A stretch of DNA of 64,000 nucleotides from Armatimonadota bacterium (GTDB lineage: Bacteria; Armatimonadota; SYMT01). Location: assembly GCA_046292385.1 (NCBI GenBank), contig JBKBRF010000019.1:32001-96000 (forward strand), given 5' to 3'. The translations under genes were made by a program, and so were the position numbers. The notes below the pieces were generated by a model, which had not been told where the DNA came from, searched no databases, and saw only the letters and a program-made list of their open reading frames with translations. The stretch's first letter is position 1; the number at the start of each line of letters is the position of its first letter. Of the stretch, positions 1 through 64,000 are shown one piece after another.

Positions 1-170
1 TACCGATCGGGGAAGACGAAGTGCCGGAGCGCCAACGCCGCGAGAATCGCGGCGGCAATCAGGAGCATCGGCCAGCCGGTGCCGGAGCCCCACTCCGTCA
101 CGCCGAGGATCACCAGCAGCGTGGCGGCGGCGAGCGCGGCGACCGTTCGAATGAGCCGAAAACGTGACAT
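1..170 (-). CDS. Small hydrophobic membrane protein (reaches the window edge)
   Basis: Read by hand from ATG at 170: MSRFRLIRTVAALAAATLLVILGVTEWGSGTGWPMLLIAAAILAALALRHFVFPDR, with two hydrophobic segments. The last two bases (TA) may begin a stop codon. Not in the ORF track. Confidence 0.55.
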   Translation of the reverse strand, partial: MSRFRLIRTVAALAAATLLVILGVTEWGSGTGWPMLLIAAAILAALALRHFVFPDR

Positions 171-224
171 GCGATGGAAACCGGTGGAAGCGGGGTGTTC
201 ACCCGAACGTTAGCCGCGGCGGCG

Positions 225-803
225 TCATGCCGTCAATAGCGTCGCGCGCCCAGGAGCCCGGTTGGGCCACTCCCGCTTGAGCAGTGCGAAGAGCAGCGAG
301 TCCCGCCATTCGCCCCGGCGCAGGCGGTGTTCGAGCAGGTAACCCTCTCGCCTCATGCCGAGCTTCTCCAGCACCCGGGCAGAGCCGTGGTTCTCCGGAT
401 CGCAGGTAGCCCAGACCCGGTGGAGCTTCAGCGTTCCGAACGCCAGATCCAGGAGAGCCTCCGCAGCTTCTACCGCATACCCCTGTCCCCAGGCATCACG
501 CGCCAGGCAGTAGCCGATCTCCGCTTGTCGGCTTCCGGTGTCCGGCCGCATCAGCGCGGCGCTCCCGAACGGGCGATCCTCGCCGCGCCGGGTGATCGCC
601 AGGGCGTACGTCGAACGCGGATGAGCGGTCTGGCTTTCGATCACCCGCGCCAGGAACTCGACCGTGTCCGACTCGGTGTTCGGCCCCCAGTCGAGCCATT
701 GGCAGACTTCCGGATCCGAGCCGTAGACGTGTACCGCCTCCCGGTCCTCCGGGCTGAAGTCGCGCAGCAGCAGCCGAGGCGTCTGCAGTGGAAGAACTTC
801 CAT
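225..803 (-). CDS. GNAT family N-acetyltransferase (RimJ/RimL type)
   Basis: LQTPRLLLRDF, EIGYCLARDAWGQGYAVEA and NHGSARVLEKLGMRREG motifs. ATG at 803 preferred as start. Confidence 0.9.
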   Translation of the reverse strand: MEVLPLQTPRLLLRDFSPEDREAVHVYGSDPEVCQWLDWGPNTESDTVEFLARVIESQTAHPRSTYALAITRRGEDRPFGSAALMRPDTGSRQAEIGYCLARDAWGQGYAVEAAEALLDLAFGTLKLHRVWATCDPENHGSARVLEKLGMRREGYLLEHRLRRGEWRDSLLFALLKREWPNRAPGRATLLTA

Positions 804-893
804 GGGCGCAGACCGGCGCGGTCGCACCCGCCATTCAACGTTCACCGGCTCCCTCCGTGTCGTCCCACTACCACTTTATACGTGGTACAGGCG

Positions 894-925
894 AGACCCC
901 TCCGGCAGGATGGCCGGAGGGGTCT
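894..925. terminator. Stem-loop downstream of the DUF1559 gene
   Basis: AGACCCCTCCGGC-aggatg-GCCGGAGGGGTCT, a perfect 13-bp stem with no clear U tract. Confidence 0.5.
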
Positions 926-951
926 GGCTGCTGAGATCTGCGAGGGGTCGC

Positions 952-1893
<942 letters not shown>

Positions 1894-2106
1894 CGGGGCG
1901 TCTCCCTTGGCGACGAAGCGCCGGTCGGTCACTCAAAGTGGCACCTGGTATTGGTGTCCATCTTGGGGGACCCACCTTAAGGGAGCCTCAGCGTTCGCTC
2001 ATCGCGCGCTTAACGGAAGCTGAAACTGAGGTGCGGAGACCGGTTTACCGACCGCGCGAGCCGTTCGCCCGGCTTGCCAGGCTCACGCGGTCGGGCTGCC
2101 TGCTGG

Positions 2107-3534
2107 CTACTTGACGGCGCGGAGGAAGAGGTTGAGGCCGGAGGGGGTGGGGGCCACTTCCGCGTCCGTCTGGTTGAACGGGCTGCGGGTGATCACGTCC
2201 TGCAGGTCGCGCGGGCTGTGCCGGCGGGGGCGCCAGTCGAGCAGCGTCTCCATCAGGAGCCAGTCCGGGACCGCCTCGCCGAAGACGACCATCAGCACGG
2301 AGCCATGCGCGTGCATCCAGCGGTGCGCCGTGTACAGGATCCGGCCGAGAGCGGCCTGGTCGGCGTTGTCCGCCGTGTAGAGGCTGGCGACCAGGTCGTA
2401 CCCGCCGTAGCCCTCCGCGTCGGGCCGGAGCTCGGTGGGGGAGCCGTGGCGAAACGTGATGTCGCCGCGAGGTGCCCGGCCCTTCAGGAGGTTGTTGGCG
2501 TGGACCAGCGCTTCCTGGTCGTCGTCCACGCACATCACGGAGATCTTCTCCGCCATCCCCGGCTCTTCCAGCAGGTCGGCCAGGGAGCGCGCCGGGCCGC
2601 AGCCGAGCGAGAGGATGCGAACCATGCGGTCGGGACGGGCGCGGTCGAGCACCTCCCGGATCACCCGCTCGTTAGCCGCCGTGCGCCGCTCCCGGATCGC
2701 TTCCGCGAACGGCCGCGTGAGCAGCCAGGCGTCGGTCAGCAGTCCCAGCGTGTCGTCGCCCTCCGGCACGTTCCGGTAGATGTGGTTGAAGCCGCGATAG
2801 CCGGCGGCGCGGTTGGTGGGGCGGGCGTTCATCCACTCCACCAGGCGGCTGCGGCCGGCCAGCTCCATCAGCTCCCGCCGGGCGAGGTCGACCAGCTGGG
2901 AGCGATCGACCGCCGGGGCGTTCTCCAGCAGCCCCGCCAGGGCGCGCAGCACGGGGCGGTAGGCGGTGGCGACCGCCGGAATCCGCTCTCGCGCCCAGAA
3001 CGACTGGCCCTCTTCCGGCGCGTCGCCCAGCTTCTCCAGGGCGGCGCGCGCCTCGCTGCACGCGGCGGAGAGCTGCTGGAGAGCGGTCGGCTGCGTGCGG
3101 GCTTCCGCGCTCTCCGGGAGCGCTCCCGCGCCGACCGGCACGTCCGCGTTCCGCGCGGCCACCGCCGCCGCCAGGGCGCGCGTCAGGCGCGCGGCAACCG
3201 TCGGCTCCGTCTCCGTCAACCAGTCGAGGTCCGCGGGGGTGGCGGTAAGCAGGATCACGTTGTCGAGCGCGATCACGGAGTGGGGGCTGATCCGGGAGCG
3301 GATCAGGCTGGTGCTGCCGATCACCTGCCCCCGCCGCAGGAACTTCGGACCCTCCGGCGCCTCCACCTGCAGGGCGCCCTCTTCCACGATGTAGAAGCGG
3401 TCGACGCTCTCCCCGGCCGCCACCACCACGTCGCCGCGCTCGTAGGGCCGGCGGAAGCCCATGTTCAGGAGCAGGTCCAGATCTTCCGGCCGGAAGAGCC
3501 GGAGCACGCTATCGGCCAGTACGCTGCCATCCAT
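2107..3534 (-). CDS. Cyclic-nucleotide-binding-like domain fused to a class I SAM-dependent methyltransferase
   Basis: N-terminal YERGDVVVAAGESVDRFYIVEEGALQV (cNMP fold); C-terminal RILSLGCGPARSL and VMCVDDDQEAL (SAM motifs I and II). Confidence 0.75.
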   Translation of the reverse strand: MDGSVLADSVLRLFRPEDLDLLLNMGFRRPYERGDVVVAAGESVDRFYIVEEGALQVEAPEGPKFLRRGQVIGSTSLIRSRISPHSVIALDNVILLTATPADLDWLTETEPTVAARLTRALAAAVAARNADVPVGAGALPESAEARTQPTALQQLSAACSEARAALEKLGDAPEEGQSFWARERIPAVATAYRPVLRALAGLLENAPAVDRSQLVDLARRELMELAGRSRLVEWMNARPTNRAAGYRGFNHIYRNVPEGDDTLGLLTDAWLLTRPFAEAIRERRTAANERVIREVLDRARPDRMVRILSLGCGPARSLADLLEEPGMAEKISVMCVDDDQEALVHANNLLKGRAPRGDITFRHGSPTELRPDAEGYGGYDLVASLYTADNADQAALGRILYTAHRWMHAHGSVLMVVFGEAVPDWLLMETLLDWRPRRHSPRDLQDVITRSPFNQTDAEVAPTPSGLNLFLRAVK

Positions 3535-4203
3535 CCGCAAAAATCCCCCTTGGCGAAATCATACCGTGGGCAAGACGGAAGAAGAAAGAAGGGAGAAGAA
3601 AGAACCGGTCATCGCCCGGCTTCTCCCGTCCACGACGCGCGCCGTCTCGCTCGATGTCGGAGCGCAGTGATGAGGCCTTACTGAATAGGTGAGTAGCCAG
3701 GCGGAGCATCCGAGGGGCCGCGAGGCATTGAAATACCTCGCTGAACGGCCTGCGGCCAAGCGTCCTCCGGACGCGCAAACCGGGCCTTCTCAGTCCGCGG
3801 AGGCGGACTTCGTGCCGTGGTTGCCGCGGTTTCAACCGCCCGGTGGCTACAGGTAGCGGACTACCGTCCCCGGCTGCAGCTCTTCTTTCCTCTTTCCTCT
3901 CCCATCTACCAGTCTTGAACCGTTGACTGAGGGCCGCCTGGCTGCTACGATTTGGAGGAGATTGGACAACTGCTGGCTTGCGGACCCGTCTGTCTGCCAA
4001 TTGGGGCGACAGTGGAAGCGGGGCTGCGGCGGGCTGATCGCGGCGCCGGTCGATCCGGCTTACCGTCCAGCCAGTGCCACCAGCGGTAAGGGATCCAACG
4101 TGGACGCTGAAAGTACCCACAGGTACTCCAACAACCGGCGCGTCAGCGGGACGAGCGGGGTAGTGGCAGCGCGGGCGTAACTTTACGCCCGTCTAGCGTT
4201 CAC

Positions 4204-4229
4204 GCCCCGAGCTTCGGGGCTTTTTCTTT
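4204..4229 (+). terminator. Intrinsic terminator or attenuator in the mgtE leader
   Basis: GCCCCGAG-cttc-GGGGC-type hairpin followed by TTTTTCTTT, about 80 nt upstream of the mgtE start on the same strand. Confidence 0.65.
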
Positions 4230-4308
4230 GTACGGCTCCATCTTCCGCTCCGCGCCAGGGTTCGGGCCCGCGGGCTCGAACCGGTAAGCCCGGATCGGGA
4301 GGTGAAGC

Positions 4309-5679
4309 ATGACCTTCGCGTTGCCTGCCGCGCCCTCCGTGGAGGTGCGTGAGCTGCTGGAGCGGGACGGCCCGCAGGCCGTGGCGCTGCAGCTTCTCAC
4401 GCTGCACCCGGTGGAGACGACGGAAGCGCTGGAGACGCTCGATCACGACGAGCGCTTCCGCGTAGTGAGCGCGCTCCCCATCAATATCGCGGCGCAGGTG
4501 CTGCTGAACGCGGACTCCGAGTTCCGCTCCGGCTTGCTGGAGCGGCTCTCCGCGGAGAGCCTGGCACAGATTCTCGATCGTCTCCCGATCGAGCACGCCA
4601 CGCAGATTCTGGAGCAGCTCGGCGACGACCGCCAGACGGAGGTGCTCGCCGCCGCTTCGCCGGAGGACGCCGCCCAGATGGAGGCGATCCGGCGGTGTCC
4701 GCCCTCCAGCATTGGCCGGCTGATGGTGCGCCAGGTCCCCCGCATCCGGGGCGGAATGACCGTGGCGGACACGTTCCGCTACCTGCGCCGTGTCTCCGCG
4801 GACCTGGAGACGATCAACAACCTGTACGTGCTCGACTCCACCGACCGCCTCGCCGGCGTGATCGCCCTGGGCGAGCTGGTGCTGGCCGACCCGCAGGCCC
4901 GGATCCAGGACCTGATGCAGTCCCGCGTGGTGATGGTGACCCCGGAGACCGACCGGGAAGTCGCCGCGAACCTGATCAGCCGCTACAACTTCCTGGCGCT
5001 CCCGGTGGTGGATGAGCAGAAGCGGCTGATGGGCGTGGTGACGGTCGACGACCTGGTCGACGTGCTGATCCAGGAAGGCACCGAGGACGTCCTCCGCCTC
5101 GGCGCGGTGGCGGGCGGGGACGACGCCGAGGGCCACACTTCCTACTGGGCGGGCCGCATCACCAGCGCGGTGAAGAAGCGGCTCGGCTGGCTGGTGCTGC
5201 TCTTCCTGGCCGGCTCCCTCACCAGCCAGGTGCTGCACATGTTCCAGGCGCCGCTGGAAAAGGTGGTCGCACTCTCCTTCTTCATCCCGCTGCTCATCGG
5301 CACCGGCGGCAACGCCGGCTCGCAGACCGTTATGACGGTGGTGCGCGGCCTCGCCCTGGCGGAGATCCGCCCGCGCGACGCGGGGCGAGTGCTGATGCGG
5401 GAAGCGCTCACCGGCCTGCTGCTGGGACTGATCCTCGGGATCCTCGCGTTCGCCGGCAGCGCGCTCTTTACCGGCGACGCCGGGATCGGGCTCGTCCTCG
5501 GCCTGGCGGTAGTGGCGGTCTGCGCCTGGAGCACCTGCGTCGGCGCCCTGGTCCCGATCACGGCGCACTTTCTGAAGGTCGACCCCACCGTCGCCAGCGC
5601 GCCGTTCATTAGCACGCTGGTCGACGCCACCGGGCTGATCCTCTACTTCATGATCGCGCGGCTGGTCCTGGGGATTTGA
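4309..5679 (+). CDS. mgtE: Magnesium transporter MgtE
   Basis: MgtE_N region, tandem CBS domains (YVLDSTDRLAG, ALPVVDEQKRLMGVVTVDD), and TM motifs GTGGNAGSQT and DPTVASAPFISTLVD. RBS GGAGG. Confidence 0.95.
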   Translation: MTFALPAAPSVEVRELLERDGPQAVALQLLTLHPVETTEALETLDHDERFRVVSALPINIAAQVLLNADSEFRSGLLERLSAESLAQILDRLPIEHATQILEQLGDDRQTEVLAAASPEDAAQMEAIRRCPPSSIGRLMVRQVPRIRGGMTVADTFRYLRRVSADLETINNLYVLDSTDRLAGVIALGELVLADPQARIQDLMQSRVVMVTPETDREVAANLISRYNFLALPVVDEQKRLMGVVTVDDLVDVLIQEGTEDVLRLGAVAGGDDAEGHTSYWAGRITSAVKKRLGWLVLLFLAGSLTSQVLHMFQAPLEKVVALSFFIPLLIGTGGNAGSQTVMTVVRGLALAEIRPRDAGRVLMREALTGLLLGLILGILAFAGSALFTGDAGIGLVLGLAVVAVCAWSTCVGALVPITAHFLKVDPTVASAPFISTLVDATGLILYFMIARLVLGI

Positions 5680-5768
5680 TCGGAGCCGGAGGCCTTGCCC
5701 TCCGCCGGAAAGAACTGTGAGGGGAGCGAGGCGGTATCTCGCTCCCGTTTTCTTTGGCTGCGATCCAG

Positions 5769-8495
5769 ATGCGCGCGCTGCCCCCGCTGCTCCCACAAAC
5801 GAAGAGTGGCCTCTCCCCCTGGCTGCGGCGGCTCCGCTGGCTGGGCCCGCTGCTGCTGCTGGTGGGCGCTCTCGCCTGGCGGCCCGCGCTGGCCCTCTCC
5901 GTGCTGGCGATCGTCCTGGGAGGCGGCGGCCTGCTCTACTGGGTGACGGCGGTCGGCTGGGGCATGTTCCACCCGCGCGTCGTGCTGCGGGGGCGCGACG
6001 GGGCCCTGCGGTGGTCGTTCGGCCTCTCGCTCCTCGGCGGGTTGTTCATCACCGGCGGCCTGGAGGCGCTCCTCGCGCTGCGACCGGACTACCCGCTCTT
6101 CCCGTCGGCGCTAATCCCGCTGCTGGTGCTGCTGGCGGTGCCGCTCGGCTTCCTGCTGCTGCTGCCGCTCAGCTTCTCCGGCGCGGCGGTCGGCGCGTTC
6201 GCGTCCCGGCGCTCGCCGGAGGTGGAGACGGCGGCGCAGGCGGGGCCGACATGCTGGTGGGGAGCGGCGCTGCTCCTGCTCGCGTTCGCCAACCTGGCGA
6301 GCCGGATCCCCGGCGTCGCGCTGCGTCCGCTCCCGGCGCTCTTCCTGCTCGGAACGCCGCTGCTCGCGGCTCTCCTCTCCCGCGCCGCGCTGTGCCCGTC
6401 GCTGCGCCCGGAGCGGCTGACGCGGGGGGTCGTGCGGCTGCTCTCCCGACGCCTGGTCTGGCGGCCGAGCGTGCGCGGGCGCCCGCTGAAGCTCGACTTC
6501 CGCGGTGCCGCTCTCGGCCTCTGCGCCGCGCTCCTGGTCCTCGCCGCCCGCCCCTGGGTGCAGCCGCTCCAGGGGACCGTGTTGATCACGCTGATGAACT
6601 TCCGGAACGCGCTGGCGGTCTGGAACCAACGCGCCGACGCGGAGCTGCGCTTCGTGGAGACGGGGTCGCCCGCGCGAATCGTGCTGCTGGAGCTCGACGC
6701 GCCGCTCCGGCGCGAAGCGGTACAGACCGGCTCCGAGGCGGAGGTCCAGGCGCGGCTGATCCGAAAGCTCGCCGCCTGGAAGCCGCTGCGGGTGGTGCTG
6801 CCGCAGCCGCTGCTCCCTGGCGATCGGCCTTCCGACTGGTACTCGGTTCCCGGCGAGCCCCAGCCGGATGCAGCGGACGCTGAACGGAACGCGAAGCAGA
6901 TCGGAGTGCTCACCGGGGCGATGCGCGAGGCCGGCAACGTGGTCTTCGCCCGTCCCAGGCTGCCTTCCATGGTGTTGGAGGGACTTCCCGCCCAGGAGAT
7001 TCCGCAGGAGACGCTGGCCGCGGCGCGCGCTCTCGCTGCCGCCGCGGCCGCAGTCGGCGACACCGACCTGCCCACCGCCGGCACCGCGCGGCTCCCTGTG
7101 CTGCCGACCGCGTGGACCGAGAACCCACCGCTGCCGCTGCTGATGGCGGCCGCGGCGAAAGGGGAGGTGCTCCGGCCCGGAGAGCTTCGCGACGACGAAG
7201 TCTCGATCCTGGGACGTACCGTCGTCCCGGTAGAGGACCGGCAGCTCCTGATCGACTTCGTCTCCGGCGGCGGGGGAGGGGACTTCCCGCGGTTCACCTA
7301 CAGCAGCATCCTGCGGGGAGACTCGTTCTACACTACGGAGGCTGCAGCCGCCGAGCGAGCGCCGGCCGGCCGGTGGATCCGCCCGGCGGAGTACTTCCGC
7401 GACAAGATCGTGGTGCTCGACTCGCTCGCCCGCCGGCCGCGGGAGACCCCGCTGGGCCTGCTTCCGGCTTCCGAGGTGGCGGCCTATGCGGCGCAGGACC
7501 TCCTCGCGCCCGCGCCGCTCGCCCCGACCGCTCCCCTGGAGCTCGTCCTGATCGTCCTCTTCTTCGGCGTGCTGACTGGATACGTTTGCGCCGGGCGGGG
7601 CCCCCTCGACGCCGGGTGGAGGGTGATGTTCGCCATCGTGGTGATCGTCGGCGCCTCCGTCGTGCTCTACCTGGAGCGGGAGTGGCTCGATCCGGTCCTG
7701 CCGATTGTCACCGTGGCGCTGGCGGGATTCGTCGTGACCCAGCTCACCTTCGCGATGGAGAGCGACGAGCGGGAGCGCAACCGGCAGGTGCTGAGCCGCT
7801 TTCTGCCGCCGCAGCTCGTGGAGCGCCTGATCGACGATCCGGATGCCCGCCTCAAGCTCGGGGGTGCCCGGCAGCAGGTCTGCGTGCTCTTCGCGGACGT
7901 GCGGAACTTCACCCGGTTCGCGGAGCTAGCGAGTCCGGAGGCGGTGGTGGAGACGACGAACGCCTACCTCACCGCCATGACCGGCGCGCTCTTTGAACAC
8001 GGCGGCGTGCTGGACAAGTTCACCGGCGACGGCCTGATGGCGTGGTTCCCGGTGAGCGACCGGGACCACGACGTGCGGCAGGCGGTGCGCGCCGCGATCG
8101 CCATGGCCCGCGCCGCCACGGAGGTCGGGCGGGGGATGCTGGCGCAGGGGCGCCCGCCGCTGCAGATCGGCATCGGCATGCACTACGGCGAGGCGATCGT
8201 CGGCCTCGTCGGCAGCCCAAACCGGCCGGACTTCACCGCGCTCGGCCACACGGTGGTGGTGAGCCACCGGCTCCAGAGCCTCGCGGCCGGCGGAGAGGTG
8301 GTAGTCAGCCAGGATGTCGCCTCCGTCATGGGGGAAGACTTCCACGCCGAAGCGGGCGAGCCGGTGCAGGTAAAGGGGCTCTCCGCCCCGGTCCGGCCCT
8401 ACCGCCTCCGGCTCCAGCTCGACCTGGAGCCCGCCGGACTGGACGAGTGGGCCGTTCCCGAGCCGGCGCCGGCTGCCTCTTCGGAGAGCGGCTAA
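5769..8495 (+). CDS. Membrane-bound class III adenylate/guanylate cyclase with CHASE2-like sensor region
   Basis: C-terminal VCVLFADVRNFT, DKFTGDGLMA and IGIGMHYGEAIVG motifs. Multi-TM N-terminus, extracytoplasmic domain ending FRDKIVVL, then three TM helices before the cyclase domain. Confidence 0.85.
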   Translation: MRALPPLLPQTKSGLSPWLRRLRWLGPLLLLVGALAWRPALALSVLAIVLGGGGLLYWVTAVGWGMFHPRVVLRGRDGALRWSFGLSLLGGLFITGGLEALLALRPDYPLFPSALIPLLVLLAVPLGFLLLLPLSFSGAAVGAFASRRSPEVETAAQAGPTCWWGAALLLLAFANLASRIPGVALRPLPALFLLGTPLLAALLSRAALCPSLRPERLTRGVVRLLSRRLVWRPSVRGRPLKLDFRGAALGLCAALLVLAARPWVQPLQGTVLITLMNFRNALAVWNQRADAELRFVETGSPARIVLLELDAPLRREAVQTGSEAEVQARLIRKLAAWKPLRVVLPQPLLPGDRPSDWYSVPGEPQPDAADAERNAKQIGVLTGAMREAGNVVFARPRLPSMVLEGLPAQEIPQETLAAARALAAAAAAVGDTDLPTAGTARLPVLPTAWTENPPLPLLMAAAAKGEVLRPGELRDDEVSILGRTVVPVEDRQLLIDFVSGGGGGDFPRFTYSSILRGDSFYTTEAAAAERAPAGRWIRPAEYFRDKIVVLDSLARRPRETPLGLLPASEVAAYAAQDLLAPAPLAPTAPLELVLIVLFFGVLTGYVCAGRGPLDAGWRVMFAIVVIVGASVVLYLEREWLDPVLPIVTVALAGFVVTQLTFAMESDERERNRQVLSRFLPPQLVERLIDDPDARLKLGGARQQVCVLFADVRNFTRFAELASPEAVVETTNAYLTAMTGALFEHGGVLDKFTGDGLMAWFPVSDRDHDVRQAVRAAIAMARAATEVGRGMLAQGRPPLQIGIGMHYGEAIVGLVGSPNRPDFTALGHTVVVSHRLQSLAAGGEVVVSQDVASVMGEDFHAEAGEPVQVKGLSAPVRPYRLRLQLDLEPAGLDEWAVPEPAPAASSESG

Positions 8496-9997
8496 GCCCC
8501 CCGGATCAAGCCTGAGCCGGCCCCCGCCCAGTCGGTCCCCACGAGCGCCTGGTAGAGCTTGGCCTGGCGCTCCCGCGCCTCGCGGTAGCGAGCGTGGCGC
8601 TCCGGGTCTGGGGAGAAGACGCGACCCAGCGGGGCGGGGAGGTCGCGCAGGTCCCGGATCAGGCCGGCACCCTCCAGCGCCAGGAGGGCGGCGCCGCGGG
8701 CGGAGGCCTCTTCCACGCGAGATGCGGCGACTTCCCGGCCGAGCGCGTCCGCCACCATCTGGGTCCAGGCGGGGGAGGCGAGCAGGGCGCCGCCGGTGGC
8801 AACGATCTGGTGCTCCGGAGCGGCGACCGGCGCCAGGAGCTCGTGGATCAGCGCGAAACGGTAGGCGACCGCCTCCAGACCCGCCCGCAGGATCTCCTCC
8901 GGCCGGGTGCTCCAGGAGAGGCCCACGATCGCCGCGCGCGCGTCCCCGCGCCACCCGGGGCAGCGCTCCCCGGCCAGGAACGGCAGCACCGTCAGCCCGT
9001 GCCCGTCCGGCTCCCCCGCGGAGAGCGCCGCTTCCAGCTCCTCTGCCGCGGGGAGCTTCAGCGTGTCGCGCAGCCATGCAAAAAGGCTGCCGCCGTTGCT
9101 GAGGGCGCCGCCCTGCAGGTAGCGCCGCGCGTCCCACCGGTAGCGCCAGAGCCCCCACGGCGTCTCCGGCGCCGGCCCCTCCGCCATCACCCGGACGGCC
9201 CCGCTGGTACCGACCATCAGCGCCACCCGCTCCGGCGAGACGCAGCCGCTGCCGACGTTGCTGCAGGCGCCGTCGCCCGCCGCCGGGAACCAGGGCACAT
9301 CCGAGAGCTGGGGCAGCCGGGCGGCGAGCTCGGGCGTCAAACCGACGAAGGGCGTGCCGGTGTCGACGATCGGGCTCAACTGCTCCGCCCGCACCGGCAG
9401 CTCGGAGAGGAAGGTCTCGTCCCACTGCCCGGCCTGGTGGTGGTAGAACCCGGTCCCCGAGGCCATGGAGATGCTGCAGGCGGGGGCGCCGAAGAGCCGC
9501 GCGTGGAAGTACTCACCCGGCGACATCCAGCGTGCGGACTCCCGCAGCCACTCCGGCCGATGATGGGCGGCCCAGAGGAGGCGCGGCCCGGGGTAGCTGG
9601 TGTGCAGCAGCGCGCCGGTGCGGGCGTGGAGGGCGCGCTCGTCCAGCCGGCTCCGCAGCTCCGCCACCTCTGCCACGCTGCGGGTGTCGGCCCACATCAG
9701 CACCGGCGTGGCGGGCAGGCCGTCCGCGCGGACGCCCAGGATGCTGTGCCAGAAGGTGGAGATGCCGACCCCGGCAATCCGGCGGGCCCGCTCGCCCGCC
9801 AGCCGCAGCACCTGCTCCACGCAGCCCAGGCTTCGCTGCAGCAGCGCTTCCGCGTCCATCTCCACCCCGCCGTCCGGCGAGGCGGCCGGCGCGTGGGAGA
9901 CTCCGGCGGCGGCCCCGGGGACCGGCTCTCCCCGCTCGTCATAGAGCGCGGCGCGAATGGACGAGGTGCCAACGTCGAGCGAGAGGACGTAGTTCAT
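8492..9997 (-). CDS. gntK: Gluconokinase (FGGY carbohydrate kinase family)
   Basis: LSLDVGTSSIRA, SISMASGTG, GDGACSNVGSG, MVGTSGAVR, LPFLAGERCPGW motifs. ATG at 9997. Confidence 0.85.
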   Translation of the reverse strand: MNYVLSLDVGTSSIRAALYDERGEPVPGAAAGVSHAPAASPDGGVEMDAEALLQRSLGCVEQVLRLAGERARRIAGVGISTFWHSILGVRADGLPATPVLMWADTRSVAEVAELRSRLDERALHARTGALLHTSYPGPRLLWAAHHRPEWLRESARWMSPGEYFHARLFGAPACSISMASGTGFYHHQAGQWDETFLSELPVRAEQLSPIVDTGTPFVGLTPELAARLPQLSDVPWFPAAGDGACSNVGSGCVSPERVALMVGTSGAVRVMAEGPAPETPWGLWRYRWDARRYLQGGALSNGGSLFAWLRDTLKLPAAEELEAALSAGEPDGHGLTVLPFLAGERCPGWRGDARAAIVGLSWSTRPEEILRAGLEAVAYRFALIHELLAPVAAPEHQIVATGGALLASPAWTQMVADALGREVAASRVEEASARGAALLALEGAGLIRDLRDLPAPLGRVFSPDPERHARYREARERQAKLYQALVGTDWAGAGSGLIRGA

Positions 9998-10098
9998 GCG
10001 AAGTGGTAATCTAGCCGTAGCACTGGCGGCTGCCGGCCTGGCACAGCCCCGGGATCGAGTTTCACCCACTCCCCGAGTTCAGAGAGGATTGTAACAGC

Positions 10099-10962
10099 AT
10101 GAAGACCGAGAACGGCTCCGAGCTGGACCGCCGCGCCCTCCTCAAGGGCGCTACGGCGGGTGTGGTTGGCGCCGGTGTCGCCGCCACGGCGCTCGCGGCG
10201 GCGCCGGAGGCGGCGGCGCAGGACAAGGGCGCCCTCAAGGACGAGGGAGTCCTCACCGAGACGATCCGCTTCCAGAGCGGCGGCGACACGATCAGCGGTT
10301 TTCTCGCCCGTCCCCGCGCCGCGGCGCGCCGGGGAACGGTGATCATCATCCCCGGCATCTTCGGAATCACGGACCAGATCAAGGAGACGACCGCCCAGGT
10401 GGCGCAGGCGGGTCTGAACGCGCTGGCGCTCGACTTCTACGCTCGCAAGGGCGGCGCGCCGGAGACGAACGACTTCAACGTGCTGCGCACCTTCGTGGCG
10501 GAAAACGCGCCGGACAAGCAGATCGTCCAGGACGCGCAGGCGGCGATTGACCACCTGGAGAAGCAGCCGTACGCCAACGACAAGTTCGGGATCACCGGCT
10601 TCTGCATGGGCGGCCGGATCACGCTGCTCGTCGCCGCGGCTTCGCCGGACATCGACGCCGCCTCGCCCTACTACGGCCCGGTGCGCGCGGCAGGTCCGAC
10701 CAACCTGGCGCCGATCGAGATGACGGAGAAGATCAAGGCGCCGGTGCAGGGCCACTACGGTGCTACCGACCGCAACCCGTCTCCGGAAGACGTGCGCGCC
10801 TTCTACGCCAAGCTGAAGGAGACGAACCCGCACGCGGAGTTCCACATCTACGAGGGAGCCGGCCACGCGTTCCAGGACTGGACCCGCCCGTCCTACAACG
10901 CCGAAGCGGCCCGGACCGCCTGGGGCCGCACCGTGGAGTTCTTCCAGAAGCACCTGAAGTAG
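10099..10962 (+). CDS. Tat-exported dienelactone hydrolase family protein
   Basis: Twin-arginine leader DRRALLKG, nucleophile motif GFCMGG, and YEGAGHAF. Confidence 0.9.
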   Translation: MKTENGSELDRRALLKGATAGVVGAGVAATALAAAPEAAAQDKGALKDEGVLTETIRFQSGGDTISGFLARPRAAARRGTVIIIPGIFGITDQIKETTAQVAQAGLNALALDFYARKGGAPETNDFNVLRTFVAENAPDKQIVQDAQAAIDHLEKQPYANDKFGITGFCMGGRITLLVAAASPDIDAASPYYGPVRAAGPTNLAPIEMTEKIKAPVQGHYGATDRNPSPEDVRAFYAKLKETNPHAEFHIYEGAGHAFQDWTRPSYNAEAARTAWGRTVEFFQKHLK

Positions 10963-11000
10963 CCGTCTCGCGCGGCTCCACAAACCCCACTACGATGGAG

Positions 11001-11033
11001 CGCCCCGGCCGGCGGCCGGGGCGTTTCCTTTTT
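11001..11033 (+). terminator. Intrinsic terminator
   Basis: CGCCCCGGCC-ggc-GGCCGGGGCG followed by TTTCCTTTTT. Confidence 0.75.
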
Positions 11034-11201
11034 GATCCGTAACGATGCTGGACAGAACCTGAAAGAATGACATGGGGGTGAAGCGTACCGTCGCACGGCC
11101 GGCAGCGGCACGTGACGCAGGAGAAGCGTTCTGCCCGCTCGGAATGGGGCATTGAGCTGTGACGGCCCCGCCGGCCGTGTTGTGTTCTGGAGGAATCCCG
11201 G

Positions 11202-13574
11202 TTGGAAAGTGACGCAACTGCCCCCCTGCAGGACCCGAGGCAGCTGGCGATCGGCGACGGAGTCTACGGCCTGGATCCGCAGGGCTTCTGCACCTTTATT
11301 AATCCCGCCGCGGCCGAGATGCTCGGCTACCGCGCGGAAGAGCTGCTCGGCCGGGAGCTCCACGCGCTGATCCACCACACGCGCGCCGACGGCTCCCCTT
11401 ACCGGCTGGAGGAGTGCCCCATCGCGGGCTCGCTGTGGACCGGCGAGCCGGTCCGGCTGGATGATGAGCTCCTGTGGCGGCGGGACGGCACTTCCTTCCG
11501 CGCGGAGTACTCCGCGTACCCGCTCCGGACCGGTGACGCGGTGCAGGGCGCGGTGGTCGTCTTCCGCGATTCCTCGGCCGCCCAGTCGGAACGGGAGCGG
11601 CTCTCCGCAGCGCTGCAGCGCGCCCACCAGGAGCGGCAGGAACTGCTGGAGCGAGAGCGGCTAGCGCGGCAGGCGGCGGAGCGGGAGCGGGATCTGCTGC
11701 TGCGGGTTACGGAGAACGCGCCGATCTCCATCGGAGTGCTGGAAGGCCCGGAGCATCGCTTCACCTTCGTCAACTCGGTCACGGCGGATCTGTGCGGGCT
11801 GCCGGTGGAGGCGTTCCTGGGACGGACGCATCGGGAGGTGGCCCCCGAGGCAGACGCGGTGGTCGGCCCGGTTCTCGATCGCGTCTTCCGGACGGGGCAG
11901 CCGGAGGTGATGCCGGACCTGGAAGTCCGGCTCCCGAACGGACGGCAGGCCTCTCTTCACGTCATCTGGACCCCGCTCCAGGGGCCGGACGGCACGCTGG
12001 CCGGAGTGCTCTACCTCTCGCTCGATACCACCGAGCTCCGCCGCGCGCAGGAGGCGCTGCGGACCGCGCACGACAGCTTCCGGCACCTGGTGCAGAACTC
12101 GCCGTTCGGACTCTATGCGGTCGACGCCGACTTCCGCCTGGTGCAGGTGAGTGCCGGCGCGCAGAAGGTGTTCGAGAATGTCCAGCCGCTGCTCGGGAGG
12201 GACTTCGCGGCGGTGCTGCGCGCCATCTGGCCGGAGCCGTTCGCGACCGAGGCGATCGGCTACTTCCGCCACACCCTGGCGACGGGGGAGCCTTACCACG
12301 CCCCCAGCACCGTAGAGCGCCGGCGGGACATCGACGAAGTGGAGGCGTACGACTGGAAGATCGAGCGGGTGACGCTGCCGGACGGCCGCTACGGCGTGGT
12401 CTGCCACTTCTACGACCTTTCGGAGCGGCAGCAGTACGAAGAGGCGCTGCGCGACGCGGACCGGCGCAAGGACGAGTTCCTGGCGATGCTGGCCCACGAG
12501 CTCCGCAACCCGCTGGGGGCGATCCGCAACGCCGTGGGGCTGCTCCAGCAGGCAGAGCCCGGAAGCGCGCCGTTCCGGCGAGGGCTGGAGGTGGCGCGCC
12601 GTCAGATTCAGCACCAGAGCCAGATCGTGGATGATCTGCTCGACGTCTCCCGGATTCGCAGCGGCAAGCTGGAGCTCCGCCGCGAGCAGCTCGACCTGAC
12701 GGAGCTGGTGCGAGACACCGCCGAGGATTTCCGCGCGGAAGTGGAGCGGCGGGGGCTGGCGCTCACGGTCGCGCTCCCGGACGAGCCGGTGTCGGTGCAG
12801 GGCGACCGCACCCGGCTTGCGCAGGCGCTGGGCAACCTGCTGAACAACGCCAGCAAGTTCACCCCCGCGGGAGGCGAGGTGCGGATCGAGTTGGAGACCC
12901 GGCCCTCCGAGAAGCGAAGCGAGATGGCCGAGATCCGGGTGCGCGACACCGGCGTGGGCATCGACCCCGAGATGCTGGCCCGGCTCTTCGAGCCGTTTAC
13001 GCAGGCCGACCGGAGCCTGGACCGGTCTTGCGGCGGGCTGGGGCTGGGGCTCTCGCTCGTTCGCGGACTGGTGGAGATGCACGGCGGCCAGGTACACGGG
13101 CGGAGCGCCGGGGAAGGACGCGGAGCCGAGTTCACCCTGACGCTGCCCGTGAGTGCCGCGCCACTCGGTGAGCCGGCTCGCCGCGCCGCAGTCACGAGCA
13201 ACAGCGGCTCTCAGCGCGTGCTGGTGGTGGAAGACCTCCCCGACGCGGCGGAGACCTTGCGGGACCTGCTGGAGCTGGCCGGCTACACGGTCGAGGTCGC
13301 CTCCGACGGTCCCGCCGCGCTCGCGTCCGCTGCCGCCTTCCGTCCGAACGTGGTGCTGTGCGACATCGGGCTGCCAGGCATGGACGGTTACTCCGTGGCG
13401 GAAGAGCTCCGGCGCCGCGCCGCCACCGCGGAGAGCTACCTCATCGCGCTCACCGGGTACGGGCAGGAAGCGGACCGGCACCGCGCCGAGACCGCCGGCT
13501 TTAACCTGCACCTCACCAAGCCGGTCGAGCCGGAGGCGCTGTACCGGGTCCTCGCGTCGCTCGCGGCGGCGTAG
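11202..13574 (+). CDS. Cytoplasmic hybrid sensor histidine kinase (3 PAS, HisKA, HATPase, REC)
   Basis: PAS repeats; H-box EFLAMLAHELRNPL; N-box NLLNNASKFT; G boxes DTGVGI and GGLGLGL; receiver VLCDIGLPGMDG. The TTG start is uncertain. Confidence 0.92.
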   Translation: MESDATAPLQDPRQLAIGDGVYGLDPQGFCTFINPAAAEMLGYRAEELLGRELHALIHHTRADGSPYRLEECPIAGSLWTGEPVRLDDELLWRRDGTSFRAEYSAYPLRTGDAVQGAVVVFRDSSAAQSERERLSAALQRAHQERQELLERERLARQAAERERDLLLRVTENAPISIGVLEGPEHRFTFVNSVTADLCGLPVEAFLGRTHREVAPEADAVVGPVLDRVFRTGQPEVMPDLEVRLPNGRQASLHVIWTPLQGPDGTLAGVLYLSLDTTELRRAQEALRTAHDSFRHLVQNSPFGLYAVDADFRLVQVSAGAQKVFENVQPLLGRDFAAVLRAIWPEPFATEAIGYFRHTLATGEPYHAPSTVERRRDIDEVEAYDWKIERVTLPDGRYGVVCHFYDLSERQQYEEALRDADRRKDEFLAMLAHELRNPLGAIRNAVGLLQQAEPGSAPFRRGLEVARRQIQHQSQIVDDLLDVSRIRSGKLELRREQLDLTELVRDTAEDFRAEVERRGLALTVALPDEPVSVQGDRTRLAQALGNLLNNASKFTPAGGEVRIELETRPSEKRSEMAEIRVRDTGVGIDPEMLARLFEPFTQADRSLDRSCGGLGLGLSLVRGLVEMHGGQVHGRSAGEGRGAEFTLTLPVSAAPLGEPARRAAVTSNSGSQRVLVVEDLPDAAETLRDLLELAGYTVEVASDGPAALASAAAFRPNVVLCDIGLPGMDGYSVAEELRRRAATAESYLIALTGYGQEADRHRAETAGFNLHLTKPVEPEALYRVLASLAAA

Positions 13575-13766
13575 CGCGTCGGGCTGCTTCGCTTCTGCAA
13601 GTCCCGTGCGTGCGGTGGCCCTGAATACCAGCGATCCACGCAGGAGTTCCCTCCGCTCCTGCGCAACTGTCGGCACAGTACTCATTCGTGCGGAGAGCAT
13701 CAGAGCCGATTTGCTCCGCGCGCCCCCGTCCCATCCACCACCTTTTCTCACCACAGGAGTCCAACC

Positions 13767-15350
13767 TTGAGCAGCGCAGCCAAAGTGGGGCCAAAGGAGT
13801 TCGCCGGCTCCGATCTGCCCGAAAACAAGAAAGTCATGCTCTTCTGGGCGTGCTTTGCCGCCCTGATTGCCACGGCGTTCGGCTTTATCGTGCGGGTCTT
13901 CCTCATCCCGGAATGGGGCGATCAGTTCGGGATGACCGAGGTCCAGAAGGGCCGAATCCTCGGCGCGGGTCTGTGGCCGTTCTCGATCAGCATCATCCTC
14001 TTTAGCCTGGTGATCGACCGGATCGGCTACGGCAAGGCGATGGCGTTCGCGTTCGCCTGCCACGTCGCCTCCGCCGTGATGCTGATTACCGCGCGGAGCT
14101 ACGACCAGCTCTACTGGGGAAGCTTCGTTGGGGCGCTGGCGAACGGAACGGTCGAAGCGGCGGTGAACCCAGTGGTCGCCACGCTCTTCCCCAACGAAAA
14201 GACCAAGTGGCTCAACCGGCTGCACGCCGGCTGGCCCGGCGGCCTCGTCCTGGGCGGAATCCTGGCGCTCATCATGGGGCCGGGAACTGCCTGGCAGTGG
14301 AAGGTCGGCCTGGTCCTGATCCCCACCGCGATTTACGGCGTGATGATGCTGGGAGCCAAGTTCCCGGTCTCCGAGCGCGTCGCCGCGGGCGTCTCCTACA
14401 AGGAGATGCTGAAGGAGTTCGGCGTTCTCGGCGCGCTGATGGCCAGCTTCCTGGTCTTCGCGGAGCTGGGGAACACCTTCGGATGGAACCCGTGGGTGAT
14501 CGGCGCCATCGTGGTGGCGGTAACCCTGGCTTTCGGGGCCACCATCAACTTCGCGCCGGGACGACCGCTCTTCCTGGTCCTGATGGCGATCATGATTCCG
14601 CTCGCGATCACCGAGCTCGGGGTCGACAGCTGGATTACCGACCTGATGGGACCGGAAATGATCGCGCTCGGGCTGCAGGCCGGCTGGGTGCTGGTCTACA
14701 CCTCCGTGATCATGATGATCCTCCGCTTCTTCGCGGGCTCGATCGTCCACCGCATCTCCCCGCTGGGGCTGCTGGCGGTCAGCGCGGCGATCGCCGCGAT
14801 TGGCCTGGCGTTCCTCTCCAAGGCGGCCGGGGCGACCATCCTCGTCGCGGCCACCCTCTACGGCCTGGGCAAGACCTTCTTCTGGCCCACGATGCTCGGG
14901 GTCGTGGCGGAGCAGTTCCCCCGCGGCGGCGCCCTCACCCTGAACGCCATCGCCGGCGTTGGGATGCTGGCGGTCGGCGTGGTCGGGAATCCGTTCCTCG
15001 GCTACATCCAGGACACCAGCGTGAACAGCCACCTGCAGCGGGAGAACGCGGCCATCCATCAGCAGGTCGCCACCGAGAAGCAGTGGGTGTTCGGCCAGTA
15101 CGTCGCGCCGGACCCCGGTAAGATCGCGACTCTGCCGGAAGCCGATCAGGCGGCCGTGAAGCACGTTTCCGACGTGGCGAAGAAGGAAGCGCTGCTTACG
15201 GTGACGATCTTCCCGATCATCATGCTCCTCGGCTACCTCGCGCTGCTCGGCTACTTCAAGTCGCGCGGCGGCTACAAGGCGGAGGTGCTGGCGGGCCACG
15301 CCGCCGAGGACGAGGAGTTTACGGGCGGCGTCAAGGGACCGGTCCGTTAG
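13767..15350 (+). CDS. Major facilitator superfamily transporter (probably sugar-related)
   Basis: About 12 hydrophobic helices, LVIDRIGYG loop motif, and GTVEAAVNPVVATLFP as in fucose-permease-like MFS proteins. Confidence 0.85.
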   Translation: MSSAAKVGPKEFAGSDLPENKKVMLFWACFAALIATAFGFIVRVFLIPEWGDQFGMTEVQKGRILGAGLWPFSISIILFSLVIDRIGYGKAMAFAFACHVASAVMLITARSYDQLYWGSFVGALANGTVEAAVNPVVATLFPNEKTKWLNRLHAGWPGGLVLGGILALIMGPGTAWQWKVGLVLIPTAIYGVMMLGAKFPVSERVAAGVSYKEMLKEFGVLGALMASFLVFAELGNTFGWNPWVIGAIVVAVTLAFGATINFAPGRPLFLVLMAIMIPLAITELGVDSWITDLMGPEMIALGLQAGWVLVYTSVIMMILRFFAGSIVHRISPLGLLAVSAAIAAIGLAFLSKAAGATILVAATLYGLGKTFFWPTMLGVVAEQFPRGGALTLNAIAGVGMLAVGVVGNPFLGYIQDTSVNSHLQRENAAIHQQVATEKQWVFGQYVAPDPGKIATLPEADQAAVKHVSDVAKKEALLTVTIFPIIMLLGYLALLGYFKSRGGYKAEVLAGHAAEDEEFTGGVKGPVR

Positions 15351-15374
15351 CTCGAACTGATCTCCGGATCGATT

Positions 15375-15407
15375 GGGGGACCAGCCGCCTGGCTGGTCCC
15401 TCTTTTC
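15375..15407 (+). terminator. Intrinsic terminator after the MFS gene
   Basis: GGGACCAGCC-gcct-GGCTGGTCCC followed by TCTTTT. Confidence 0.75.
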
Positions 15408-15450
15408 GTTTCCGACGTCCTGAAGCGCACGCACGCGGCGGGGTGTCTGC

Positions 15451-15488
15451 GTTACGCAAAGTTCATTGCGGCGAAACATTTCGGAAAC
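15451..15488 (+). promoter_or_regulatory. Candidate GlnR-box-like operator upstream of amtB
   Basis: GTTAC-n6-TTCAT-n6-GAAAC-n6-GAAAC, four pentamers with exact 11-nt periodicity. Confidence 0.5.
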
Positions 15489-15687
15489 GGAGGAGAAAAG
15501 GTCGGGAAATACGGCGGGTCTACCCTTTCTTCAACAGGTTGACTTTCCGCGGGAGCAACTCCCGCGGGCCCTGCGGCGGCCTGCCTTCGTTTCAGCGCAG
15601 AGCGAAGGGATCCCATGCCGCCGCAAGGAGAGCAGCCGCTGCTCGCGCCTCGAGGCCGAGGCGCCACGGTTAGCTACAGAGGATGGT

Positions 15688-17034
15688 ATGACAAGCTCCG
15701 CGTCCCGAATGCTGCGCCGGGGACTCCCGCTCGGCGCGCTCCTCTCCCTGCTTCCCTCGCTCGCCTGGGCGCAGGAGACAGCAGGAGCCGCCGCTGAAGC
15801 GGCCGCGCCCGCGATCGACAAAGGCGACACCGGCTTCATCCTGGCCTGTGCCGCGCTGGTGCTCTTCATGACCCCGGGCCTGGCGCTCTTCTACGCCGGC
15901 ATGGCGCGCCGCAAGAACGCGCTCGGCACGATCATGCAGAGCTTCATCGCGATGGGGATCATTACGGTCCTCTGGGTGACCGTCGGCTACAGCCTCGCTT
16001 TCAGCCCGGGAGGGCCCTGGATCGGCGGTCTGAGCTGGCTGGGACTGAACGGCGTGAGCGCTTACGAGGCCGGCCCCCTCGGCTCGACCATCCCGCACCA
16101 GCTCTTCATGGTGTTCCAGTTGATGTTCGCGATCATCACCCCGGCCCTGATCAGCGGCGCCTTCGCGGAGCGGATGAAGTTCAGCGCCTACCTGGTCTTC
16201 ATCGGGATCTGGTCCCTGGTCGTCTACGTGCCGCTCGCCCACTGGGTGTGGTCGCCGGACGGATGGCTGTTCAAGATGGGCGCGCTAGACTTCGCCGGCG
16301 GCACCGTGGTGCACATCAGCTCCGGTATCACTGCCCTCGTCGCGGCGATCATGATCGGCAAGCGGCGCGGCTATCCTAACGAGGAGATGCGCCCGCACAA
16401 CCTGACGATGACGCTGCTCGGCACCGGCATCCTGTGGTTCGGGTGGTACGGCTTCAACGGCGGCAGCGCGCTCGCGGCGGACAGCATCGCAGTCATCGCG
16501 TTCGTCAACACCCACATCGCGGCGGGCGTCGCAACGATGGCGTGGCTGCTGGTCGAGTGGGCGCACCGCGGTAAGCCGACCGCTCTCGGTGCGGCCTCCG
16601 GCGCGGTGGCGGGCCTGGTAGGGATTACGCCGGCAGCCGGGTTTGTCAGTCCGATGGGCGCCATCGCGATCGGGGCCGTCACTGCCGCCGCGTGCTACTT
16701 CGCGGTAATGTGCAAGTCGAAGGCCGGCTACGACGACAGCCTGGATACCTTCGGGGTACACGGCGTGGGTGGAACCGTCGGGGCGGTCCTGACGGGCGTC
16801 TTCGCCAGCGCGGCTGCGAACAACGTGGCGAAAATCGATGGCCTGCTCTACGGCAACGCCGGTCAGATGATCCCGCAGCTCACGGGGGTGGCGGTCACCT
16901 GGGTCTACGCGGCCGTAGTGAGCGCGGTGCTGCTCTTCATCATCGACAAGACGATCGGGCTCCGCGTGAAGAGCACGGATGAGGAAGTCGGACTGGACAT
17001 CAGCCAGCACGGTGAGGAAGGATACGTCCTGTAG
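15688..17034 (+). CDS. amtB: Ammonium transporter
   Basis: FMTPGLALFYAG, FQLMFAIITPALISGA, LDFAGGTVVH, WFGWYGFNGGS, DDSLDTFGVHG motifs; signal peptide after ATG 15688. Confidence 0.97.
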   Translation: MTSSASRMLRRGLPLGALLSLLPSLAWAQETAGAAAEAAAPAIDKGDTGFILACAALVLFMTPGLALFYAGMARRKNALGTIMQSFIAMGIITVLWVTVGYSLAFSPGGPWIGGLSWLGLNGVSAYEAGPLGSTIPHQLFMVFQLMFAIITPALISGAFAERMKFSAYLVFIGIWSLVVYVPLAHWVWSPDGWLFKMGALDFAGGTVVHISSGITALVAAIMIGKRRGYPNEEMRPHNLTMTLLGTGILWFGWYGFNGGSALAADSIAVIAFVNTHIAAGVATMAWLLVEWAHRGKPTALGAASGAVAGLVGITPAAGFVSPMGAIAIGAVTAAACYFAVMCKSKAGYDDSLDTFGVHGVGGTVGAVLTGVFASAAANNVAKIDGLLYGNAGQMIPQLTGVAVTWVYAAVVSAVLLFIIDKTIGLRVKSTDEEVGLDISQHGEEGYVL

Positions 17035-17180
17035 GCCTCGCCACCGCAGCGGCCAACCTGTGTCGAGAGAGAGAAGCGAAGGGTCGGTGATCGTATCCGC
17101 CCGGCGCTTCTCCTCTCTCCCGCTCATAACGATTTCGGACCGCCCCCGCGGCGGTCGAGCAGACTGGGGATAACACGCAG

Positions 17181-17519
17181 ATGACGAAGATGGAAGCGAT
17201 CATTCGTCCGGAGAAGCTGGAGGACCTGCAGCACCAGCTCGAGGACATGGGCCTCACCGGGCTCACCGTGACGGAAGTCCGCGGCGCCGGCCGGCAGGCG
17301 GGCTACGTGGAGCGCTACCGCGGCCTGGAGTACCGCGTCCGCCTGCTCCCGAAGGTGAAGGTGGAGGTGGTGGTACCGGACACGATGGTGGAGGACGTGG
17401 TGAAGACGATCCGCGACGCCTGCTACACCGGCGAAGTGGGGGACGGCAAGATCTTCCTCTGGAAGCTCGACGACGCGGTCCGGATCCGCACGGGAGACCG
17501 CGGGAACGAAGCTATCTAG
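17181..17519 (+). CDS. glnK: Nitrogen regulatory protein P-II
   Basis: KMEAIIRPEKL, T-loop YRGLEY, TGEVGDGKIF and RIRTG; 112 aa, directly downstream of amtB. Confidence 0.93.
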   Translation: MTKMEAIIRPEKLEDLQHQLEDMGLTGLTVTEVRGAGRQAGYVERYRGLEYRVRLLPKVKVEVVVPDTMVEDVVKTIRDACYTGEVGDGKIFLWKLDDAVRIRTGDRGNEAI

Positions 17520-17628
17520 GGGCTAGGGGCCAGGGCCTAGGGTTTAGGGGACCGAACCCCGCCCCGCATGGCTCTCCACTGGGACGACGAGCCCAAGTAC
17601 CCGCGAGCTTTGCTAGGAAGAGCAGAAA

Positions 17629-17671
17629 AACGAGAGGGGGAGCTAACCGGTTGGATGCTCCCCCTCTCGTT
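17629..17671. terminator. Hairpin between convergent genes (possibly bidirectional terminator)
   Basis: AACGAGAGGGG..AGC / GCTCCCCTCTCGTT stem, with an A-run on the left that gives a U tract on the minus strand. Confidence 0.6.
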
Positions 17672-17718
17672 GAATTCAGGTGAGGGCTGCGGATTAGGCT
17701 AGACCCTATCCCCTAGAA

Positions 17719-17892
17719 TCAGGCTTTGCCGGCCTTCTCGCAGCAGAGGCGCGCGATGTGGCGCTTGCCCACGCTGGGGACGCGCATCACGATCTCGGTC
17801 TTGCCGCCGCAGACCTTGCAGGTCGAGGCGAGCGCCTTCTGCTCGGCGCGGGCCGCGACGTTCGTCTTCGAGGTTCCTCTATCCTTCGCCAT
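17719..17892 (-). CDS. Small basic Cys-rich protein (57 aa, CxxC...CC, possible Zn-binding)
   Basis: Read by hand: MAKDRGTSKTNVAARAEQKALASTCKVCGGKTEIVMRVPSVGKRHIARLCCEKAGKA*. GGGAG RBS upstream. Below the ORF-track length cutoff. Confidence 0.7.
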   Translation of the reverse strand: MAKDRGTSKTNVAARAEQKALASTCKVCGGKTEIVMRVPSVGKRHIARLCCEKAGKA

Positions 17893-18106
17893 TGGATGAT
17901 CTCCCGCTTCTGGTGGGCGCCGCGCGCCCTACGCTGTACTGGCCGCCCGCGGGGACGACGCTGGCATTATAGCGAATCGGAGCCGGCTTGTGAAGGCGGC
18001 CCCACGCGGAGCGTGCCCGGAGGCGCACTGCGCGAAACGTTCGGCTCGACGGCTGCGTTACTATGGAGGAGAGGACTGGGCCCGGGCGCGCAGCCGGAGG
18101 TGCGTG

Positions 18107-18301
18107 ATGTCACAGGTGGATGACGAGACCCGCCGCCGGATCGACCGCTGGATCCGGGACAACGGCCGGAACGAGTACGGCGACCCGCAGGGGACGGTCT
18201 ACGCGGGCGGCAACCCGCTGTTCAGCGAATTCACCGGCCGCACGATGGACCGCTACGAGTATGTCCTCAAGCGGCATCCGGAGCTCCGTAAGGAGAAGTA
18301 G
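18107..18301 (+). CDS. Small hypothetical protein (NEYGDP..T.YAGG.PLF motif)
   Basis: 64 aa, protein-like composition, GGAGG RBS, 30 nt upstream of the S8 protease gene. Confidence 0.7.
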   Translation: MSQVDDETRRRIDRWIRDNGRNEYGDPQGTVYAGGNPLFSEFTGRTMDRYEYVLKRHPELRKEK

Positions 18302-18330
18302 CCGGGATCCGCCGGAGTGGGAGGTACGCG

Positions 18331-20112
18331 ATGCGCCGAGAACGGTGGAACTGGCTGGTCCGGGGTGTGATGGGGGCCGCCCTGGCGGCGACCGGTTGGC
18401 CCCTGGTCGCCCACTGGTGGCCGGCGCCGCTGCAGCCCGCTGGGCCCGCGGAGGTCGCCGCGTCAACCGGAGGCATCGCCGTCGACGCGCGGGACAATCT
18501 CGCGCCAGCCGAGCTGGCGGGGCTTAACGCGAAGTACGGCGTCAGCTTCCGCTACAACAGCATCCACGCGCAGGACGAGAAGCTGCTCATCGCGGACAAC
18601 GTCCCGCCGGAGCGGATCGAGAGCCTGGTCGCGCAGCTGCGGCAGGACCCGTTGATCGAGACGGCGGAGCCGCTCTACCACTACAGCAGCCCGAAGCCGC
18701 CGACCGCAGCCCAGCGCGTCCGGCAGGAGCAGCCGTCGCGCAAGCGCGGCGGGAAAGCTTGGACGCCGAACGATCCGCGCTTCGCCGAACAGTGGAACAT
18801 GCGGATGGTCGGCGCGGAGCAGGCCTGGACCCGCACCCGCGGGAAAGGCGTTATCGTCGCCGTGATCGATACCGGCGTCGCCTTCGAGAACGACGATACG
18901 CGCTGCTACCAGGCGAAGGACTTCGGCGAGACGCGGTTCGCGCGCGGGTATGACTTCGTGAACGACGACGACCACCCGAACGACGACCACGGGCACGGCA
19001 CGCACGTCGCCGGCACCATCGCGGAGAGCACCAACAACGGCGAGGGCGCGGCGGGCCTGGCGTTCGAAGCGACGATCATGCCGCTCAAGGTACTCGACGA
19101 GTTCGGGATGGGCACCAACGCCGACATCGCCGACGCGGTCCGGTTCGCGGCAGACCACGGCGCGGACATCATCAACATGAGTCTCGGCGGCTCCCGCCCG
19201 GACGCGGTGCTGCATGAGGCGTGCAAGTACGCGGTGAAGAAGGGCGTGCTGATCGTCTGCGCCGCCGGCAACTCGATGCGGGGACCGGTCGGCTACCCCG
19301 CCGCCTTCCCCGAGTGCCTCGCCGTCTCCGCCGTCGGCCCCAGCGGCGACCTCACCTTCTACTCCTCCGTCGGCAAGCAGGTCGGCATCGCGGCGCCGGG
19401 CGGCGAGTACCGCTCCGAAGACGAGCGCGAGAACGGCGTGCTGCAGAACACCGTCCCGATGGGCATCCGGGAGGACGACGGCTACTACGCCCTGCAGGGC
19501 ACCTCCATGGCGAGCCCGCACGTGGCCGCCACGGCGGCGCTCGTGATGTCGATGGGCATCCGGGACCCGGCCCAGGTGCGGGAAGTGCTCGCCCGCGGGG
19601 CGACGCCGAAGAAGCCGGCGCACCACTACGGGGTGGGGGTGCTCGACGCGCAGCGCAGCGTGCAGGCCGCCGGCGGGATGGCCCGCGATTCGTGGCTGAA
19701 GCTCGTCTTCACCGTGATTGCCGGCGTGCTGGGCGTCGGGGTGGGGGTGATCCGCCACCCGGCGCGGGGCCTGCTCCGGATTCCGTTTGTGCCGCTCGGC
19801 TTTGTCCTCGGCTTCCTGATCCCGGACCTCTTCTTCGGCTGGATGGGCTACGGCAGCCCGTTCAACATCATCCTGCACAGCGCGCTGATCCCGCTCTACC
19901 TGCTGTGGGAGGCGGAGAGCGGCAAGGTTTACCGGTTCGTGGCGGCGCTGGCGCTGGCGATGTCGATCCACCTCGGCTGGGACGCGGCGATGGGGCACGC
20001 GCCGTTCGCCGGCGTGCTGCCGTCCCACGCGCTGCCGTGGCTCTGGGTCAATACCGCCGTCGGCCTCGGCGTGGCGCTCGTCGCGTGGCGGCGCTCGTTC
20101 TCCGCGGGATAG
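18331..20112 (+). CDS. Subtilisin-like S8 serine protease with C-terminal membrane domain
   Basis: Catalytic triad motifs VAVIDTG, HGHGTHVAG and GTSMASPHV; oxyanion AAGNS; about five hydrophobic C-terminal helices. Confidence 0.93.
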   Translation: MRRERWNWLVRGVMGAALAATGWPLVAHWWPAPLQPAGPAEVAASTGGIAVDARDNLAPAELAGLNAKYGVSFRYNSIHAQDEKLLIADNVPPERIESLVAQLRQDPLIETAEPLYHYSSPKPPTAAQRVRQEQPSRKRGGKAWTPNDPRFAEQWNMRMVGAEQAWTRTRGKGVIVAVIDTGVAFENDDTRCYQAKDFGETRFARGYDFVNDDDHPNDDHGHGTHVAGTIAESTNNGEGAAGLAFEATIMPLKVLDEFGMGTNADIADAVRFAADHGADIINMSLGGSRPDAVLHEACKYAVKKGVLIVCAAGNSMRGPVGYPAAFPECLAVSAVGPSGDLTFYSSVGKQVGIAAPGGEYRSEDERENGVLQNTVPMGIREDDGYYALQGTSMASPHVAATAALVMSMGIRDPAQVREVLARGATPKKPAHHYGVGVLDAQRSVQAAGGMARDSWLKLVFTVIAGVLGVGVGVIRHPARGLLRIPFVPLGFVLGFLIPDLFFGWMGYGSPFNIILHSALIPLYLLWEAESGKVYRFVAALALAMSIHLGWDAAMGHAPFAGVLPSHALPWLWVNTAVGLGVALVAWRRSFSAG

Positions 20113-20121
20113 AATCGCGGT

Positions 20122-22038
20122 GTGGAACGCCGCCGCTACCTGCGCAAGACCAGCCTGGCCGCCTGCCTCGAGGCCTGGCTAGGGCACCCGCACGTCCTCC
20201 GACGCACCGCAGCGGAGACGGTGCCGGCGCCGGAGGCGCGCGGACGCGTGACTGCGGAGGCGGTCTACGCGCGGCGGTCGGTCCCGCACTTCCACTGCTC
20301 CGCCATGGACGGCATCGCCGTCGCCGCGGAGCTGACCTACGGCGCCGCCGAGACCCGGCCGGTGCGGCTGGAGCCCGGGCAGTACACGGTGGTCGATACC
20401 GGCGACCCGATCCCGGACGACGCTGACGCCGTGGTGATGATCGAGGACGTACAGCAGCTCGAGGGCGGCGCGGTGGAGCTGGTGGAAGCGGCCTCGCCCT
20501 GGCAGCAGATCCGGCTGGCGGGCGAAGACCTGGTGGCGACGGAGATGGTGCTCCCCTCCGGACAGCTCCTCCGCGCGCCGGACGTCGCGGCGCTCCTCTC
20601 CTGCGGCGTACGCGAGCTCTCCGTGCGCCGCCGGCCCCGCGTGGCGGTTCTGCCGACCGGGGACGAGCTGGTCGATCCGCTCTCCGGCCCGGAGCAGCAG
20701 GACCGGCCCGGCGCCATTCCGGAGACGAACTCCTACCTGATCGGCGGGCTGGTGGAGGAGTGGGGCGGCGAGGCGGTCCGCTACCCGATCGTCGCCGATA
20801 CGCCGGAGGCGGTCCACGAGGCGCTGCACCGCGCGCTGGAGCAGGCCGACGTAGTGGCGCTGAACGCCGGCTCGTCCGCGGGGAGAGAAGACTTCGTTCC
20901 GCGCATCATCGAGCAGGCAGGCGAGCTGCTGGCGCACGGAGTCGACATCATGCCCGGCAAGCCGATGGCGATCGGCGTGGTCCGCGGCAAGCCGGTCATC
21001 GGGATCCCCGGCTATCCGGTTTCCGCCTGGGTCGTCTGCGAGCAGTTCCTGCGTCCCTTGGTCCACCAGCTCCTCGGGCTCCCCGCGCCCCGTCCGGAGC
21101 GCGTCCCGGCGGTGATGGCGCGCAAGACGCCGTCCCGCATGGGCAACGAGGAGTTCCTCCGCGTGAAGGCGGCACGGGTCGGCGGGCGCCTCGTCGCCGT
21201 CCCGCTCTCCCGCGGGGCGAGCCTCCTCAGCTCGGTCGTGCGGGCCGACGGGGTGGTCCGCATCCCGGCGAACGTGGAGGGAGTCGAAGCCGGAGAGGAG
21301 GTCCGCCTGGAGCCGCTGCGCCCGCTGGAGGAGATCGAAAGCGCGCTGCTGGCGGTCGGCAGCCACGACCTGCTCCTCGACCTGATCTCCGACTTCCTCC
21401 ACCAGCGCGCCGCCGGCTTCGGGCTCTCCAGCGCGCACGTCGGCAGCCTGACCGGACTGGTGGCGCTCCGCCGCGGCGAGTGCCACCTCGCCGGGACGCA
21501 CCTGATCGACGAGGAAACCGGCGAGTACAACCTCTCCTGGCTGCGCCGCTACTTCCAGGAGGGGGAGGTAGCGCTGATCCACCTCGCCTACCGGGAGCAG
21601 GGGCTGCTCGTTCCCCCGGGCAATCCCCGCGGCCTCCGGGGCCTGGCCGACCTGACCGGCGGCGAGCTCCTCTTTATCAACCGCCAGCGCGGCTCCGGCA
21701 CCCGCCAGCTCCTCGACTTCCTGCTGCAGCGGGAGGGGCTGGAGCCCGCGTCGATCCGCGGCTACGACCGGGAGTTGTATACGCACCTGGCGGTCGCCGC
21801 CGCGGTCCAGACCGGAGCCGCGGACACCGGTCTCGGAATCCGCGCCGCTGCCAAGGCGCTCGATCTGGATTTCGTCCCGGTGGCCCCGGAGCGGTACGAT
21901 CTGGCCGTGCGGCCGGACGCCCTGGGGCTGCCGCAGATGCAGGAGCTGCTGCGGATCGTGCGCTCGGAGGCGTTCCAGACGAAGGTTCAGGAGTTGGGCG
22001 GCTACGACGCGTCCCGGGCGGGAGAGCGATTGGTTTAG
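20122..22038 (+). CDS. moeA: Molybdopterin molybdenumtransferase MoeA fused to a molybdate-binding PBP-like domain
   Basis: SAMDGIAV, VDTGDPIP, LPTGDEL, PGKP and GIPGYPVS motifs; C-terminal GSHDL and FINRQRGSGTR PBP domain. Confidence 0.92.
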   Translation: MERRRYLRKTSLAACLEAWLGHPHVLRRTAAETVPAPEARGRVTAEAVYARRSVPHFHCSAMDGIAVAAELTYGAAETRPVRLEPGQYTVVDTGDPIPDDADAVVMIEDVQQLEGGAVELVEAASPWQQIRLAGEDLVATEMVLPSGQLLRAPDVAALLSCGVRELSVRRRPRVAVLPTGDELVDPLSGPEQQDRPGAIPETNSYLIGGLVEEWGGEAVRYPIVADTPEAVHEALHRALEQADVVALNAGSSAGREDFVPRIIEQAGELLAHGVDIMPGKPMAIGVVRGKPVIGIPGYPVSAWVVCEQFLRPLVHQLLGLPAPRPERVPAVMARKTPSRMGNEEFLRVKAARVGGRLVAVPLSRGASLLSSVVRADGVVRIPANVEGVEAGEEVRLEPLRPLEEIESALLAVGSHDLLLDLISDFLHQRAAGFGLSSAHVGSLTGLVALRRGECHLAGTHLIDEETGEYNLSWLRRYFQEGEVALIHLAYREQGLLVPPGNPRGLRGLADLTGGELLFINRQRGSGTRQLLDFLLQREGLEPASIRGYDRELYTHLAVAAAVQTGAADTGLGIRAAAKALDLDFVPVAPERYDLAVRPDALGLPQMQELLRIVRSEAFQTKVQELGGYDASRAGERLV

Positions 22039-22045
22039 GGCTGGA

Positions 22046-22194
22046 GTATTCCGTGTTGCGTATTGCGTAGCGGATCGCCCTCTCCGCTTCCCAAGACGTG
22101 GTGCCGGGCGATACGCTCCCTCAGCGCCCCGTCCGGCACTACGCCGTCTCAAGCGGAGAGAGCCTACCGCTACGGAATACGCGACACGCAATAC
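22046..22194. repeat. Long imperfect inverted repeat built from CGTATT(G/C) heptamers
   Basis: GTATTCCGTGTTGCGTATTGCGTAGCGG (22046-22073) matches the reverse complement of 22167-22194 with 3 mismatches; inner TCTCCGCTT/AAGCGGAGA pair. Confidence 0.8.
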
Positions 22195-22212
22195 GAACGA
22201 AGGAGATCAGAC

Positions 22213-23262
22213 TTGGCATTGAAGACCGAAAGCCACATGCTCCGGGAGATCCGGGAGCAGCCCGCCGCCCTGGAGCGGCTCCTGGAGGGAGAGCTCGGCC
22301 GCGCGGAGGCGCTCGCGAACGCGGCAAAGGAGCGGGAGATCGACCTCCTCTTCCTCGCGGCGCGGGGAACGAGCGACCACGCCGCCATCTACGCGAAGTA
22401 CCTGATGGAGATCGAGACAGGGCTGCCGGTCTCGCTGGCGGCGCCGAGCGTCTTCACGCTCTACCGGGCGCCGGTCCGGCTCGACCGCTCCCTGGTGCTC
22501 GGGATCAGCCAGAGCGGCAAGGCGGCCGACGCGATCGAGGTGCTGCGGCAGGCGCGGGAAGGGGGACAGCTCACCGGCTGCATCACCAACGACCAGCAGT
22601 CGCCCATGGCGCAGTGCGCCGAGCACCCGCTCTACTGCCACGCCGGCCCGGAGCAGAGCCTGCCGGCCACGAAGACCTACACCACGTCGCTGGCGCTGGT
22701 CACCGCGCTGACGGCGTACCTCTCCGGGAAGACGGAGCTGCTCGACGGCCTCCGCGGCGCGCCGGACCTGGTTCGGCAGGCGCTGGCGCTGGAGGAGAGC
22801 ATCGCCGCGGGAACGGAGCGGTACCGCTACATGGAGGAGTGCGTGGTGCTGGCGCGCGGGATCAACCAGTGCAGCGCGCTGGAGACGGCGCTCAAGCTCT
22901 CCGAGACGAGCTACCTGCGCGCGCACCCGTACAGCTCCGCCGACTTCCTCCACGGGCCGATCGCCATTGTGGACGAAGGCTACCCGTGCTTCCTCTTCGC
23001 GCCGGACGGTCTCGGCTACCCGTCGATGGTCGAGGTCGCGGACGAGCTGTCGAAGCGCGGCGCCGAGCTGATCGTCCTCTCCAACCGGGAAGAGCTGCTC
23101 GCCCGTGCCACCACCCCCCTCCGTATCCCGGAGGCGCCGGAGTACCTCTCGCCCCTCGTCGGCATCGTCGCCGCCCAGCTCTTCGCGTACCACCTCGCCG
23201 TGGTGAAGGGCCGCGACCCCGACAGCCCGAGAGGCCTGAAAAAGGTCACGCACACGTTCTGA
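22213..23262 (+). CDS. Double-SIS-domain sugar isomerase (GlmS C-terminal-like / isomerizing glucosamine-6-phosphate deaminase)
   Basis: MLREIREQP, ARGTSDHA, ISQSGK, ATKTY, ETALKLSE, FLHGP and PRGLKKVT motifs; no glutaminase domain. TTG start after AAGGAG. Confidence 0.88.
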   Translation: MALKTESHMLREIREQPAALERLLEGELGRAEALANAAKEREIDLLFLAARGTSDHAAIYAKYLMEIETGLPVSLAAPSVFTLYRAPVRLDRSLVLGISQSGKAADAIEVLRQAREGGQLTGCITNDQQSPMAQCAEHPLYCHAGPEQSLPATKTYTTSLALVTALTAYLSGKTELLDGLRGAPDLVRQALALEESIAAGTERYRYMEECVVLARGINQCSALETALKLSETSYLRAHPYSSADFLHGPIAIVDEGYPCFLFAPDGLGYPSMVEVADELSKRGAELIVLSNREELLARATTPLRIPEAPEYLSPLVGIVAAQLFAYHLAVVKGRDPDSPRGLKKVTHTF

Positions 23263-23309
23263 CGGACCGGATTTACCGCCAGCGCCAGGCACGCAAATTC
23301 CGAACCGGA

Positions 23310-23495
23310 ATTCACCGCAGAGACGCGGAGAGCGCAGAGAGAACCGGAACATGAGGGCAGGGCCGGGTCCGTTTAACCAATTCCGTACAGCGGCTCCGGG
23401 GTTCGTCTCTTCTGGTTCCTCTTTGCGTCCTTTGCGTTCTTGGCGGTGAATCAGGTTCGGGTTCTCTCCGCGTCCTCTGCGTCTCTGCGGTGAAT
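23310..23495. repeat. Inverted repeat pair of ~34 bp (CGCAGAGA-type units)
   Basis: ATTCACCGCAGAGACGCGGAGAGCGCAGAGAGAA (23310-23343) versus TTCTCTCCGCGTCCTCTGCGTCTCTGCGGTGAAT (23462-23495); a related partial copy at about 23420-23451. Confidence 0.8.
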
Positions 23496-23514
23496 CTTCA
23501 AACGGGCAGCCGAG

Positions 23515-24621
23515 ATGATCAACGAAGCACGCGTTCGGGAGACGTTTCTAGACCTGGTCCGCTTCAACAGCCCGCCGGGGCAGGAGGGGGAGGTCGCCCG
23601 GTACTGCGCGGAGGCGCTGCGGGACGCGGGGTTCCTCTGCCAGAAGGATGCGGCGGGGAACCTGATCGCGCAGAAGGCGGGGACCGTCTCCGGCGCGCCG
23701 CGGATCTTCTTCTCCGCGCACATGGACACCGTCCAGCCGACGGAGGGCCTCGAGGTGCGAGAAGAGGACGGGATCTTCCGCACGGGCGGCACCACGATCC
23801 TCGGCGCGGATGACAAGGCGGGCCTGACGCAGATCCTGGAAGGCGTGCGCGTGCTGGAAGAGCACGGCATCCCGCACGGCGACCTGCAGGTCGTCTTCAC
23901 CACCGGCGAGGAGGTGGGGCTGCTCGGTGCCCGGGCCCTGGCGATCGAGGTGGTGGCGGGGAGCATCGGCTTCGTCTTCGACGCCAGCGGTCCTACCGGC
24001 ACGGTCATCACCGGCGCGCCGACGCACGACAAGCTCGAGGTGCGCTTGCAGGGCCGGGCTTCCCACGCGGGGTTCGTGCCGGAGAAGGGGATCAGCGCCA
24101 TCCGGATGGCGGCGCGGGCGCTCGACCGCATGCGCCTGGGGCGGATCGACCCGGAGACGACGGCGAACATCGGCACTATCAGCGGCGGTACCGCGGACAA
24201 CATCGTCGCCGAGGAAGCAATCCTCACCCTGGAGGCGCGCAGCCGGAACCGGGAGAAGCTCGACGCGCAGGTCGCGCACATGCGGGAGTGCCTGGAAGAG
24301 GCGGCGGCGCACTACGGCGGCTCCGTGGAGATCCGGCACGAGCGGGAGTACCAGGGCTACACCTGGGAGCGGGGCGACCTCCCGCTGAGCCTCGCCGCGG
24401 CGGCCTGGCGGAACGTACCGGCGAGCCGGGGCGAGGAGCCGACCTTCCGCCCCACCGGCGGCGGCAGCGACGCCAACGTCTTCAACGCGCGAGGCGTGCC
24501 GGCGGTCGTCTGCACCTGCGGCTACGCCGATGCCCACTCCGTGAAGGAGCACATCCCGGTGGCGGACCTCCTCGCCGGCGCCGAATGGGTCGTCCGCATC
24601 GCCGAAGCCGCCGCGGTTTAG
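23515..24621 (+). CDS. M20/M25/M40 family metallopeptidase (peptidase T-like)
   Basis: AHMDTV, GADDKAG, GEEVG, GGGSDAN and AHSVKE motifs. Confidence 0.92.
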   Translation: MINEARVRETFLDLVRFNSPPGQEGEVARYCAEALRDAGFLCQKDAAGNLIAQKAGTVSGAPRIFFSAHMDTVQPTEGLEVREEDGIFRTGGTTILGADDKAGLTQILEGVRVLEEHGIPHGDLQVVFTTGEEVGLLGARALAIEVVAGSIGFVFDASGPTGTVITGAPTHDKLEVRLQGRASHAGFVPEKGISAIRMAARALDRMRLGRIDPETTANIGTISGGTADNIVAEEAILTLEARSRNREKLDAQVAHMRECLEEAAAHYGGSVEIRHEREYQGYTWERGDLPLSLAAAAWRNVPASRGEEPTFRPTGGGSDANVFNARGVPAVVCTCGYADAHSVKEHIPVADLLAGAEWVVRIAEAAAV

Positions 24622-24628
24622 GTAGTAG

Positions 24629-24721
24629 GGGTCAGGTTCCAGGGGCCAGAGAGTGGGGTTGGATGACAGGACCTTGGCCGCACAACCTGGAACCTGGAAC
24701 CTGAAACTGGAAAACCTGAAA
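24629..24721. repeat. Short heptamer repeats (AACCTGG) with a degenerate inverted partner
   Basis: AACCTGG AACCTGG AACCTGA AACTGG AAAACCTGAA; upstream TCAGGTTCCAGG is the inverted copy. Confidence 0.7.
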
Positions 24722-24734
24722 CGGACAGGCAGCG

Positions 24735-25589
24735 CTACGGGGCGGGGTCGAGGACCAGCATGTCGTAGACCTGCTGTCCTGGGATGGTGAACTGACGGCG
24801 CGGCTTCCAGGTGGCGGGGTCTAACTCCACGATCCCGCACTCCATCCGAGAGCGGGTGAGCAGCTTCTGGAGCGGCGTCTGCTTCTTCTTCCAGCCGCTG
24901 ATGCCCACGTAGGCCATGCCCTCTGTGAAAACGAGGGCGCGGACGAAGCCGTGGAGGCGGCAGACGACCTCCTTCGACTTCTCCCGCAGGTTCAGCAGCG
25001 TCACCTCGGAGGTGTACGACTCGCAGCAGTAGAGCTGCTCCTCGTGCCAGACGAGGCTGTGCGGCTGGGCGAGCGGCTCGTAGAGCACCTGGTAGCCGCC
25101 GGTCTCCCAGTCGAGCCGCAGCACCTTACCTTCGTAGGCCCAGGCGTCGGTCTCGTTCTTCTCCTGGCGCCGTCCGGGGGAGAGGGTGAAGATCGTCAGC
25201 AGGAGCTGTCCGTTCACCTGCGCCAGGCAGTTGGCGTGGCAGACGTCGTCTTCCTGGCGGATGATCTGCAGGTCGTCGACCGGCCGCAGCTCGCGGTCGA
25301 AGCGCGCGATCCGGTTCGAGTCGCTTGCCACCAGGTAGAAGTGGTCGTCGATCCAGCGGAAGTCGTGGGCGCCGTGGAGCGCGGTATCGCCGATCGGCGT
25401 CACTTCCCAGCTCTCCGGCGCCAGGCGCCAGACGAAGCCGCGCGTGCCGACCACGTAATAACCGTCCGGCCCCCGGGTGATGCCGCGGCTCGGCTGCTCG
25501 GTGAGGCGGGTCAGCTCGGAGGTGTCGGCGTCGAGGAGGTAGACGCCGCCCTCGTCCGGGGTGAAATTGGTGATGAGCAGTCGCGCCAT
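24735..25589 (-). CDS. DUF4915/TIGR03032-like beta-propeller protein, paralog 1
   Basis: DDVCHANC, LAQPHSLVW, YCCES and GFVRAL..AYVGIS motifs shared with three neighbours. Confidence 0.7.
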   Translation of the reverse strand: MARLLITNFTPDEGGVYLLDADTSELTRLTEQPSRGITRGPDGYYVVGTRGFVWRLAPESWEVTPIGDTALHGAHDFRWIDDHFYLVASDSNRIARFDRELRPVDDLQIIRQEDDVCHANCLAQVNGQLLLTIFTLSPGRRQEKNETDAWAYEGKVLRLDWETGGYQVLYEPLAQPHSLVWHEEQLYCCESYTSEVTLLNLREKSKEVVCRLHGFVRALVFTEGMAYVGISGWKKKQTPLQKLLTRSRMECGIVELDPATWKPRRQFTIPGQQVYDMLVLDPAP

Positions 25590-25592
25590 CCG

Positions 25593-26450
25593 CTACGCCT
25601 CGTCCACGATCAGCAGCTCGTAGACCTGCCGGCCGGGGATGCGGAAGTCGCGGCGCGGCTTCCAGGTGCGGGCGTCCAGCTCCACCACGCCGCAGGGGAT
25701 GCGGAAGCGGGCGAGGAGACGGTCGAGCAGCGGGCCTTCGTTGTTCTTGCGCTGGCTGATGCCAATGAAGACGCTGTCGCCGTGGAAGGCGATGCCGCGG
25801 GCGAACCCGTGCATCCGGCGCAGGAGCTTCTTCGTCTTCGACTTCAGGTCGAGGATCGAGACCTCGGAGGTGAGCGACTCGCAGCAGTAGAGCTGCTCCC
25901 CGTGCCAGACCAGGCTGTGCGGCTGGCAGAGCGGCTCGTACACGATCTCGAAGCTCTTCGTCTCCCAGTCGAGCCGGAGCACCTTGCCCTCGCGGAACCA
26001 GACCGGCGTGGTGTTCTTCTCCTGCCGCCGCCCCGGGGAGAGGGTGAAGATGCTCAGGAGCAGGTGACCGTTCGCCGCCTCGATGCAGTTGGCGTGGCAG
26101 ATGTCGTCATCGCTCTGCACCACCCGCAGCTCGTCCAGCACGTTCAGGCTGCTGTCCAGCCGCACCACCCGGTTGCCGGTGCTCGCCACCAGGTAGAACT
26201 CGTCGCCTACCGCGCGGAGGTCGTGGCACGCCTGGTACGGGGTGGCACAGCGCTGGGTCACTTTCCACGTGGCGGGATCGAGGTGGCAGATGATGCCGTC
26301 CGGCTCGATGAAGTAGATCCCGTCCCGCCCGCGGGTGATGCCGTTCACGCGGCGGTCGTAGAGCCGGCGCAGGCCGCCGGTCTCGGTCTCGAGCAGGTAG
26401 ACCCCCGCCTCGGAGCCGCGGGTGTGGTTCGTCACCAGGATGCGTGGCAT
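25593..26450 (-). CDS. DUF4915/TIGR03032-like beta-propeller protein, paralog 2
   Basis: CHDL, DDICHANC, QPHSLVW, YCCES and GFARGIAF motifs. Confidence 0.7.
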   Translation of the reverse strand: MPRILVTNHTRGSEAGVYLLETETGGLRRLYDRRVNGITRGRDGIYFIEPDGIICHLDPATWKVTQRCATPYQACHDLRAVGDEFYLVASTGNRVVRLDSSLNVLDELRVVQSDDDICHANCIEAANGHLLLSIFTLSPGRRQEKNTTPVWFREGKVLRLDWETKSFEIVYEPLCQPHSLVWHGEQLYCCESLTSEVSILDLKSKTKKLLRRMHGFARGIAFHGDSVFIGISQRKNNEGPLLDRLLARFRIPCGVVELDARTWKPRRDFRIPGRQVYELLIVDEA

Positions 26451-26463
26451 GTGGGGCTGTGGG

Positions 26464-27369
26464 TCAGGCGGAGGGGGCGCCGTCGAGGAGGCGCACGTCG
26501 TAGATGTCCGAGCCGGGGATCGGGATCTTGCGCTTCACCTTCCAGGTGCGGGAGTCGAGCACCAGCAGCCCGGAGAAGGGGAAGAACTTGTCGTAGATCC
26601 GGCGGAAGAGGGGGAGGGTCTTCAGCCGCGCGCGGTCGCGGATCTGGAGAAGGCAGGCGCCGACCGCCAGCTCGTCCGGACCGAAGGCCAGGCCGCGAAG
26701 GAAGCCGCGGTACTGGCCCAGGTGCTTCGCCTTATGGTTCTGGAGGTCGACCCAGGTGAGGCTGGAGGTGTGGGACTCCACCAGGTAGATGCCGCCGTCC
26801 CGCGGGATCAGGCTGTGCGGCTGCGCGAGCGGCTCGAAGCGGACTTCCCACTTCTTGCGCTCCCAGTCCAGCTTCAGGATCTTGCCGGAGCGGTGCCAGG
26901 CACCGGTGAACCGCTTTTCCTTCCGCTCGCCGGGGCTCAGGGTGAAGATCGAAAGGTAGATCTCGCCGTCGATCACCGTCAGGCAGTTCGGGTGACAGAC
27001 GTCGCGGTCGTCCTCGATCACCTGGAAGCGGTCGACCATTCGGCACTGCTCGTCCAGGCGCACCACCTGGTTGCCGACGCTCGCCACCAGGTAGAAATAG
27101 CCGTCGTGCCACATCAGGTCGTGGCAGTCGCCCAGCGGGTAGCGGGCTACCTCTTCGGTCTTCCAGGTCTGCAGGTCAAGGCGGTGGACCACCGACTCGC
27201 CCTCTTGCGGATCCCGGTAGCCGGAAACCACGTAGTAGCAGCCGTCCGGTCCCAGGGTCATCCCCCGGAAGGAGCCGCTCATGACGCGCTTGACGTGACC
27301 GGTGCTCGAGTCGGCGAGGTAGACTCCGCCTTCTTCCCGGTTGGAGCTGGTAATGAGATAGCGGGGCAT
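26464..27369 (-). CDS. DUF4915/TIGR03032-like beta-propeller protein, paralog 3
   Basis: CHDL, DVCHPNC, QPHSL and GFLRGLAF motifs. ATG 27369 (MPRYLITS) aligns with the paralog starts. Confidence 0.7.
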   Translation of the reverse strand: MPRYLITSSNREEGGVYLADSSTGHVKRVMSGSFRGMTLGPDGCYYVVSGYRDPQEGESVVHRLDLQTWKTEEVARYPLGDCHDLMWHDGYFYLVASVGNQVVRLDEQCRMVDRFQVIEDDRDVCHPNCLTVIDGEIYLSIFTLSPGERKEKRFTGAWHRSGKILKLDWERKKWEVRFEPLAQPHSLIPRDGGIYLVESHTSSLTWVDLQNHKAKHLGQYRGFLRGLAFGPDELAVGACLLQIRDRARLKTLPLFRRIYDKFFPFSGLLVLDSRTWKVKRKIPIPGSDIYDVRLLDGAPSA

Positions 27370-27646
27370 TCTAAACCAGGGCTCCCGACCGCCGCGACCT
27401 GGCACGCGTTGAGCGTACCGGTCGCCGGACTGCGCGGGGGGTAGCGAACGACCAATTATAAGAGCTGAGCCGGGCCGGAGCAAGCAAACTGCGGCTTCCG
27501 TGCCGCTTGCGCTGGAGACCTTCCCTTCGGCTACAATAGGGAGCGTCGGCCGGCAAGACGGTAAAGCTCAGCGCCTTCCACCGCTTTCCGCGGCGAGGGG
27601 CACGCGATCTCTTGTCGGAGACCGCCAGCTCTCCGAGACGCCATTC

Positions 27647-27733
27647 GAGTAAGAGTAGGAGAACGAGTAGGAGTAGGAGTGCCCGTACCGGGAGGTTCGG
27701 ATTCATCCCTCATCGTTCATCCTTCATCCCTTT
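27647..27733. repeat. Low-complexity tandem repeats (GAGTAG and TTCATCC units)
   Basis: GAGTAAGAGTAGGAGAACGAGTAGGAGTAGGAGT and TTCATCCCTCATCGTTCATCCTTCATCCC. Confidence 0.65.
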
Positions 27734-27781
27734 ACGGCTTACGAACGAAGTAGCTGAAAGCACCCGTAGTCCCCCCCGCCC

Positions 27782-28630
27782 ATGCCCTCTCTGCTCACTA
27801 CCAGCCACACGCCGGCGCACGGCGGGGTCTTTCTGCTGAACACGGAGACCGCAGAGACCCGCAAGATCCTCGACGTGCCGTGCCGGGGCATCACGCGGGG
27901 ACCGGACGGCTACTACACCGTCGAGAACTTCGGCGTGGTCCACTACCTCGACCCGAAGACCTGGCAGCCGGTGCGCCGGGCGGAGACCGGGTACGCCTGG
28001 TGCCACGATCTCAAGTGGTTCGGCGGCTACTTCTACCTGGTGGCCAGCAAGGGCAACTGGGTGGTACGGCTCGACAGCGACTTCCGCGAGCTCGACCGGA
28101 TGCAGATCGTGGAGAGCGACGACGACGTCTGCCACGCCAACTGCATCGAGGAGATGGACGGCGAGCTGATCCTGAGCATCTTCACCCTGGTGCCCGGGAA
28201 GCGGGAGGAGAAGAACGGCTCCCACCCGTGGCGGCACGACGGCAAGGTGCTCCGGCTCGACTGGCAGCGCCGCGGCTACGAGGTGCTCCACGAGCCGCTC
28301 TCCCAGCCGCACAGCCTGAACTGGCGGGACGGGCAGATCTACTGCTGCGAGTCCTACACGTCGAAGCTCTCCGTCATTCCCGGCGGGGGCCAGCGCCACC
28401 GCACGCTGCGGAAGCTGAACGGCTTCGTGCGCGGCCTCACCTTCGACGGAGACCGGGCCTTCGTCGGCGTGACCCGCCGCCGGCTGGAGCACTACCACCC
28501 CATGGTGCGCTGGTGGGCCCGCCTCACTCGCTGGTGCGGGGTGCTGGAGATGGACGCCAACACCTGGAAGCCGCTCCGACGCTACCCGCTGCCGAGCCGG
28601 CAGGTCTATGACCTGACCGTCGTGCGCTAG
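27782..28630 (+). CDS. DUF4915/TIGR03032-like beta-propeller protein, paralog 4 (divergently transcribed)
   Basis: CHDL, DDVCHANC, QPHSL, YCCES and GFVRGLTF motifs. Confidence 0.7.
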   Translation: MPSLLTTSHTPAHGGVFLLNTETAETRKILDVPCRGITRGPDGYYTVENFGVVHYLDPKTWQPVRRAETGYAWCHDLKWFGGYFYLVASKGNWVVRLDSDFRELDRMQIVESDDDVCHANCIEEMDGELILSIFTLVPGKREEKNGSHPWRHDGKVLRLDWQRRGYEVLHEPLSQPHSLNWRDGQIYCCESYTSKLSVIPGGGQRHRTLRKLNGFVRGLTFDGDRAFVGVTRRRLEHYHPMVRWWARLTRWCGVLEMDANTWKPLRRYPLPSRQVYDLTVVR

Positions 28631-28644
28631 CCGAGACGACTCCG

Positions 28645-29469
28645 ATGCGCCCTGTCGAGAAGCAGCAAGACCTGCGGACCGTGGTCCACACCACGTGGGA
28701 GAAGTTCGCGTTCCGGTACGGCATCCGGTCGCGGGCCAAGCTGCACCTGCCGGACTTCCTGGGGATCGGCGCGCAGAAAGCGGGCACCACCTGGCTGGAC
28801 CGGAACATGCGCGCGCACCCGGACCTGTTCCTCACCAGCCCCAAGGAGCTCCACTACTTCGACCTCCACTTCCACGAGAGCCTGAAGGAGTACTCGCGGA
28901 AGCTGCGGCCGGGGCTGGGGAAGGTCCGCGGCGAGATCACCCCCGGTTACAGCACCCTCACCCGCTCCCGCGTGCGCTTCATCCGCGCGCTGATGCCGGA
29001 CCTGCGCCTCCTGTTCCTGATGCGGAACCCGGTAGACCGGGCGTGGTCGCAGGCGATGATGACGCTGGTCAGCAAGCCGGGCCGGCCGTTCGAGAGCGTG
29101 AAGGAGGCGGAGCTGCTGGAGTTCTTCCGCTCCCCCGCCTGCCGGCTCCGCGGCAACTACCTGCGGACGCTGCGGATCTGGGAGAGCACCTTCCCCAAGG
29201 ACCAGCTCTACGTCGGCTTCTACGAAGACATCAAGCAGCGCCCCCAGGAGCTGCTGCGGGAGGTCTTCCGCCACGTCGGCGTGCGTGAGGAGGTCGATTG
29301 GGACTCGATGCCGTACCGGGAGGTAATCCACCGCGGCGCCGGCATCCCGATGCCTCCGCGCATCCGGGAGGCGCTGGGGGCGCTCTACGCGCCGGAGATC
29401 GAGCGGCTCTACCAGCGCTTCGGCGACCGGGTGGCGGGATGGCGGGTGCGGACTCCCGCCGGGCGCTAA
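28645..29469 (+). CDS. PAPS-dependent sulfotransferase
   Basis: 5'-PSB loop PDFLGIGAQKAGTTWL, KELHYFD, GEITPGY, and 3'-PB motif MRNPVDRAWS. Confidence 0.92.
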   Translation: MRPVEKQQDLRTVVHTTWEKFAFRYGIRSRAKLHLPDFLGIGAQKAGTTWLDRNMRAHPDLFLTSPKELHYFDLHFHESLKEYSRKLRPGLGKVRGEITPGYSTLTRSRVRFIRALMPDLRLLFLMRNPVDRAWSQAMMTLVSKPGRPFESVKEAELLEFFRSPACRLRGNYLRTLRIWESTFPKDQLYVGFYEDIKQRPQELLREVFRHVGVREEVDWDSMPYREVIHRGAGIPMPPRIREALGALYAPEIERLYQRFGDRVAGWRVRTPAGR

Positions 29470-29475
29470 CGAGTC

Positions 29476-30546
29476 ATGGACGTTCGCCCAGATACCTCCG
29501 GGGCGGTCGACACGCCGGTTCACCGGGACCGCGTCACCGTCGTGCTGCCTACCTACAACCGGCGCGCCAGCCTGCTGCGCTGCCTGGAGGCGCTGCTCGC
29601 CTGCGACCGGCGCGGGGTCGAAGTGACGGTGCGGATCGTCGACGACGGCTCCACGGACGGCACCGAGGCGGCCGTCCAGGAGCTGCGGGAGCGGTGCCCG
29701 GAAGGGTTTACGCTGGTCTACCACCGGCAGCGCAACCAGGGGCCGAGCGCGGCCCGGAACCTGGCGATCCGCGAGTCGGAGACCGACCTGATCCTCTTCA
29801 TCGATGACGACTGCATCCCGGAGCCGGGCTGGATTTCCGCGCTGGTAGGAGTGGACTGGGACGCCGGCGTGGGCGCCGCGGCGGGACGCATCGTCTCGCC
29901 GGAGCAGTCGTCGTGGGTCTCCCGCTACTGCCGCCACATCGGGTTCAACGATTTCCCGCCCCGGAGCGGCGTGGTGACCTTTGCGAACACTGCCAACTGC
30001 GCCTACCGGCGAGCTGCGCTGTTGGAGGTGGAGGGCCTGGAGGAGCGGGTCTCCGGCGGCGGGGAGGACCAGGACCTCACCCATCGGGTGGTGCTGCTCG
30101 GCTACCGCCTGGCCTACGCTCCGAACGCGGTGGTGCGGCACTTCCACCGGGAAAGTTTTCGGGTGCTGGCGCGCACCTTCTACCACCGCGGCTACCGGAT
30201 GACGATGCGGAAGATCCTGTGGGGACGGCAGGCGCATCCCTCGTGGAAGTGGCTGAAGAAGGAGCTGATCTCGCTCGGACAGGTCGTCGGCACCGTCCGG
30301 AGCGTCCGCGCGGAGGCGCGCCGGCTGCGGGGTGAGGGGATCGAGGCGGGAGACGCGCTCCGCTTTGCCTGGATGGACTGGCTCCGCGAGACTCTCCTGC
30401 AGGCCGGGAAGATCCGGATGATGCTCCACATTCTCCGCGGCAAGCAGCAGGTTGCGCGGACGAGCCGCGGAGTGGCCGGCGACCTGGAGGCGGCGCTGGC
30501 GGCGCGCGCGCCGGGGCAGCTGGTCTCCGGAGAGTCTCATCCATGA
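29476..30546 (+). CDS. Glycosyltransferase family 2, paralog 1
   Basis: VVLPTYNR, VDDGSTD, GPSAARN, FIDDD and GEDQDL motifs. Confidence 0.92.
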   Translation: MDVRPDTSGAVDTPVHRDRVTVVLPTYNRRASLLRCLEALLACDRRGVEVTVRIVDDGSTDGTEAAVQELRERCPEGFTLVYHRQRNQGPSAARNLAIRESETDLILFIDDDCIPEPGWISALVGVDWDAGVGAAAGRIVSPEQSSWVSRYCRHIGFNDFPPRSGVVTFANTANCAYRRAALLEVEGLEERVSGGGEDQDLTHRVVLLGYRLAYAPNAVVRHFHRESFRVLARTFYHRGYRMTMRKILWGRQAHPSWKWLKKELISLGQVVGTVRSVRAEARRLRGEGIEAGDALRFAWMDWLRETLLQAGKIRMMLHILRGKQQVARTSRGVAGDLEAALAARAPGQLVSGESHP

Positions 30547-31544
30547 GCAGCCTCGACCTCTCCCGCGTCACGGTGATCGTGCCGACCTACAACCGCGCGG
30601 CGAGCCTCCGCCGCTGCGTGGAAGCGCTGCTCCGGTGCGATCCCGGCGGGGCACAGGTGGAGCTGCGGGTCTCCGACGATGGCTCGACGGACGACACGGA
30701 GGCGGTGGTCGCCGATTTGAAAAGGGCCGCACCTCCCGCGTTCCGGGTTCACTACCACCGGGGGGAGAACGGCGGCCAGTCGGCGGCGCGGAACCGTGCC
30801 ATCGCCGCCTCCGATACCGACGTGCTGCTCTTCACCGACGACGACTGCGAGCCGGACCGCGGCTGGATCGCCGCGATGCTCCGCGCCGGCTGGCACCCGG
30901 GCCTGGGGGCGGTCGGCGGCCACCTGGTGGCGGCGGCGCGCGGCAACCGGGTCTCCCGCTACTGCCGGTACATGCGCTACAACGAGTACCCGCCGGACGA
31001 CGCGCCGCCCCGGTTCGTGAACAGCGCCAACTGCGCCTACCTGCGCAGCGCGCTGGTGGAGCTGGGCGGCTACGAGCAGCTCCTGCCGCGGCTGGTGGAC
31101 CAGGACCTCGGCCGCCGCATCGCCCTGGCGGGGTACGAGCTGCGCTACCAGCCGGAAGCACGGGTGGACCACCACCACCGGGAGAGCGTGCGCGTGCTGG
31201 CGCGCGACTACTGGCGCCGCGGCTATTCCAGCATCCTGCGCAACGTAATCTGGGACGCCGAGCTGCCGATTACCCCGGCGCGGATCCGCAGCGAGCGCCG
31301 GACCCTCTACCGCCGCGGCGCGCGGATGCTCCTCGCGCTGCCATTCGAGGTGGTCAAGCTGCCGTTCCAGGGGGTCGCGGTGGGGGACGCGCCGCTCTTC
31401 GCCTACCTGAACTGGCTGCAGTGGGTGCAGGGCCGCGCGGGCCAGATCGCGGTGATGGAGGCGATCCTGGCGGGGGAGCAGTCGACCACCCGCACCGCGC
31501 GCGTGGCGGTTGCGGCAGAATCGGCGGGAGCGGCGTCCTCATGA
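30543..31544 (+). CDS. Glycosyltransferase family 2, paralog 2
   Basis: VIVPTYNR, DDGSTD, SAARN and FTDDD motifs; ATGA overlap with the upstream gene. Confidence 0.92.
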   Translation: MSSLDLSRVTVIVPTYNRAASLRRCVEALLRCDPGGAQVELRVSDDGSTDDTEAVVADLKRAAPPAFRVHYHRGENGGQSAARNRAIAASDTDVLLFTDDDCEPDRGWIAAMLRAGWHPGLGAVGGHLVAAARGNRVSRYCRYMRYNEYPPDDAPPRFVNSANCAYLRSALVELGGYEQLLPRLVDQDLGRRIALAGYELRYQPEARVDHHHRESVRVLARDYWRRGYSSILRNVIWDAELPITPARIRSERRTLYRRGARMLLALPFEVVKLPFQGVAVGDAPLFAYLNWLQWVQGRAGQIAVMEAILAGEQSTTRTARVAVAAESAGAASS

Positions 31545-32599
31545 ACAGCGTACCCGTCCAGGACGCGGAGGGGCTCCGGGCAGAAGTCCCGGACCTCCGG
31601 CGGATCACCGTCGTCCTCCCTACCTACAACCGCGCGGAGAGCGTGCGGCGCTGCGTGCTCGGCATCCTCGCCTGCGACGTCGAGGGGCTGGAGGTCGAGC
31701 TGCGGGTGGTGGACGACGGCTCACCGGACAACACCGCGGAGGTGATCGAAGAGGTGCGGCGGCGCTACGACGGCCCGATCCGCCTGGTCTACGACCGCCA
31801 GCCGAACGCGGGCCAGTCGTCCGCGCGCAACCGCGCGATCCGCGCGGCGGAGACCGACGTGCTGCTCTTCATCGACGACGACTGCGTTCCGGATCCCGGC
31901 TGGATCCGCGGGCTGGTGAGCGCGGACTGGTCGCCCGGCGTCGGCGCGGTCGGCGGCAGGCTCGTCGCCGCGCAGAAGGGCAACTGGATCTCCGACTACT
32001 GCCGCTACATCCGCTACAACGAGTTCCCGCCGGACGACGGGCCGCTCACCTTCGTCAACAGCGCCAACTGTGCCTACCTGGCCCGCGCCCTGCAGGAAGT
32101 CGACGGCTACGAGTGCTCTCTCCCACGCGGAGTCGACCACGATCTCGGCTGGCGGGTGATGCTCGCCGGCTACCGGATGCTCTACCAGCCGGAGGCCGTG
32201 GTGCATCATTTCCACCGGGAGAGCCTGCGAGTGGTGCTCAAAGACTGCTGGACCCGCGGCGCTTCCAACACGGTGCGGTCGCAGCTCTGGGCCAGCGGCA
32301 AGCCGGTGACGCCGCTGCGCCTATTGCGGGAGTACTGGGTGCTGGCGCTCTCGCTGCTCGACCTGCTGGCGCTGCCGTGGCAGATGGCGCAGATCGCGCG
32401 GGAAGGCGTGGCGCCGCGCAACTGGCTGCCGTACGCGCTGCTGGGATGGACCCGCCGCGCAGCCGGCCGCTGTGGCAAGATATCGATGCTGCGCCGCATC
32501 CTCAAAGGGCGCCAGCCGCTCCAGCGCTCCTCCCGGGTCGTCAAGCGTGTCCCGCCGCCACCCCACGCGCCGCACTGGGTCCGCGCCAGCCGGGAGTAA
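31541..32599 (+). CDS. Glycosyltransferase family 2, paralog 3
   Basis: VVLPTYNR, VDDGSPD, SARN and FIDDD motifs. Real start is ATG 31541 (ATGA overlap), not 30452. Confidence 0.9.
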   Translation: MNSVPVQDAEGLRAEVPDLRRITVVLPTYNRAESVRRCVLGILACDVEGLEVELRVVDDGSPDNTAEVIEEVRRRYDGPIRLVYDRQPNAGQSSARNRAIRAAETDVLLFIDDDCVPDPGWIRGLVSADWSPGVGAVGGRLVAAQKGNWISDYCRYIRYNEFPPDDGPLTFVNSANCAYLARALQEVDGYECSLPRGVDHDLGWRVMLAGYRMLYQPEAVVHHFHRESLRVVLKDCWTRGASNTVRSQLWASGKPVTPLRLLREYWVLALSLLDLLALPWQMAQIAREGVAPRNWLPYALLGWTRRAAGRCGKISMLRRILKGRQPLQRSSRVVKRVPPPPHAPHWVRASRE

Positions 32600-32625
32600 C
32601 CGGCCCGCGGATGAGTGGGAGCGTC

Positions 32626-32743
32626 CAGGTTCCAGCTTGCAGGTTGGCAGGTTGCAAGTCAGCTCCCCGTGGGGCGGGGTTCCAAACCTGCAACCTGCCA
32701 ACCTGCAACCTGTTAACACCCGCGAGAGTTAACACCCGCTAGA
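32626..32743. repeat. Inverted CAACCTG repeat arrays plus a 16-bp tandem duplication
   Basis: CAGGTT/GCAGGTTG units on the left, AACCTGC AACCTGCC AACCTGC AACCTG on the right; then GTTAACACCCGCGAGA GTTAACACCCGCTAGA. Confidence 0.75.
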
Positions 32744-32778
32744 GGCAGCGTGGTGCGTCAGTAAGATCAGACTATCGA

Positions 32779-33843
32779 ATGCGAATCCTCTACGTCGGAC
32801 GGAACGCCAGCATCGGCGGCGGCAGCACCTTCCGCCTCAACATGGGGCGCGGAATGAAGGCCCTGGGGCACGAGGTGTCCATCGCGACCTTTGGCGGGCC
32901 GATGGCGGCTCGCTGGGTGAAGGCCGGGCTCCGCTTCTACTGGGTGCCGCCGTTCCGGATCTTCTCGGGCATGGTCGAGCGGGTAATGCGGCGGGAGCGG
33001 ATCGAGGTGGTGCACGCCTCCAACACCACCGCCGGCGACCGCGCCCTGCTGGCCTGCCGCCGCGCCGGCCTGCCGCTGGTGCTCTCGCTGCATAACACGA
33101 TCAGCAACGAGGAGGCGAAGCACCAGTGCCTCAAAGAGGCGCGGCGGATCGTGGTCTTCGACGACGGCGCCGCCCAGAGCGCGGGGAAGTTCACCTCGGA
33201 GTTCGACACCAGCAAGATCATCCGGCTGCCCCGGCCGGTGGAGCATCGTCCGCTCGACCCGGAGCGCCTGTCGCCGCACCACGTCGCCTACGTGGCGCGG
33301 ATGAGCAGCCGGAAGGGCCGCGTGGCGCTGAGCCTGCTGGAAGGTTTCCGCGCCTACGCGAAGGAGTACCCGCAGGCCCGGATGACCCTGATCGGAGACG
33401 GCTCGCTGCGCGGGGAGGTGACCCGGCGCGCGGGGGAGATCTCCCGAGAGACCGGCTGCCGCATCGACGTCCACGGTCCCGTCCTCGACCCCGCGCCGCT
33501 GCTCGCCGGCGCGGGCCTGCTGGTGGGCGCGGGCTACGCGGCGCTGGAGGCGGCGATGCAGGGCCGCGCGGTGCTGGGGGCGGGCTTCAACGGGTACGGC
33601 CTGGTGACCGCCGACGCGGTGGAGGAGGCGGTCGCGGCCAACTTCGGGGACACCGTCGGCGGGTGGGAGATGACGCCGGAGAACATGCGGCAGGCGCTCC
33701 TGACGGTGACGAGAGCGTGGGACCAGCCCGCCGAGCGCGCCCGTTATTGGGGACTCGACCGGGTGCTGGCGCCGATCCACGCGATCGAGAACGTGGCGCC
33801 GCGCCTGGAGGCGGTCTACCGGGAGGTGCTGGAGCGCGCATGA
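32779..33843 (+). CDS. Glycosyltransferase, GT-B fold (GT4-like)
   Basis: MRILYV...IGGG, GHEVSI, EVVHA, LIGDGSLR and ALEAAMQGRAV motifs. Confidence 0.8.
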   Translation: MRILYVGRNASIGGGSTFRLNMGRGMKALGHEVSIATFGGPMAARWVKAGLRFYWVPPFRIFSGMVERVMRRERIEVVHASNTTAGDRALLACRRAGLPLVLSLHNTISNEEAKHQCLKEARRIVVFDDGAAQSAGKFTSEFDTSKIIRLPRPVEHRPLDPERLSPHHVAYVARMSSRKGRVALSLLEGFRAYAKEYPQARMTLIGDGSLRGEVTRRAGEISRETGCRIDVHGPVLDPAPLLAGAGLLVGAGYAALEAAMQGRAVLGAGFNGYGLVTADAVEEAVAANFGDTVGGWEMTPENMRQALLTVTRAWDQPAERARYWGLDRVLAPIHAIENVAPRLEAVYREVLERA

Positions 33844-35069
33844 ACCAGCCGAGCGGCTCGGACGGCGACGCGCCCCGCGTCTTGATGGTCCTGAAGCGCG
33901 CCGGCGGCTACGGCGGGCTCCAGATGCAGGCGCGGCGGGTGGCGGTTCGGATGGCGGAGCGGGAACTGCCGGTCTCGATCGTGGCCCACACCCGGCGGCC
34001 GCTGACGCGGTCGCCCCGCTGGGCACGGCAGGTCTCCACGACCTTTCTCCAGGCACCGGAGCAGTGGAGCTTCGCCTGGAGGCTCTACCGCTACCTGTGC
34101 AGTCACCGGGAGAGCTACGACCTGGTCCACGTCCACGGCTTTGGGCTCGAGACGTTTGCGGCGATGGCCGCCCGGCAGCAGACCGGCCGGCCGCTGGTGG
34201 TGAAGCCGAGCGTGGCCGGCCCCGGCACCAAGCTCCACACCTACCGCCGCTTCTTCAAGCAGCTTCCCGTGCTGCAGCGCTGCTGGTCGCCGGTCGACCG
34301 CTGGGTCAGCATCAGCGAGGAGACTGCGGGCGATCTCCTGGGAATGGGGGTGCCGGAGAGCCGCATCGCGCGGGTGCCGAATGGCGTCGATACGGAGCGC
34401 TTCCGTCCCGCCGGCGAGGAGGAGCGCGCCCGGCTCCGGCGGCGATTCGGGGTGGGGGAGGGGGAGCGGGTACTCTGCACCGTGTCCCGCCTCCGGGGGC
34501 ACAAGCGGGTCGACACGCTCCTCGGTGCCTTCGCGGAGGTCAGCCGGAACGCCGGCCCGGCCCGCCTCTGGATCATCGGTAAGGGGCCGGAGCGCGGGCG
34601 GCTGGAGGCGCAGATCGCAGCCTCCGGGCTTTCGAGGCGCGTGGAGCTTCTCGGAGACTGCCCGCCGCGCCAGGTGGCCAGGCGGCTGCGGGCCTCCGAC
34701 GCGTTCGGCCTGCTCTCCGACTGGGAAGGCCTTCCCAACGCGCTGCTGGAGGCGATGGCCTGCGGTCTGCCGGTGCTCGCGACACCGGTGAGCGGCAGCG
34801 TGGACGTGGTGGAGGATGGCGTGACGGGGCGGCTCGCGGCGCGCGACGATGAGCCGGCGCTCCGCGCCGCGCTCCGCGAGGTGCTGTACGACGAGGAGGC
34901 GCGGCGCCTGGGGAAGTCGGCTGCCGCGATGATCCAGGAGCGCTATTCGCTCGACGCCACTGTCGACCGCCTCCAGCGCCTCTACGCGGCGTGTCTCCCT
35001 GCCGGCTCCCTCTCGTCGGCGCGGCAGGAGAGCGGAGAGCGGTGTGCACTCGACCGGAGAGCCGGATAG
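33840..35069 (+). CDS. Glycosyltransferase family 4
   Basis: DLVHVH, VPNGVDTERF, HKRVD and EGLPNALLEAMACGLPV motifs. ATG 33840 overlaps the upstream stop. Confidence 0.92.
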   Translation: MNQPSGSDGDAPRVLMVLKRAGGYGGLQMQARRVAVRMAERELPVSIVAHTRRPLTRSPRWARQVSTTFLQAPEQWSFAWRLYRYLCSHRESYDLVHVHGFGLETFAAMAARQQTGRPLVVKPSVAGPGTKLHTYRRFFKQLPVLQRCWSPVDRWVSISEETAGDLLGMGVPESRIARVPNGVDTERFRPAGEEERARLRRRFGVGEGERVLCTVSRLRGHKRVDTLLGAFAEVSRNAGPARLWIIGKGPERGRLEAQIAASGLSRRVELLGDCPPRQVARRLRASDAFGLLSDWEGLPNALLEAMACGLPVLATPVSGSVDVVEDGVTGRLAARDDEPALRAALREVLYDEEARRLGKSAAAMIQERYSLDATVDRLQRLYAACLPAGSLSSARQESGERCALDRRAG

Positions 35070-35120
35070 ACTTACACCGCCCTGCACTCGCACCGAAGGC
35101 CGTACTGCGTCTCACTTTTT

Positions 35121-35208
35121 GAGTGGGCGCAAGGGAGAGCGGGGGAGCGAGAGAGAGCCTTGGCGGGACCGCGGTCGCCCACTCTCCATTGCTCCCATTC
35201 TCCCACTC
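35121..35208. repeat. Degenerate inverted octamer repeats (GGGAGAGT/ACTCTCCC-like)
   Basis: GAGTGGGCG..GGGAGAGCGGGGGAGCGAGAGAG versus CGCCCACTCTCCATTGCTCCCATTCTCCCACTC. Confidence 0.6.
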
Positions 35209-35258
35209 AGTCAAGCTGCCGGCCCCACGGATCGCAGGGGCCGTTGTATCAGTCCAGC

Positions 35259-35762
35259 ATGCCCCGCTCCACCGCCCAGAAGCTCGTCTCGCGCGAGCAG
35301 CTCTCGTCCCTCGGAGACCGGCTCCGCGCCGAAGGCCGGCGAGTGGTCTTCACTAACGGCTGCTTCGACCTGCTTCACGTGGGGCACCTGCGCTACCTGG
35401 CGCAGGCGCGGGAGCTGGGCGACGCGCTGGTGGTCGGCGTCAACACCGATGCCGGCGTGCGGCGGCTCAAGGGCCCGTCCCGCCCCCTCGTCAGCGAGGA
35501 AGAGCGCGCCGAGCTGCTGGCGGGGCTCGAATGCGTCGACTGGGTGACGCTCTTCGATGAGCCGACCCCGGTAGCGACGATCGCCGCGCTGCGGCCGCAC
35601 CTCCACGTGAAGGGCGGCGACTACCGGCCGGACGACCTACCCGAGGCGGAAGTGGTCCGGTCGTACGGCGGAGAGATCGCCATTATGCCGCTGGTGCCGG
35701 GGCGGTCCACCACCAGCCTCGCGGAGAAGATCCGGGAGACGGGGGAGAACGAGCAGAAATGA
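35259..35762 (+). CDS. rfaE2: D-glycero-beta-D-manno-heptose 1-phosphate adenylyltransferase (stand-alone HldE/RfaE domain II)
   Basis: VFTNGCFDLLHVGHLRYL, KGPSRP, VKGGDY and GRSTT motifs. Confidence 0.93.
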   Translation: MPRSTAQKLVSREQLSSLGDRLRAEGRRVVFTNGCFDLLHVGHLRYLAQARELGDALVVGVNTDAGVRRLKGPSRPLVSEEERAELLAGLECVDWVTLFDEPTPVATIAALRPHLHVKGGDYRPDDLPEAEVVRSYGGEIAIMPLVPGRSTTSLAEKIRETGENEQK

Positions 35763-36475
35763 AGGTGATGGGAGTCGTTCCCGCCCGGTATGCTTCCAGC
35801 CGGTTCCCGGGCAAGCCGCTCGCGGTGATCGCCGGAAAGACGATGATCGAGCACGTCTACCGGCGCGCCAGCGAGGCGAAGTCGCTCCAGGAGCTGTGGG
35901 TCGCCACCGACGACGAGCGGATCTTCGCCGCGGTGGAGGCGTTCGGCGGGAACGTGGTAATGACGCGCCCGGACCACCCGACCGGCACCGACCGGATCGC
36001 GGAGGCGGCCAGCGGCCTCGACGCGGAGGTGATCGTCAACATCCAGGGCGACGAGCCGCTGCTCGACCCGGGCGAGATCGACGCCGTGGTGGAGCCGTTC
36101 ACGACGGAGCCGGACGTGGTGATGTCGACCGCCGCCACGCCGATCAAAGACCCGCGCGACGTACAGGACCCCGGGGTGGTGAAGGTGGTGCTCGATCGCC
36201 GCGGCTTCGCGCTCTACTTCTCCCGCCTGCCGATCCCGTACTACCGCGCCGCCTCGGACGGCCGCTGGCTCAAGCACCTGGGGCTCTACGCCTACCGCCG
36301 CGACTTCCTGTTCACCTACGCCGCGCTGCCGCCCACCCCGCTGGAAGCGGCCGAGCGCCTGGAGCAGCTCCGCGCGCTGGAGCACGGGCACCGCATCCGG
36401 GTGGTGCTGACGGACCACGACGCGGTGAGCGTCGACACGCCGCAGGACCTGGAGCGGGTCCGGGCGCTCTTCTAA
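35759..36475 (+). CDS. kdsB: 3-deoxy-manno-octulosonate cytidylyltransferase
   Basis: PARYASSRFPGKPL, TGTDR, NIQGDEP, LYFSR, HLGLYAY, LEQLRALE and VDTPQDL motifs. Confidence 0.97.
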   Translation: MKVMGVVPARYASSRFPGKPLAVIAGKTMIEHVYRRASEAKSLQELWVATDDERIFAAVEAFGGNVVMTRPDHPTGTDRIAEAASGLDAEVIVNIQGDEPLLDPGEIDAVVEPFTTEPDVVMSTAATPIKDPRDVQDPGVVKVVLDRRGFALYFSRLPIPYYRAASDGRWLKHLGLYAYRRDFLFTYAALPPTPLEAAERLEQLRALEHGHRIRVVLTDHDAVSVDTPQDLERVRALF

Positions 36476-36485
36476 GGAACTCCCC

Positions 36486-37313
36486 ATGACTCCGTTTCAG
36501 ATCGGCGCGGTTGAAGTTGGCGGCCCCTCGCTCTGCGTCATCGCCGGGCCGTGCGTGATCGAAGACGAGGAGACCTGCCTGGAAGTCGGGCGGGCGATGC
36601 GCGACACCTGCGCGGAGCTCGGCTTCGGCTACGTCTTCAAGGCGAGCTACGACAAGGCGAACCGCACCAGCATCCAGTCCTTCCGCGGTCCCGGCCTGGA
36701 GCGCGGCACGGAGATCCTGGGCCGCGTGCGCGAGGCGCTCGGCACTCCCGCGCTGACCGACTTCCACGAGGCCGGGCAGGCGGCCCGCATCGCTCCGGCG
36801 GTCGACATTCTTCAGGTCCCCGCCTTCCTGGCCCGCCAGACCGATCTGCTGGTCGCCGCGGCGGAGACCGGCCGCGCCGTCAACGTCAAGAAGGCGCAGT
36901 TCATGGCGCCGTGGGACATGGGGCAGGTGGTCGGAAAGCTCCGGGAGGCCGGCTGCGACCGGATCCTGCTGACCGAGCGGGGGGTCTCGTTCGGGTACAA
37001 CACCCTGGTGGTCGACTTCCGCAGCCTCCCCCAGATGCGCGCCCTCGGGCACCCGGTCTGTTTCGATGTGACGCACAGCATGCAGCAGCCGAGCGGCCAG
37101 GGGAGCCAGTCCGGCGCGACCCGGGAATACGCGGGACACCTGGCGCGCGCCGCGGTAGCGGTGGGGATCGACGCGCTGTTCCTGGAAGTCCACCCGGAGC
37201 CCGCCCGCGCGAAGAGCGACGCCGCCGCCCAGCTCAACATCGAGGAGGCCCGCACGCTGCTCCGCCAGATCGCGAAGCTGCGGCAGGTGATGGGGGAGAT
37301 GCCGAACCTTTAA
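36486..37313 (+). CDS. kdsA: 3-deoxy-8-phosphooctulonate synthase
   Basis: IAGPCVIE, KASYDKANRTS, PAFLARQTDL, FDVTHS and AKSD motifs. The Cys in GPC suggests the metal-dependent class. Confidence 0.97.
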   Translation: MTPFQIGAVEVGGPSLCVIAGPCVIEDEETCLEVGRAMRDTCAELGFGYVFKASYDKANRTSIQSFRGPGLERGTEILGRVREALGTPALTDFHEAGQAARIAPAVDILQVPAFLARQTDLLVAAAETGRAVNVKKAQFMAPWDMGQVVGKLREAGCDRILLTERGVSFGYNTLVVDFRSLPQMRALGHPVCFDVTHSMQQPSGQGSQSGATREYAGHLARAAVAVGIDALFLEVHPEPARAKSDAAAQLNIEEARTLLRQIAKLRQVMGEMPNL

Positions 37314-37513
37314 GGGGATGAGGGGAGGGAACTGGGGATGGTGGGGATGGGCAGCCTTCCGAACCCAGAGTCCGACTCCTTCTCTTTCTCTTCCTCCGGC
37401 TCGGAGCCACACGGTACTCCACACCCCCGCGCGCAGCAACCGCCCTCGGCCTTGCGCTGCCCAGCCGTCAACGTCGGCATCACCCATCGCATGACTGAGA
37501 CCGGGATACGACC

Positions 37514-38497
37514 ATGCAGCCTGAATCGCGAGAAGAGCTGATTGCCGCCGGGCGCGAGGTGCTTCGCCAAGAGGCGGAGGCGATCTCCTCGCTCTCCGCC
37601 CGGCTGGGCGGCGCGTTCGCCGACGCGGTCTCGCTGATCGTCGAGGCGGGGGGCCGCGTGGTGGTGACCGGGATCGGGAAGTCGGGCGCGGTGGCGCGGA
37701 AGTCGGCCGCCACGCTCGCCAGCACCGGGACCCCGGCGCTCTACCTTCACCCGGCGGAGGGCGTCCACGGCGACCTCGGCATGGTGACCCGTCATGACGT
37801 GGCGGTCGCCCTCTCCTACAGCGGCGAGACCGACGAGATCCTGGCGATCCTGCCGGTGCTGAAGCGGCTGGGAGTGGGACTGATCGCCGTGACCGGCAAG
37901 CCGGGCTCCACCCTGGCGGAAGCGGCCGACGTGGTGCTCGACGTCTCCGTCGAGCGGGAAGCCTGCCCGCTCAACCTGGCGCCGACCACCTCCACCACCG
38001 CGATGCTGGCGCTGATGGACGCCCTCGCGGTGGCGGCGATGAGCGTGCGGCGGTTCACGAAAGACGACTACGCCCTCTTCCACCCCGCCGGCTCGCTGGG
38101 GCGCCGGCTGCTGCTGCGGGTGGGGGACCTGATGCGCCGCGGGGAGCGGGTGGCAGTCTGCTCTCCGGAAAGCTCCATCCGGGACGCGCTCTTCACCATC
38201 ACCAGCGCGCAGTCCGGCTGCGTCTTCGCGGTCGACGCGGACGGCGCCTACCTCGGCCTGCTCACCGACGGCGACATCCGCCGCCTGCTGCTGCGGGACG
38301 CCGCGGCGCTCGATCGGACCGTCTCCGAGGTGCTGAACCGGCGGGGCCGGTCCACCTCGCCGGAGCGGCTCGTCACGGAGGCGCTGGAGGTGATGCAGCA
38401 GCCGCCGGAGTGCTCCGAGCTGCCGGTGCTGGACGAGTGCGGGGTGCCGGTCGGGGTACTCAATCTCAAAGATATTGCACGCGCCGGCATATTCTAA
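37514..38497 (+). CDS. kdsD: Arabinose-5-phosphate isomerase (KpsF/GutQ family, SIS plus CBS)
   Basis: TGIGKSG, HPAEGVHGDLG, SYSGET, EACPLNLAPTTST and FHPAGSLG motifs; CBS pair. Confidence 0.95.
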   Translation: MQPESREELIAAGREVLRQEAEAISSLSARLGGAFADAVSLIVEAGGRVVVTGIGKSGAVARKSAATLASTGTPALYLHPAEGVHGDLGMVTRHDVAVALSYSGETDEILAILPVLKRLGVGLIAVTGKPGSTLAEAADVVLDVSVEREACPLNLAPTTSTTAMLALMDALAVAAMSVRRFTKDDYALFHPAGSLGRRLLLRVGDLMRRGERVAVCSPESSIRDALFTITSAQSGCVFAVDADGAYLGLLTDGDIRRLLLRDAAALDRTVSEVLNRRGRSTSPERLVTEALEVMQQPPECSELPVLDECGVPVGVLNLKDIARAGIF

Positions 38498-38676
38498 GTG
38501 GGAGACTCGGCTGCCGCGCGGGCCACGGCGAGCGACCCCGGGAACGACTGCCGACCGGGTCTTTCCAGGCGTGGCGAGCGGGCTTGCGGCGCCCCGGGGA
38601 CGGCCGCGCTTGGTTGTAAGCAGGGGGGTCGCGTGGTATACTCAGGCAAGTTTCCCGGCCCCTGGGAGGAGCCTGA

Positions 38677-39597
38677 ATGAGCCTGTTGGTCTACCTGAAT
38701 GGAGCCTTCGTGGAGAAGGACCAGGCACGAGTCTCGGTTTGGGATCACGGCTTCCTCTACGGGGACGGCGTCTTTGAAGGGATCCGCGCCTACAGCGGCC
38801 GCATCTTTCGCCTGGACGAGCACGTGGAGCGGCTCTACCGCTCCGCGCGGGCGATCATGCTCGACGTGCCGCTCACGCCGGACCAGATGCGCCAGGCGAT
38901 CCTGGAGACCTGCGCCCGCAACGAGATCACCAGCGGCTACATCCGGGTGGTGATCTCCCGCGGCGCGGGCGACCTGGGCATCGATCCGCGGAACTGTCGG
39001 GTGGGACCGACAGTCGTGATCATCGCGGATAAACTGACGATGTATCCGCCTTCCATGTATGAGAACGGGATGGCGGTGATCACCACCAGCACGCGGAGGA
39101 ATTCCCCCGCGGCGCTGGATCCGAATATCAAGTCGCTCAACTACCTGAACAACATCCTCGCGAAGATCGAGGTGAACCGGGCAGCGCGGGCGGCGGGCGA
39201 GATCCCGGTAGGGGAAGGCTTGATGCTCAACCTGGACGGGTACGTCGCGGAAGCCACGGGGGACAACATCTTCGTGGTAGACCGCGGGATCCTCGTGACG
39301 CCGCCGGTGCACGTGGGCATCCTGGAAGGGATCACCCGCAACGCCGTGCTGGACCTGGCTCGTGGAATGGGGATTCCGACGGAAGAGCGTGTGTTTACCA
39401 TGACCACGGTCTACGGCGCCGAGGAGATCTTCCTCACCGGCACCGGGGCCGAGGTGATCCCGGTGGTCCAGGTGGACGACCGCACCATCGGGGACGGCAG
39501 GCCGGGTCCCACTACCCGCCGGCTGATCGAAGCCTTCCGGGAACTAGTCAACCGGGAGGGCGTGGAGATCGCGGCGAGGGAACCTGCGCTGCATTAG
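38677..39597 (+). CDS. ilvE: Branched-chain amino acid aminotransferase
   Basis: DHGFLYGDGVFEGIR, KSLNYLN, EATGDNIF, LEGITR and FLTGTGAE motifs. Confidence 0.96.
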   Translation: MSLLVYLNGAFVEKDQARVSVWDHGFLYGDGVFEGIRAYSGRIFRLDEHVERLYRSARAIMLDVPLTPDQMRQAILETCARNEITSGYIRVVISRGAGDLGIDPRNCRVGPTVVIIADKLTMYPPSMYENGMAVITTSTRRNSPAALDPNIKSLNYLNNILAKIEVNRAARAAGEIPVGEGLMLNLDGYVAEATGDNIFVVDRGILVTPPVHVGILEGITRNAVLDLARGMGIPTEERVFTMTTVYGAEEIFLTGTGAEVIPVVQVDDRTIGDGRPGPTTRRLIEAFRELVNREGVEIAAREPALH

Positions 39598-39723
39598 CCG
39601 CTTCTGTATATAGGGAGCAATCGCTCCGATCTCGGGCGCCTGGTCGCTCGGGAAAAGAGCGCCCTATGGGGGTTTCGATCCCAGAGCGGAAGCGGTAGAG
39701 AGGACTAGGAGGAGTTAACCAGC

Positions 39724-42207
39724 ATGTGGCAGAGGTTCACAGAACGGGCCCGACGCGTGGTGTTCTTCGCACAGGAAGAGGCCGCTCGGCTCGGGGAAAA
39801 CTATGTAGGGACCGAACATCTGCTACTGGGCCTCGTTCGCGAGAGCGACAGTGTCGCCGCCCGGATTCTGGATCGCCTCGGCGTTCCGCTCGGCCGTATC
39901 CGCGCCGAGATCGAGCGCCAGGTGACTCGCGGGCACGGCAACCTGGGGCAGGATATGCAGCTGACGCCCCGCGCCAAGCGCGTCATTGACCTGGCGTATG
40001 AAGAGGCGCGGCAGCTTAACAATAACTACATCGGCACGGAGCACCTGCTGCTCGGCCTGATCCGAGAGGGCGACGGCCTGGCGGCGCGGGTGCTGGTGAA
40101 GCTCGGAGCGGACCTGGAGCGGACCCGCCGCGAAGTCTACGCGATGCAGGAAGGGGAGTCGCAGCAGACCCCCAACCGGCAGCGGAGCCGCACGCCCACG
40201 CTGGATGAGTTCGGCCGCGACCTGACGGAGCTGGCTCGCAACGAGAAGCTCGATCCGGTAGTCGGCCGGCACAAAGAGATCGAGCGGGTGATCCAGATCC
40301 TCTGCCGGCGGATCAAGAACAATCCGTGCCTGGTAGGTGAAGCGGGCGTGGGCAAGACCGCCATCGCCGAAGGTCTGGCACAGCGGATCATTCAGGAAGA
40401 CATTCCGGAGCCGCTGAAGGACAAGCGGATCGTGGCGCTCGACCTGCCGGGTCTGGTGGCGGGCACCAAGTATCGTGGTGAGTTCGAAGAGCGCATGAAG
40501 CGCGTCATGGAAGAGGTGCGCCGCGCCGCAGGCGAGGTGATCCTCTTCGTCGACGAGCTTCACACCCTGGTCGGCGCCGGGGCGGCGGAGGGGGCGATCG
40601 ACGCTTCCAACATCCTGAAGCCGGCCCTGGCCCGCGGCGAGCTCCAGTGCATCGGCGCGACCACCCAGGACGAGTTCCGCAAGTACATCGAGCGGGACGC
40701 GGCGCTGGCGCGGCGCTTCCAGCCGGTGCAGGTGCGCGAGCCGAGCGTGGACGAGACGATCGAGATCCTGCGCGGGCTGGTGGAGCGCTATGAGACGCAC
40801 CACCAGGTGGAGATCCGCGAGGATGCCCTGATCGCCTCGGCGCGGCTGGCGGACCGGTACATCACGGACCGGTTCCTGCCGGACAAGGCGATCGACCTGA
40901 TCGACGAGGCGTCCAGCCGGGTGCGGCTGCGCTACGCCATGCCGCCCGTGCAGCTCCGGGAGCTGAAGGGCGAGCTGGAGAAGGCGGAGCGGGAGTACCG
41001 CGCCCTGCCGGAACAGGACAACTACCTGCGAGCCTACCCGCTGCGCGAGCGGATCAAGGGTCTTCAGGAAGACATCGAGCGCATCGAGACGGAGTGGAAG
41101 GACCAGCGCGACAACGCGCAGATCCAGGTGACCGAAGATGAGGTCGCCCAGATCGTGCAGAGCTGGACCGGCATTCCGGTGACGCGCCTGGTGGAAGCCG
41201 AGACCACCAAGCTGCTCCGCATGGAAGATGAGCTGCACAAGCGGATCATCGGCCAGGACGAGGCGATCGAGGCGGTCTCCCGAGCGGTGCGCCGCGCGCG
41301 CTCCGGCCTGAAGGACCCGAGGCGGCCTACCGGCAGCTTCGTCTTCCTCGGACCGACGGGCGTGGGTAAGACCGAGCTGGCGCGGGCGCTGGCGCAGTTC
41401 CTGTTCGACAACGAGGACGCGCTGATCCGGATCGACATGTCGGAGTACCAGGAGCGGTTCAACGTGAGCCGGCTCGTGGGGGCTCCGCCTGGATACGTCG
41501 GTTACGAAGAGGGAGGCCAGCTCACCGAAGCGGTCCGGCGCAAGCCGTACAGCGTGGTGCTGCTGGACGAGATCGAGAAGGCACACCCGGAGGTGTTCAA
41601 CATCCTCCTGCAGGTGCTGGACGATGGCCGCCTGACCGACAGCCAGGGCCGCATCGTCGACTTCAAGAACGCGGTCATCATCATGACCAGCAACGTCGGC
41701 GCGCGGGAGATCCAGGAGCGGAGTGTGATCGGCTTCGCCGACCGCACCCAGCGCGGCGGCGAGATGACGGAGCGCCAGTACGAGAGCATGCGGAACCGGG
41801 TGATGGAGGAGATGAAGCGGACCTTCCGCCCCGAGTTCCTGAACCGGATCGACGACGTGATCGTGTTCCACTCGCTGACGCACGATCAGATCCAGCAGAT
41901 CGTCGACATGATGCTCAACGTGGTGCGCCGCCAGCTTGCCGCGCAGGGGATGGAGCTGGAAGTGAGCCAGTCGGCTCGCGACGTTCTCGGCAACGAGGGC
42001 TGGGACCCGAACTACGGGGCCCGTCCGCTGCGCCGGGCGATCCAGCGCCTGATCGAGGACCCGCTGTCCGAGGAAGTGCTGCTGGGGCGGTTCAGCGCCG
42101 GCGACACGATCCTGGCCGACGCGGTGGATGGCAAGATCATCTTCCGCAAGGCGGACCTGCCGGAGCTTCCGGACGAGCCGCCGGCCCTCGCGGCCAGCGC
42201 GGGTTAA
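39724..42207 (+). CDS. clpC: ATP-dependent Clp protease ATP-binding subunit ClpC
   Basis: Two Clp_N repeats, Walker A motifs GEAGVGKT and GPTGVGKT, coiled-coil middle domain, IGF ClpP-binding loop. Confidence 0.97.
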
Positions 42208-42230
42208 GCGAGCACACGGCGAAACGCAGC

Positions 42231-42271
42231 ACGGAGCCGGGGGAGATCTCTCCCCCGGCTCCGATCTTTTT
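42231..42271 (+). terminator. Intrinsic terminator after clpC
   Basis: CGGAGCCGGGGGAGA-tc-TCTCCCCCGGCTCCG followed by ATCTTTTT. Confidence 0.85.
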
Positions 42272-42395
42272 CTGCGGTGGCCGGCTCCAAACCGGGCAAG
42301 CTCTGAATGTTAATCGACAAGACTGCGCAGGAATGACGCAGCGCTTCACGAAAACTGAATAGAGCGGGTCATTCGCTTCTTGAAGTGTTGACGCC

Positions 42396-43568
42396 ATGAA
42401 GCAACGAAAGAAATCCGCGCTCGTCGTGGGCGCGCTGCTGCTTGTCACACTCCTCGTCGTATGGGCCTCCCGGGGTGCCTGGGAGCCGGCGGTCGCGCGG
42501 AGCCTCCCGGACGGAGCGCTTCACAGACTGGTCCAGGCGTGGCCGGGCTCCGGGGCCGTGCAGCTGGAGGTAGGGCGCCGCGCCTGGGACGCGGGCCGGC
42601 TCGGCGAGGCCGAGTGGGCCATGGCGGCCGCCGTCGAGCTGCTTCCCGCCGACCCGGCGGCCCGGGCGGAGTACACCCTGGTCCTTGCCGACCGGCAGGA
42701 CATGCGGAACGCCGAGGCTGCTTACCGCGAGCTCGGCGCCCGTTTCCCCGGCAGTCCCCACGAGCGGATCGTGGAGGCGAGGTATCGTCTCGCCAGCGAG
42801 GGGCCCGGCTCCGCGGCCCCCCTGCTGCGGGAGCTGACTGAGCGCGCGCCGGAGCTGGCGGAGGCCTGGTATCTTCTGGGCTACTGCGCGGCCGAGCGCG
42901 GCGCGACGGAAGAGGCGCTCTCCGCGTTCCGCCGCGCGGTACGGCTCCGGCCCCGCTCGGGGCGGTACCACCGGGAGCTGGGGCAGGTGCTTCACCGGGT
43001 CGGCCAGCTCGATGCGGCGGAAGCGAGCATCCGCCGGGCACTCGAGCTCGCACCTTCGGACGACGCGACGGCGCTGGCGCTGGCGGAGCTGCTCCTCGAT
43101 CGAGACCTCTCGGAGCAAAAGCTCACCGAGGCGGAGTCACTGCTGCAGTCCGCGCGTACGAGCGAGACCCTCCGCCTGGCGGCGTGTAAGGCGCTGGGAC
43201 GAGTTGCCCTCGCCCGGAACGACTGGGACGCGGCGGAGCGGGCCTACGCCGAGGCGGCTCAGTCCAACGGGCAGGATCCGGACGCGCTCTACGGCCTCGC
43301 GCAGGCGCTGCGGGCGAAACGCGACCCACGCTACTCGGGCGTCCTGCAGCGGTTCCGGGTCGCCGAAACGACGCAGCGCGAGGAGCGATACCTTCGGGGC
43401 GCGCTCAAGGAGCGGCCGAACGACCCCGAAACCCGCGCGCGCCTCGCCCGCTTCTACCACCGGCTGGGACGTGTTGCCGAGGCGAGGGCCGTGCTCACCG
43501 GCTCGAGCTCCGAGACCCCGCGGGAGGCGCTCTCCGACGCCTTCAATCCCCAGGAGGCGCGCCGGTGA
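42396..43568 (+). CDS. Membrane-anchored TPR protein (cluster paralog 1)
   Basis: N-terminal TM helix; TPR units such as AWYLLG...A...FRRAVRLRP; GTGA overlap with the next gene. Confidence 0.85.
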   Translation: MKQRKKSALVVGALLLVTLLVVWASRGAWEPAVARSLPDGALHRLVQAWPGSGAVQLEVGRRAWDAGRLGEAEWAMAAAVELLPADPAARAEYTLVLADRQDMRNAEAAYRELGARFPGSPHERIVEARYRLASEGPGSAAPLLRELTERAPELAEAWYLLGYCAAERGATEEALSAFRRAVRLRPRSGRYHRELGQVLHRVGQLDAAEASIRRALELAPSDDATALALAELLLDRDLSEQKLTEAESLLQSARTSETLRLAACKALGRVALARNDWDAAERAYAEAAQSNGQDPDALYGLAQALRAKRDPRYSGVLQRFRVAETTQREERYLRGALKERPNDPETRARLARFYHRLGRVAEARAVLTGSSSETPREALSDAFNPQEARR

Positions 43569-45226
43569 AGCGGCGCTCCGCCATGCTCGCCGCGGCAGTC
43601 TTGCTGCTGGGTCTTGGGGTCGCTCTCTCCAGCGGCTGCGATTCTCCGGAGCGGGCCGCCGACGCCGCGACCCCGGAGCGAGCGTCGCCGTTCAACCTGC
43701 AGGAGGTCGCCGGGGAGCTCGGACTCTCGTTCCAGTCCGGGCACGGGGGGCGCTCGCCGCTCAGCACCCTGGAGACTCTCGGGCACGGGGCCGCCGTCGT
43801 CGACCTGAACGGCGACCACTACCCGGACGTCTGGCTCTTGAGCAGTCGCGGCTCCACCTACTACCGGAGCGTCGAGGGTCGCCGCTTTGAGGACGCGACG
43901 GCCGAGGCGCGGGCCAACCTTCCCGGCTACTGGCACGGCGTGACCGCCGGCGACTTCGACGGGGACGGGGATACCGACCTGTGCCAGGTCGGCTACGGCT
44001 GCCTCGCCCTGATCCGGAACGACGGAGGGGTGTTTCGCGACGCGACCGCGGCCTCCGGACTGATGCAGCCGGAGTGGGGCAGTAGCTGCGCCTTCGCGGA
44101 CCTGGACGGCGACGGGCGCCTCGACCTCCTGGTGGGGGAGTATCTCGACTTCGACGCCGGGCCGCGGCTCTGCACCGTGGGCGAGATCGAGACGGCCTGC
44201 GGTCCCAAGATCTATCCGGCGCTTTACCCTCGGGTCTACCGGAACCTCGGCGAGGGCCGCTTCGAAGACGTAACGAAGCGCTGGGGCTTCGACACCGCCT
44301 CCGGTAAGGCGCTCGGCATCGCCCTGGGCGACTACAACGGGGACGGCCGGCTGGACGTGGCATTCGCCAACGACGAGATGCCCCAGGACCTGTTCATCCG
44401 CAAGCCGGGGCCGGAGGTCCGCTTCCAGAACCAGGCCGTGGAGCTCGGTTTTGCCTACCTCGGGACGGGCCGGGTGCAGAGCGGGATGGGAATCGACGCC
44501 GCCGATTTCGATGGGGACGGCCGCGAAGACCTGCTCGTGACGAACTTTCAGAATGAGCCGGCCGGCCTCTACCGCAATGAAGGCGGCTACTTCACGGAGC
44601 ACAGCGGGCAGGCCGGCGTTGCCGAGGCGACTTTTCCGTACGTCGGGTGGGGATGCCGCTTCTTCGACGCGGACGGCGACGGCGACCTCGACCTCGCGAT
44701 GGCGAACGGCCACATCGAGGACAACGTGGCGCGGGTCCGGGCGAACACCAGCTATGCCCAGCCTCTGCTGCTCTTCGAGAACCGGGAGGGGCGGTTCCGC
44801 CGCGTCACTCCAGCGGCGGGAGATCCGTGGGAGGAGCCGTTCGTCGGCCGCGGCCTGGTGGTGGCGGACATCGACAACGATGGCGCGCCGGACCTGCTCG
44901 CCACCAACCTGGAAGGCCCGATAAAGCTCCTCAAGAGCGCCTCCCCGGGCTACGACTGGATGGGGCTGGAGGTGCTCTCCAGGGGCGGCGCGGCACTCGG
45001 CGCCCGGGTGGTGGCCGAGTGGGACCGGGGGCAGACCACCCGGCGAGTCCCGGCCGGCGGCAGTATCTTCTCGGCCCAGGATCCGCGCCTGCAGCTCGCC
45101 ATCCCCGAGGGCAAAACGCTGCAGCGGCTGCGGGTCGACTGGCCGGACGGGACGCGGGAAGCGTTCACGCCCCCGCCGCTCGGCCGCTACTCCCGCCTGG
45201 TGCAGGGTACCGGCGCGCGGCTCTAG
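43565..45226 (+). CDS. CRTAC1/ASPIC-UnbV family FG-GAP repeat lipoprotein (paralog 1)
   Basis: Lipobox SSGC, DxDGDG.xD repeats, and C-terminal ASPIC/UnbV-like GARV...GGSIFSAQDPRL...V.WPDG. Confidence 0.88.
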   Translation: MKRRSAMLAAAVLLLGLGVALSSGCDSPERAADAATPERASPFNLQEVAGELGLSFQSGHGGRSPLSTLETLGHGAAVVDLNGDHYPDVWLLSSRGSTYYRSVEGRRFEDATAEARANLPGYWHGVTAGDFDGDGDTDLCQVGYGCLALIRNDGGVFRDATAASGLMQPEWGSSCAFADLDGDGRLDLLVGEYLDFDAGPRLCTVGEIETACGPKIYPALYPRVYRNLGEGRFEDVTKRWGFDTASGKALGIALGDYNGDGRLDVAFANDEMPQDLFIRKPGPEVRFQNQAVELGFAYLGTGRVQSGMGIDAADFDGDGREDLLVTNFQNEPAGLYRNEGGYFTEHSGQAGVAEATFPYVGWGCRFFDADGDGDLDLAMANGHIEDNVARVRANTSYAQPLLLFENREGRFRRVTPAAGDPWEEPFVGRGLVVADIDNDGAPDLLATNLEGPIKLLKSASPGYDWMGLEVLSRGGAALGARVVAEWDRGQTTRRVPAGGSIFSAQDPRLQLAIPEGKTLQRLRVDWPDGTREAFTPPPLGRYSRLVQGTGARL

Positions 45227-45360
45227 CCGGGGAGTCACGCGCCGTCGCCGCGTGCCGTCGCGGGGGGCGGCCCCGCGGCGACAGCTCCGGAGGGAAGGCT
45301 TCTGCGGTTGGAGAACTGCCGTTCAACGGAGTGATCGACGCAGTACACTGGAGGGTTTCT

Positions 45361-45960
45361 ATGCGTCTACTCGTCATTGGCGGGATCGTGGTGGTGCTGC
45401 TGGCGGCCGGAGTCCGGGCGGTCACCTGGTATCAGAAGGACGGCCAGTACAGCAGCCGCGCGGCGAGCGAATTGTCGTCTCAGCAGGCCGAGATCGAAGA
45501 GTGCAAGGGGCGACTCGCGACGCTGCATGCTGCCTGGGAAAGCTATCGGAAGGCGAACGGGGGCGCCAGCCCGCCGAGCGTGGAGTCGATGGTGCCAAAG
45601 CACCTGAAAGACCCGAAGCTCCTGTTCTGTCCCACCGCCGAGCGCTGGAAGGGCAAGGCGATCATGGCCCAGGGCAACATCAAGGTCGGGGACAAGGAGT
45701 ACCCCGTCACCTACGCCTTCAAGTGGATGGTGCCCGGTTACGACCGTTTCCTGGGCAGCCGCGGTGAGAACTCCGTCCTGGTCGTCTGCGAGACTCACCG
45801 GGAAGGCGTCTACCGCGCCGCCTACCAGAAGCCGCCGCAGCTCGGCACGTTCGATCCGTCCGGCCGCGGCTCCATGGCGGACTCGGTCAACAAGGCGCCG
45901 ATCCTGGCCCTCCGGCGCAGCGGAGCCGTCGACGTCATCGGCGCCGAAGAGCTCGATTAG
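45361..45960 (+). CDS. Hypothetical membrane-anchored protein with pilin/DUF1559-like body
   Basis: ATG 45361 after GGAGGG. TM helix, then ECKGRLATLHAAWESY...LKDPKLLFCP, which resembles [16 protein letters not shown]...[10 protein letters not shown] in the nearby DUF1559 proteins. Confidence 0.65.
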   Translation: MRLLVIGGIVVVLLAAGVRAVTWYQKDGQYSSRAASELSSQQAEIEECKGRLATLHAAWESYRKANGGASPPSVESMVPKHLKDPKLLFCPTAERWKGKAIMAQGNIKVGDKEYPVTYAFKWMVPGYDRFLGSRGENSVLVVCETHREGVYRAAYQKPPQLGTFDPSGRGSMADSVNKAPILALRRSGAVDVIGAEELD

Positions 45961-46046
45961 GCGGCGGAAGAATGCTCGTCGGCCCGGGGGCGGGCCCCTG
46001 CCGCGGCGGCCCGGCGGTGGCCGCCGCCCCGCCGCGGGCGTGTCGT

Positions 46047-47687
46047 CTACCGGCTCACTTCCAGGCTCCGGTTCAACTCGGTGACGTACTGGGTCCGGAC
46101 GGTGCCGTCCGGCCAGCGGATGCGGAGCTGCACCGGTCCCTCGTGGTCCCCCAATCCGAAGTGGGCCGCCGTATCCAGACCGGAGAGCACGCTTCCGGAG
46201 GTCTTCACCTCTCGCGTCTGCTTTTGATCTCCTGCCTGCAGCTCGATCCGCGCGCCGAGGGCGAAGCGGTTCTCGCCGGGCATCCGGAGCCGCACGGAGA
46301 GCCACTGCCGGGCGGGCGATTGGTTCCGCAGCAGCAGCGCCTTCCCCTCCAGGTCGACCACCAGCAGGTCCAGGCGCCCGTCCCGGTCGTAGTCCGCGTA
46401 GCTCAGGCCGCGGCCGACGAGCGGAGAGCGTACCGCTTCGCCGGCCGACGCGGTGCACTCCACGAACCGCCGTCCGTCGTTCCGGAATAGCTGCAGCGGC
46501 TGCCGGTAACTCTGCTGGGTGTCGAACTGCTCCACGCTGTCCCGGACGTGACCGTTGGCGATCACCACGTCGAGCCAGCCGTCGTTGTCCAGGTCGGCGA
46601 ACGCGGTGCCAAATCCCACGTAGGGCATCGTGGCCGGGCCGATGCCGGTGGGGCCGCTGGTCACGGTGAACAGCCCGTTCCCGTCGTTGCGGTAGAGGCT
46701 CGTCTCCTGGGCGAAGAAGGTGGTGACGATCAGGTCCAGGCGCCCATCGTTGTCGTAGTCCCCGGTATCGACCCCCATCGCGCCCTGCATGTGCCCCTGG
46801 ATGTCGTAGGCGGTTCCCGTGAGCGGCCCCACGTTCTTCCAGCGCTTCCCTTCCTGCGTCCAGAGATCGCAGGGCATCATGTCGTTGGCCAGGTAGATCG
46901 CCGGCTTCCCGCTCTCCAGCAGGTCCGAGACCACCACCCCCCAGGTCTTACCGGTGTCCCGCAGCTCTTCCGGCGGGAGCGCGCGGAAGCGGCCCCCGCC
47001 GGCGTTCAGGAGGAGCTTGCCCTGGAGCGGCTTGTAGAGCTCCGGTCCGCAGGCAAACTTCACGCCGCCGGCCTGGCAGATCTGCTGGGTGGTTTCGTCG
47101 AACTTCAGGTACTGCGGCACGTAGAGGTCGAGCCTGCCGTCACCGTTGATATCCGCAAACGCGGCGCTCAGGGTCCAGTCGAGGCCGGTGATGCCGGCCT
47201 CGCGCGTCGCGTCGGCAAAGCGGCCGCCGCCCTGGTTCCGGTAGAGGGTGGAGCAGCGGTACCCGGTGAGGAACAGGTCCGGCCGGCCGTCGCCGTCGTA
47301 ATCGCCGACGGCACAGCCCATCCAGTAGCGGTCGCTCCGGATGCCGCTCTTACGAGTCACGTCCTCAAACGTCCCGTCTCCGCGGTTCCGGTAGAGCGCG
47401 GCACGCTGCGGTCCGGCGAGGATCACGTCCGGCCAGCCGTCCTGGTCGAAGTCGAAGAACGCGCAGCCGCCGCCCGCGGTCTCCAGAATGGTGAGCGGCG
47501 AGCGCCCCTGGTGGCCGAGGCGGAAGTCGATCCCGGCCTCGTCGCCCGCGGAGACGAAGCGGATCGGCCCCGGCTCCGCAGCCTGCGTCTGGGCGCTGGC
47601 CGGGGTGGCCGGGATCACCCGCGCGGGCGAGTCGCAGCCGGCGAGCAGGGCCGCCGCGGCGCCCAGGAACAGGCCGCCCGCTCTCAT
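46047..47687 (-). CDS. CRTAC1/ASPIC-UnbV family FG-GAP repeat lipoprotein (paralog 2)
   Basis: Start ATG 47687 (MRAGGLFLGAAAALLAGC, lipobox LAGC), FG-GAP repeats, HFGLG...IRWPDG. Confidence 0.9.
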   Translation of the reverse strand: MRAGGLFLGAAAALLAGCDSPARVIPATPASAQTQAAEPGPIRFVSAGDEAGIDFRLGHQGRSPLTILETAGGGCAFFDFDQDGWPDVILAGPQRAALYRNRGDGTFEDVTRKSGIRSDRYWMGCAVGDYDGDGRPDLFLTGYRCSTLYRNQGGGRFADATREAGITGLDWTLSAAFADINGDGRLDLYVPQYLKFDETTQQICQAGGVKFACGPELYKPLQGKLLLNAGGGRFRALPPEELRDTGKTWGVVVSDLLESGKPAIYLANDMMPCDLWTQEGKRWKNVGPLTGTAYDIQGHMQGAMGVDTGDYDNDGRLDLIVTTFFAQETSLYRNDGNGLFTVTSGPTGIGPATMPYVGFGTAFADLDNDGWLDVVIANGHVRDSVEQFDTQQSYRQPLQLFRNDGRRFVECTASAGEAVRSPLVGRGLSYADYDRDGRLDLLVVDLEGKALLLRNQSPARQWLSVRLRMPGENRFALGARIELQAGDQKQTREVKTSGSVLSGLDTAAHFGLGDHEGPVQLRIRWPDGTVRTQYVTELNRSLEVSR

Positions 47688-48919
47688 GGCGACACCCCTT
47701 TCGGGCCGATCCGCTTCTCGAGCTGCTTCGCGCGGCGGCCGACCTCCCGGTCGTCCGGAGCAAGATCGACCGCATTGCGCGCGCTCGCCTGCGCGCCGCG
47801 GCGATCCCCCAGCTCCAGCTGGAGCTCCGCAAGCTCGAGATAGAGCTCCGCCTGTCCCGGCCGGTTGCCGAGATTGATCCGCAGCTCGTCGATCCGGCGC
47901 AGGAGGTCCTGGCGATGCCGATAGGTAGCGAGCAGCCGCTCCGCTTCCTCGCGGCGATCGAGGCGGAGCTGCACCTGGGCGAGGGCATAGTACGCCTCGT
48001 TCAAGTCCGGAGTGGTGCGCACCGCTTCCCGGAGGTGCTCGTCGGCGGCGTGCCACTGCTGGCGCTGTACGGCGACCTGACCATGCAGGAACGGCAGCAG
48101 CGGGTGCGTCGAGCTGAGCGCTTCCAGCCGCTCGACCGCCTGCTGCGCCAGCTCGGTATCGGATCCGCCCCGGCCGGTGGTCAGGAGCATCTTGGCCAGG
48201 TTCGCCTGGATCTGCACGTCGCCGGGCGCGCGGGTGGAGGCGAGCTGCAGGGCCTGGGTCGCCCCGGGGATGTTTCCGAGGGCGGCGTGAATGCTCGCCT
48301 GGATCGAGAGGTAGTTCGGGTCGTCCGGCACCTTCGCCAGCGCCTGGCTCACGGCGGCCTGTGCCCGGGCCACCTGCTGCAGCTGGAGGTAGCAGACTGC
48401 CTGCTCATAGAAGGCGTCGGAAAAGCCCGGGTCCCGCTCCGTCACGGCCCGGAACTGGTCGAGGGCATGGCCGTAGGAGCCCTGGCGTCGATAGAGGCGG
48501 CCGAGTGCCATGCGGGCCAGGGAGAATTCCGGGTGGTGATTCACCGCCGCCTTGAGCACCTGCTCGGCCTCCGGATACTCCTTCCGGGCCGTCAGGATCT
48601 CGCCGAGGCCGGTCGCCACCTCCGGGTCGCTCGGATCGAGCTCGAAGGCGTGCCGCAGCGCCGGCTCGGCCATGTCGCCGTCGCCGCTGCGAGCGAGGCG
48701 GAGTCCCAGTTGCCGCCAAGCCAGCCGATCGGTCCCGGCATCTTCCGCCAGGCGCTTCAGCGCCACCATGCCCATCCGGCTGTAGCGGAGCTCCGCGTTC
48801 CATGGACCGAACCACCAGACCAGGCCGGCTATCGCCACCGCCGCCAGCGCAAAGGCGAACGCCGGCGCCCGCCTCCGGCTGGCCGGCTGAACGGCCACTT
48901 CCACCGCAGTGTTCGACAT
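47684..48919 (-). CDS. Membrane-anchored TPR protein (paralog 2)
   Basis: N-terminal TM helix and multiple TPR units; overlaps the next gene by 4 nt. Confidence 0.87.
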   Translation of the reverse strand: MSNTAVEVAVQPASRRRAPAFAFALAAVAIAGLVWWFGPWNAELRYSRMGMVALKRLAEDAGTDRLAWRQLGLRLARSGDGDMAEPALRHAFELDPSDPEVATGLGEILTARKEYPEAEQVLKAAVNHHPEFSLARMALGRLYRRQGSYGHALDQFRAVTERDPGFSDAFYEQAVCYLQLQQVARAQAAVSQALAKVPDDPNYLSIQASIHAALGNIPGATQALQLASTRAPGDVQIQANLAKMLLTTGRGGSDTELAQQAVERLEALSSTHPLLPFLHGQVAVQRQQWHAADEHLREAVRTTPDLNEAYYALAQVQLRLDRREEAERLLATYRHRQDLLRRIDELRINLGNRPGQAELYLELAELQLELGDRRGAQASARNAVDLAPDDREVGRRAKQLEKRIGPKGVSP

Positions 48920-50184
48920 CAGCTCTTCCCCGGTAATGCGTGAGGAGTAGATTGGATCTTATTCGCCAGTTGCTGCAGAGCTTGCTCCCGGCACTCGTTG
49001 AGTAACTTCGTGAACTGCGGATCGGCCGGCACGGTCTCCAGCGCGACCCAGCACTGCTCCGCCCCGTCGCCCGCCCGGCCGGACTTCTGCAGGGCCCGAA
49101 CGAGGGCTGCCCGGACTTCCGTGTCGCCAGGATTCCCGGCGAGACGCTGCCGCAGGCGCTGAACCTCCGCGCTGTCGGGCACCCGGCTGTCTCGCGGTCT
49201 GCCGAGCCGCGACGCGACGTCGGCCAGGGTGGGGGACCGGTCCAGCAGCGCGAGCAGCTCTTCACAATCGGGATCCGCGCCGCGCTTTGCCTTCTCCCGC
49301 GCCAGCACCGACCGCGCCTCGTCGCGTCGGCCGGTAGCAATCAGGACTTCCGCCAGCGCGGCGGTAAACTGCGGCTTCGGAGCGGGGTCCCGCACCGCCT
49401 CCCGCGCCAGCTCCTCCGCCTCGGCCAGCGCCGCCGAGGTCCCGCGCCGCAGCATCAACCGCGCCAGCGGCGCGCGGACCATCCCGGTGGGGTACCCGCG
49501 CACGAGTCCGATCCGCCGACGCAGCTTCTTCTCCGCGTCCTCCTCGCGCCGGAGTCGCACTCCCAGCTCGGCAATCACCGGGTAGAGCGTGTCCTGCATC
49601 GGCTCGTGCTCGATCACCTGCATCGCCTTGTCCCAGGCCTCCTGATCTTTCCCCAGCGCAGCCAGGCATTCCGCCCAGGTTTCCAGGCTCACCATTGTGG
49701 GGGTCTTGTGCTGCGAGGCTTTCTCCAGCAGGGGAAGGGCATCCCGGTAAAGACCGGCGTCCGCGTAGACCTGCGCCAGGCTGTAAGCAGGGTCGGCGTC
49801 GTTCGGAGCCAGCTCGGCCGCCCGGCGGTAGGCATTCACCGCCCGGGCCACCTCGCCGGCGCCCGCCGCGGCCCGCGCGTAGCCGAGCCAGTAGAGCGAG
49901 GAGCGCGGCTCCTTCTTCACGAGCGATTCCATCCGCGCCGCCGCTTCCGGGTGCTCGCCCATCGTGACGAGCCGGAACGAAAGGCGATACGCGAGCTCGT
50001 GGTCGGCCGGATCGCGCTCGGACGCGGCGCGGAGCACCGGGATCGGCGCGGAGCTCAGCCACTCCTCGCGCTGGGCCAGGAACCACTGCCAGACACTCGC
50101 GACCAACGCCGCGGCTACGACCAGCGCAGCCAGCAGCCAGGATACCCGCCGCACGCGGCGATTCGAAGCAGCCGTCATCATCAC
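48919..50184 (-). CDS. Membrane-anchored TPR protein (paralog 3)
   Basis: N-terminal TM helix and TPR units (YRRAAELAPNDADPAYSLAQ); coupled to both neighbours. Confidence 0.85.
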   Translation of the reverse strand: MMMTAASNRRVRRVSWLLAALVVAAALVASVWQWFLAQREEWLSSAPIPVLRAASERDPADHELAYRLSFRLVTMGEHPEAAARMESLVKKEPRSSLYWLGYARAAAGAGEVARAVNAYRRAAELAPNDADPAYSLAQVYADAGLYRDALPLLEKASQHKTPTMVSLETWAECLAALGKDQEAWDKAMQVIEHEPMQDTLYPVIAELGVRLRREEDAEKKLRRRIGLVRGYPTGMVRAPLARLMLRRGTSAALAEAEELAREAVRDPAPKPQFTAALAEVLIATGRRDEARSVLAREKAKRGADPDCEELLALLDRSPTLADVASRLGRPRDSRVPDSAEVQRLRQRLAGNPGDTEVRAALVRALQKSGRAGDGAEQCWVALETVPADPQFTKLLNECREQALQQLANKIQSTPHALPGKS

Positions 50185-51878
50185 TTCGACTCCACCACCA
50201 GCAAGTCACCGGGGACTTGCGGCGACTCCACCACCGTACGGCGTCCGCTCGGCCACCGTACCTCCACTCGATCGACCTGCCGGGTCGCTCCCAGGCCGAC
50301 GTGCACCCGCGGATCGCTGGCGGAGAGATAGCTCCCGCAGGTGGCAGCCTGGGCCGTCCACCGCTGCTCCCCGGCGATCACCTGGATCCGCGCTCCAATC
50401 CCGTCCCGGTTGCTCCGGGTGCCTCGCAGCTTGACGCGCAGCCAGTTCCCAGGCTGCGGATGGCGGTTGATCAGCACCCGGGCGGTGCCTTCCAGATCGG
50501 TCGCCACCGCGTCCAGCAGACCATCGTCGTTCAGGTCGCCGGTCGCGATTCCCCGAATGACTCCCGGCGTGGTCAAGGAGCTTCCCGCTTCCGCGGAGGC
50601 GTCGGAGAACCCGCCACCCTCCCGGCTGCGGAAGAGCTGCATCGGCTGCGCGTATTGCCCCAGCTTGTCGATCAGCGGCTGGTTATCGTGGATGTGCCCG
50701 TTCCCGACGAGGAGGTCGAGCCAGCCGTCGTTATCCGCGTCCAGAAACTTGGTACCGAAGCCCACGTACGGACGCGTCAGCTGGTCCACTCCCAGCGCCA
50801 GGCTGCGGTTCTCGAACATCTCTCCGCCGCGGTTCAGGTAGACGCTGGTCGGCTCGAACTCGTAGGTGCTCACCACCAGGTCGAGCCGCTGATCCCGGTC
50901 GAGGTCGCCGAACTCCACCCCCATCGCCCCCTGCATCTTGCCATCGGCGCTGGTGGCGACTCCGGCCGCGAAGGCCTTGTTGACGAACCGCTTGCCTCCC
51001 TGGTTGAGGAAGAGGTCTCCCGGCATCTCGTCGTTGCCGAGATAGAGATCGGGCCAGCCGTCGTCGTTCACGTCGGCAAACGCCGCCCCGAGGCACTTCC
51101 CGTGCTGCTTGTCCAGCCCGTACTCCCGGGTGACGTCCTGAAACCGGAAGTTGCCCCGGTTCAGGTAGAGGCTGCCGAACTGGGGGTCGTAGAACATCGG
51201 CCCGCACGAAGACTGGTACTCCCCGTAATCGCAGAGCCGGATCGTCTCCTCGTTGAAGACGACGTACCGGCCCACGTAGAGGTCCAGCAGCCCGTCGCCG
51301 TTGACGTCGGCCACGGCGACGCTGGTCTGCCACGAGGTGGGGGAGGGGGAGGTCAGGCCGGAGCCCGCGGTCCGATCAGCGAACCGGCCCTTGCCCAGGT
51401 TGCGATAGAGGCGGGACTCGCCGTAGCCGGTCAGGAGCAGATCGGGGAGGCCGTCGTTATCGAAGTCGCCGGAAGCGACCCCGAGATACATGCCCGGCGC
51501 CTCCAGTCCGCTGCCGGCGGTGACGTTCTCGAATCTCCCCGTCCCGTCGTTGCGGAAAAGGCCGCAGCGCCCGTCCCCCGCGCCGGTCTGGCCGACCAGA
51601 AAGAGGTCGGCATGTCCGTCTGCGTCGAAGTCGAGCACGGCGCACCCGGTGCCCATCGTCTCCAGGATCGTCAGGGGCGACCGGCCGCCGTGTCCGAGGC
51701 GAAACTCGACGCCTCGGGCCGCCGCCTCATCCACCAGCCAGCCCGGCGGCTCCTTCCGCGCCGGCGCCGCGCCGCCGGGGCGCGCCGGGGAAGAAGCTCC
51801 GTTTCCACGTGCCAGGGCGAAGGCGCCCAGCCCCAGGAGTGCCGGCACGACTACCACCGCTGCAATCACTCGCCGCAT
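50181..51878 (-). CDS. CRTAC1/ASPIC-UnbV family FG-GAP repeat protein (paralog 3)
   Basis: Signal/TM segment, FG-GAP repeats, SNRDGIGARI...GSYLSASDPRVHVGLG...EVRWPSG. Confidence 0.92.
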   Translation of the reverse strand: MRRVIAAVVVVPALLGLGAFALARGNGASSPARPGGAAPARKEPPGWLVDEAAARGVEFRLGHGGRSPLTILETMGTGCAVLDFDADGHADLFLVGQTGAGDGRCGLFRNDGTGRFENVTAGSGLEAPGMYLGVASGDFDNDGLPDLLLTGYGESRLYRNLGKGRFADRTAGSGLTSPSPTSWQTSVAVADVNGDGLLDLYVGRYVVFNEETIRLCDYGEYQSSCGPMFYDPQFGSLYLNRGNFRFQDVTREYGLDKQHGKCLGAAFADVNDDGWPDLYLGNDEMPGDLFLNQGGKRFVNKAFAAGVATSADGKMQGAMGVEFGDLDRDQRLDLVVSTYEFEPTSVYLNRGGEMFENRSLALGVDQLTRPYVGFGTKFLDADNDGWLDLLVGNGHIHDNQPLIDKLGQYAQPMQLFRSREGGGFSDASAEAGSSLTTPGVIRGIATGDLNDDGLLDAVATDLEGTARVLINRHPQPGNWLRVKLRGTRSNRDGIGARIQVIAGEQRWTAQAATCGSYLSASDPRVHVGLGATRQVDRVEVRWPSGRRTVVESPQVPGDLLVVESK

Positions 51879-51887
51879 ACTGCGCCC

Positions 51888-53159
51888 CTACCGCTTGAAG
51901 GCGACGGCGGGATCCTGCGACTTCCGCAGTTCCGCCAGATAGTCGTTCAGCTCCCGCTCCACCGCCGGATCGGTGCCCTGGCCCAGGTAGACCTGATACT
52001 GGTTCACGGCTCCCTCGGTGTTTCCGTACTTCCGGTAGACGCGGGCCATCCGGAGACGGAGCGACTGGCGCTTCGGCTCGGCGCGGATGCGGTTCTCCAG
52101 GTTCTCGATCTCCCGCTTGGCCGCCGCCAGCTGCTGGGACGCCGCGATCAGCCGGGAGCCTTCCGCCGTCTTCCCGGAGCGCCGGAGCGAAAGGCCGTAG
52201 TGGTACAGCGCCTCGTCGTGCGAAGCGTCGAGCTCCAGCGCCTTCGCGTGCTGCGCGGCCGCCTGCTTCCACTCGCCGGCTCGCTCGTAGAGCTGACCGA
52301 GCTCGAAGTACGGCTCCGCCAGCTTCCCGTCGAGCTCAATCGCGGTCTTCAGCTCCGCCATCGCCTCCCGCCGGCGGTCCGGAGTGTCCTCTCGCTGCGC
52401 CAGGAGCTGGCCCAGCCAGTAGTGGCTCACCGGGTCCTTCGGGTTGAGCTGGATGGCCCGGCGAAGCTGCTGCTCCGACTCGTCCAGCTTTGAGTAGTGC
52501 CGGGAGAGCTGCCCCAGGTCGCGCCAGAAGTCGGCTTCCTGCGGGCGAAGCCGCACCGCGGTGTGCATCGCTTCCAGCGCGAGATCGGACTGCTTCGCGT
52601 CGCCGTACATCTTGCCGAGGTGGTACCAGGCGATCCCGTTCTTCGGCTCGATCTCGGTGATCTTCTTCAGCGGCTCCAGCGCGCCGCGGGGGCTCCCCAT
52701 GCGGGAGAAGGTCTGCGCCAGGCCCACGTAGGCCGGCACCGAACGCGGCTGCAGCTCGATCGCCCTCGTGAACGATTCCTTCGCTCCCGGCAGATCACTG
52801 CGACGCAGCCGGATCGTCCCCATCCCCACGTGGGCCCGGTACATCTTCGGGTCGAGGGCGATTGCCTGGGAGAACGCCTTCTCACTCGGCTCCAGGCTCC
52901 CCACTTTGAGCAGGGCGGAGCCGTAGTAGGCGAGGGTGAGCGGATCGCGGGGCGAGTCGTGGATCGCCAGCGCGAGCTCTTCGGTGGTGAGGCGGGATAG
53001 ATACCGCTCGCGCGCCCAGGCGCTGTTCCGGAGGGCGAGGCCCCCCGCGATCAGGACGAGCCCGCAGGCAACGATCACCGCCAGACGGCGGCGGCGGTAG
53101 TCCCAGGCACGAAAGCGCGCCGTGAGCCCGGCCGCGAAAGGTCGAGACAGCTCTGACAT
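51888..53159 (-). CDS. Membrane-anchored TPR protein (paralog 4)
   Basis: TM helix followed by many canonical TPR units (AIALDPKMYRAHVGMG, AIQLNPKDPVSHYWLG). Confidence 0.9.
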   Translation of the reverse strand: MSELSRPFAAGLTARFRAWDYRRRRLAVIVACGLVLIAGGLALRNSAWARERYLSRLTTEELALAIHDSPRDPLTLAYYGSALLKVGSLEPSEKAFSQAIALDPKMYRAHVGMGTIRLRRSDLPGAKESFTRAIELQPRSVPAYVGLAQTFSRMGSPRGALEPLKKITEIEPKNGIAWYHLGKMYGDAKQSDLALEAMHTAVRLRPQEADFWRDLGQLSRHYSKLDESEQQLRRAIQLNPKDPVSHYWLGQLLAQREDTPDRRREAMAELKTAIELDGKLAEPYFELGQLYERAGEWKQAAAQHAKALELDASHDEALYHYGLSLRRSGKTAEGSRLIAASQQLAAAKREIENLENRIRAEPKRQSLRLRMARVYRKYGNTEGAVNQYQVYLGQGTDPAVERELNDYLAELRKSQDPAVAFKR

Positions 53160-53278
53160 TGGCCTTCAAGAGAAATGCGGAAGACGAGTCGAGCGAGACA
53201 GGATTAGCTGCGCCGCAACGCGACTACGAAACCACTGCTGCTACGCCGCGGCTCGAGCCGGGGCCGAACCGGGAGAAG

Positions 53279-53314
53279 CGGCTCCGGGTGCGAAGCAACC
53301 CGCACCCGGAGCCG
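53279..53314 (-). terminator. Strong stem-loop between the DUF1559 gene and the downstream TPR gene
   Basis: CGGCTCCGGGTGCG-aagcaacc-CGCACCCGGAGCCG, a perfect 14-bp stem with a weak U tract. Confidence 0.6.
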
Positions 53315-53332
53315 GACGGAGAGGACTGGAGG

Positions 53333-54160
53333 TTAGTCGATCTTCCAGCGCCACCCCGGATCGTTCTGGCCCGGCTGCATGTGCTTGTTGCCGGGGAACG
53401 TCTTCTCGAACCAGCCCTGATCGCCCGGCGCGCCGTAGAGCGCGTTCCCGGCGGCAACGCTCGAGATCGTAGAGGTGGGAGTCACACGCACCCACTTGAC
53501 GTGGCCGTCTACGAAGCAGACGTTCGCCCCGCCGTTGTGGCGCGGCAGACCCCAGGTGAAGCCCTGCCAGCTCAACCAACCGGTAATCAGCGAGCCGGAC
53601 ATGCCCCACGTGGTGTCTTCCATCAGCCACTGCGTGTTCGGGCGCCCCATCCAGTCGACCCCTTCGCGGCCGCCCCAGTCCTGGTGCCCGTCCATCAGCA
53701 TGACGCAGTCGGCCGGAGCGTTCACCGCCGCCTCGTTCAGCGGGAAGCGGTCCCGAGCCAGCATGTTGTTGTAGAGGTAGCTGACCGGGTTCCGATTCCA
53801 CGCCCATGCCTGGGGATTGTTCGGGTCCTCATCCAGGTCGGTGGAGCTGGGGCAGCGGAAGATCCCCTTGTTCTTCACGTAGGGAGCCACCGTGTTCTGC
53901 CATTCCCAGGTGCCGATGTTGTTCGGCATCCAGCCGCCGAACGGGTAGCGCTCATCGTAGTCCTGCGTGTACATCTTGATCGCCAGACCGAGCTGCCGCA
54001 CGTTGCTCTGGCTGGAGGCCTGGCGCGCCTTCTCCCGGGCCTGTGCGAAGACCGGGAAGAGAATGGCTGCAAGGATAGCGATGATCGCGATAACCACAAG
54101 CAGCTCGATGAGGGTGAACCCGAGGGGATGCCCCCGGCCCTTCCACTTGAGAGTCATCAT
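53333..54160 (-). CDS. DUF1559-family prepilin-like protein with H-X9-DG motif
   Basis: [34 protein letters not shown] and [14 protein letters not shown]. Confidence 0.93.
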
Positions 54161-54178
54161 ATGCCTTCCTTTCGTTAC

Positions 54179-54400
54179 TTAGCGCCCGCCGTTGGCGCCA
54201 GGCCCGCCCATTCCGGGAGGTCCGGCTCCGTTGGCACCGGCGGGGGGACCGCCGTTCGAAGCCGCACCGGTGGCGGCATAGGGATTGTCGCTGCTGCTGG
54301 GTCCGGGCGCGTTGCTGCAGCCGGATACCACCAGCATCCCAACGAGGGTGGCGGCAAGGAGCGCCGCCATCGGCCTTGTGAGCCGAGTACACGGGTGCAT
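54179..54400 (-). CDS. Small Gly/Pro-rich lipoprotein (73 aa)
   Basis: Signal peptide with lipobox VSGC and a low-complexity mature part ending GANGGR; about 20 nt upstream of the DUF1559 gene. Confidence 0.7.
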   Translation of the reverse strand: MHPCTRLTRPMAALLAATLVGMLVVSGCSNAPGPSSSDNPYAATGAASNGGPPAGANGAGPPGMGGPGANGGR

Positions 54401-54513
54401 CTCTGCTTCCTGGCTCCTTTCTTGGCTCCTACTCAGTCCGCTCCACCACAGACTCAGCGCCGGGAGCGAACTTCATGAAAAGTTAATTCGGAGTTGCGAA
54501 GTTGTTTCCTGCA

Positions 54514-54537
54514 TTTAGGGGCATTCCTGCCCCTAAA
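54514..54537. promoter_or_regulatory. Palindromic operator candidate in a divergent promoter region
   Basis: TTTAGGGGCA-ttcc-TGCCCCTAAA, a perfect 10-bp inverted repeat in an AT-rich patch between divergent genes. Confidence 0.5.
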
Positions 54538-54699
54538 AATGTAATGAAGACGGATGCTCCGGCGGCGGCGGCTCGCCGGCGTTGCCGGGGAGGCCGGAAG
54601 CGGGATAGAACTTAGCGGAGTGGCTTCCGCGCGTTTACCCGGCTGTTGGCGCGGGGCAGCCTTCCTCTGAACTATCCATTCCTTCTCGGAGGTCCACCT

Positions 54700-54903
54700 G
54701 TGAGCAAGAAGATCGTCTCTATGTTGCTGGCGCTCAGCGCCATGGCCGGCGCGGCCTCCCTGCTCGTCGGCTGCGATACCGCCGGCAGCGGTGGTGGCGA
54801 GCGGCCGACCCCGCCTCCCGGCGTCGAGTACGGCCCCGCCGGCAATTCCGCCGCCAGCCCTGGCGGCAACGCCGGCGGCGCGGGCGCAAACGGCGGCCAG
54901 TAG
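54700..54903 (+). CDS. Small Gly/Pro-rich lipoprotein (67 aa)
   Basis: GTG start after GGAGG; MSKKIVSMLLALSAMAGAASLLVG|C lipobox; ends GANGGQ. Confidence 0.72.
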   Translation: MSKKIVSMLLALSAMAGAASLLVGCDTAGSGGGERPTPPPGVEYGPAGNSAASPGGNAGGAGANGGQ

Positions 54904-54932
54904 GGACCGCGCGCCAGTAGGGCGAGCGGTAA

Positions 54933-54979
54933 CAAAGCAGCCCCGGAGGTCCACTGTGACCTCCGGGGCTGTTGTTTTG
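54933..54979. terminator. Probably bidirectional terminator between convergent genes
   Basis: GCAGCCCCGGAGGTC-cactgt-GACCTCCGGGGCTGT, flanked by CAAA and TGTTTT. Confidence 0.75.
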
Positions 54980-55011
54980 TCCATTCGGGGAATCGTCCGG
55001 CGCCGGGAGCG

Positions 55012-56181
55012 CTACCAGACTTTGATCCAGTGGGTGCGGAACTTCAGCCCGAACGGCATGTTCACGTCCTGCTTGGGCATGTGGCAGGAGACGCAGTCTC
55101 GCGTCGGCTCGATCGGGCAAACGGCGTGCGCGTCCTGCGGCGCCGCCGGAGCGGAGCTGTGGCACGAGATGCACTTCCCGTCGTACTCCGCCAGGGTCAG
55201 CTTGGTGTCGCCGTGCGCGTTGTGGCAGGTCAGGCAGGAGAGCCTGCCCTCGCTGTTCGTGAAGCAGGGGCTCTGCGGCAGCGCCAGGCCCTGCAGCCGC
55301 GGGAGCTGCGCCTTGTTGAACGGCTCGTTCAGATCGTCGCCCGCCGGAGAGCGGTGGCACTGGCCGCAAAGCTCGGTGCTCAGCCGCTCCCGCATCTGAC
55401 CGAGACGGGCCATCTTGATATCGCGAGAGCCGGTGTTGATCGCCTCCACGTGGGCCTTTCCCGGGCCGTGGCACGACTCGCAGCCCAGCCCCAGGAACGC
55501 CTTCTCCGGCTGAATGCGCTGCCCTTCCTTGACCAGGGCGGTGGTGTGGCAGTTGAAGCACTCTTCCATCACGTCCGCGGTTTTCACCAGCCCCGAAGGG
55601 AAGAGCATGCCGCCGCTGACCTCCTCCACCTTCTGCCCCGGGCTAAAGTGCCACCGGCCCACCTCCGGGTAGAAACTAAGGCGCAGCTCCAGCAGGCGGT
55701 TCTGGAACTCGCCCATGTAGGTGACGCCGTGCTTGCCGGAGCCGAAGCCGTACTTCGCCGCGATGGTGTCGGTGCCTTCCCTGGTGGTGACGGTCTGGAT
55801 GCACTGGCCGTCCTTCACTCCGGTGACGTAGTGCAGTTCCCGCTTCGGATCGGTGACGTCGCTGGGCTTCTGGAACCGCTCTCCGTGCGTCTCCGCCGTC
55901 ACCAGGGAAAGCGTCTCCGCGTGGTGACTGCCGTCGTGCGCCGCGAACTGCTCCGAGTGGCAGGAAGCGCATGCCTCACTGCCGAGATACGACTTGCGCT
56001 CCTCCGGAGTGACCGGTCGAATCTTCGGGATCTCCTGCACGGAGGAAACCTTCGGCCCCTCCGGAGCGCAGCTCTGGAGCGCGGGCAGCAGCAGGAGGAG
56101 GAAGATCCCCGACACCAGCGACCCGGTCCGCACGCTGCGGGGGAGCCTTCGGGCCAGAGATGAGAGCGGGTAGGATGACAT
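55012..56181 (-). CDS. Multiheme c-type cytochrome, probable lipoprotein (7 CxxCH)
   Basis: CASCH, CFNCH, CESCH, CGQCH, CLTCH, CISCH and CVSCH; lipobox-like LQSC; GCESCHGPGKAH resembles c554-type domains. Confidence 0.9.
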   Translation of the reverse strand: MSSYPLSSLARRLPRSVRTGSLVSGIFLLLLLPALQSCAPEGPKVSSVQEIPKIRPVTPEERKSYLGSEACASCHSEQFAAHDGSHHAETLSLVTAETHGERFQKPSDVTDPKRELHYVTGVKDGQCIQTVTTREGTDTIAAKYGFGSGKHGVTYMGEFQNRLLELRLSFYPEVGRWHFSPGQKVEEVSGGMLFPSGLVKTADVMEECFNCHTTALVKEGQRIQPEKAFLGLGCESCHGPGKAHVEAINTGSRDIKMARLGQMRERLSTELCGQCHRSPAGDDLNEPFNKAQLPRLQGLALPQSPCFTNSEGRLSCLTCHNAHGDTKLTLAEYDGKCISCHSSAPAAPQDAHAVCPIEPTRDCVSCHMPKQDVNMPFGLKFRTHWIKVW

Positions 56182-56355
56182 GTTGCGAAAGAGCGATCTG
56201 CCGCGCCGGTCTTGGGCCGAACGAGCAGAATGATTTGGCGAACGATCAGTGACCCATCTGCGTAGTTCTAGTGGAGTATACGGACCAACTCTCGCGCACG
56301 TACTCCGGGCGTCGCCAAAGTTCTACATTTCCCTGCCGGCCGGTCCGCCGTTGAG

Positions 56356-57990
56356 GTGCCAGTGTTGCGTGGGCCCGCATTCGCTTTCGTCTTCTCCCTC
56401 TCCACTCTGATCCTGGCCGGGTGCGTCGGCGAACAGTCCGGTCGAGCGAGTGCCAAGACGCCGGATGAGCCGTTCGTAGACGTTACCGCCGCCGCCGGCA
56501 TCGACTACCAGTTGACTCCGGCCAAGCGTCCCATGCGGATCCTGGAATCGGTCGGGTCCGGCTGTGGCTTCGTCGACCTCAATGGCGACGGAAAGCTGGA
56601 CGTGCTGCTGGTGGGGCAGCCCCGGTGCGCGGTCTACCGGAACGACGGCGGCGGCCGGTTCACCGACATCACCGCCGAGACCGGCCTGGGGGTCGAAGGC
56701 CCCTGGATCACCGCGGCCGTGGCGGATTACGACCGGGACGGGGACATCGACGTCCTGCTGGCGGGGTATCGCCGCTCGGCCCTGTTCCGCAACGACGGCG
56801 GCCGGTTTACAGACGTGACCGCCGAGGCCGGAGTTCAGGTGGGCCGCTGGTGCAATACCGCCGCCTTCGCGGACTTCGACCGGGACGGCTATCCGGACCT
56901 CTACATCGGCACCTACGTGAAGTTCGGCCCGGAATCGAAGCAGTACTGCCGGCTTCACGCGGGGGGCGCCCATACCTCGTGCCGGCCGGTCGACTACGAC
57001 GGCGACGTCGGCGCCTGCTTCCGGAACCGGGGCGACGGCACCTTCGAGGACGTGACGCAAAAGTGGGGGCTGGACAAGGTCCACGGAAAGAATCTCGGGA
57101 TTGCGGTCGCCGACTACGATGATGACGGCTGGCCGGATCTCTTCCTGGCGAACGACGAGATGGCGCAGGAGCTCTACCGGAATCAGGAGGGTAAGGGCTT
57201 TGTCAACGTCGCGATCGAGACCGGGTCCGCCTACCGGGGAGACGGCGGGATGATGGGCGGGATGGGCGTGGACTGGGGCGACTACGACAACGACGGCGCC
57301 CTGGACCTGCTGGTCGGCACCTACGAAGCCGAGCCGAAGGCGCTCTTCCGCAACCTGGGCGGATCGGGATTCGAGTGGGCGACCGCCCGCTCGCAGATCG
57401 AGGCGGCGTCGAACGTCTCCGTGGTGTGGGGGACGCTCTTGTTCGACTACGACAACGACGGCCTCCTCGACATCGCGTTCGCCAATGGCCATGTCTTCGA
57501 CAACGTGGAAGCAGTGAATCCGCAGTCGTCTTACCGGCAGCCGACCCAGCTCTTCCGGAACCAGGGCGACGGCAGCTTCTCCTTTATCGAGAGTCCCACG
57601 CTGGCGGTCCCGATGGCCGCGCGCGGTCTGGCGTGCGGGGACTACGACGGGGATGGAGACCTCGACCTCCTGATCTCGGACATCGACGGCAAGGCGCGAC
57701 TCCTGGAGAACCGGGCTGGAAACGGAAAGCACTGGCTGCTGGTCCAGACCCGCGGGACCAAGAGCAACCGGGACGGCCTGGGCGCACGCGTGACGCTCCA
57801 CCTGAAGGGTGGAAAGCGCGTCGGCGAGGTGCGGACCGCTCGCAGCTACGCCACCGTCTGTGACGGGCGAGTGCACTTCGGGCTGGGCGACGTTACAGAG
57901 ATCGAGCGCGTAGAGGTACGGTGGCCTTCCGGCGCGGTCAGCCGGGTTGACAACGTCCGGGCGAATCAGGTGTTGGTGGTGGAAGAATGA
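56356..57990 (+). CDS. CRTAC1/ASPIC-UnbV family FG-GAP repeat lipoprotein (paralog 4)
   Basis: Lipobox LAGC, FG-GAP repeats, SNRDGLGARV...HFGLG...EVRWPSG. Confidence 0.92.
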   Translation: MPVLRGPAFAFVFSLSTLILAGCVGEQSGRASAKTPDEPFVDVTAAAGIDYQLTPAKRPMRILESVGSGCGFVDLNGDGKLDVLLVGQPRCAVYRNDGGGRFTDITAETGLGVEGPWITAAVADYDRDGDIDVLLAGYRRSALFRNDGGRFTDVTAEAGVQVGRWCNTAAFADFDRDGYPDLYIGTYVKFGPESKQYCRLHAGGAHTSCRPVDYDGDVGACFRNRGDGTFEDVTQKWGLDKVHGKNLGIAVADYDDDGWPDLFLANDEMAQELYRNQEGKGFVNVAIETGSAYRGDGGMMGGMGVDWGDYDNDGALDLLVGTYEAEPKALFRNLGGSGFEWATARSQIEAASNVSVVWGTLLFDYDNDGLLDIAFANGHVFDNVEAVNPQSSYRQPTQLFRNQGDGSFSFIESPTLAVPMAARGLACGDYDGDGDLDLLISDIDGKARLLENRAGNGKHWLLVQTRGTKSNRDGLGARVTLHLKGGKRVGEVRTARSYATVCDGRVHFGLGDVTEIERVEVRWPSGAVSRVDNVRANQVLVVEE

Positions 57991-59201
57991 AGCGGCGAAC
58001 TTCCCTCTATGCCGGGCTCGCCTGCCTGGCGCTCGTGCTCGCGGGGGTCGGGGCGTATGCCTGGCAGCTCCCGTCCGTGCAGATGGCGCTGCTGGAGCGC
58101 GCGTCGCTCGAACAACTGGAGCGAAGGGTCGAGGCGGAGCCGGACGACTGGCGCGTCCAGTACTGGTTCGGCAAGCGAGCCGCGGAATCCGGCGATTTCC
58201 TCCGGGCGGAGCCGGCGCTCCGCCGGGTCCTCGGCACCGAGTGGGGCTTCACCCCCGCCGCGACCGAGCTGGGACGAGTGCTGCTGGCGAAGGGCGAGGT
58301 GAACGAGGCGTTCCAGCTCCTCCGCATGGCGGTGGGCCGCGAGGGGCAGCCGGACGCGCGCCTGGCGCTGGGGCAGCTCTACCGTTCCCAGGGCGCCCAT
58401 CACCTCGCCATGGAGCAGCTCAAAGAGGCGCTGAAGGCCCGCCCGAACGATGCGCAAGCGCTTTACGAGCTCGCGGCGGCGCACGCGCAGGTCCAGCAGT
58501 ACGAGCAGGCGGAGGAGAACCTCCGGCGCGCGCTGAGCCTCGCCCCGAAGTCGCCGCTCTTCCTCACCGCGCTGAGCCGCATCCGCCGGGAGCGCGGCGA
58601 CCTGGCCGAAGCCGAGTCTCTCGCGCGGGAAGCCGTCGCCCTGCAGCCGGACGCTCCCGACGCGCTGATGGAGCTCAGCCGCGCCCTGGCGATGAAGCTG
58701 CCGGCGGAAAAGCACCGGCCGGAGGCGATCGCTACCCTGGAGTCCGCCCTGACCCTGGCGCCGCGCCACCCCGGCCTGAGGCTCGAGCTCGCGAAGCTGC
58801 ATGGGGAAGCGGAGAACTGGCCGGCTTCCGTGACGTTACTGGAGCAGGCGATCCAGCTCACCCCGGGCGAAACCCAGGCGTATTATCTGCTCTCGCGCGC
58901 GTACCGGGCCCTGGGCCGGACCGAAGACAGCCAGCGGATGGACGGCGTTTTCAAGCGCCGGCAGGCTTATGACCGGAAGGTCCAGGCCCTGGGAGCGAAG
59001 ATCGGCGCCAATCCGGAGAACGCGAAGCTGCGGTTCGAGCTCGGCGAGCTGCACGCCAGCGAAGGAGAGCTGGACCAGGCGGCCCAGTCGTACCGGAACG
59101 GGCTCCAGTGGGATCCGAAGAACGAGACCGCCCGCCGCCGAATGGTAGAGCTGGTTCGCCAGGCAACCCAGCGGAGAGCCGACCGTGGCACGCCTCGCTA
59201 G
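57987..59201 (+). CDS. Membrane-anchored TPR protein (paralog 5)
   Basis: TM helix plus TPR units; ATGA overlap with the upstream gene and overlap with the downstream gene. Confidence 0.88.
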   Translation: MKRRTSLYAGLACLALVLAGVGAYAWQLPSVQMALLERASLEQLERRVEAEPDDWRVQYWFGKRAAESGDFLRAEPALRRVLGTEWGFTPAATELGRVLLAKGEVNEAFQLLRMAVGREGQPDARLALGQLYRSQGAHHLAMEQLKEALKARPNDAQALYELAAAHAQVQQYEQAEENLRRALSLAPKSPLFLTALSRIRRERGDLAEAESLAREAVALQPDAPDALMELSRALAMKLPAEKHRPEAIATLESALTLAPRHPGLRLELAKLHGEAENWPASVTLLEQAIQLTPGETQAYYLLSRAYRALGRTEDSQRMDGVFKRRQAYDRKVQALGAKIGANPENAKLRFELGELHASEGELDQAAQSYRNGLQWDPKNETARRRMVELVRQATQRRADRGTPR

Positions 59202-60855
59202 CTTCGGCCTCCGGATCGGCCTCGGCGCCCTCCTCGCGAGCGTCACGGCCGCCGGCTGCGTCGCGTCGGCCGCCCGCACTCCACGCCTGGGAGCCGGAGA
59301 GACCCAGCCCGCTGCGGTGGCGACCTTCCGGGACGTCGCCGCCGAGGCCGGGCTCGACTTCCGGCTGGGCCACGAAGGCCGCACGCCGCTCTCCATCCTG
59401 GAGACCGCCCCGGGCGGCGGTGCCTTCCTCGACTGGGACCAGGACGGCCGGCTCGACATCGTGCTGGCGGGAGAGTCAAAGTGCGCGCTCTACCGGAACA
59501 GCGGAGACGGCCGGTTTACGGACGTCACCCGCGCCGCCGGGCTGCCCACCACCGGTCACTGGATGGGAGTGGCGGTGGGGGACTACGACGGCGACACCTA
59601 CCCGGACCTCCTCCTCACCGGCTACCGCACCCTGGCGCTCCTGCGGAATGTCCGGGGAACGCGGTTCCAGGACGTAACGGCGCACGCCGGCCTCAACACC
59701 TCCCTCTGGACCACGAGCGCCGCCTTCTTCGACTACGACCGCGACGGCGATCTCGATCTCTACGTCGGCGCCTACCTCGCCTACCACCGGGGAAAGGACG
59801 ACCTCTGCCAGGTCGGCCCGATTACCGCCGCCTGCGGTCCGGAGCACTACGAGGCGGAGAAGGGGCTGCTCTACCGCAACGAGGGCGGAGGCCGGTTCCG
59901 AGACGTGACCCAGGCTTTCGGACTGGCAGCGGCCACCGGAAAGACCTGGGGCGTGGCGGTCTGCGACTATGACCGGGATGGCTGGCCGGACCTCTATCTC
60001 GCCAACGACATGGTGCCGTGCGATCTCTTCCGCAACGAGAAGGGCCGGTTCCGGAATATTGGCGTGGAATCCGGCACCGCCCTCGATGGGAGCGGCAACG
60101 TGCTCGGCGGGATGGGGGCGGACTGGGGAGATGCCGACGGCGACGGGCGGCCCGACCTCTTCCTGGGAACCTACTTTCAGCAGCCGAACTGCCTGTTCAA
60201 GAACCAGGGAGACCACCTCTTCCGCGAAGTGAGCGACCAGGTGGGGCTGGGGCTGCCGACCCGAGCCTACGTCGCGTTCGGCTGCGGATTCCTGGATCTC
60301 GATCTCGACGGCGACCTGGATCTGTTCGTGACCAACGGTCACGTTCGGGACTCGATCTCCGGATTCGATCCGTCCCAGACCTACCCGCAGCCGATGCAGC
60401 TCCTGGAGAACCTGGGCACCGGCCAGTTCCGAGACGCGACCCGGGGAGCCGGAGAGCCGTTCAAGACGGGACTGGTGGGACGCGGCTGCGCCTTCGGCGA
60501 CTACGACGGCGACGGCGACGAGGACATTCTGGTGGTCGACCTGGAAGGCCCGGTCCGTCTGCTGCAGAACCAGACCCCCGTGGAATCGAAGAACTGGCTG
60601 ACGGTGCGCCTCCGCGGAAAAGGCGGCAACCGCGAGGCGATCGGGGCACGAGTGGAGGTGTACCTGAAGGGCCGCACGCTCCACCGCGAGGTGCAGCGCT
60701 CCCGCGGCGTGCTCTCCTCCAGCGCGCCTGCTCTCCACTTCGGCCTGGGGGAGAGCCAGGAGGTCGAGCGGGTGCGCGCCCACTGGCCGGACGGCACGCG
60801 ATCCGAGGTGATCCGGCCGCCGATTCGCGAGGTCTTGTCCCTGGTGCAGCGGTAG
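59185..60855 (+). CDS. CRTAC1/ASPIC-UnbV family FG-GAP repeat lipoprotein (paralog 5)
   Basis: Lipobox-like AAGC, FG-GAP repeats, NREAIGARV...HFGLG...HWPDG. Confidence 0.92.
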   Translation: MARLASFGLRIGLGALLASVTAAGCVASAARTPRLGAGETQPAAVATFRDVAAEAGLDFRLGHEGRTPLSILETAPGGGAFLDWDQDGRLDIVLAGESKCALYRNSGDGRFTDVTRAAGLPTTGHWMGVAVGDYDGDTYPDLLLTGYRTLALLRNVRGTRFQDVTAHAGLNTSLWTTSAAFFDYDRDGDLDLYVGAYLAYHRGKDDLCQVGPITAACGPEHYEAEKGLLYRNEGGGRFRDVTQAFGLAAATGKTWGVAVCDYDRDGWPDLYLANDMVPCDLFRNEKGRFRNIGVESGTALDGSGNVLGGMGADWGDADGDGRPDLFLGTYFQQPNCLFKNQGDHLFREVSDQVGLGLPTRAYVAFGCGFLDLDLDGDLDLFVTNGHVRDSISGFDPSQTYPQPMQLLENLGTGQFRDATRGAGEPFKTGLVGRGCAFGDYDGDGDEDILVVDLEGPVRLLQNQTPVESKNWLTVRLRGKGGNREAIGARVEVYLKGRTLHREVQRSRGVLSSSAPALHFGLGESQEVERVRAHWPDGTRSEVIRPPIREVLSLVQR

Positions 60856-61166
60856 GCCTTCGCGTAAGCCGGCAACGGCGCTCCGGCGCTAGTCACGCCT
60901 GAAAGCTTCGCAAGCAGCAATTCAGCCCCCACTCGAGATCGGCACGGCAATCCCTTCATTTGAAATATCAAGATCTATCTCCACATGTGCGCAACGCTTT
61001 TGCAACTCGGCTTTTCTAACAGCCGAAGGAAAGGTGAAGGATTTTTCAGGAGGCGCGGGGAATAGGTCGATCAAGAACTCTCTGGTTCGCGTCCGCGGTG
61101 AGGGTTCCGTCATCATCAGTATCCTGGGCGCTCCATCGACGGAGTGTGCCCGAAGGGAGTACCTGA

Positions 61167-61991
61167 ATGCTCGTAACAAAGAAGACGAAGCGCTTTGTCG
61201 GCTTCACCCTGATCGAACTGCTGGTAGTCATTGCCATCATCGCTATCCTGGCCGCGATCCTGTTCCCGGTGTTCGCACAGGCCCGTGAAGCCGCCCGTAA
61301 GGCGAGCTGCCAGAGCAACCTGAAGCAGCTCGGCACGGCGATGCAGATGTATCGCGCAGACTACGACGGTCTGTTCCCGTTCGGTGGCTGGTACGGCAAC
61401 AACGGCGGCAACGCCAACGTGGACCGCAGCAACGACTGGCACCTGTCGACCTACCCGTACATCAAGAACACGGGCGTCTACCTCTGCCCCAGCAGCACCG
61501 ACATCCACCAGCTGCCGAACGGCCCGGCGGACTGGAACCGCACCAGCACCGACTACATCTACAACAACCACCTGGGCCCGAACCGCTCTCCCCTCAATGA
61601 GGCGGCGGTGAACGCCCCGGCGGACTGTGTGATGCTGGTGGAAGGCCACAGCGACTGGGGCCGCGGCCCGTGCATCACGCCGTTCACCAACGGCCAGTTC
61701 GTGACGAACTCGTTCTGCCACGAGTACACCATCTTCGGCGACAACGGCTCCCTCGTGACCGGCGGCCTGTGGGCCACCGACCGCAAGCTCTGGGGTCTGC
61801 CTCGCCACAGCGGCGGTGGTAACGTGGCGTTCGTGGACGGTCACGTGAAGTTCTTCAACAACTGGGATGCCGTCGGCGCGCTGCAGAGCCGGCAGAAGCT
61901 CGAGGGAACGATTCCTTACCGGAAGCACATCGAGCCGAGCCAGAGCCGGATCAACGATCCGAACGTGGTCTGGCGCTCCGAAGGGCTCTAA
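61167..61991 (+). CDS. DUF1559-family prepilin-like protein with H-X9-DG motif
   Basis: [34 protein letters not shown] and [14 protein letters not shown]. Confidence 0.93.
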
Positions 61992-62011
61992 GTCCGGCCG
62001 GATTACGTAGT

Positions 62012-62052
62012 ATGGGGAGGGACGCGAATGCGTCCCTCCCCATTTTCTTTTT
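62012..62052 (+). terminator. Intrinsic terminator after the DUF1559 gene
   Basis: ATGGGGAGGGACGC-gaat-GCGTCCCTCCCCAT followed by TTTCTTTTT. Confidence 0.85.
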
Positions 62053-62071
62053 GTCCGGTGAGTAGATCGCT

Positions 62072-63373
62072 ATGGCTGATTCTATTGAGACCGTCTCCGA
62101 AGCTGCAGTCAACGAGGCTCGCCGCCCGCCGCGGGGCCGCATCTGGCTCCTCCTCATCCTCGGCGTGGCGATCATCTGCGGCGCCCTCGTCTTCCGATCG
62201 AGCGCGTGGGCCAAGGAATACCCGCTGAAGCGCGCTTCGCTCGAAGTGCTGCGCTCCTGGGCAGAGCGGTCCCCACGCGATCCGCTGGTTCAGTACTACC
62301 TGGGCGTCAAGAGCTACGACAATGGCCTCTATCCGGAGGCCGTGCTGGCATTCCGCGCCGCGACCACGCAGGATCCGAAGATGACGCGGGCTTTCCTGGG
62401 ATTGGCCGGCGCGCACCGCGTCCTGGGTCAGAACCCGGAGGCGTATGCGGCTGCCAAGCAAGCGGCGCTGCTGGAGCCCAAGAACGTCCCGGCGCAGTTT
62501 CTGATCGCGTCCCTGGTGGCCGAGGTCTCACTGCAGGATGCCCGGCCGGAGTACCAGAAGCTGACGCGTCTGGCGCCGGAGCGTGCGGATGCCTGGTACG
62601 GCCTCGGGATGTGCGAAGCGGGCCTGATCCAGCGCGGTGATGCGGTGGCGCCGCTCACGAAGGCGGTGGAGCTGGATCCGAAGAATGCCCTCTATCGCCG
62701 GGATCTCGGCCAGATCCTGATGCGGCTCAGCCGCTTCGAAGAGGCCCGGCCGCACCTGGAGGAAGCGGTTCGGCTCGGGCCTGAAGACGCGTCGAGCTGG
62801 TACTACGCCGGCAAGACCCTCGGGACCCTGGCGAAGACCGATGCGGAGCTGACCACAGCGGACGAGCATCTCCAGCGGGCGATCCAGCTCCTGGAGGCGG
62901 CCGAGGAGCGCAGCCCCGTGGGCGAAGCGGAGATCAAGTCGGTGCGTGCCGAGCTGATGCGCCGCCTGAATCGACTGGCTGACGCGGAGAAGCTGCTCCG
63001 CGAGGCGCGGCTGCAGGATCCCAAGACGGTCAACTACCTCCGCCAGTTGGCGGACGTGGTCCGGGCGCGGGGCAATCAGCAGCTCGCGGTGGAGCTGATG
63101 CGAGAGTACGCGGCGAAGCACGAGCTCGAAGAAGCGGTGGAGCAGATGAAGCAGCGCCTGAAGCAGGACCCGAACAACCCCGGGCAGCGGCTGCGCTTCG
63201 CGCGGCTCCTGGTGCAGGCCGGCGACATCCCCCAGGCGTACACGCAGTACACTATCGTCCACAAGCTGAAGCCGCAGCAGCCGGCGGAGGTGCGCGCGGA
63301 GTTCAAGAAGGTAGAGGAAGACTTCAAGGCGCTTCAGAAGGTCTCCGTCGTCGCCCCGGCCGCCGCGAAGTAG
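62072..63373 (+). CDS. Membrane-anchored TPR protein (paralog 6)
   Basis: TM helix, SAWAKE...SPRDPL..YYLG N-terminal motif shared with 51888..53159, many TPR units. Confidence 0.9.
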   Translation: MADSIETVSEAAVNEARRPPRGRIWLLLILGVAIICGALVFRSSAWAKEYPLKRASLEVLRSWAERSPRDPLVQYYLGVKSYDNGLYPEAVLAFRAATTQDPKMTRAFLGLAGAHRVLGQNPEAYAAAKQAALLEPKNVPAQFLIASLVAEVSLQDARPEYQKLTRLAPERADAWYGLGMCEAGLIQRGDAVAPLTKAVELDPKNALYRRDLGQILMRLSRFEEARPHLEEAVRLGPEDASSWYYAGKTLGTLAKTDAELTTADEHLQRAIQLLEAAEERSPVGEAEIKSVRAELMRRLNRLADAEKLLREARLQDPKTVNYLRQLADVVRARGNQQLAVELMREYAAKHELEEAVEQMKQRLKQDPNNPGQRLRFARLLVQAGDIPQAYTQYTIVHKLKPQQPAEVRAEFKKVEEDFKALQKVSVVAPAAAK

Positions 63374-63402
63374 TCACCCGACGGCAGCCGCGACCTGCGA
63401 TA

Positions 63403-63424
63403 GAATAGAACAACAGTTCTATTC
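63403..63424 (+). promoter_or_regulatory. Candidate LexA (GAAC-N4-GTTC) SOS box overlapping the radA promoter
   Basis: GAATAGAAC-aaca-GTTCTATTC perfect palindrome; TAGAAT -10-like hexamer at 63401-63406; radA ATG at 63427. Confidence 0.7.
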
Positions 63425-63426
63425 CC

Positions 63427-64000
63427 ATGGCCAAGACGCGCGTACAATTCACCTGCCAGAAATGCGGCCACGAGGCGCCGCGCTGGCTGGGCCGCTGCCC
63501 GGACTGCGGGGAGTGGAACAGCTTCCTGGAGGAGACGGTGGTGGAGCGGCCGGCCGCCGCCGCCCGGTTGGCAGTGTCGGGCGGCGCCGCCGCGCCGGTG
63601 CCTATCGCCTCTGTCTCGATGGAATCGTACTCCCGCGTGCCGTCCGGCATCGCGGAGCTCGACCGCGTCCTGGGCGGCGGGGTGGTGCCCGGCTCCCTGG
63701 TGCTGATCGGCGGCGATCCCGGCATTGGCAAGTCGACCCTCCTGATGCAGGCCTCCGGTGAGCTGGGGGCGCAGGCGGGCCGCACGCTCTACGTGACCGG
63801 TGAGGAATCGGCGCAGCAGGTGCGGATGCGAGCAGAGCGGCTGGGGACCCTGGCGCCGGAGCTCTACCTGGTGGCGGAGACCGACATCGAGGTGATCGTC
63901 AACCATGTCCGCAGCTTGAAACCGCGGTTCCTGGTGATCGACTCGATTCAAACGGTCCTGGATCCGAACATCGGCTCCGCGCCCGCCACCGTCAGCCAGG
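63427..64000 (+). CDS. radA: DNA repair protein RadA/Sms (truncated by the window end)
   Basis: C4 zinc finger FTCQKCG...WLGRCPDCGEWNS, ELDRVLGGG, GGDPGIGKSTLL, YVTGEES and VIDSIQT motifs. Confidence 0.96.
   Translation, partial: MAKTRVQFTCQKCGHEAPRWLGRCPDCGEWNSFLEETVVERPAAAARLAVSGGAAAPVPIASVSMESYSRVPSGIAELDRVLGGGVVPGSLVLIGGDPGIGKSTLLMQASGELGAQAGRTLYVTGEESAQQVRMRAERLGTLAPELYLVAETDIEVIVNHVRSLKPRFLVIDSIQTVLDPNIGSAPATVSQ

Follow-up and report, generated by a model that had tools for sequence, protein, structure and literature searches.

A 21-kb gene cluster of an Armatimonadota bacterium that appears to stack old copies of an undescribed envelope module

The window analysed here is a stretch of 64,000 nucleotides from the genome of an Armatimonadota bacterium of soil or hot springs. 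Its clpC–radA interval encodes five CRTAC1-type FG-GAP/UnbV propellers, six single-anchor TPR proteins, two DUF1559 prepilin-like proteins, an anchored protein that is possibly DUF1559-like, two tiny lipoproteins and a seven-haem lipoprotein cytochrome. In a Pfam scan of the window ORFs, FG-GAP_3 and UnbV_ASPIC were found above curated cut-offs in all five propeller ORFs, TPR families in all six TPR ORFs, N_methyl and SBP_bac_10 (DUF1559) in both prepilin-like ORFs and multihaem families in the cytochrome ORF. The families and the clustering described in the original prediction were both recovered. The features are as follows.

42396..43568, +: TPR protein T1 (390 aa), one N-terminal anchor; 4 nt at its stop are shared with the start of CRTAC-A
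43565..45226, +: CRTAC1-type propeller A (553 aa); its lipobox, LSSGC, is non-canonical; FG-GAP_3 153 bits, UnbV_ASPIC 41 bits
45361..45960, +: 199-aa anchored protein that lacks a prepilin leader; its domain is possibly DUF1559-like
46047..47687, -: CRTAC1-type propeller B (546 aa), lipobox LAGC
47684..48919, -: TPR protein T2 (411 aa), 4-nt overlap with CRTAC-B
48919..50184, -: TPR protein T3 (421 aa), overlaps CRTAC-C by 4 nt and T2 by 1 nt
50181..51878, -: CRTAC1-type propeller C (565 aa); has a signal peptide but no lipobox
51888..53159, -: TPR protein T4 (423 aa)
53333..54160, -: DUF1559 prepilin-like protein 1 (275 aa); N_methyl, SBP_bac_10, TIGR04294
54179..54400, -: tiny Gly/Pro-rich lipoprotein ORF (73 aa), VSGC, 19 nt upstream of DUF1559-1
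54646..54903, +: tiny lipoprotein ORF rich in Gly and Pro (at most 85 aa; start uncertain), LVGC
54936..54973, unstranded: two-way terminator-like hairpin that separates the tiny lipoprotein ORF from the cytochrome gene (16 and 14 pairs; matched by consensus only)
55012..56181, -: heptahaem c-type cytochrome (389 aa), lipobox-like LQSC; Cytochrome_C554 and other families
56356..57990, +: CRTAC1-type propeller D (544 aa), lipobox LAGC; it and the cytochrome gene are divergent
57987..59201, +: TPR protein T5 (404 aa), modelled with CRTAC-E
59185..60855, +: CRTAC1-type propeller E (556 aa), lipobox AAGC; structure model
61167..61991, +: DUF1559 prepilin-like protein 2 (274 aa); Pfam and NCBIfam matches
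62012..62043, +: terminator-like hairpin 3′ of DUF1559-2 (14 pairs; consensus match only)
62072..63373, +: TPR protein T6 (433 aa), next after DUF1559-2

The ORF coordinates agree with the predicted stop/start overlaps, which measure 4 nt at 43565, 47684, 50181 and 57987 and 17 nt at 59185; T3 and T2 share a further 1 nt at 48919. Each TPR protein carries, as proposed, exactly one hydrophobic segment, which is N-terminal and follows 3–7 K/R residues (residues 7–25 in T1). Four propellers had been credited with lipobox-like sites; the motif is canonical in B, D and E, non-canonical in A and missing from C, so we count three clear sites and one doubtful one. Both tiny lipoproteins have a lipobox and the cytochrome has seven CXXCH motifs, in line with the expected counts. 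The supposed pilin-like relative at 45361–45960 gave no Pfam match, no match to our own DUF1559 HMM and no G|FTLIE leader; because its kinship to pilins then rests on the nearest ESM Atlas entry of its structure model, an N_methyl/DUF1559 cluster at a TM-score of 0.59, we keep it as a lead. One RNA-library contig spans 53307–54443 and carries both DUF1559-1 and the tiny lipoprotein ORF at 54179–54400, and others span 61304–61937 in DUF1559-2.

All four families are multi-copy in this genome (15 CRTAC1, 43 DUF1559, 28 TPR and 5 cytochrome genes), yet their co-localization with CRTAC1 exceeds chance here and, for TPR and DUF1559, in six other Armatimonadota genomes, which was the neighbourhood check named beforehand. 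Within 3 kb of the 15 own-genome CRTAC1 genes, a TPR gene was found for 13 (chance 0.035 per gene), DUF1559 for 9 (chance 0.053) and the cytochrome for 3 (chance 0.006). Counted over the eight CRTAC1 loci of the genome, TPR and DUF1559 each occur at six and the cytochrome at three; at a seventh locus (C16), a five-haem cytochrome–TPR fusion adjoins CRTAC1. Among 43 CRTAC1 genes of the six other genomes, 24 have a TPR gene directly upstream, 27 have DUF1559 within 3.5 kb and 16 show the strict order DUF1559, TPR, CRTAC1, against an upper bound for chance of 0.08–0.19. The same strict triad occurs in the window (DUF1559-1 first, then T4 and CRTAC-C), and gene order is kept between different families of Armatimonadota as well as in Planctomycetota, where 7 of 11 loci contain DUF1559. 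Across phyla, 48 of 81 CRTAC1 genes with enough flank, drawn from 79 loci, have an adjacent same-strand TPR gene, the remaining 33 lacking one detectable by the TPR HMM used; TPR–CRTAC1 pairs are present in Acidobacteriota and other phyla, with DUF1559 absent from the loci examined there. The clustering of the four families is not due to chance.

TPR proteins and propellers very probably pair physically, as the core of the proposed kit; linkage, co-divergence, gene fusions and a complex model that passed its controls all point this way. The model of T5 with CRTAC-E scored 0.83, compared with 0.00 for the best of three controls, all of them proteins unrelated to the pair; loops of many kinds fit TPR grooves. 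Of 157 solved complexes, 116 attain the score mark, as do 2 of 215 mismatched pairs; these counts are only roughly valid here because we supplied the alignments ourselves. Runs had at least 86% of contacts in common, with partner pLDDT of at least 87. Conservation at the modelled interface does not exceed that elsewhere in either protein (0.29 versus 0.33 for TPR; 0.39 versus 0.54 for CRTAC1). In support of pairing, 33 of the best 120 longer CRTAC1 relatives contain TPR (19 CRTAC1–TPR, 11 CRTAC1–TPR–CRTAC1-like and 3 TPR–CRTAC1). Fusions link the cytochrome to both parts, the best 120 longer cytochrome relatives including 113 cytochrome–TPR fusions and one cytochrome–CRTAC1 fusion. Two apparent DUF1559–TPR fusions, in which the TPR protein still has the anchor of its own, may be artefacts of gene calls that were merged.

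The CRTAC-E model (pLDDT 92) is closest in fold to murine CRTAC1 (9ETN; Foldseek E 1.6e-30, TM-score 0.70; profile match 4.1e-38), with which it shares the FG-GAP propeller and UnbV/ASPIC; fungal GlcNAc lectins and integrin alpha are also among the nearest solved folds. However, sequence identity to the murine protein is about 20%, the Pfam scan found no EGF-type domain in the window propellers, the bacterial ANGH motif is not aligned with like residues of the murine chain, and the bacterial proteins, unlike vertebrate CRTAC1, are lipoproteins paired with TPR genes. BamB with BamD, and TolB with CpoB, are periplasmic cases of a TPR protein acting jointly with a beta-propeller. The present pair resembles them in combining such parts in the envelope but belongs to none of their families, with NCBIfam matches to YbgF and others far below cut-offs.

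DUF1559 is likely to be a functional partner of this pair; both neighbourhood and co-divergence support the pilin-like component of the proposed kit. Over 20 strict triads, distances of the DUF1559 head correlate with those of TPR (Mantel r 0.76) and CRTAC1 (0.66), and those of TPR with CRTAC1 (0.68), none equalled in 5,000 shuffles; for seven own-genome pairs, r is 0.72, equalled by 1 of 5,040 orderings. Residues 13–36 of DUF1559 are invariant in 37 of 37 sequences, against a mean identity of 22% over all columns. The structure model is weak (pLDDT 67), with a helix at 15–65, and a search of solved structures with it gave no match at E ≤ 0.001. Like GspG/PulG and type IV pilins, these proteins have a prepilin leader and a long N-terminal helix, with N_methyl and TIGR02532 above cut-offs, and a relative is entered in one source as 'DUF1559 family PulG-like putative transporter'. 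They differ in scoring 39–42 bits against the GspG equivalog cut-off of 88.85, in lying outside gsp/pil operons, in having 43 paralogues and in a larger, variable head with an H-X9-DG end (TIGR04294, in DUF1559-1 at 33.1 bits against a cut-off of 19).

These pilin-like traits also fit a different, unlikely reading, in which a T2SS would export the CRTAC1 lipoprotein as a surface adhesin or lectin, with DUF1559 as a pseudopilin specific to that cargo and the TPR protein as the cargo's chaperone or dock in the periplasm. If so, action would lie at the cell surface, as first proposed. The prepilin leader and partial GspG match would suit it, as would the lectin-like propeller fold, the lipobox-like sites in four of five propellers (A included) and the machinery encoded elsewhere in the genome (eight full-length T2SSE ATPases and six secretins). 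DUF1559 is not confined to the module: other own-genome copies likewise stand ahead of genes for exported propellers and for a glycosidase (PQQ_2, Kelch, WG-repeat, GH39 and others), and they neighbour three PepSY_TM genes. However, the window contains no gsp genes, TPR–CRTAC1 pairs occur without DUF1559 at the loci examined in Acidobacteriota and other phyla, and fused TPR–CRTAC1 (P0024, P0028) and cytochrome–CRTAC1 (P0243) proteins retain an inner-membrane anchor that would prevent their release. These anchors point instead to a place at the inner membrane, facing the periplasm; of the original interpretation, the linked kit, the TPR–propeller core and the pilin and cytochrome partners are supported, and the cell-surface location is not supported.

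Myxococcus xanthus clusters are reported to encode minor pilins, the calcium-dependent propeller PilY1 and the c-type cytochrome TfcP together (PMC8833165), the same three kinds of part as here. It is improbable, though, that the propeller is a PilY1-like adhesin acting with DUF1559 at a type IV pilus tip, its calcium binding supported by the cytochrome as TfcP supports that of PilY1. The Pfam scan gave no PilY1/PilC match at E ≤ 0.01, each unit has one DUF1559 gene and not four minor pilins, a TPR hub is present, most propellers are lipoproteins with some relatives fused to membrane anchors, and the cytochrome has seven haems, whereas TfcP is small. Hydrazine-synthase-like clusters of non-anammox bacteria are also reported to flank a CRTAC1 family gene beside haem proteins, with ABC substrate-binding genes in some clades (PMC12758564). 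Similar arrangements were seen here: an HZS_alpha-like ORF adjoins CRTAC1 at one locus (L027), and the neighbours of a lone own-genome CRTAC1 gene (C23) are of ABC type, as judged by ORF starts alone. In the window, however, there are no HZS-like genes and the partners are TPR, DUF1559 and the heptahaem cytochrome.

The cytochrome is probably a partner in this genome, by linkage and fusions, but an optional and not an obligatory one. Three of the genome's five paralogous cytochrome genes lie at CRTAC1 loci and two away from them, and the CRTAC1 genes adjoining a cytochrome gene form no clade. We call it optional because three near-complete relatives (G027, 99% complete with 11 UnbV matches; G012, 99% with 11; G010, 97% with 10) gave no match to the cytochrome, PF13435 or PF09699; they retain triads nonetheless. 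Its haem-rich core matches 6i5b, which we take to be OcwA (PDB label 'Uncharacterized protein'), at 4.9e-13 over residues 205–277, and OmhA (6QVM) matches locally at 6e-4; only about 70 residues align, however, the window protein has seven haems and a lipobox, and no NCBIfam equivalog attains its cut-off. The anchored TPR protein could instead be a CcmI/CycH-like apocytochrome chaperone in cytochrome maturation or haem handling, with the other genes as bystanders. TPR_CcmH_CycH exceeds its cut-off of 42 bits in five of six window TPR proteins (44–76 bits, T1 the highest), cytochrome–TPR fusions are common and thioredoxin-like anchored proteins occur at two other loci. This is very improbable: TPR Pfam models cross-match widely, TPR genes pair one-to-one with propellers and not cytochromes (six TPR and five CRTAC1 versus one here), and the triads persist in the three relatives without a cytochrome match.

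That four multi-copy families lie together by chance or recent tandem duplication is scarcely credible, being already contradicted by enrichment far above chance, a gene order shared by several families of the phylum and by Planctomycetota, co-divergence, fusions and the fact that each of the five window propellers is closer to other genomes' genes than to its fellow window copies. Neighbourhood statistics, co-divergence, fusions and the complex model agree on one linked kit, as had been proposed. On balance, we read the cluster as one undescribed envelope module, present in a stack of old paralogous copies, a judgement that covers TPR hub, propeller, pseudopilin partner and optional cytochrome, and not the substrate.

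In the module that we propose, the TPR protein would be the hub, its charge and hydrophobicity suggesting a single N-terminal helix in the inner membrane and a solenoid in the periplasm. In the model, the concave face of the solenoid clamps a surface loop of the calcium-type FG-GAP propeller with its C-terminal UnbV; the propeller, a bacterial CRTAC1 relative and mostly a lipoprotein, would thereby be held near the inner membrane and, judging by its fold, would be the ligand-binding part. A glycan or polymer is a tentative candidate for the ligand, and redox action on it seems somewhat unlikely. DUF1559, encoded first in the unit in Armatimonadota and Planctomycetota, has a variable head whose divergence tracks that of its own TPR protein and propeller; its N-terminal helix, identical in all copies, should dock after prepilin-peptidase cleavage into a T2SS/T4P machine encoded elsewhere in the genome, which has eight full-length T2SSE ATPases, six secretins and one prepilin peptidase. 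Such docking would couple the unit to a pseudopilus, which might hand over captured material or move the propeller. The heptahaem lipoprotein cytochrome, fused to the TPR arm in most lineages, would as an optional fourth partner wire the TPR–propeller unit to electron transfer.

Our literature searches found no description of a pilin–TPR–propeller–cytochrome module. Because this four-part exported set is linked across phyla, fused in other bacteria and undescribed, the 21-kb stretch, with its many old copies of the set, appears to mark an unknown envelope machine.

The genome (7.04 Mb in 91 contigs, 98% complete; G+C content about 69%) carries the cluster on contig C19, of which the window is a part, at window positions 42396–63373, and the nearest named relatives of its CRTAC1 genes belong to Chthonomonadaceae MAGs of Armatimonadota. 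Pfam and NCBIfam searches bore out the inventory made at first reading: five proteins with FG-GAP_3 and UnbV_ASPIC domains (the CRTAC1-type propellers CRTAC-A to CRTAC-E, or A–E), six TPR proteins (T1–T6), two N_methyl and DUF1559 proteins with H-X9-DG, and a single cytochrome with seven CXXCH motifs. A small-ORF search added a 199-aa anchored protein, which our own DUF1559 HMM did not match (E 1.4), and two candidate lipoproteins rich in Gly and Pro. Each of the six TPR proteins has a single N-terminal hydrophobic segment preceded by 3–7 K/R residues. Lipoboxes, claimed for four propellers, are canonical in three, doubtful in one and absent from one. The cytochrome has a hydrophobic segment at residues 17–35 together with LQSC, as expected of the export signal of a generic multihaem c-type cytochrome. 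ORF coordinates bore out the overlapping gene junctions, which measure 4 nt in four cases, 17 nt once and 1 nt once. A promoter scan returned no sites; the likely transcription units listed here follow from gene direction and terminator-like hairpins.

Borders, hairpins and likely transcription units of the cluster
39724–42207: clpC, left border of the cluster
from 63427: radA, right border of the cluster
54936–54973: terminator-like hairpin, used for unit borders
62012–62043: terminator-like hairpin, used for unit borders
+ strand: likely unit T1, A, 199-aa protein (45361–45960)
− strand: likely unit lip73 (tiny lipoprotein ORF), DUF1559_1 (53333–54160), T4, C, T3, T2, B
+ strand: likely unit lip85 (tiny lipoprotein ORF)
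− strand: likely unit cytochrome (55012–56181)
+ strand: likely unit D, T5, E, DUF1559_2 (61167–61991)
+ strand: likely unit T6

Metatranscriptome contigs from two runs of one study are 90–99% alike to the DUF1559 genes and the 73-aa lipoprotein ORF, and match two gene junctions and several CRTAC1 and TPR genes at the same 90–99%; these contigs were assembled from a relative, may stem from DNA carry-over and have depths that do not allow genes to be ranked, so they count as weak evidence of expression. Elsewhere in the window lie a third DUF1559 gene (955–1932, −; 326 aa, GFTLIELL leader), which adjoins unrelated ORFs 40 kb upstream of the cluster, and a group of four paralogous ORFs, each about 280 aa long, at 24738–28627 (three −, one +), with similar N-termini ('...L(I/V)T(N/S)...GGVYLL(D/N/E)...').

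Membership of the prepilin-like family is clear: the two DUF1559 proteins scored 43.8 and 62.2 bits against PF07596 (gathering score 23.3), 25.9 and 25.8 bits against the N-terminal methylation motif PF07963 (cut-off 21.2), 31.5 and 27.5 bits against TIGR02532 (cut-off 16.3), with the leader GFTLIELL in sequence, and 33.1 and 30.6 bits against the C-terminal H-X9-DG model TIGR04294 (cut-off 19). The GspG equivalog TIGR01710 gave 39.5 and 41.8 bits against a cut-off of 88.85, with the match confined to the N-terminal 55 residues, and a GspG-type setting is absent, every T2SSE and secretin match of the genome (including eight full-length T2SSE ATPases and six secretins) lying on other contigs, as does its one prepilin peptidase. 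All five propellers carry FG-GAP repeats and a C-terminal UnbV_ASPIC domain above cut-offs; no NCBIfam model names them, and the PilY1/PilC C-terminal propeller family was not among the Pfam matches at E <= 0.01. The cytochrome reached 56, 42 and 19 bits against the NCBIfam models DmsE, GSU2203 and OmcA/MtrC (cut-offs 325, 192 and 209), and no SusC/SusD-like pair was found among the window genes scanned with Pfam. The TPR proteins could be read as CcmI-like chaperones, as TPR_CcmH_CycH exceeds its 42-bit cut-off in five of the six; many other TPR models outscore it on the same residues. CcmI/CycH has two membrane helices with a cytoplasmic loop between them and a ccm gene context, whereas the window TPR proteins have one hydrophobic segment each and CRTAC1 neighbours, and we give this reading a low probability. 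The module matches neither GspG, PilY1, the named decahaem cytochromes, CcmI nor SusC/D; we assign it to no known system.

HMMs built from the window's own paralogues and run on every ORF of a six-frame translation of the genome identified 15 CRTAC1, 43 DUF1559 (60 bits or more), 28 TPR-family and five cytochrome copies. The predicted co-localization held in neighbourhood statistics: within 3 kb, 13 of the 15 CRTAC1 genes have a TPR-family gene (chance 0.035 per gene), nine a DUF1559 gene (chance 0.053) and three a cytochrome gene (chance 0.006). Kin copies are not independent, so that the P values from this genome overstate significance; kinship is addressed by the cross-genome and co-divergence tests. 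The 15 genes form eight loci, with TPR in six, DUF1559 in six and the cytochrome in three; at the locus on contig C16 a 758-aa protein with five CXXCH motifs and TPR lies directly upstream of CRTAC1, and the locus on C23 has CRTAC1 without any of the partners. Membrane-anchored proteins follow the CRTAC1/TPR genes on contigs C3 (L005:7212-7880; AhpC-TSA/Redoxin domains) and C27 (L003:16370-17038; no Pfam match), and the latter matches the former (BLASTP E 3e-8).

With a six-sequence CRTAC1 alignment as the query, a scan limited to a single genome for each species yielded 79 related loci from Acidobacteriota (most), Armatimonadota, Latescibacterota, Poribacteria, Planctomycetota, Gemmatimonadota, Rhodothermales and one gammaproteobacterium. 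Of the CRTAC1 genes in these loci, 81 have flanks of 1.8 kb or more; 48 of them stand next to a TPR gene on their own strand (upstream in 39 cases, downstream in 13), and our HMM detected none beside the other 33, counts that rest on an ORF/HMM approximation rather than annotated gene calls. Among the 79 loci, DUF1559 occurs only in Armatimonadota (2/4) and Planctomycetota (7/11). In six further Armatimonadota genomes, 40 regions around UnbV matches held 43 full-length CRTAC1 genes, 24 of them with TPR directly upstream and 16 in the strict co-directional order DUF1559, TPR, CRTAC1. DUF1559 lies within 3.5 kb of 27 of the 43 genes, against a chance of 0.08–0.19 per gene that is an upper bound, the DUF1559 copy numbers of relatives being taken as candidate counts. 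The small genome G009 has TPR–CRTAC1 pairs with no DUF1559 next to them (0/7). Copy number might by itself bring such families together, bacterial CRTAC1 having 10–23 copies per genome in Armatimonadota; we consider co-location by chance improbable.

Other genes also recur at these loci. Outer-membrane barrels of about 1100 aa with OMP_b-brl_4 and CarboxypepD_reg domains lie near CRTAC1 in 20 of the 79 (for example L042:3462-6797, from a Bryobacterales MAG) and are absent from the window. Between two CRTAC1 genes of a Solibacteraceae MAG stands an ORF (L027:18398-19822) that has an HZS_alpha middle domain, an arrangement that agrees with the hydrazine-synthase-like clusters with a CRTAC1 family gene described in one report (PMC12758564).

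The partners also diverge together. Across 20 strict triads from seven genomes, distance matrices correlate at r = 0.76 for the DUF1559 head and TPR, 0.66 for the DUF1559 head and CRTAC1, and 0.68 for TPR and CRTAC1, values reached in 0/5000 shuffles for all three comparisons. For 36 TPR–CRTAC1 pairs r was 0.43 (0/5000 shuffles), and for the seven own-genome pairs 0.72 (1/5040 orderings). A FastTree phylogeny built on 147 CRTAC1 sequences places all five window copies closer to genes from other genomes than to one another, so the cluster consists of old paralogues and not of a recent tandem burst. The interval between clpC and radA measures 7.5 kb with two UnbV/CRTAC1 genes in one genome of the same family (G001, C26:6336-16878) and 11.9 kb with three in another (G005, C6:401208-416116), compared with five genes in the window; this series indicates a growing site for modules. 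In G027 and G031, clpC and radA are far apart.

Gene fusions tie the same parts together. The best 120 longer relatives of CRTAC-E comprised 19 CRTAC1–TPR, 11 CRTAC1–TPR–CRTAC1-like and three TPR–CRTAC1 proteins, the remainder being multi-propeller proteins. Two fusions, P0024 and P0028, retain the TPR N-terminal anchor and have a Pro/Ser linker in place of the propeller signal peptide; P0039 still has a signal peptide and may be an artefact of merged gene calls. The best 120 longer cytochrome relatives, 109 of which have seven CXXCH motifs, comprised 113 cytochrome–TPR, one TPR–cytochrome, one cytochrome–CRTAC1 (P0243: anchor, seven CXXCH, propeller) and five cytochrome-only proteins, and cytochrome–TPR fusions lie directly upstream of CRTAC1 at three loci (L032, L049 and L054). 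Thus, cytochrome, TPR and propeller are each fused somewhere to both of the others. The fusion evidence for DUF1559 is weak: none of its best 120 longer relatives matched our CRTAC1 or cytochrome HMMs, and the two DUF1559–TPR proteins among them both keep the TPR's own anchor and may be merged gene calls. In seven longer DUF1559 relatives (P0125, P0127, P0128, P0134, P0180, P0211 and P0217), a GntR or LacI DNA-binding domain and periplasmic-binding-protein-like domains precede the prepilin motif; here gene calling may have joined a sugar-type regulator to a DUF1559 gene. The original prediction had placed the assembly at the cell surface; judged from sequence, the anchored fusions instead favour a position at the inner membrane, on its periplasmic face.

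The CRTAC-E model (pLDDT 92, pTM 0.89; confident except for residues 1–40) has a CRTAC1 fold, its best solved match being murine CRTAC1 (9etn, E 1.6e-30, TM 0.70), followed by fungal GlcNAc lectins, integrin alpha chains and a sugar dehydratase at E of about 1e-9 to 1e-10. The model of DUF1559-2 is weak (pLDDT 67; a helix at 15–65 and a small sheet); it matched no solved structure at E <= 0.001, and its N-terminal helix alone superposed on pilins. Residues 13–36 of DUF1559 are identical in 37/37 sequences, with a mean identity over all columns of 22%, a pattern that would fit one common assembly machine with many different heads. The proposed TPR–propeller pairing was modelled for T5 (27–404) and CRTAC-E (26–556), with a 36-row alignment each. 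The predicted interface scored 0.84, 0.83 and 0.82, and three controls all scored 0.00; the score mark is attained by 116/157 solved complexes and 2/215 mismatched pairs, counts that calibrate this pair only roughly because the alignments were self-supplied. Contacts agree between runs to at least 86% and partner pLDDT is at least 87; the models place TPR residues 139–334 against the CRTAC-E loop 294–305 and residues 331–332, 345–360, 394–397 and 414. The modelling supports T5–CRTAC-E binding. Conservation at interface positions is no higher than in the rest of each protein, which fits either paralogue-specific pairing or just an exposed surface and lends the interface no support.

The cytochrome is optional to the module. 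Homologues occur in 6/6 same-family genomes and 21/41 genomes overall; G027, G012 and G010, with 11, 11 and 10 UnbV matches, have no match to the cytochrome, PF13435 or PF09699. Two of the five own-genome copies lie away from CRTAC1, and cytochrome-adjacent propellers are scattered across the FastTree phylogeny. The heptahaem cytochrome occurs in five tandem copies in one relative, at G031:C4:285198-290668.

About 38 DUF1559 genes were called in the own genome. A gene of this TPR family is next after six of them; after others, the next same-strand gene encodes a PQQ_2 propeller, a Kelch propeller, a WG-repeat protein, a GH39 or another exported protein. PepSY_TM genes adjoin three (two downstream, one upstream), and one of these proteins has a weak cytochrome b561 match.

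Other neighbours of DUF1559 genes in the own genome
C2:93172-94356: PepSY_TM membrane protein beside DUF1559
C43:42002-43270: PepSY_TM membrane protein beside DUF1559
C80:7323-8507: PepSY_TM membrane protein beside DUF1559
C16:75768-77312: PQQ_2/BamB-like propeller after DUF1559
C33:16685-18529: Kelch propeller after DUF1559

TPR–CRTAC1 is therefore the commonest DUF1559 partner and not the sole one, and these neighbours suggest that DUF1559 pairs with exported propellers generally.

Taken together, our data show that DUF1559 and CRTAC1 are inherited, duplicated and, weakly in the case of DUF1559, fused as one unit with a TPR hub and the optional heptahaem cytochrome. In the best-supported reading, the hub would be a TPR protein that is anchored in the inner membrane and holds a calcium-type propeller, the unit's cognate pseudopilin-like protein would join it to a secretion or pilus machine, and the cytochrome would be an optional, often fused, partner. 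To our knowledge, neither DUF1559 nor bacterial CRTAC1 has a known role. DUF1559 is among the largest Planctomycetota paralogue families, with 74 genes in one species and 68 in a second, two of the 68 being essential (PMC2754498, PMC10632474), and the papers found on DUF1559 give paralogue counts and expression only. We found no description of the module in the literature within reach on DUF1559, UnbV/CRTAC1 and PulG-like proteins, which excluded bioRxiv supplements and subscription journals.

A bolder reading, which we think rather unlikely, is a hitherto unrecognised, phylum-spanning periplasmic machine that handles polymers or minerals. The TPR arm would dock interchangeable calcium propellers (bacterial CRTAC1) to the heptahaem cytochrome and, in Armatimonadota and Planctomycetota, to dedicated DUF1559 pseudopilins as well; a retractile or piston-like fibre would bring external polymer or mineral to the propeller, where it would be bound and then oxidised or reduced. 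A concrete modelled interface is now available for the module. If the bolder reading is true, it would be the first to assign a function to the large DUF1559 and bacterial CRTAC1 families. If redox-linked, the module would add a new periplasmic electron-transfer route in abundant soil phyla.
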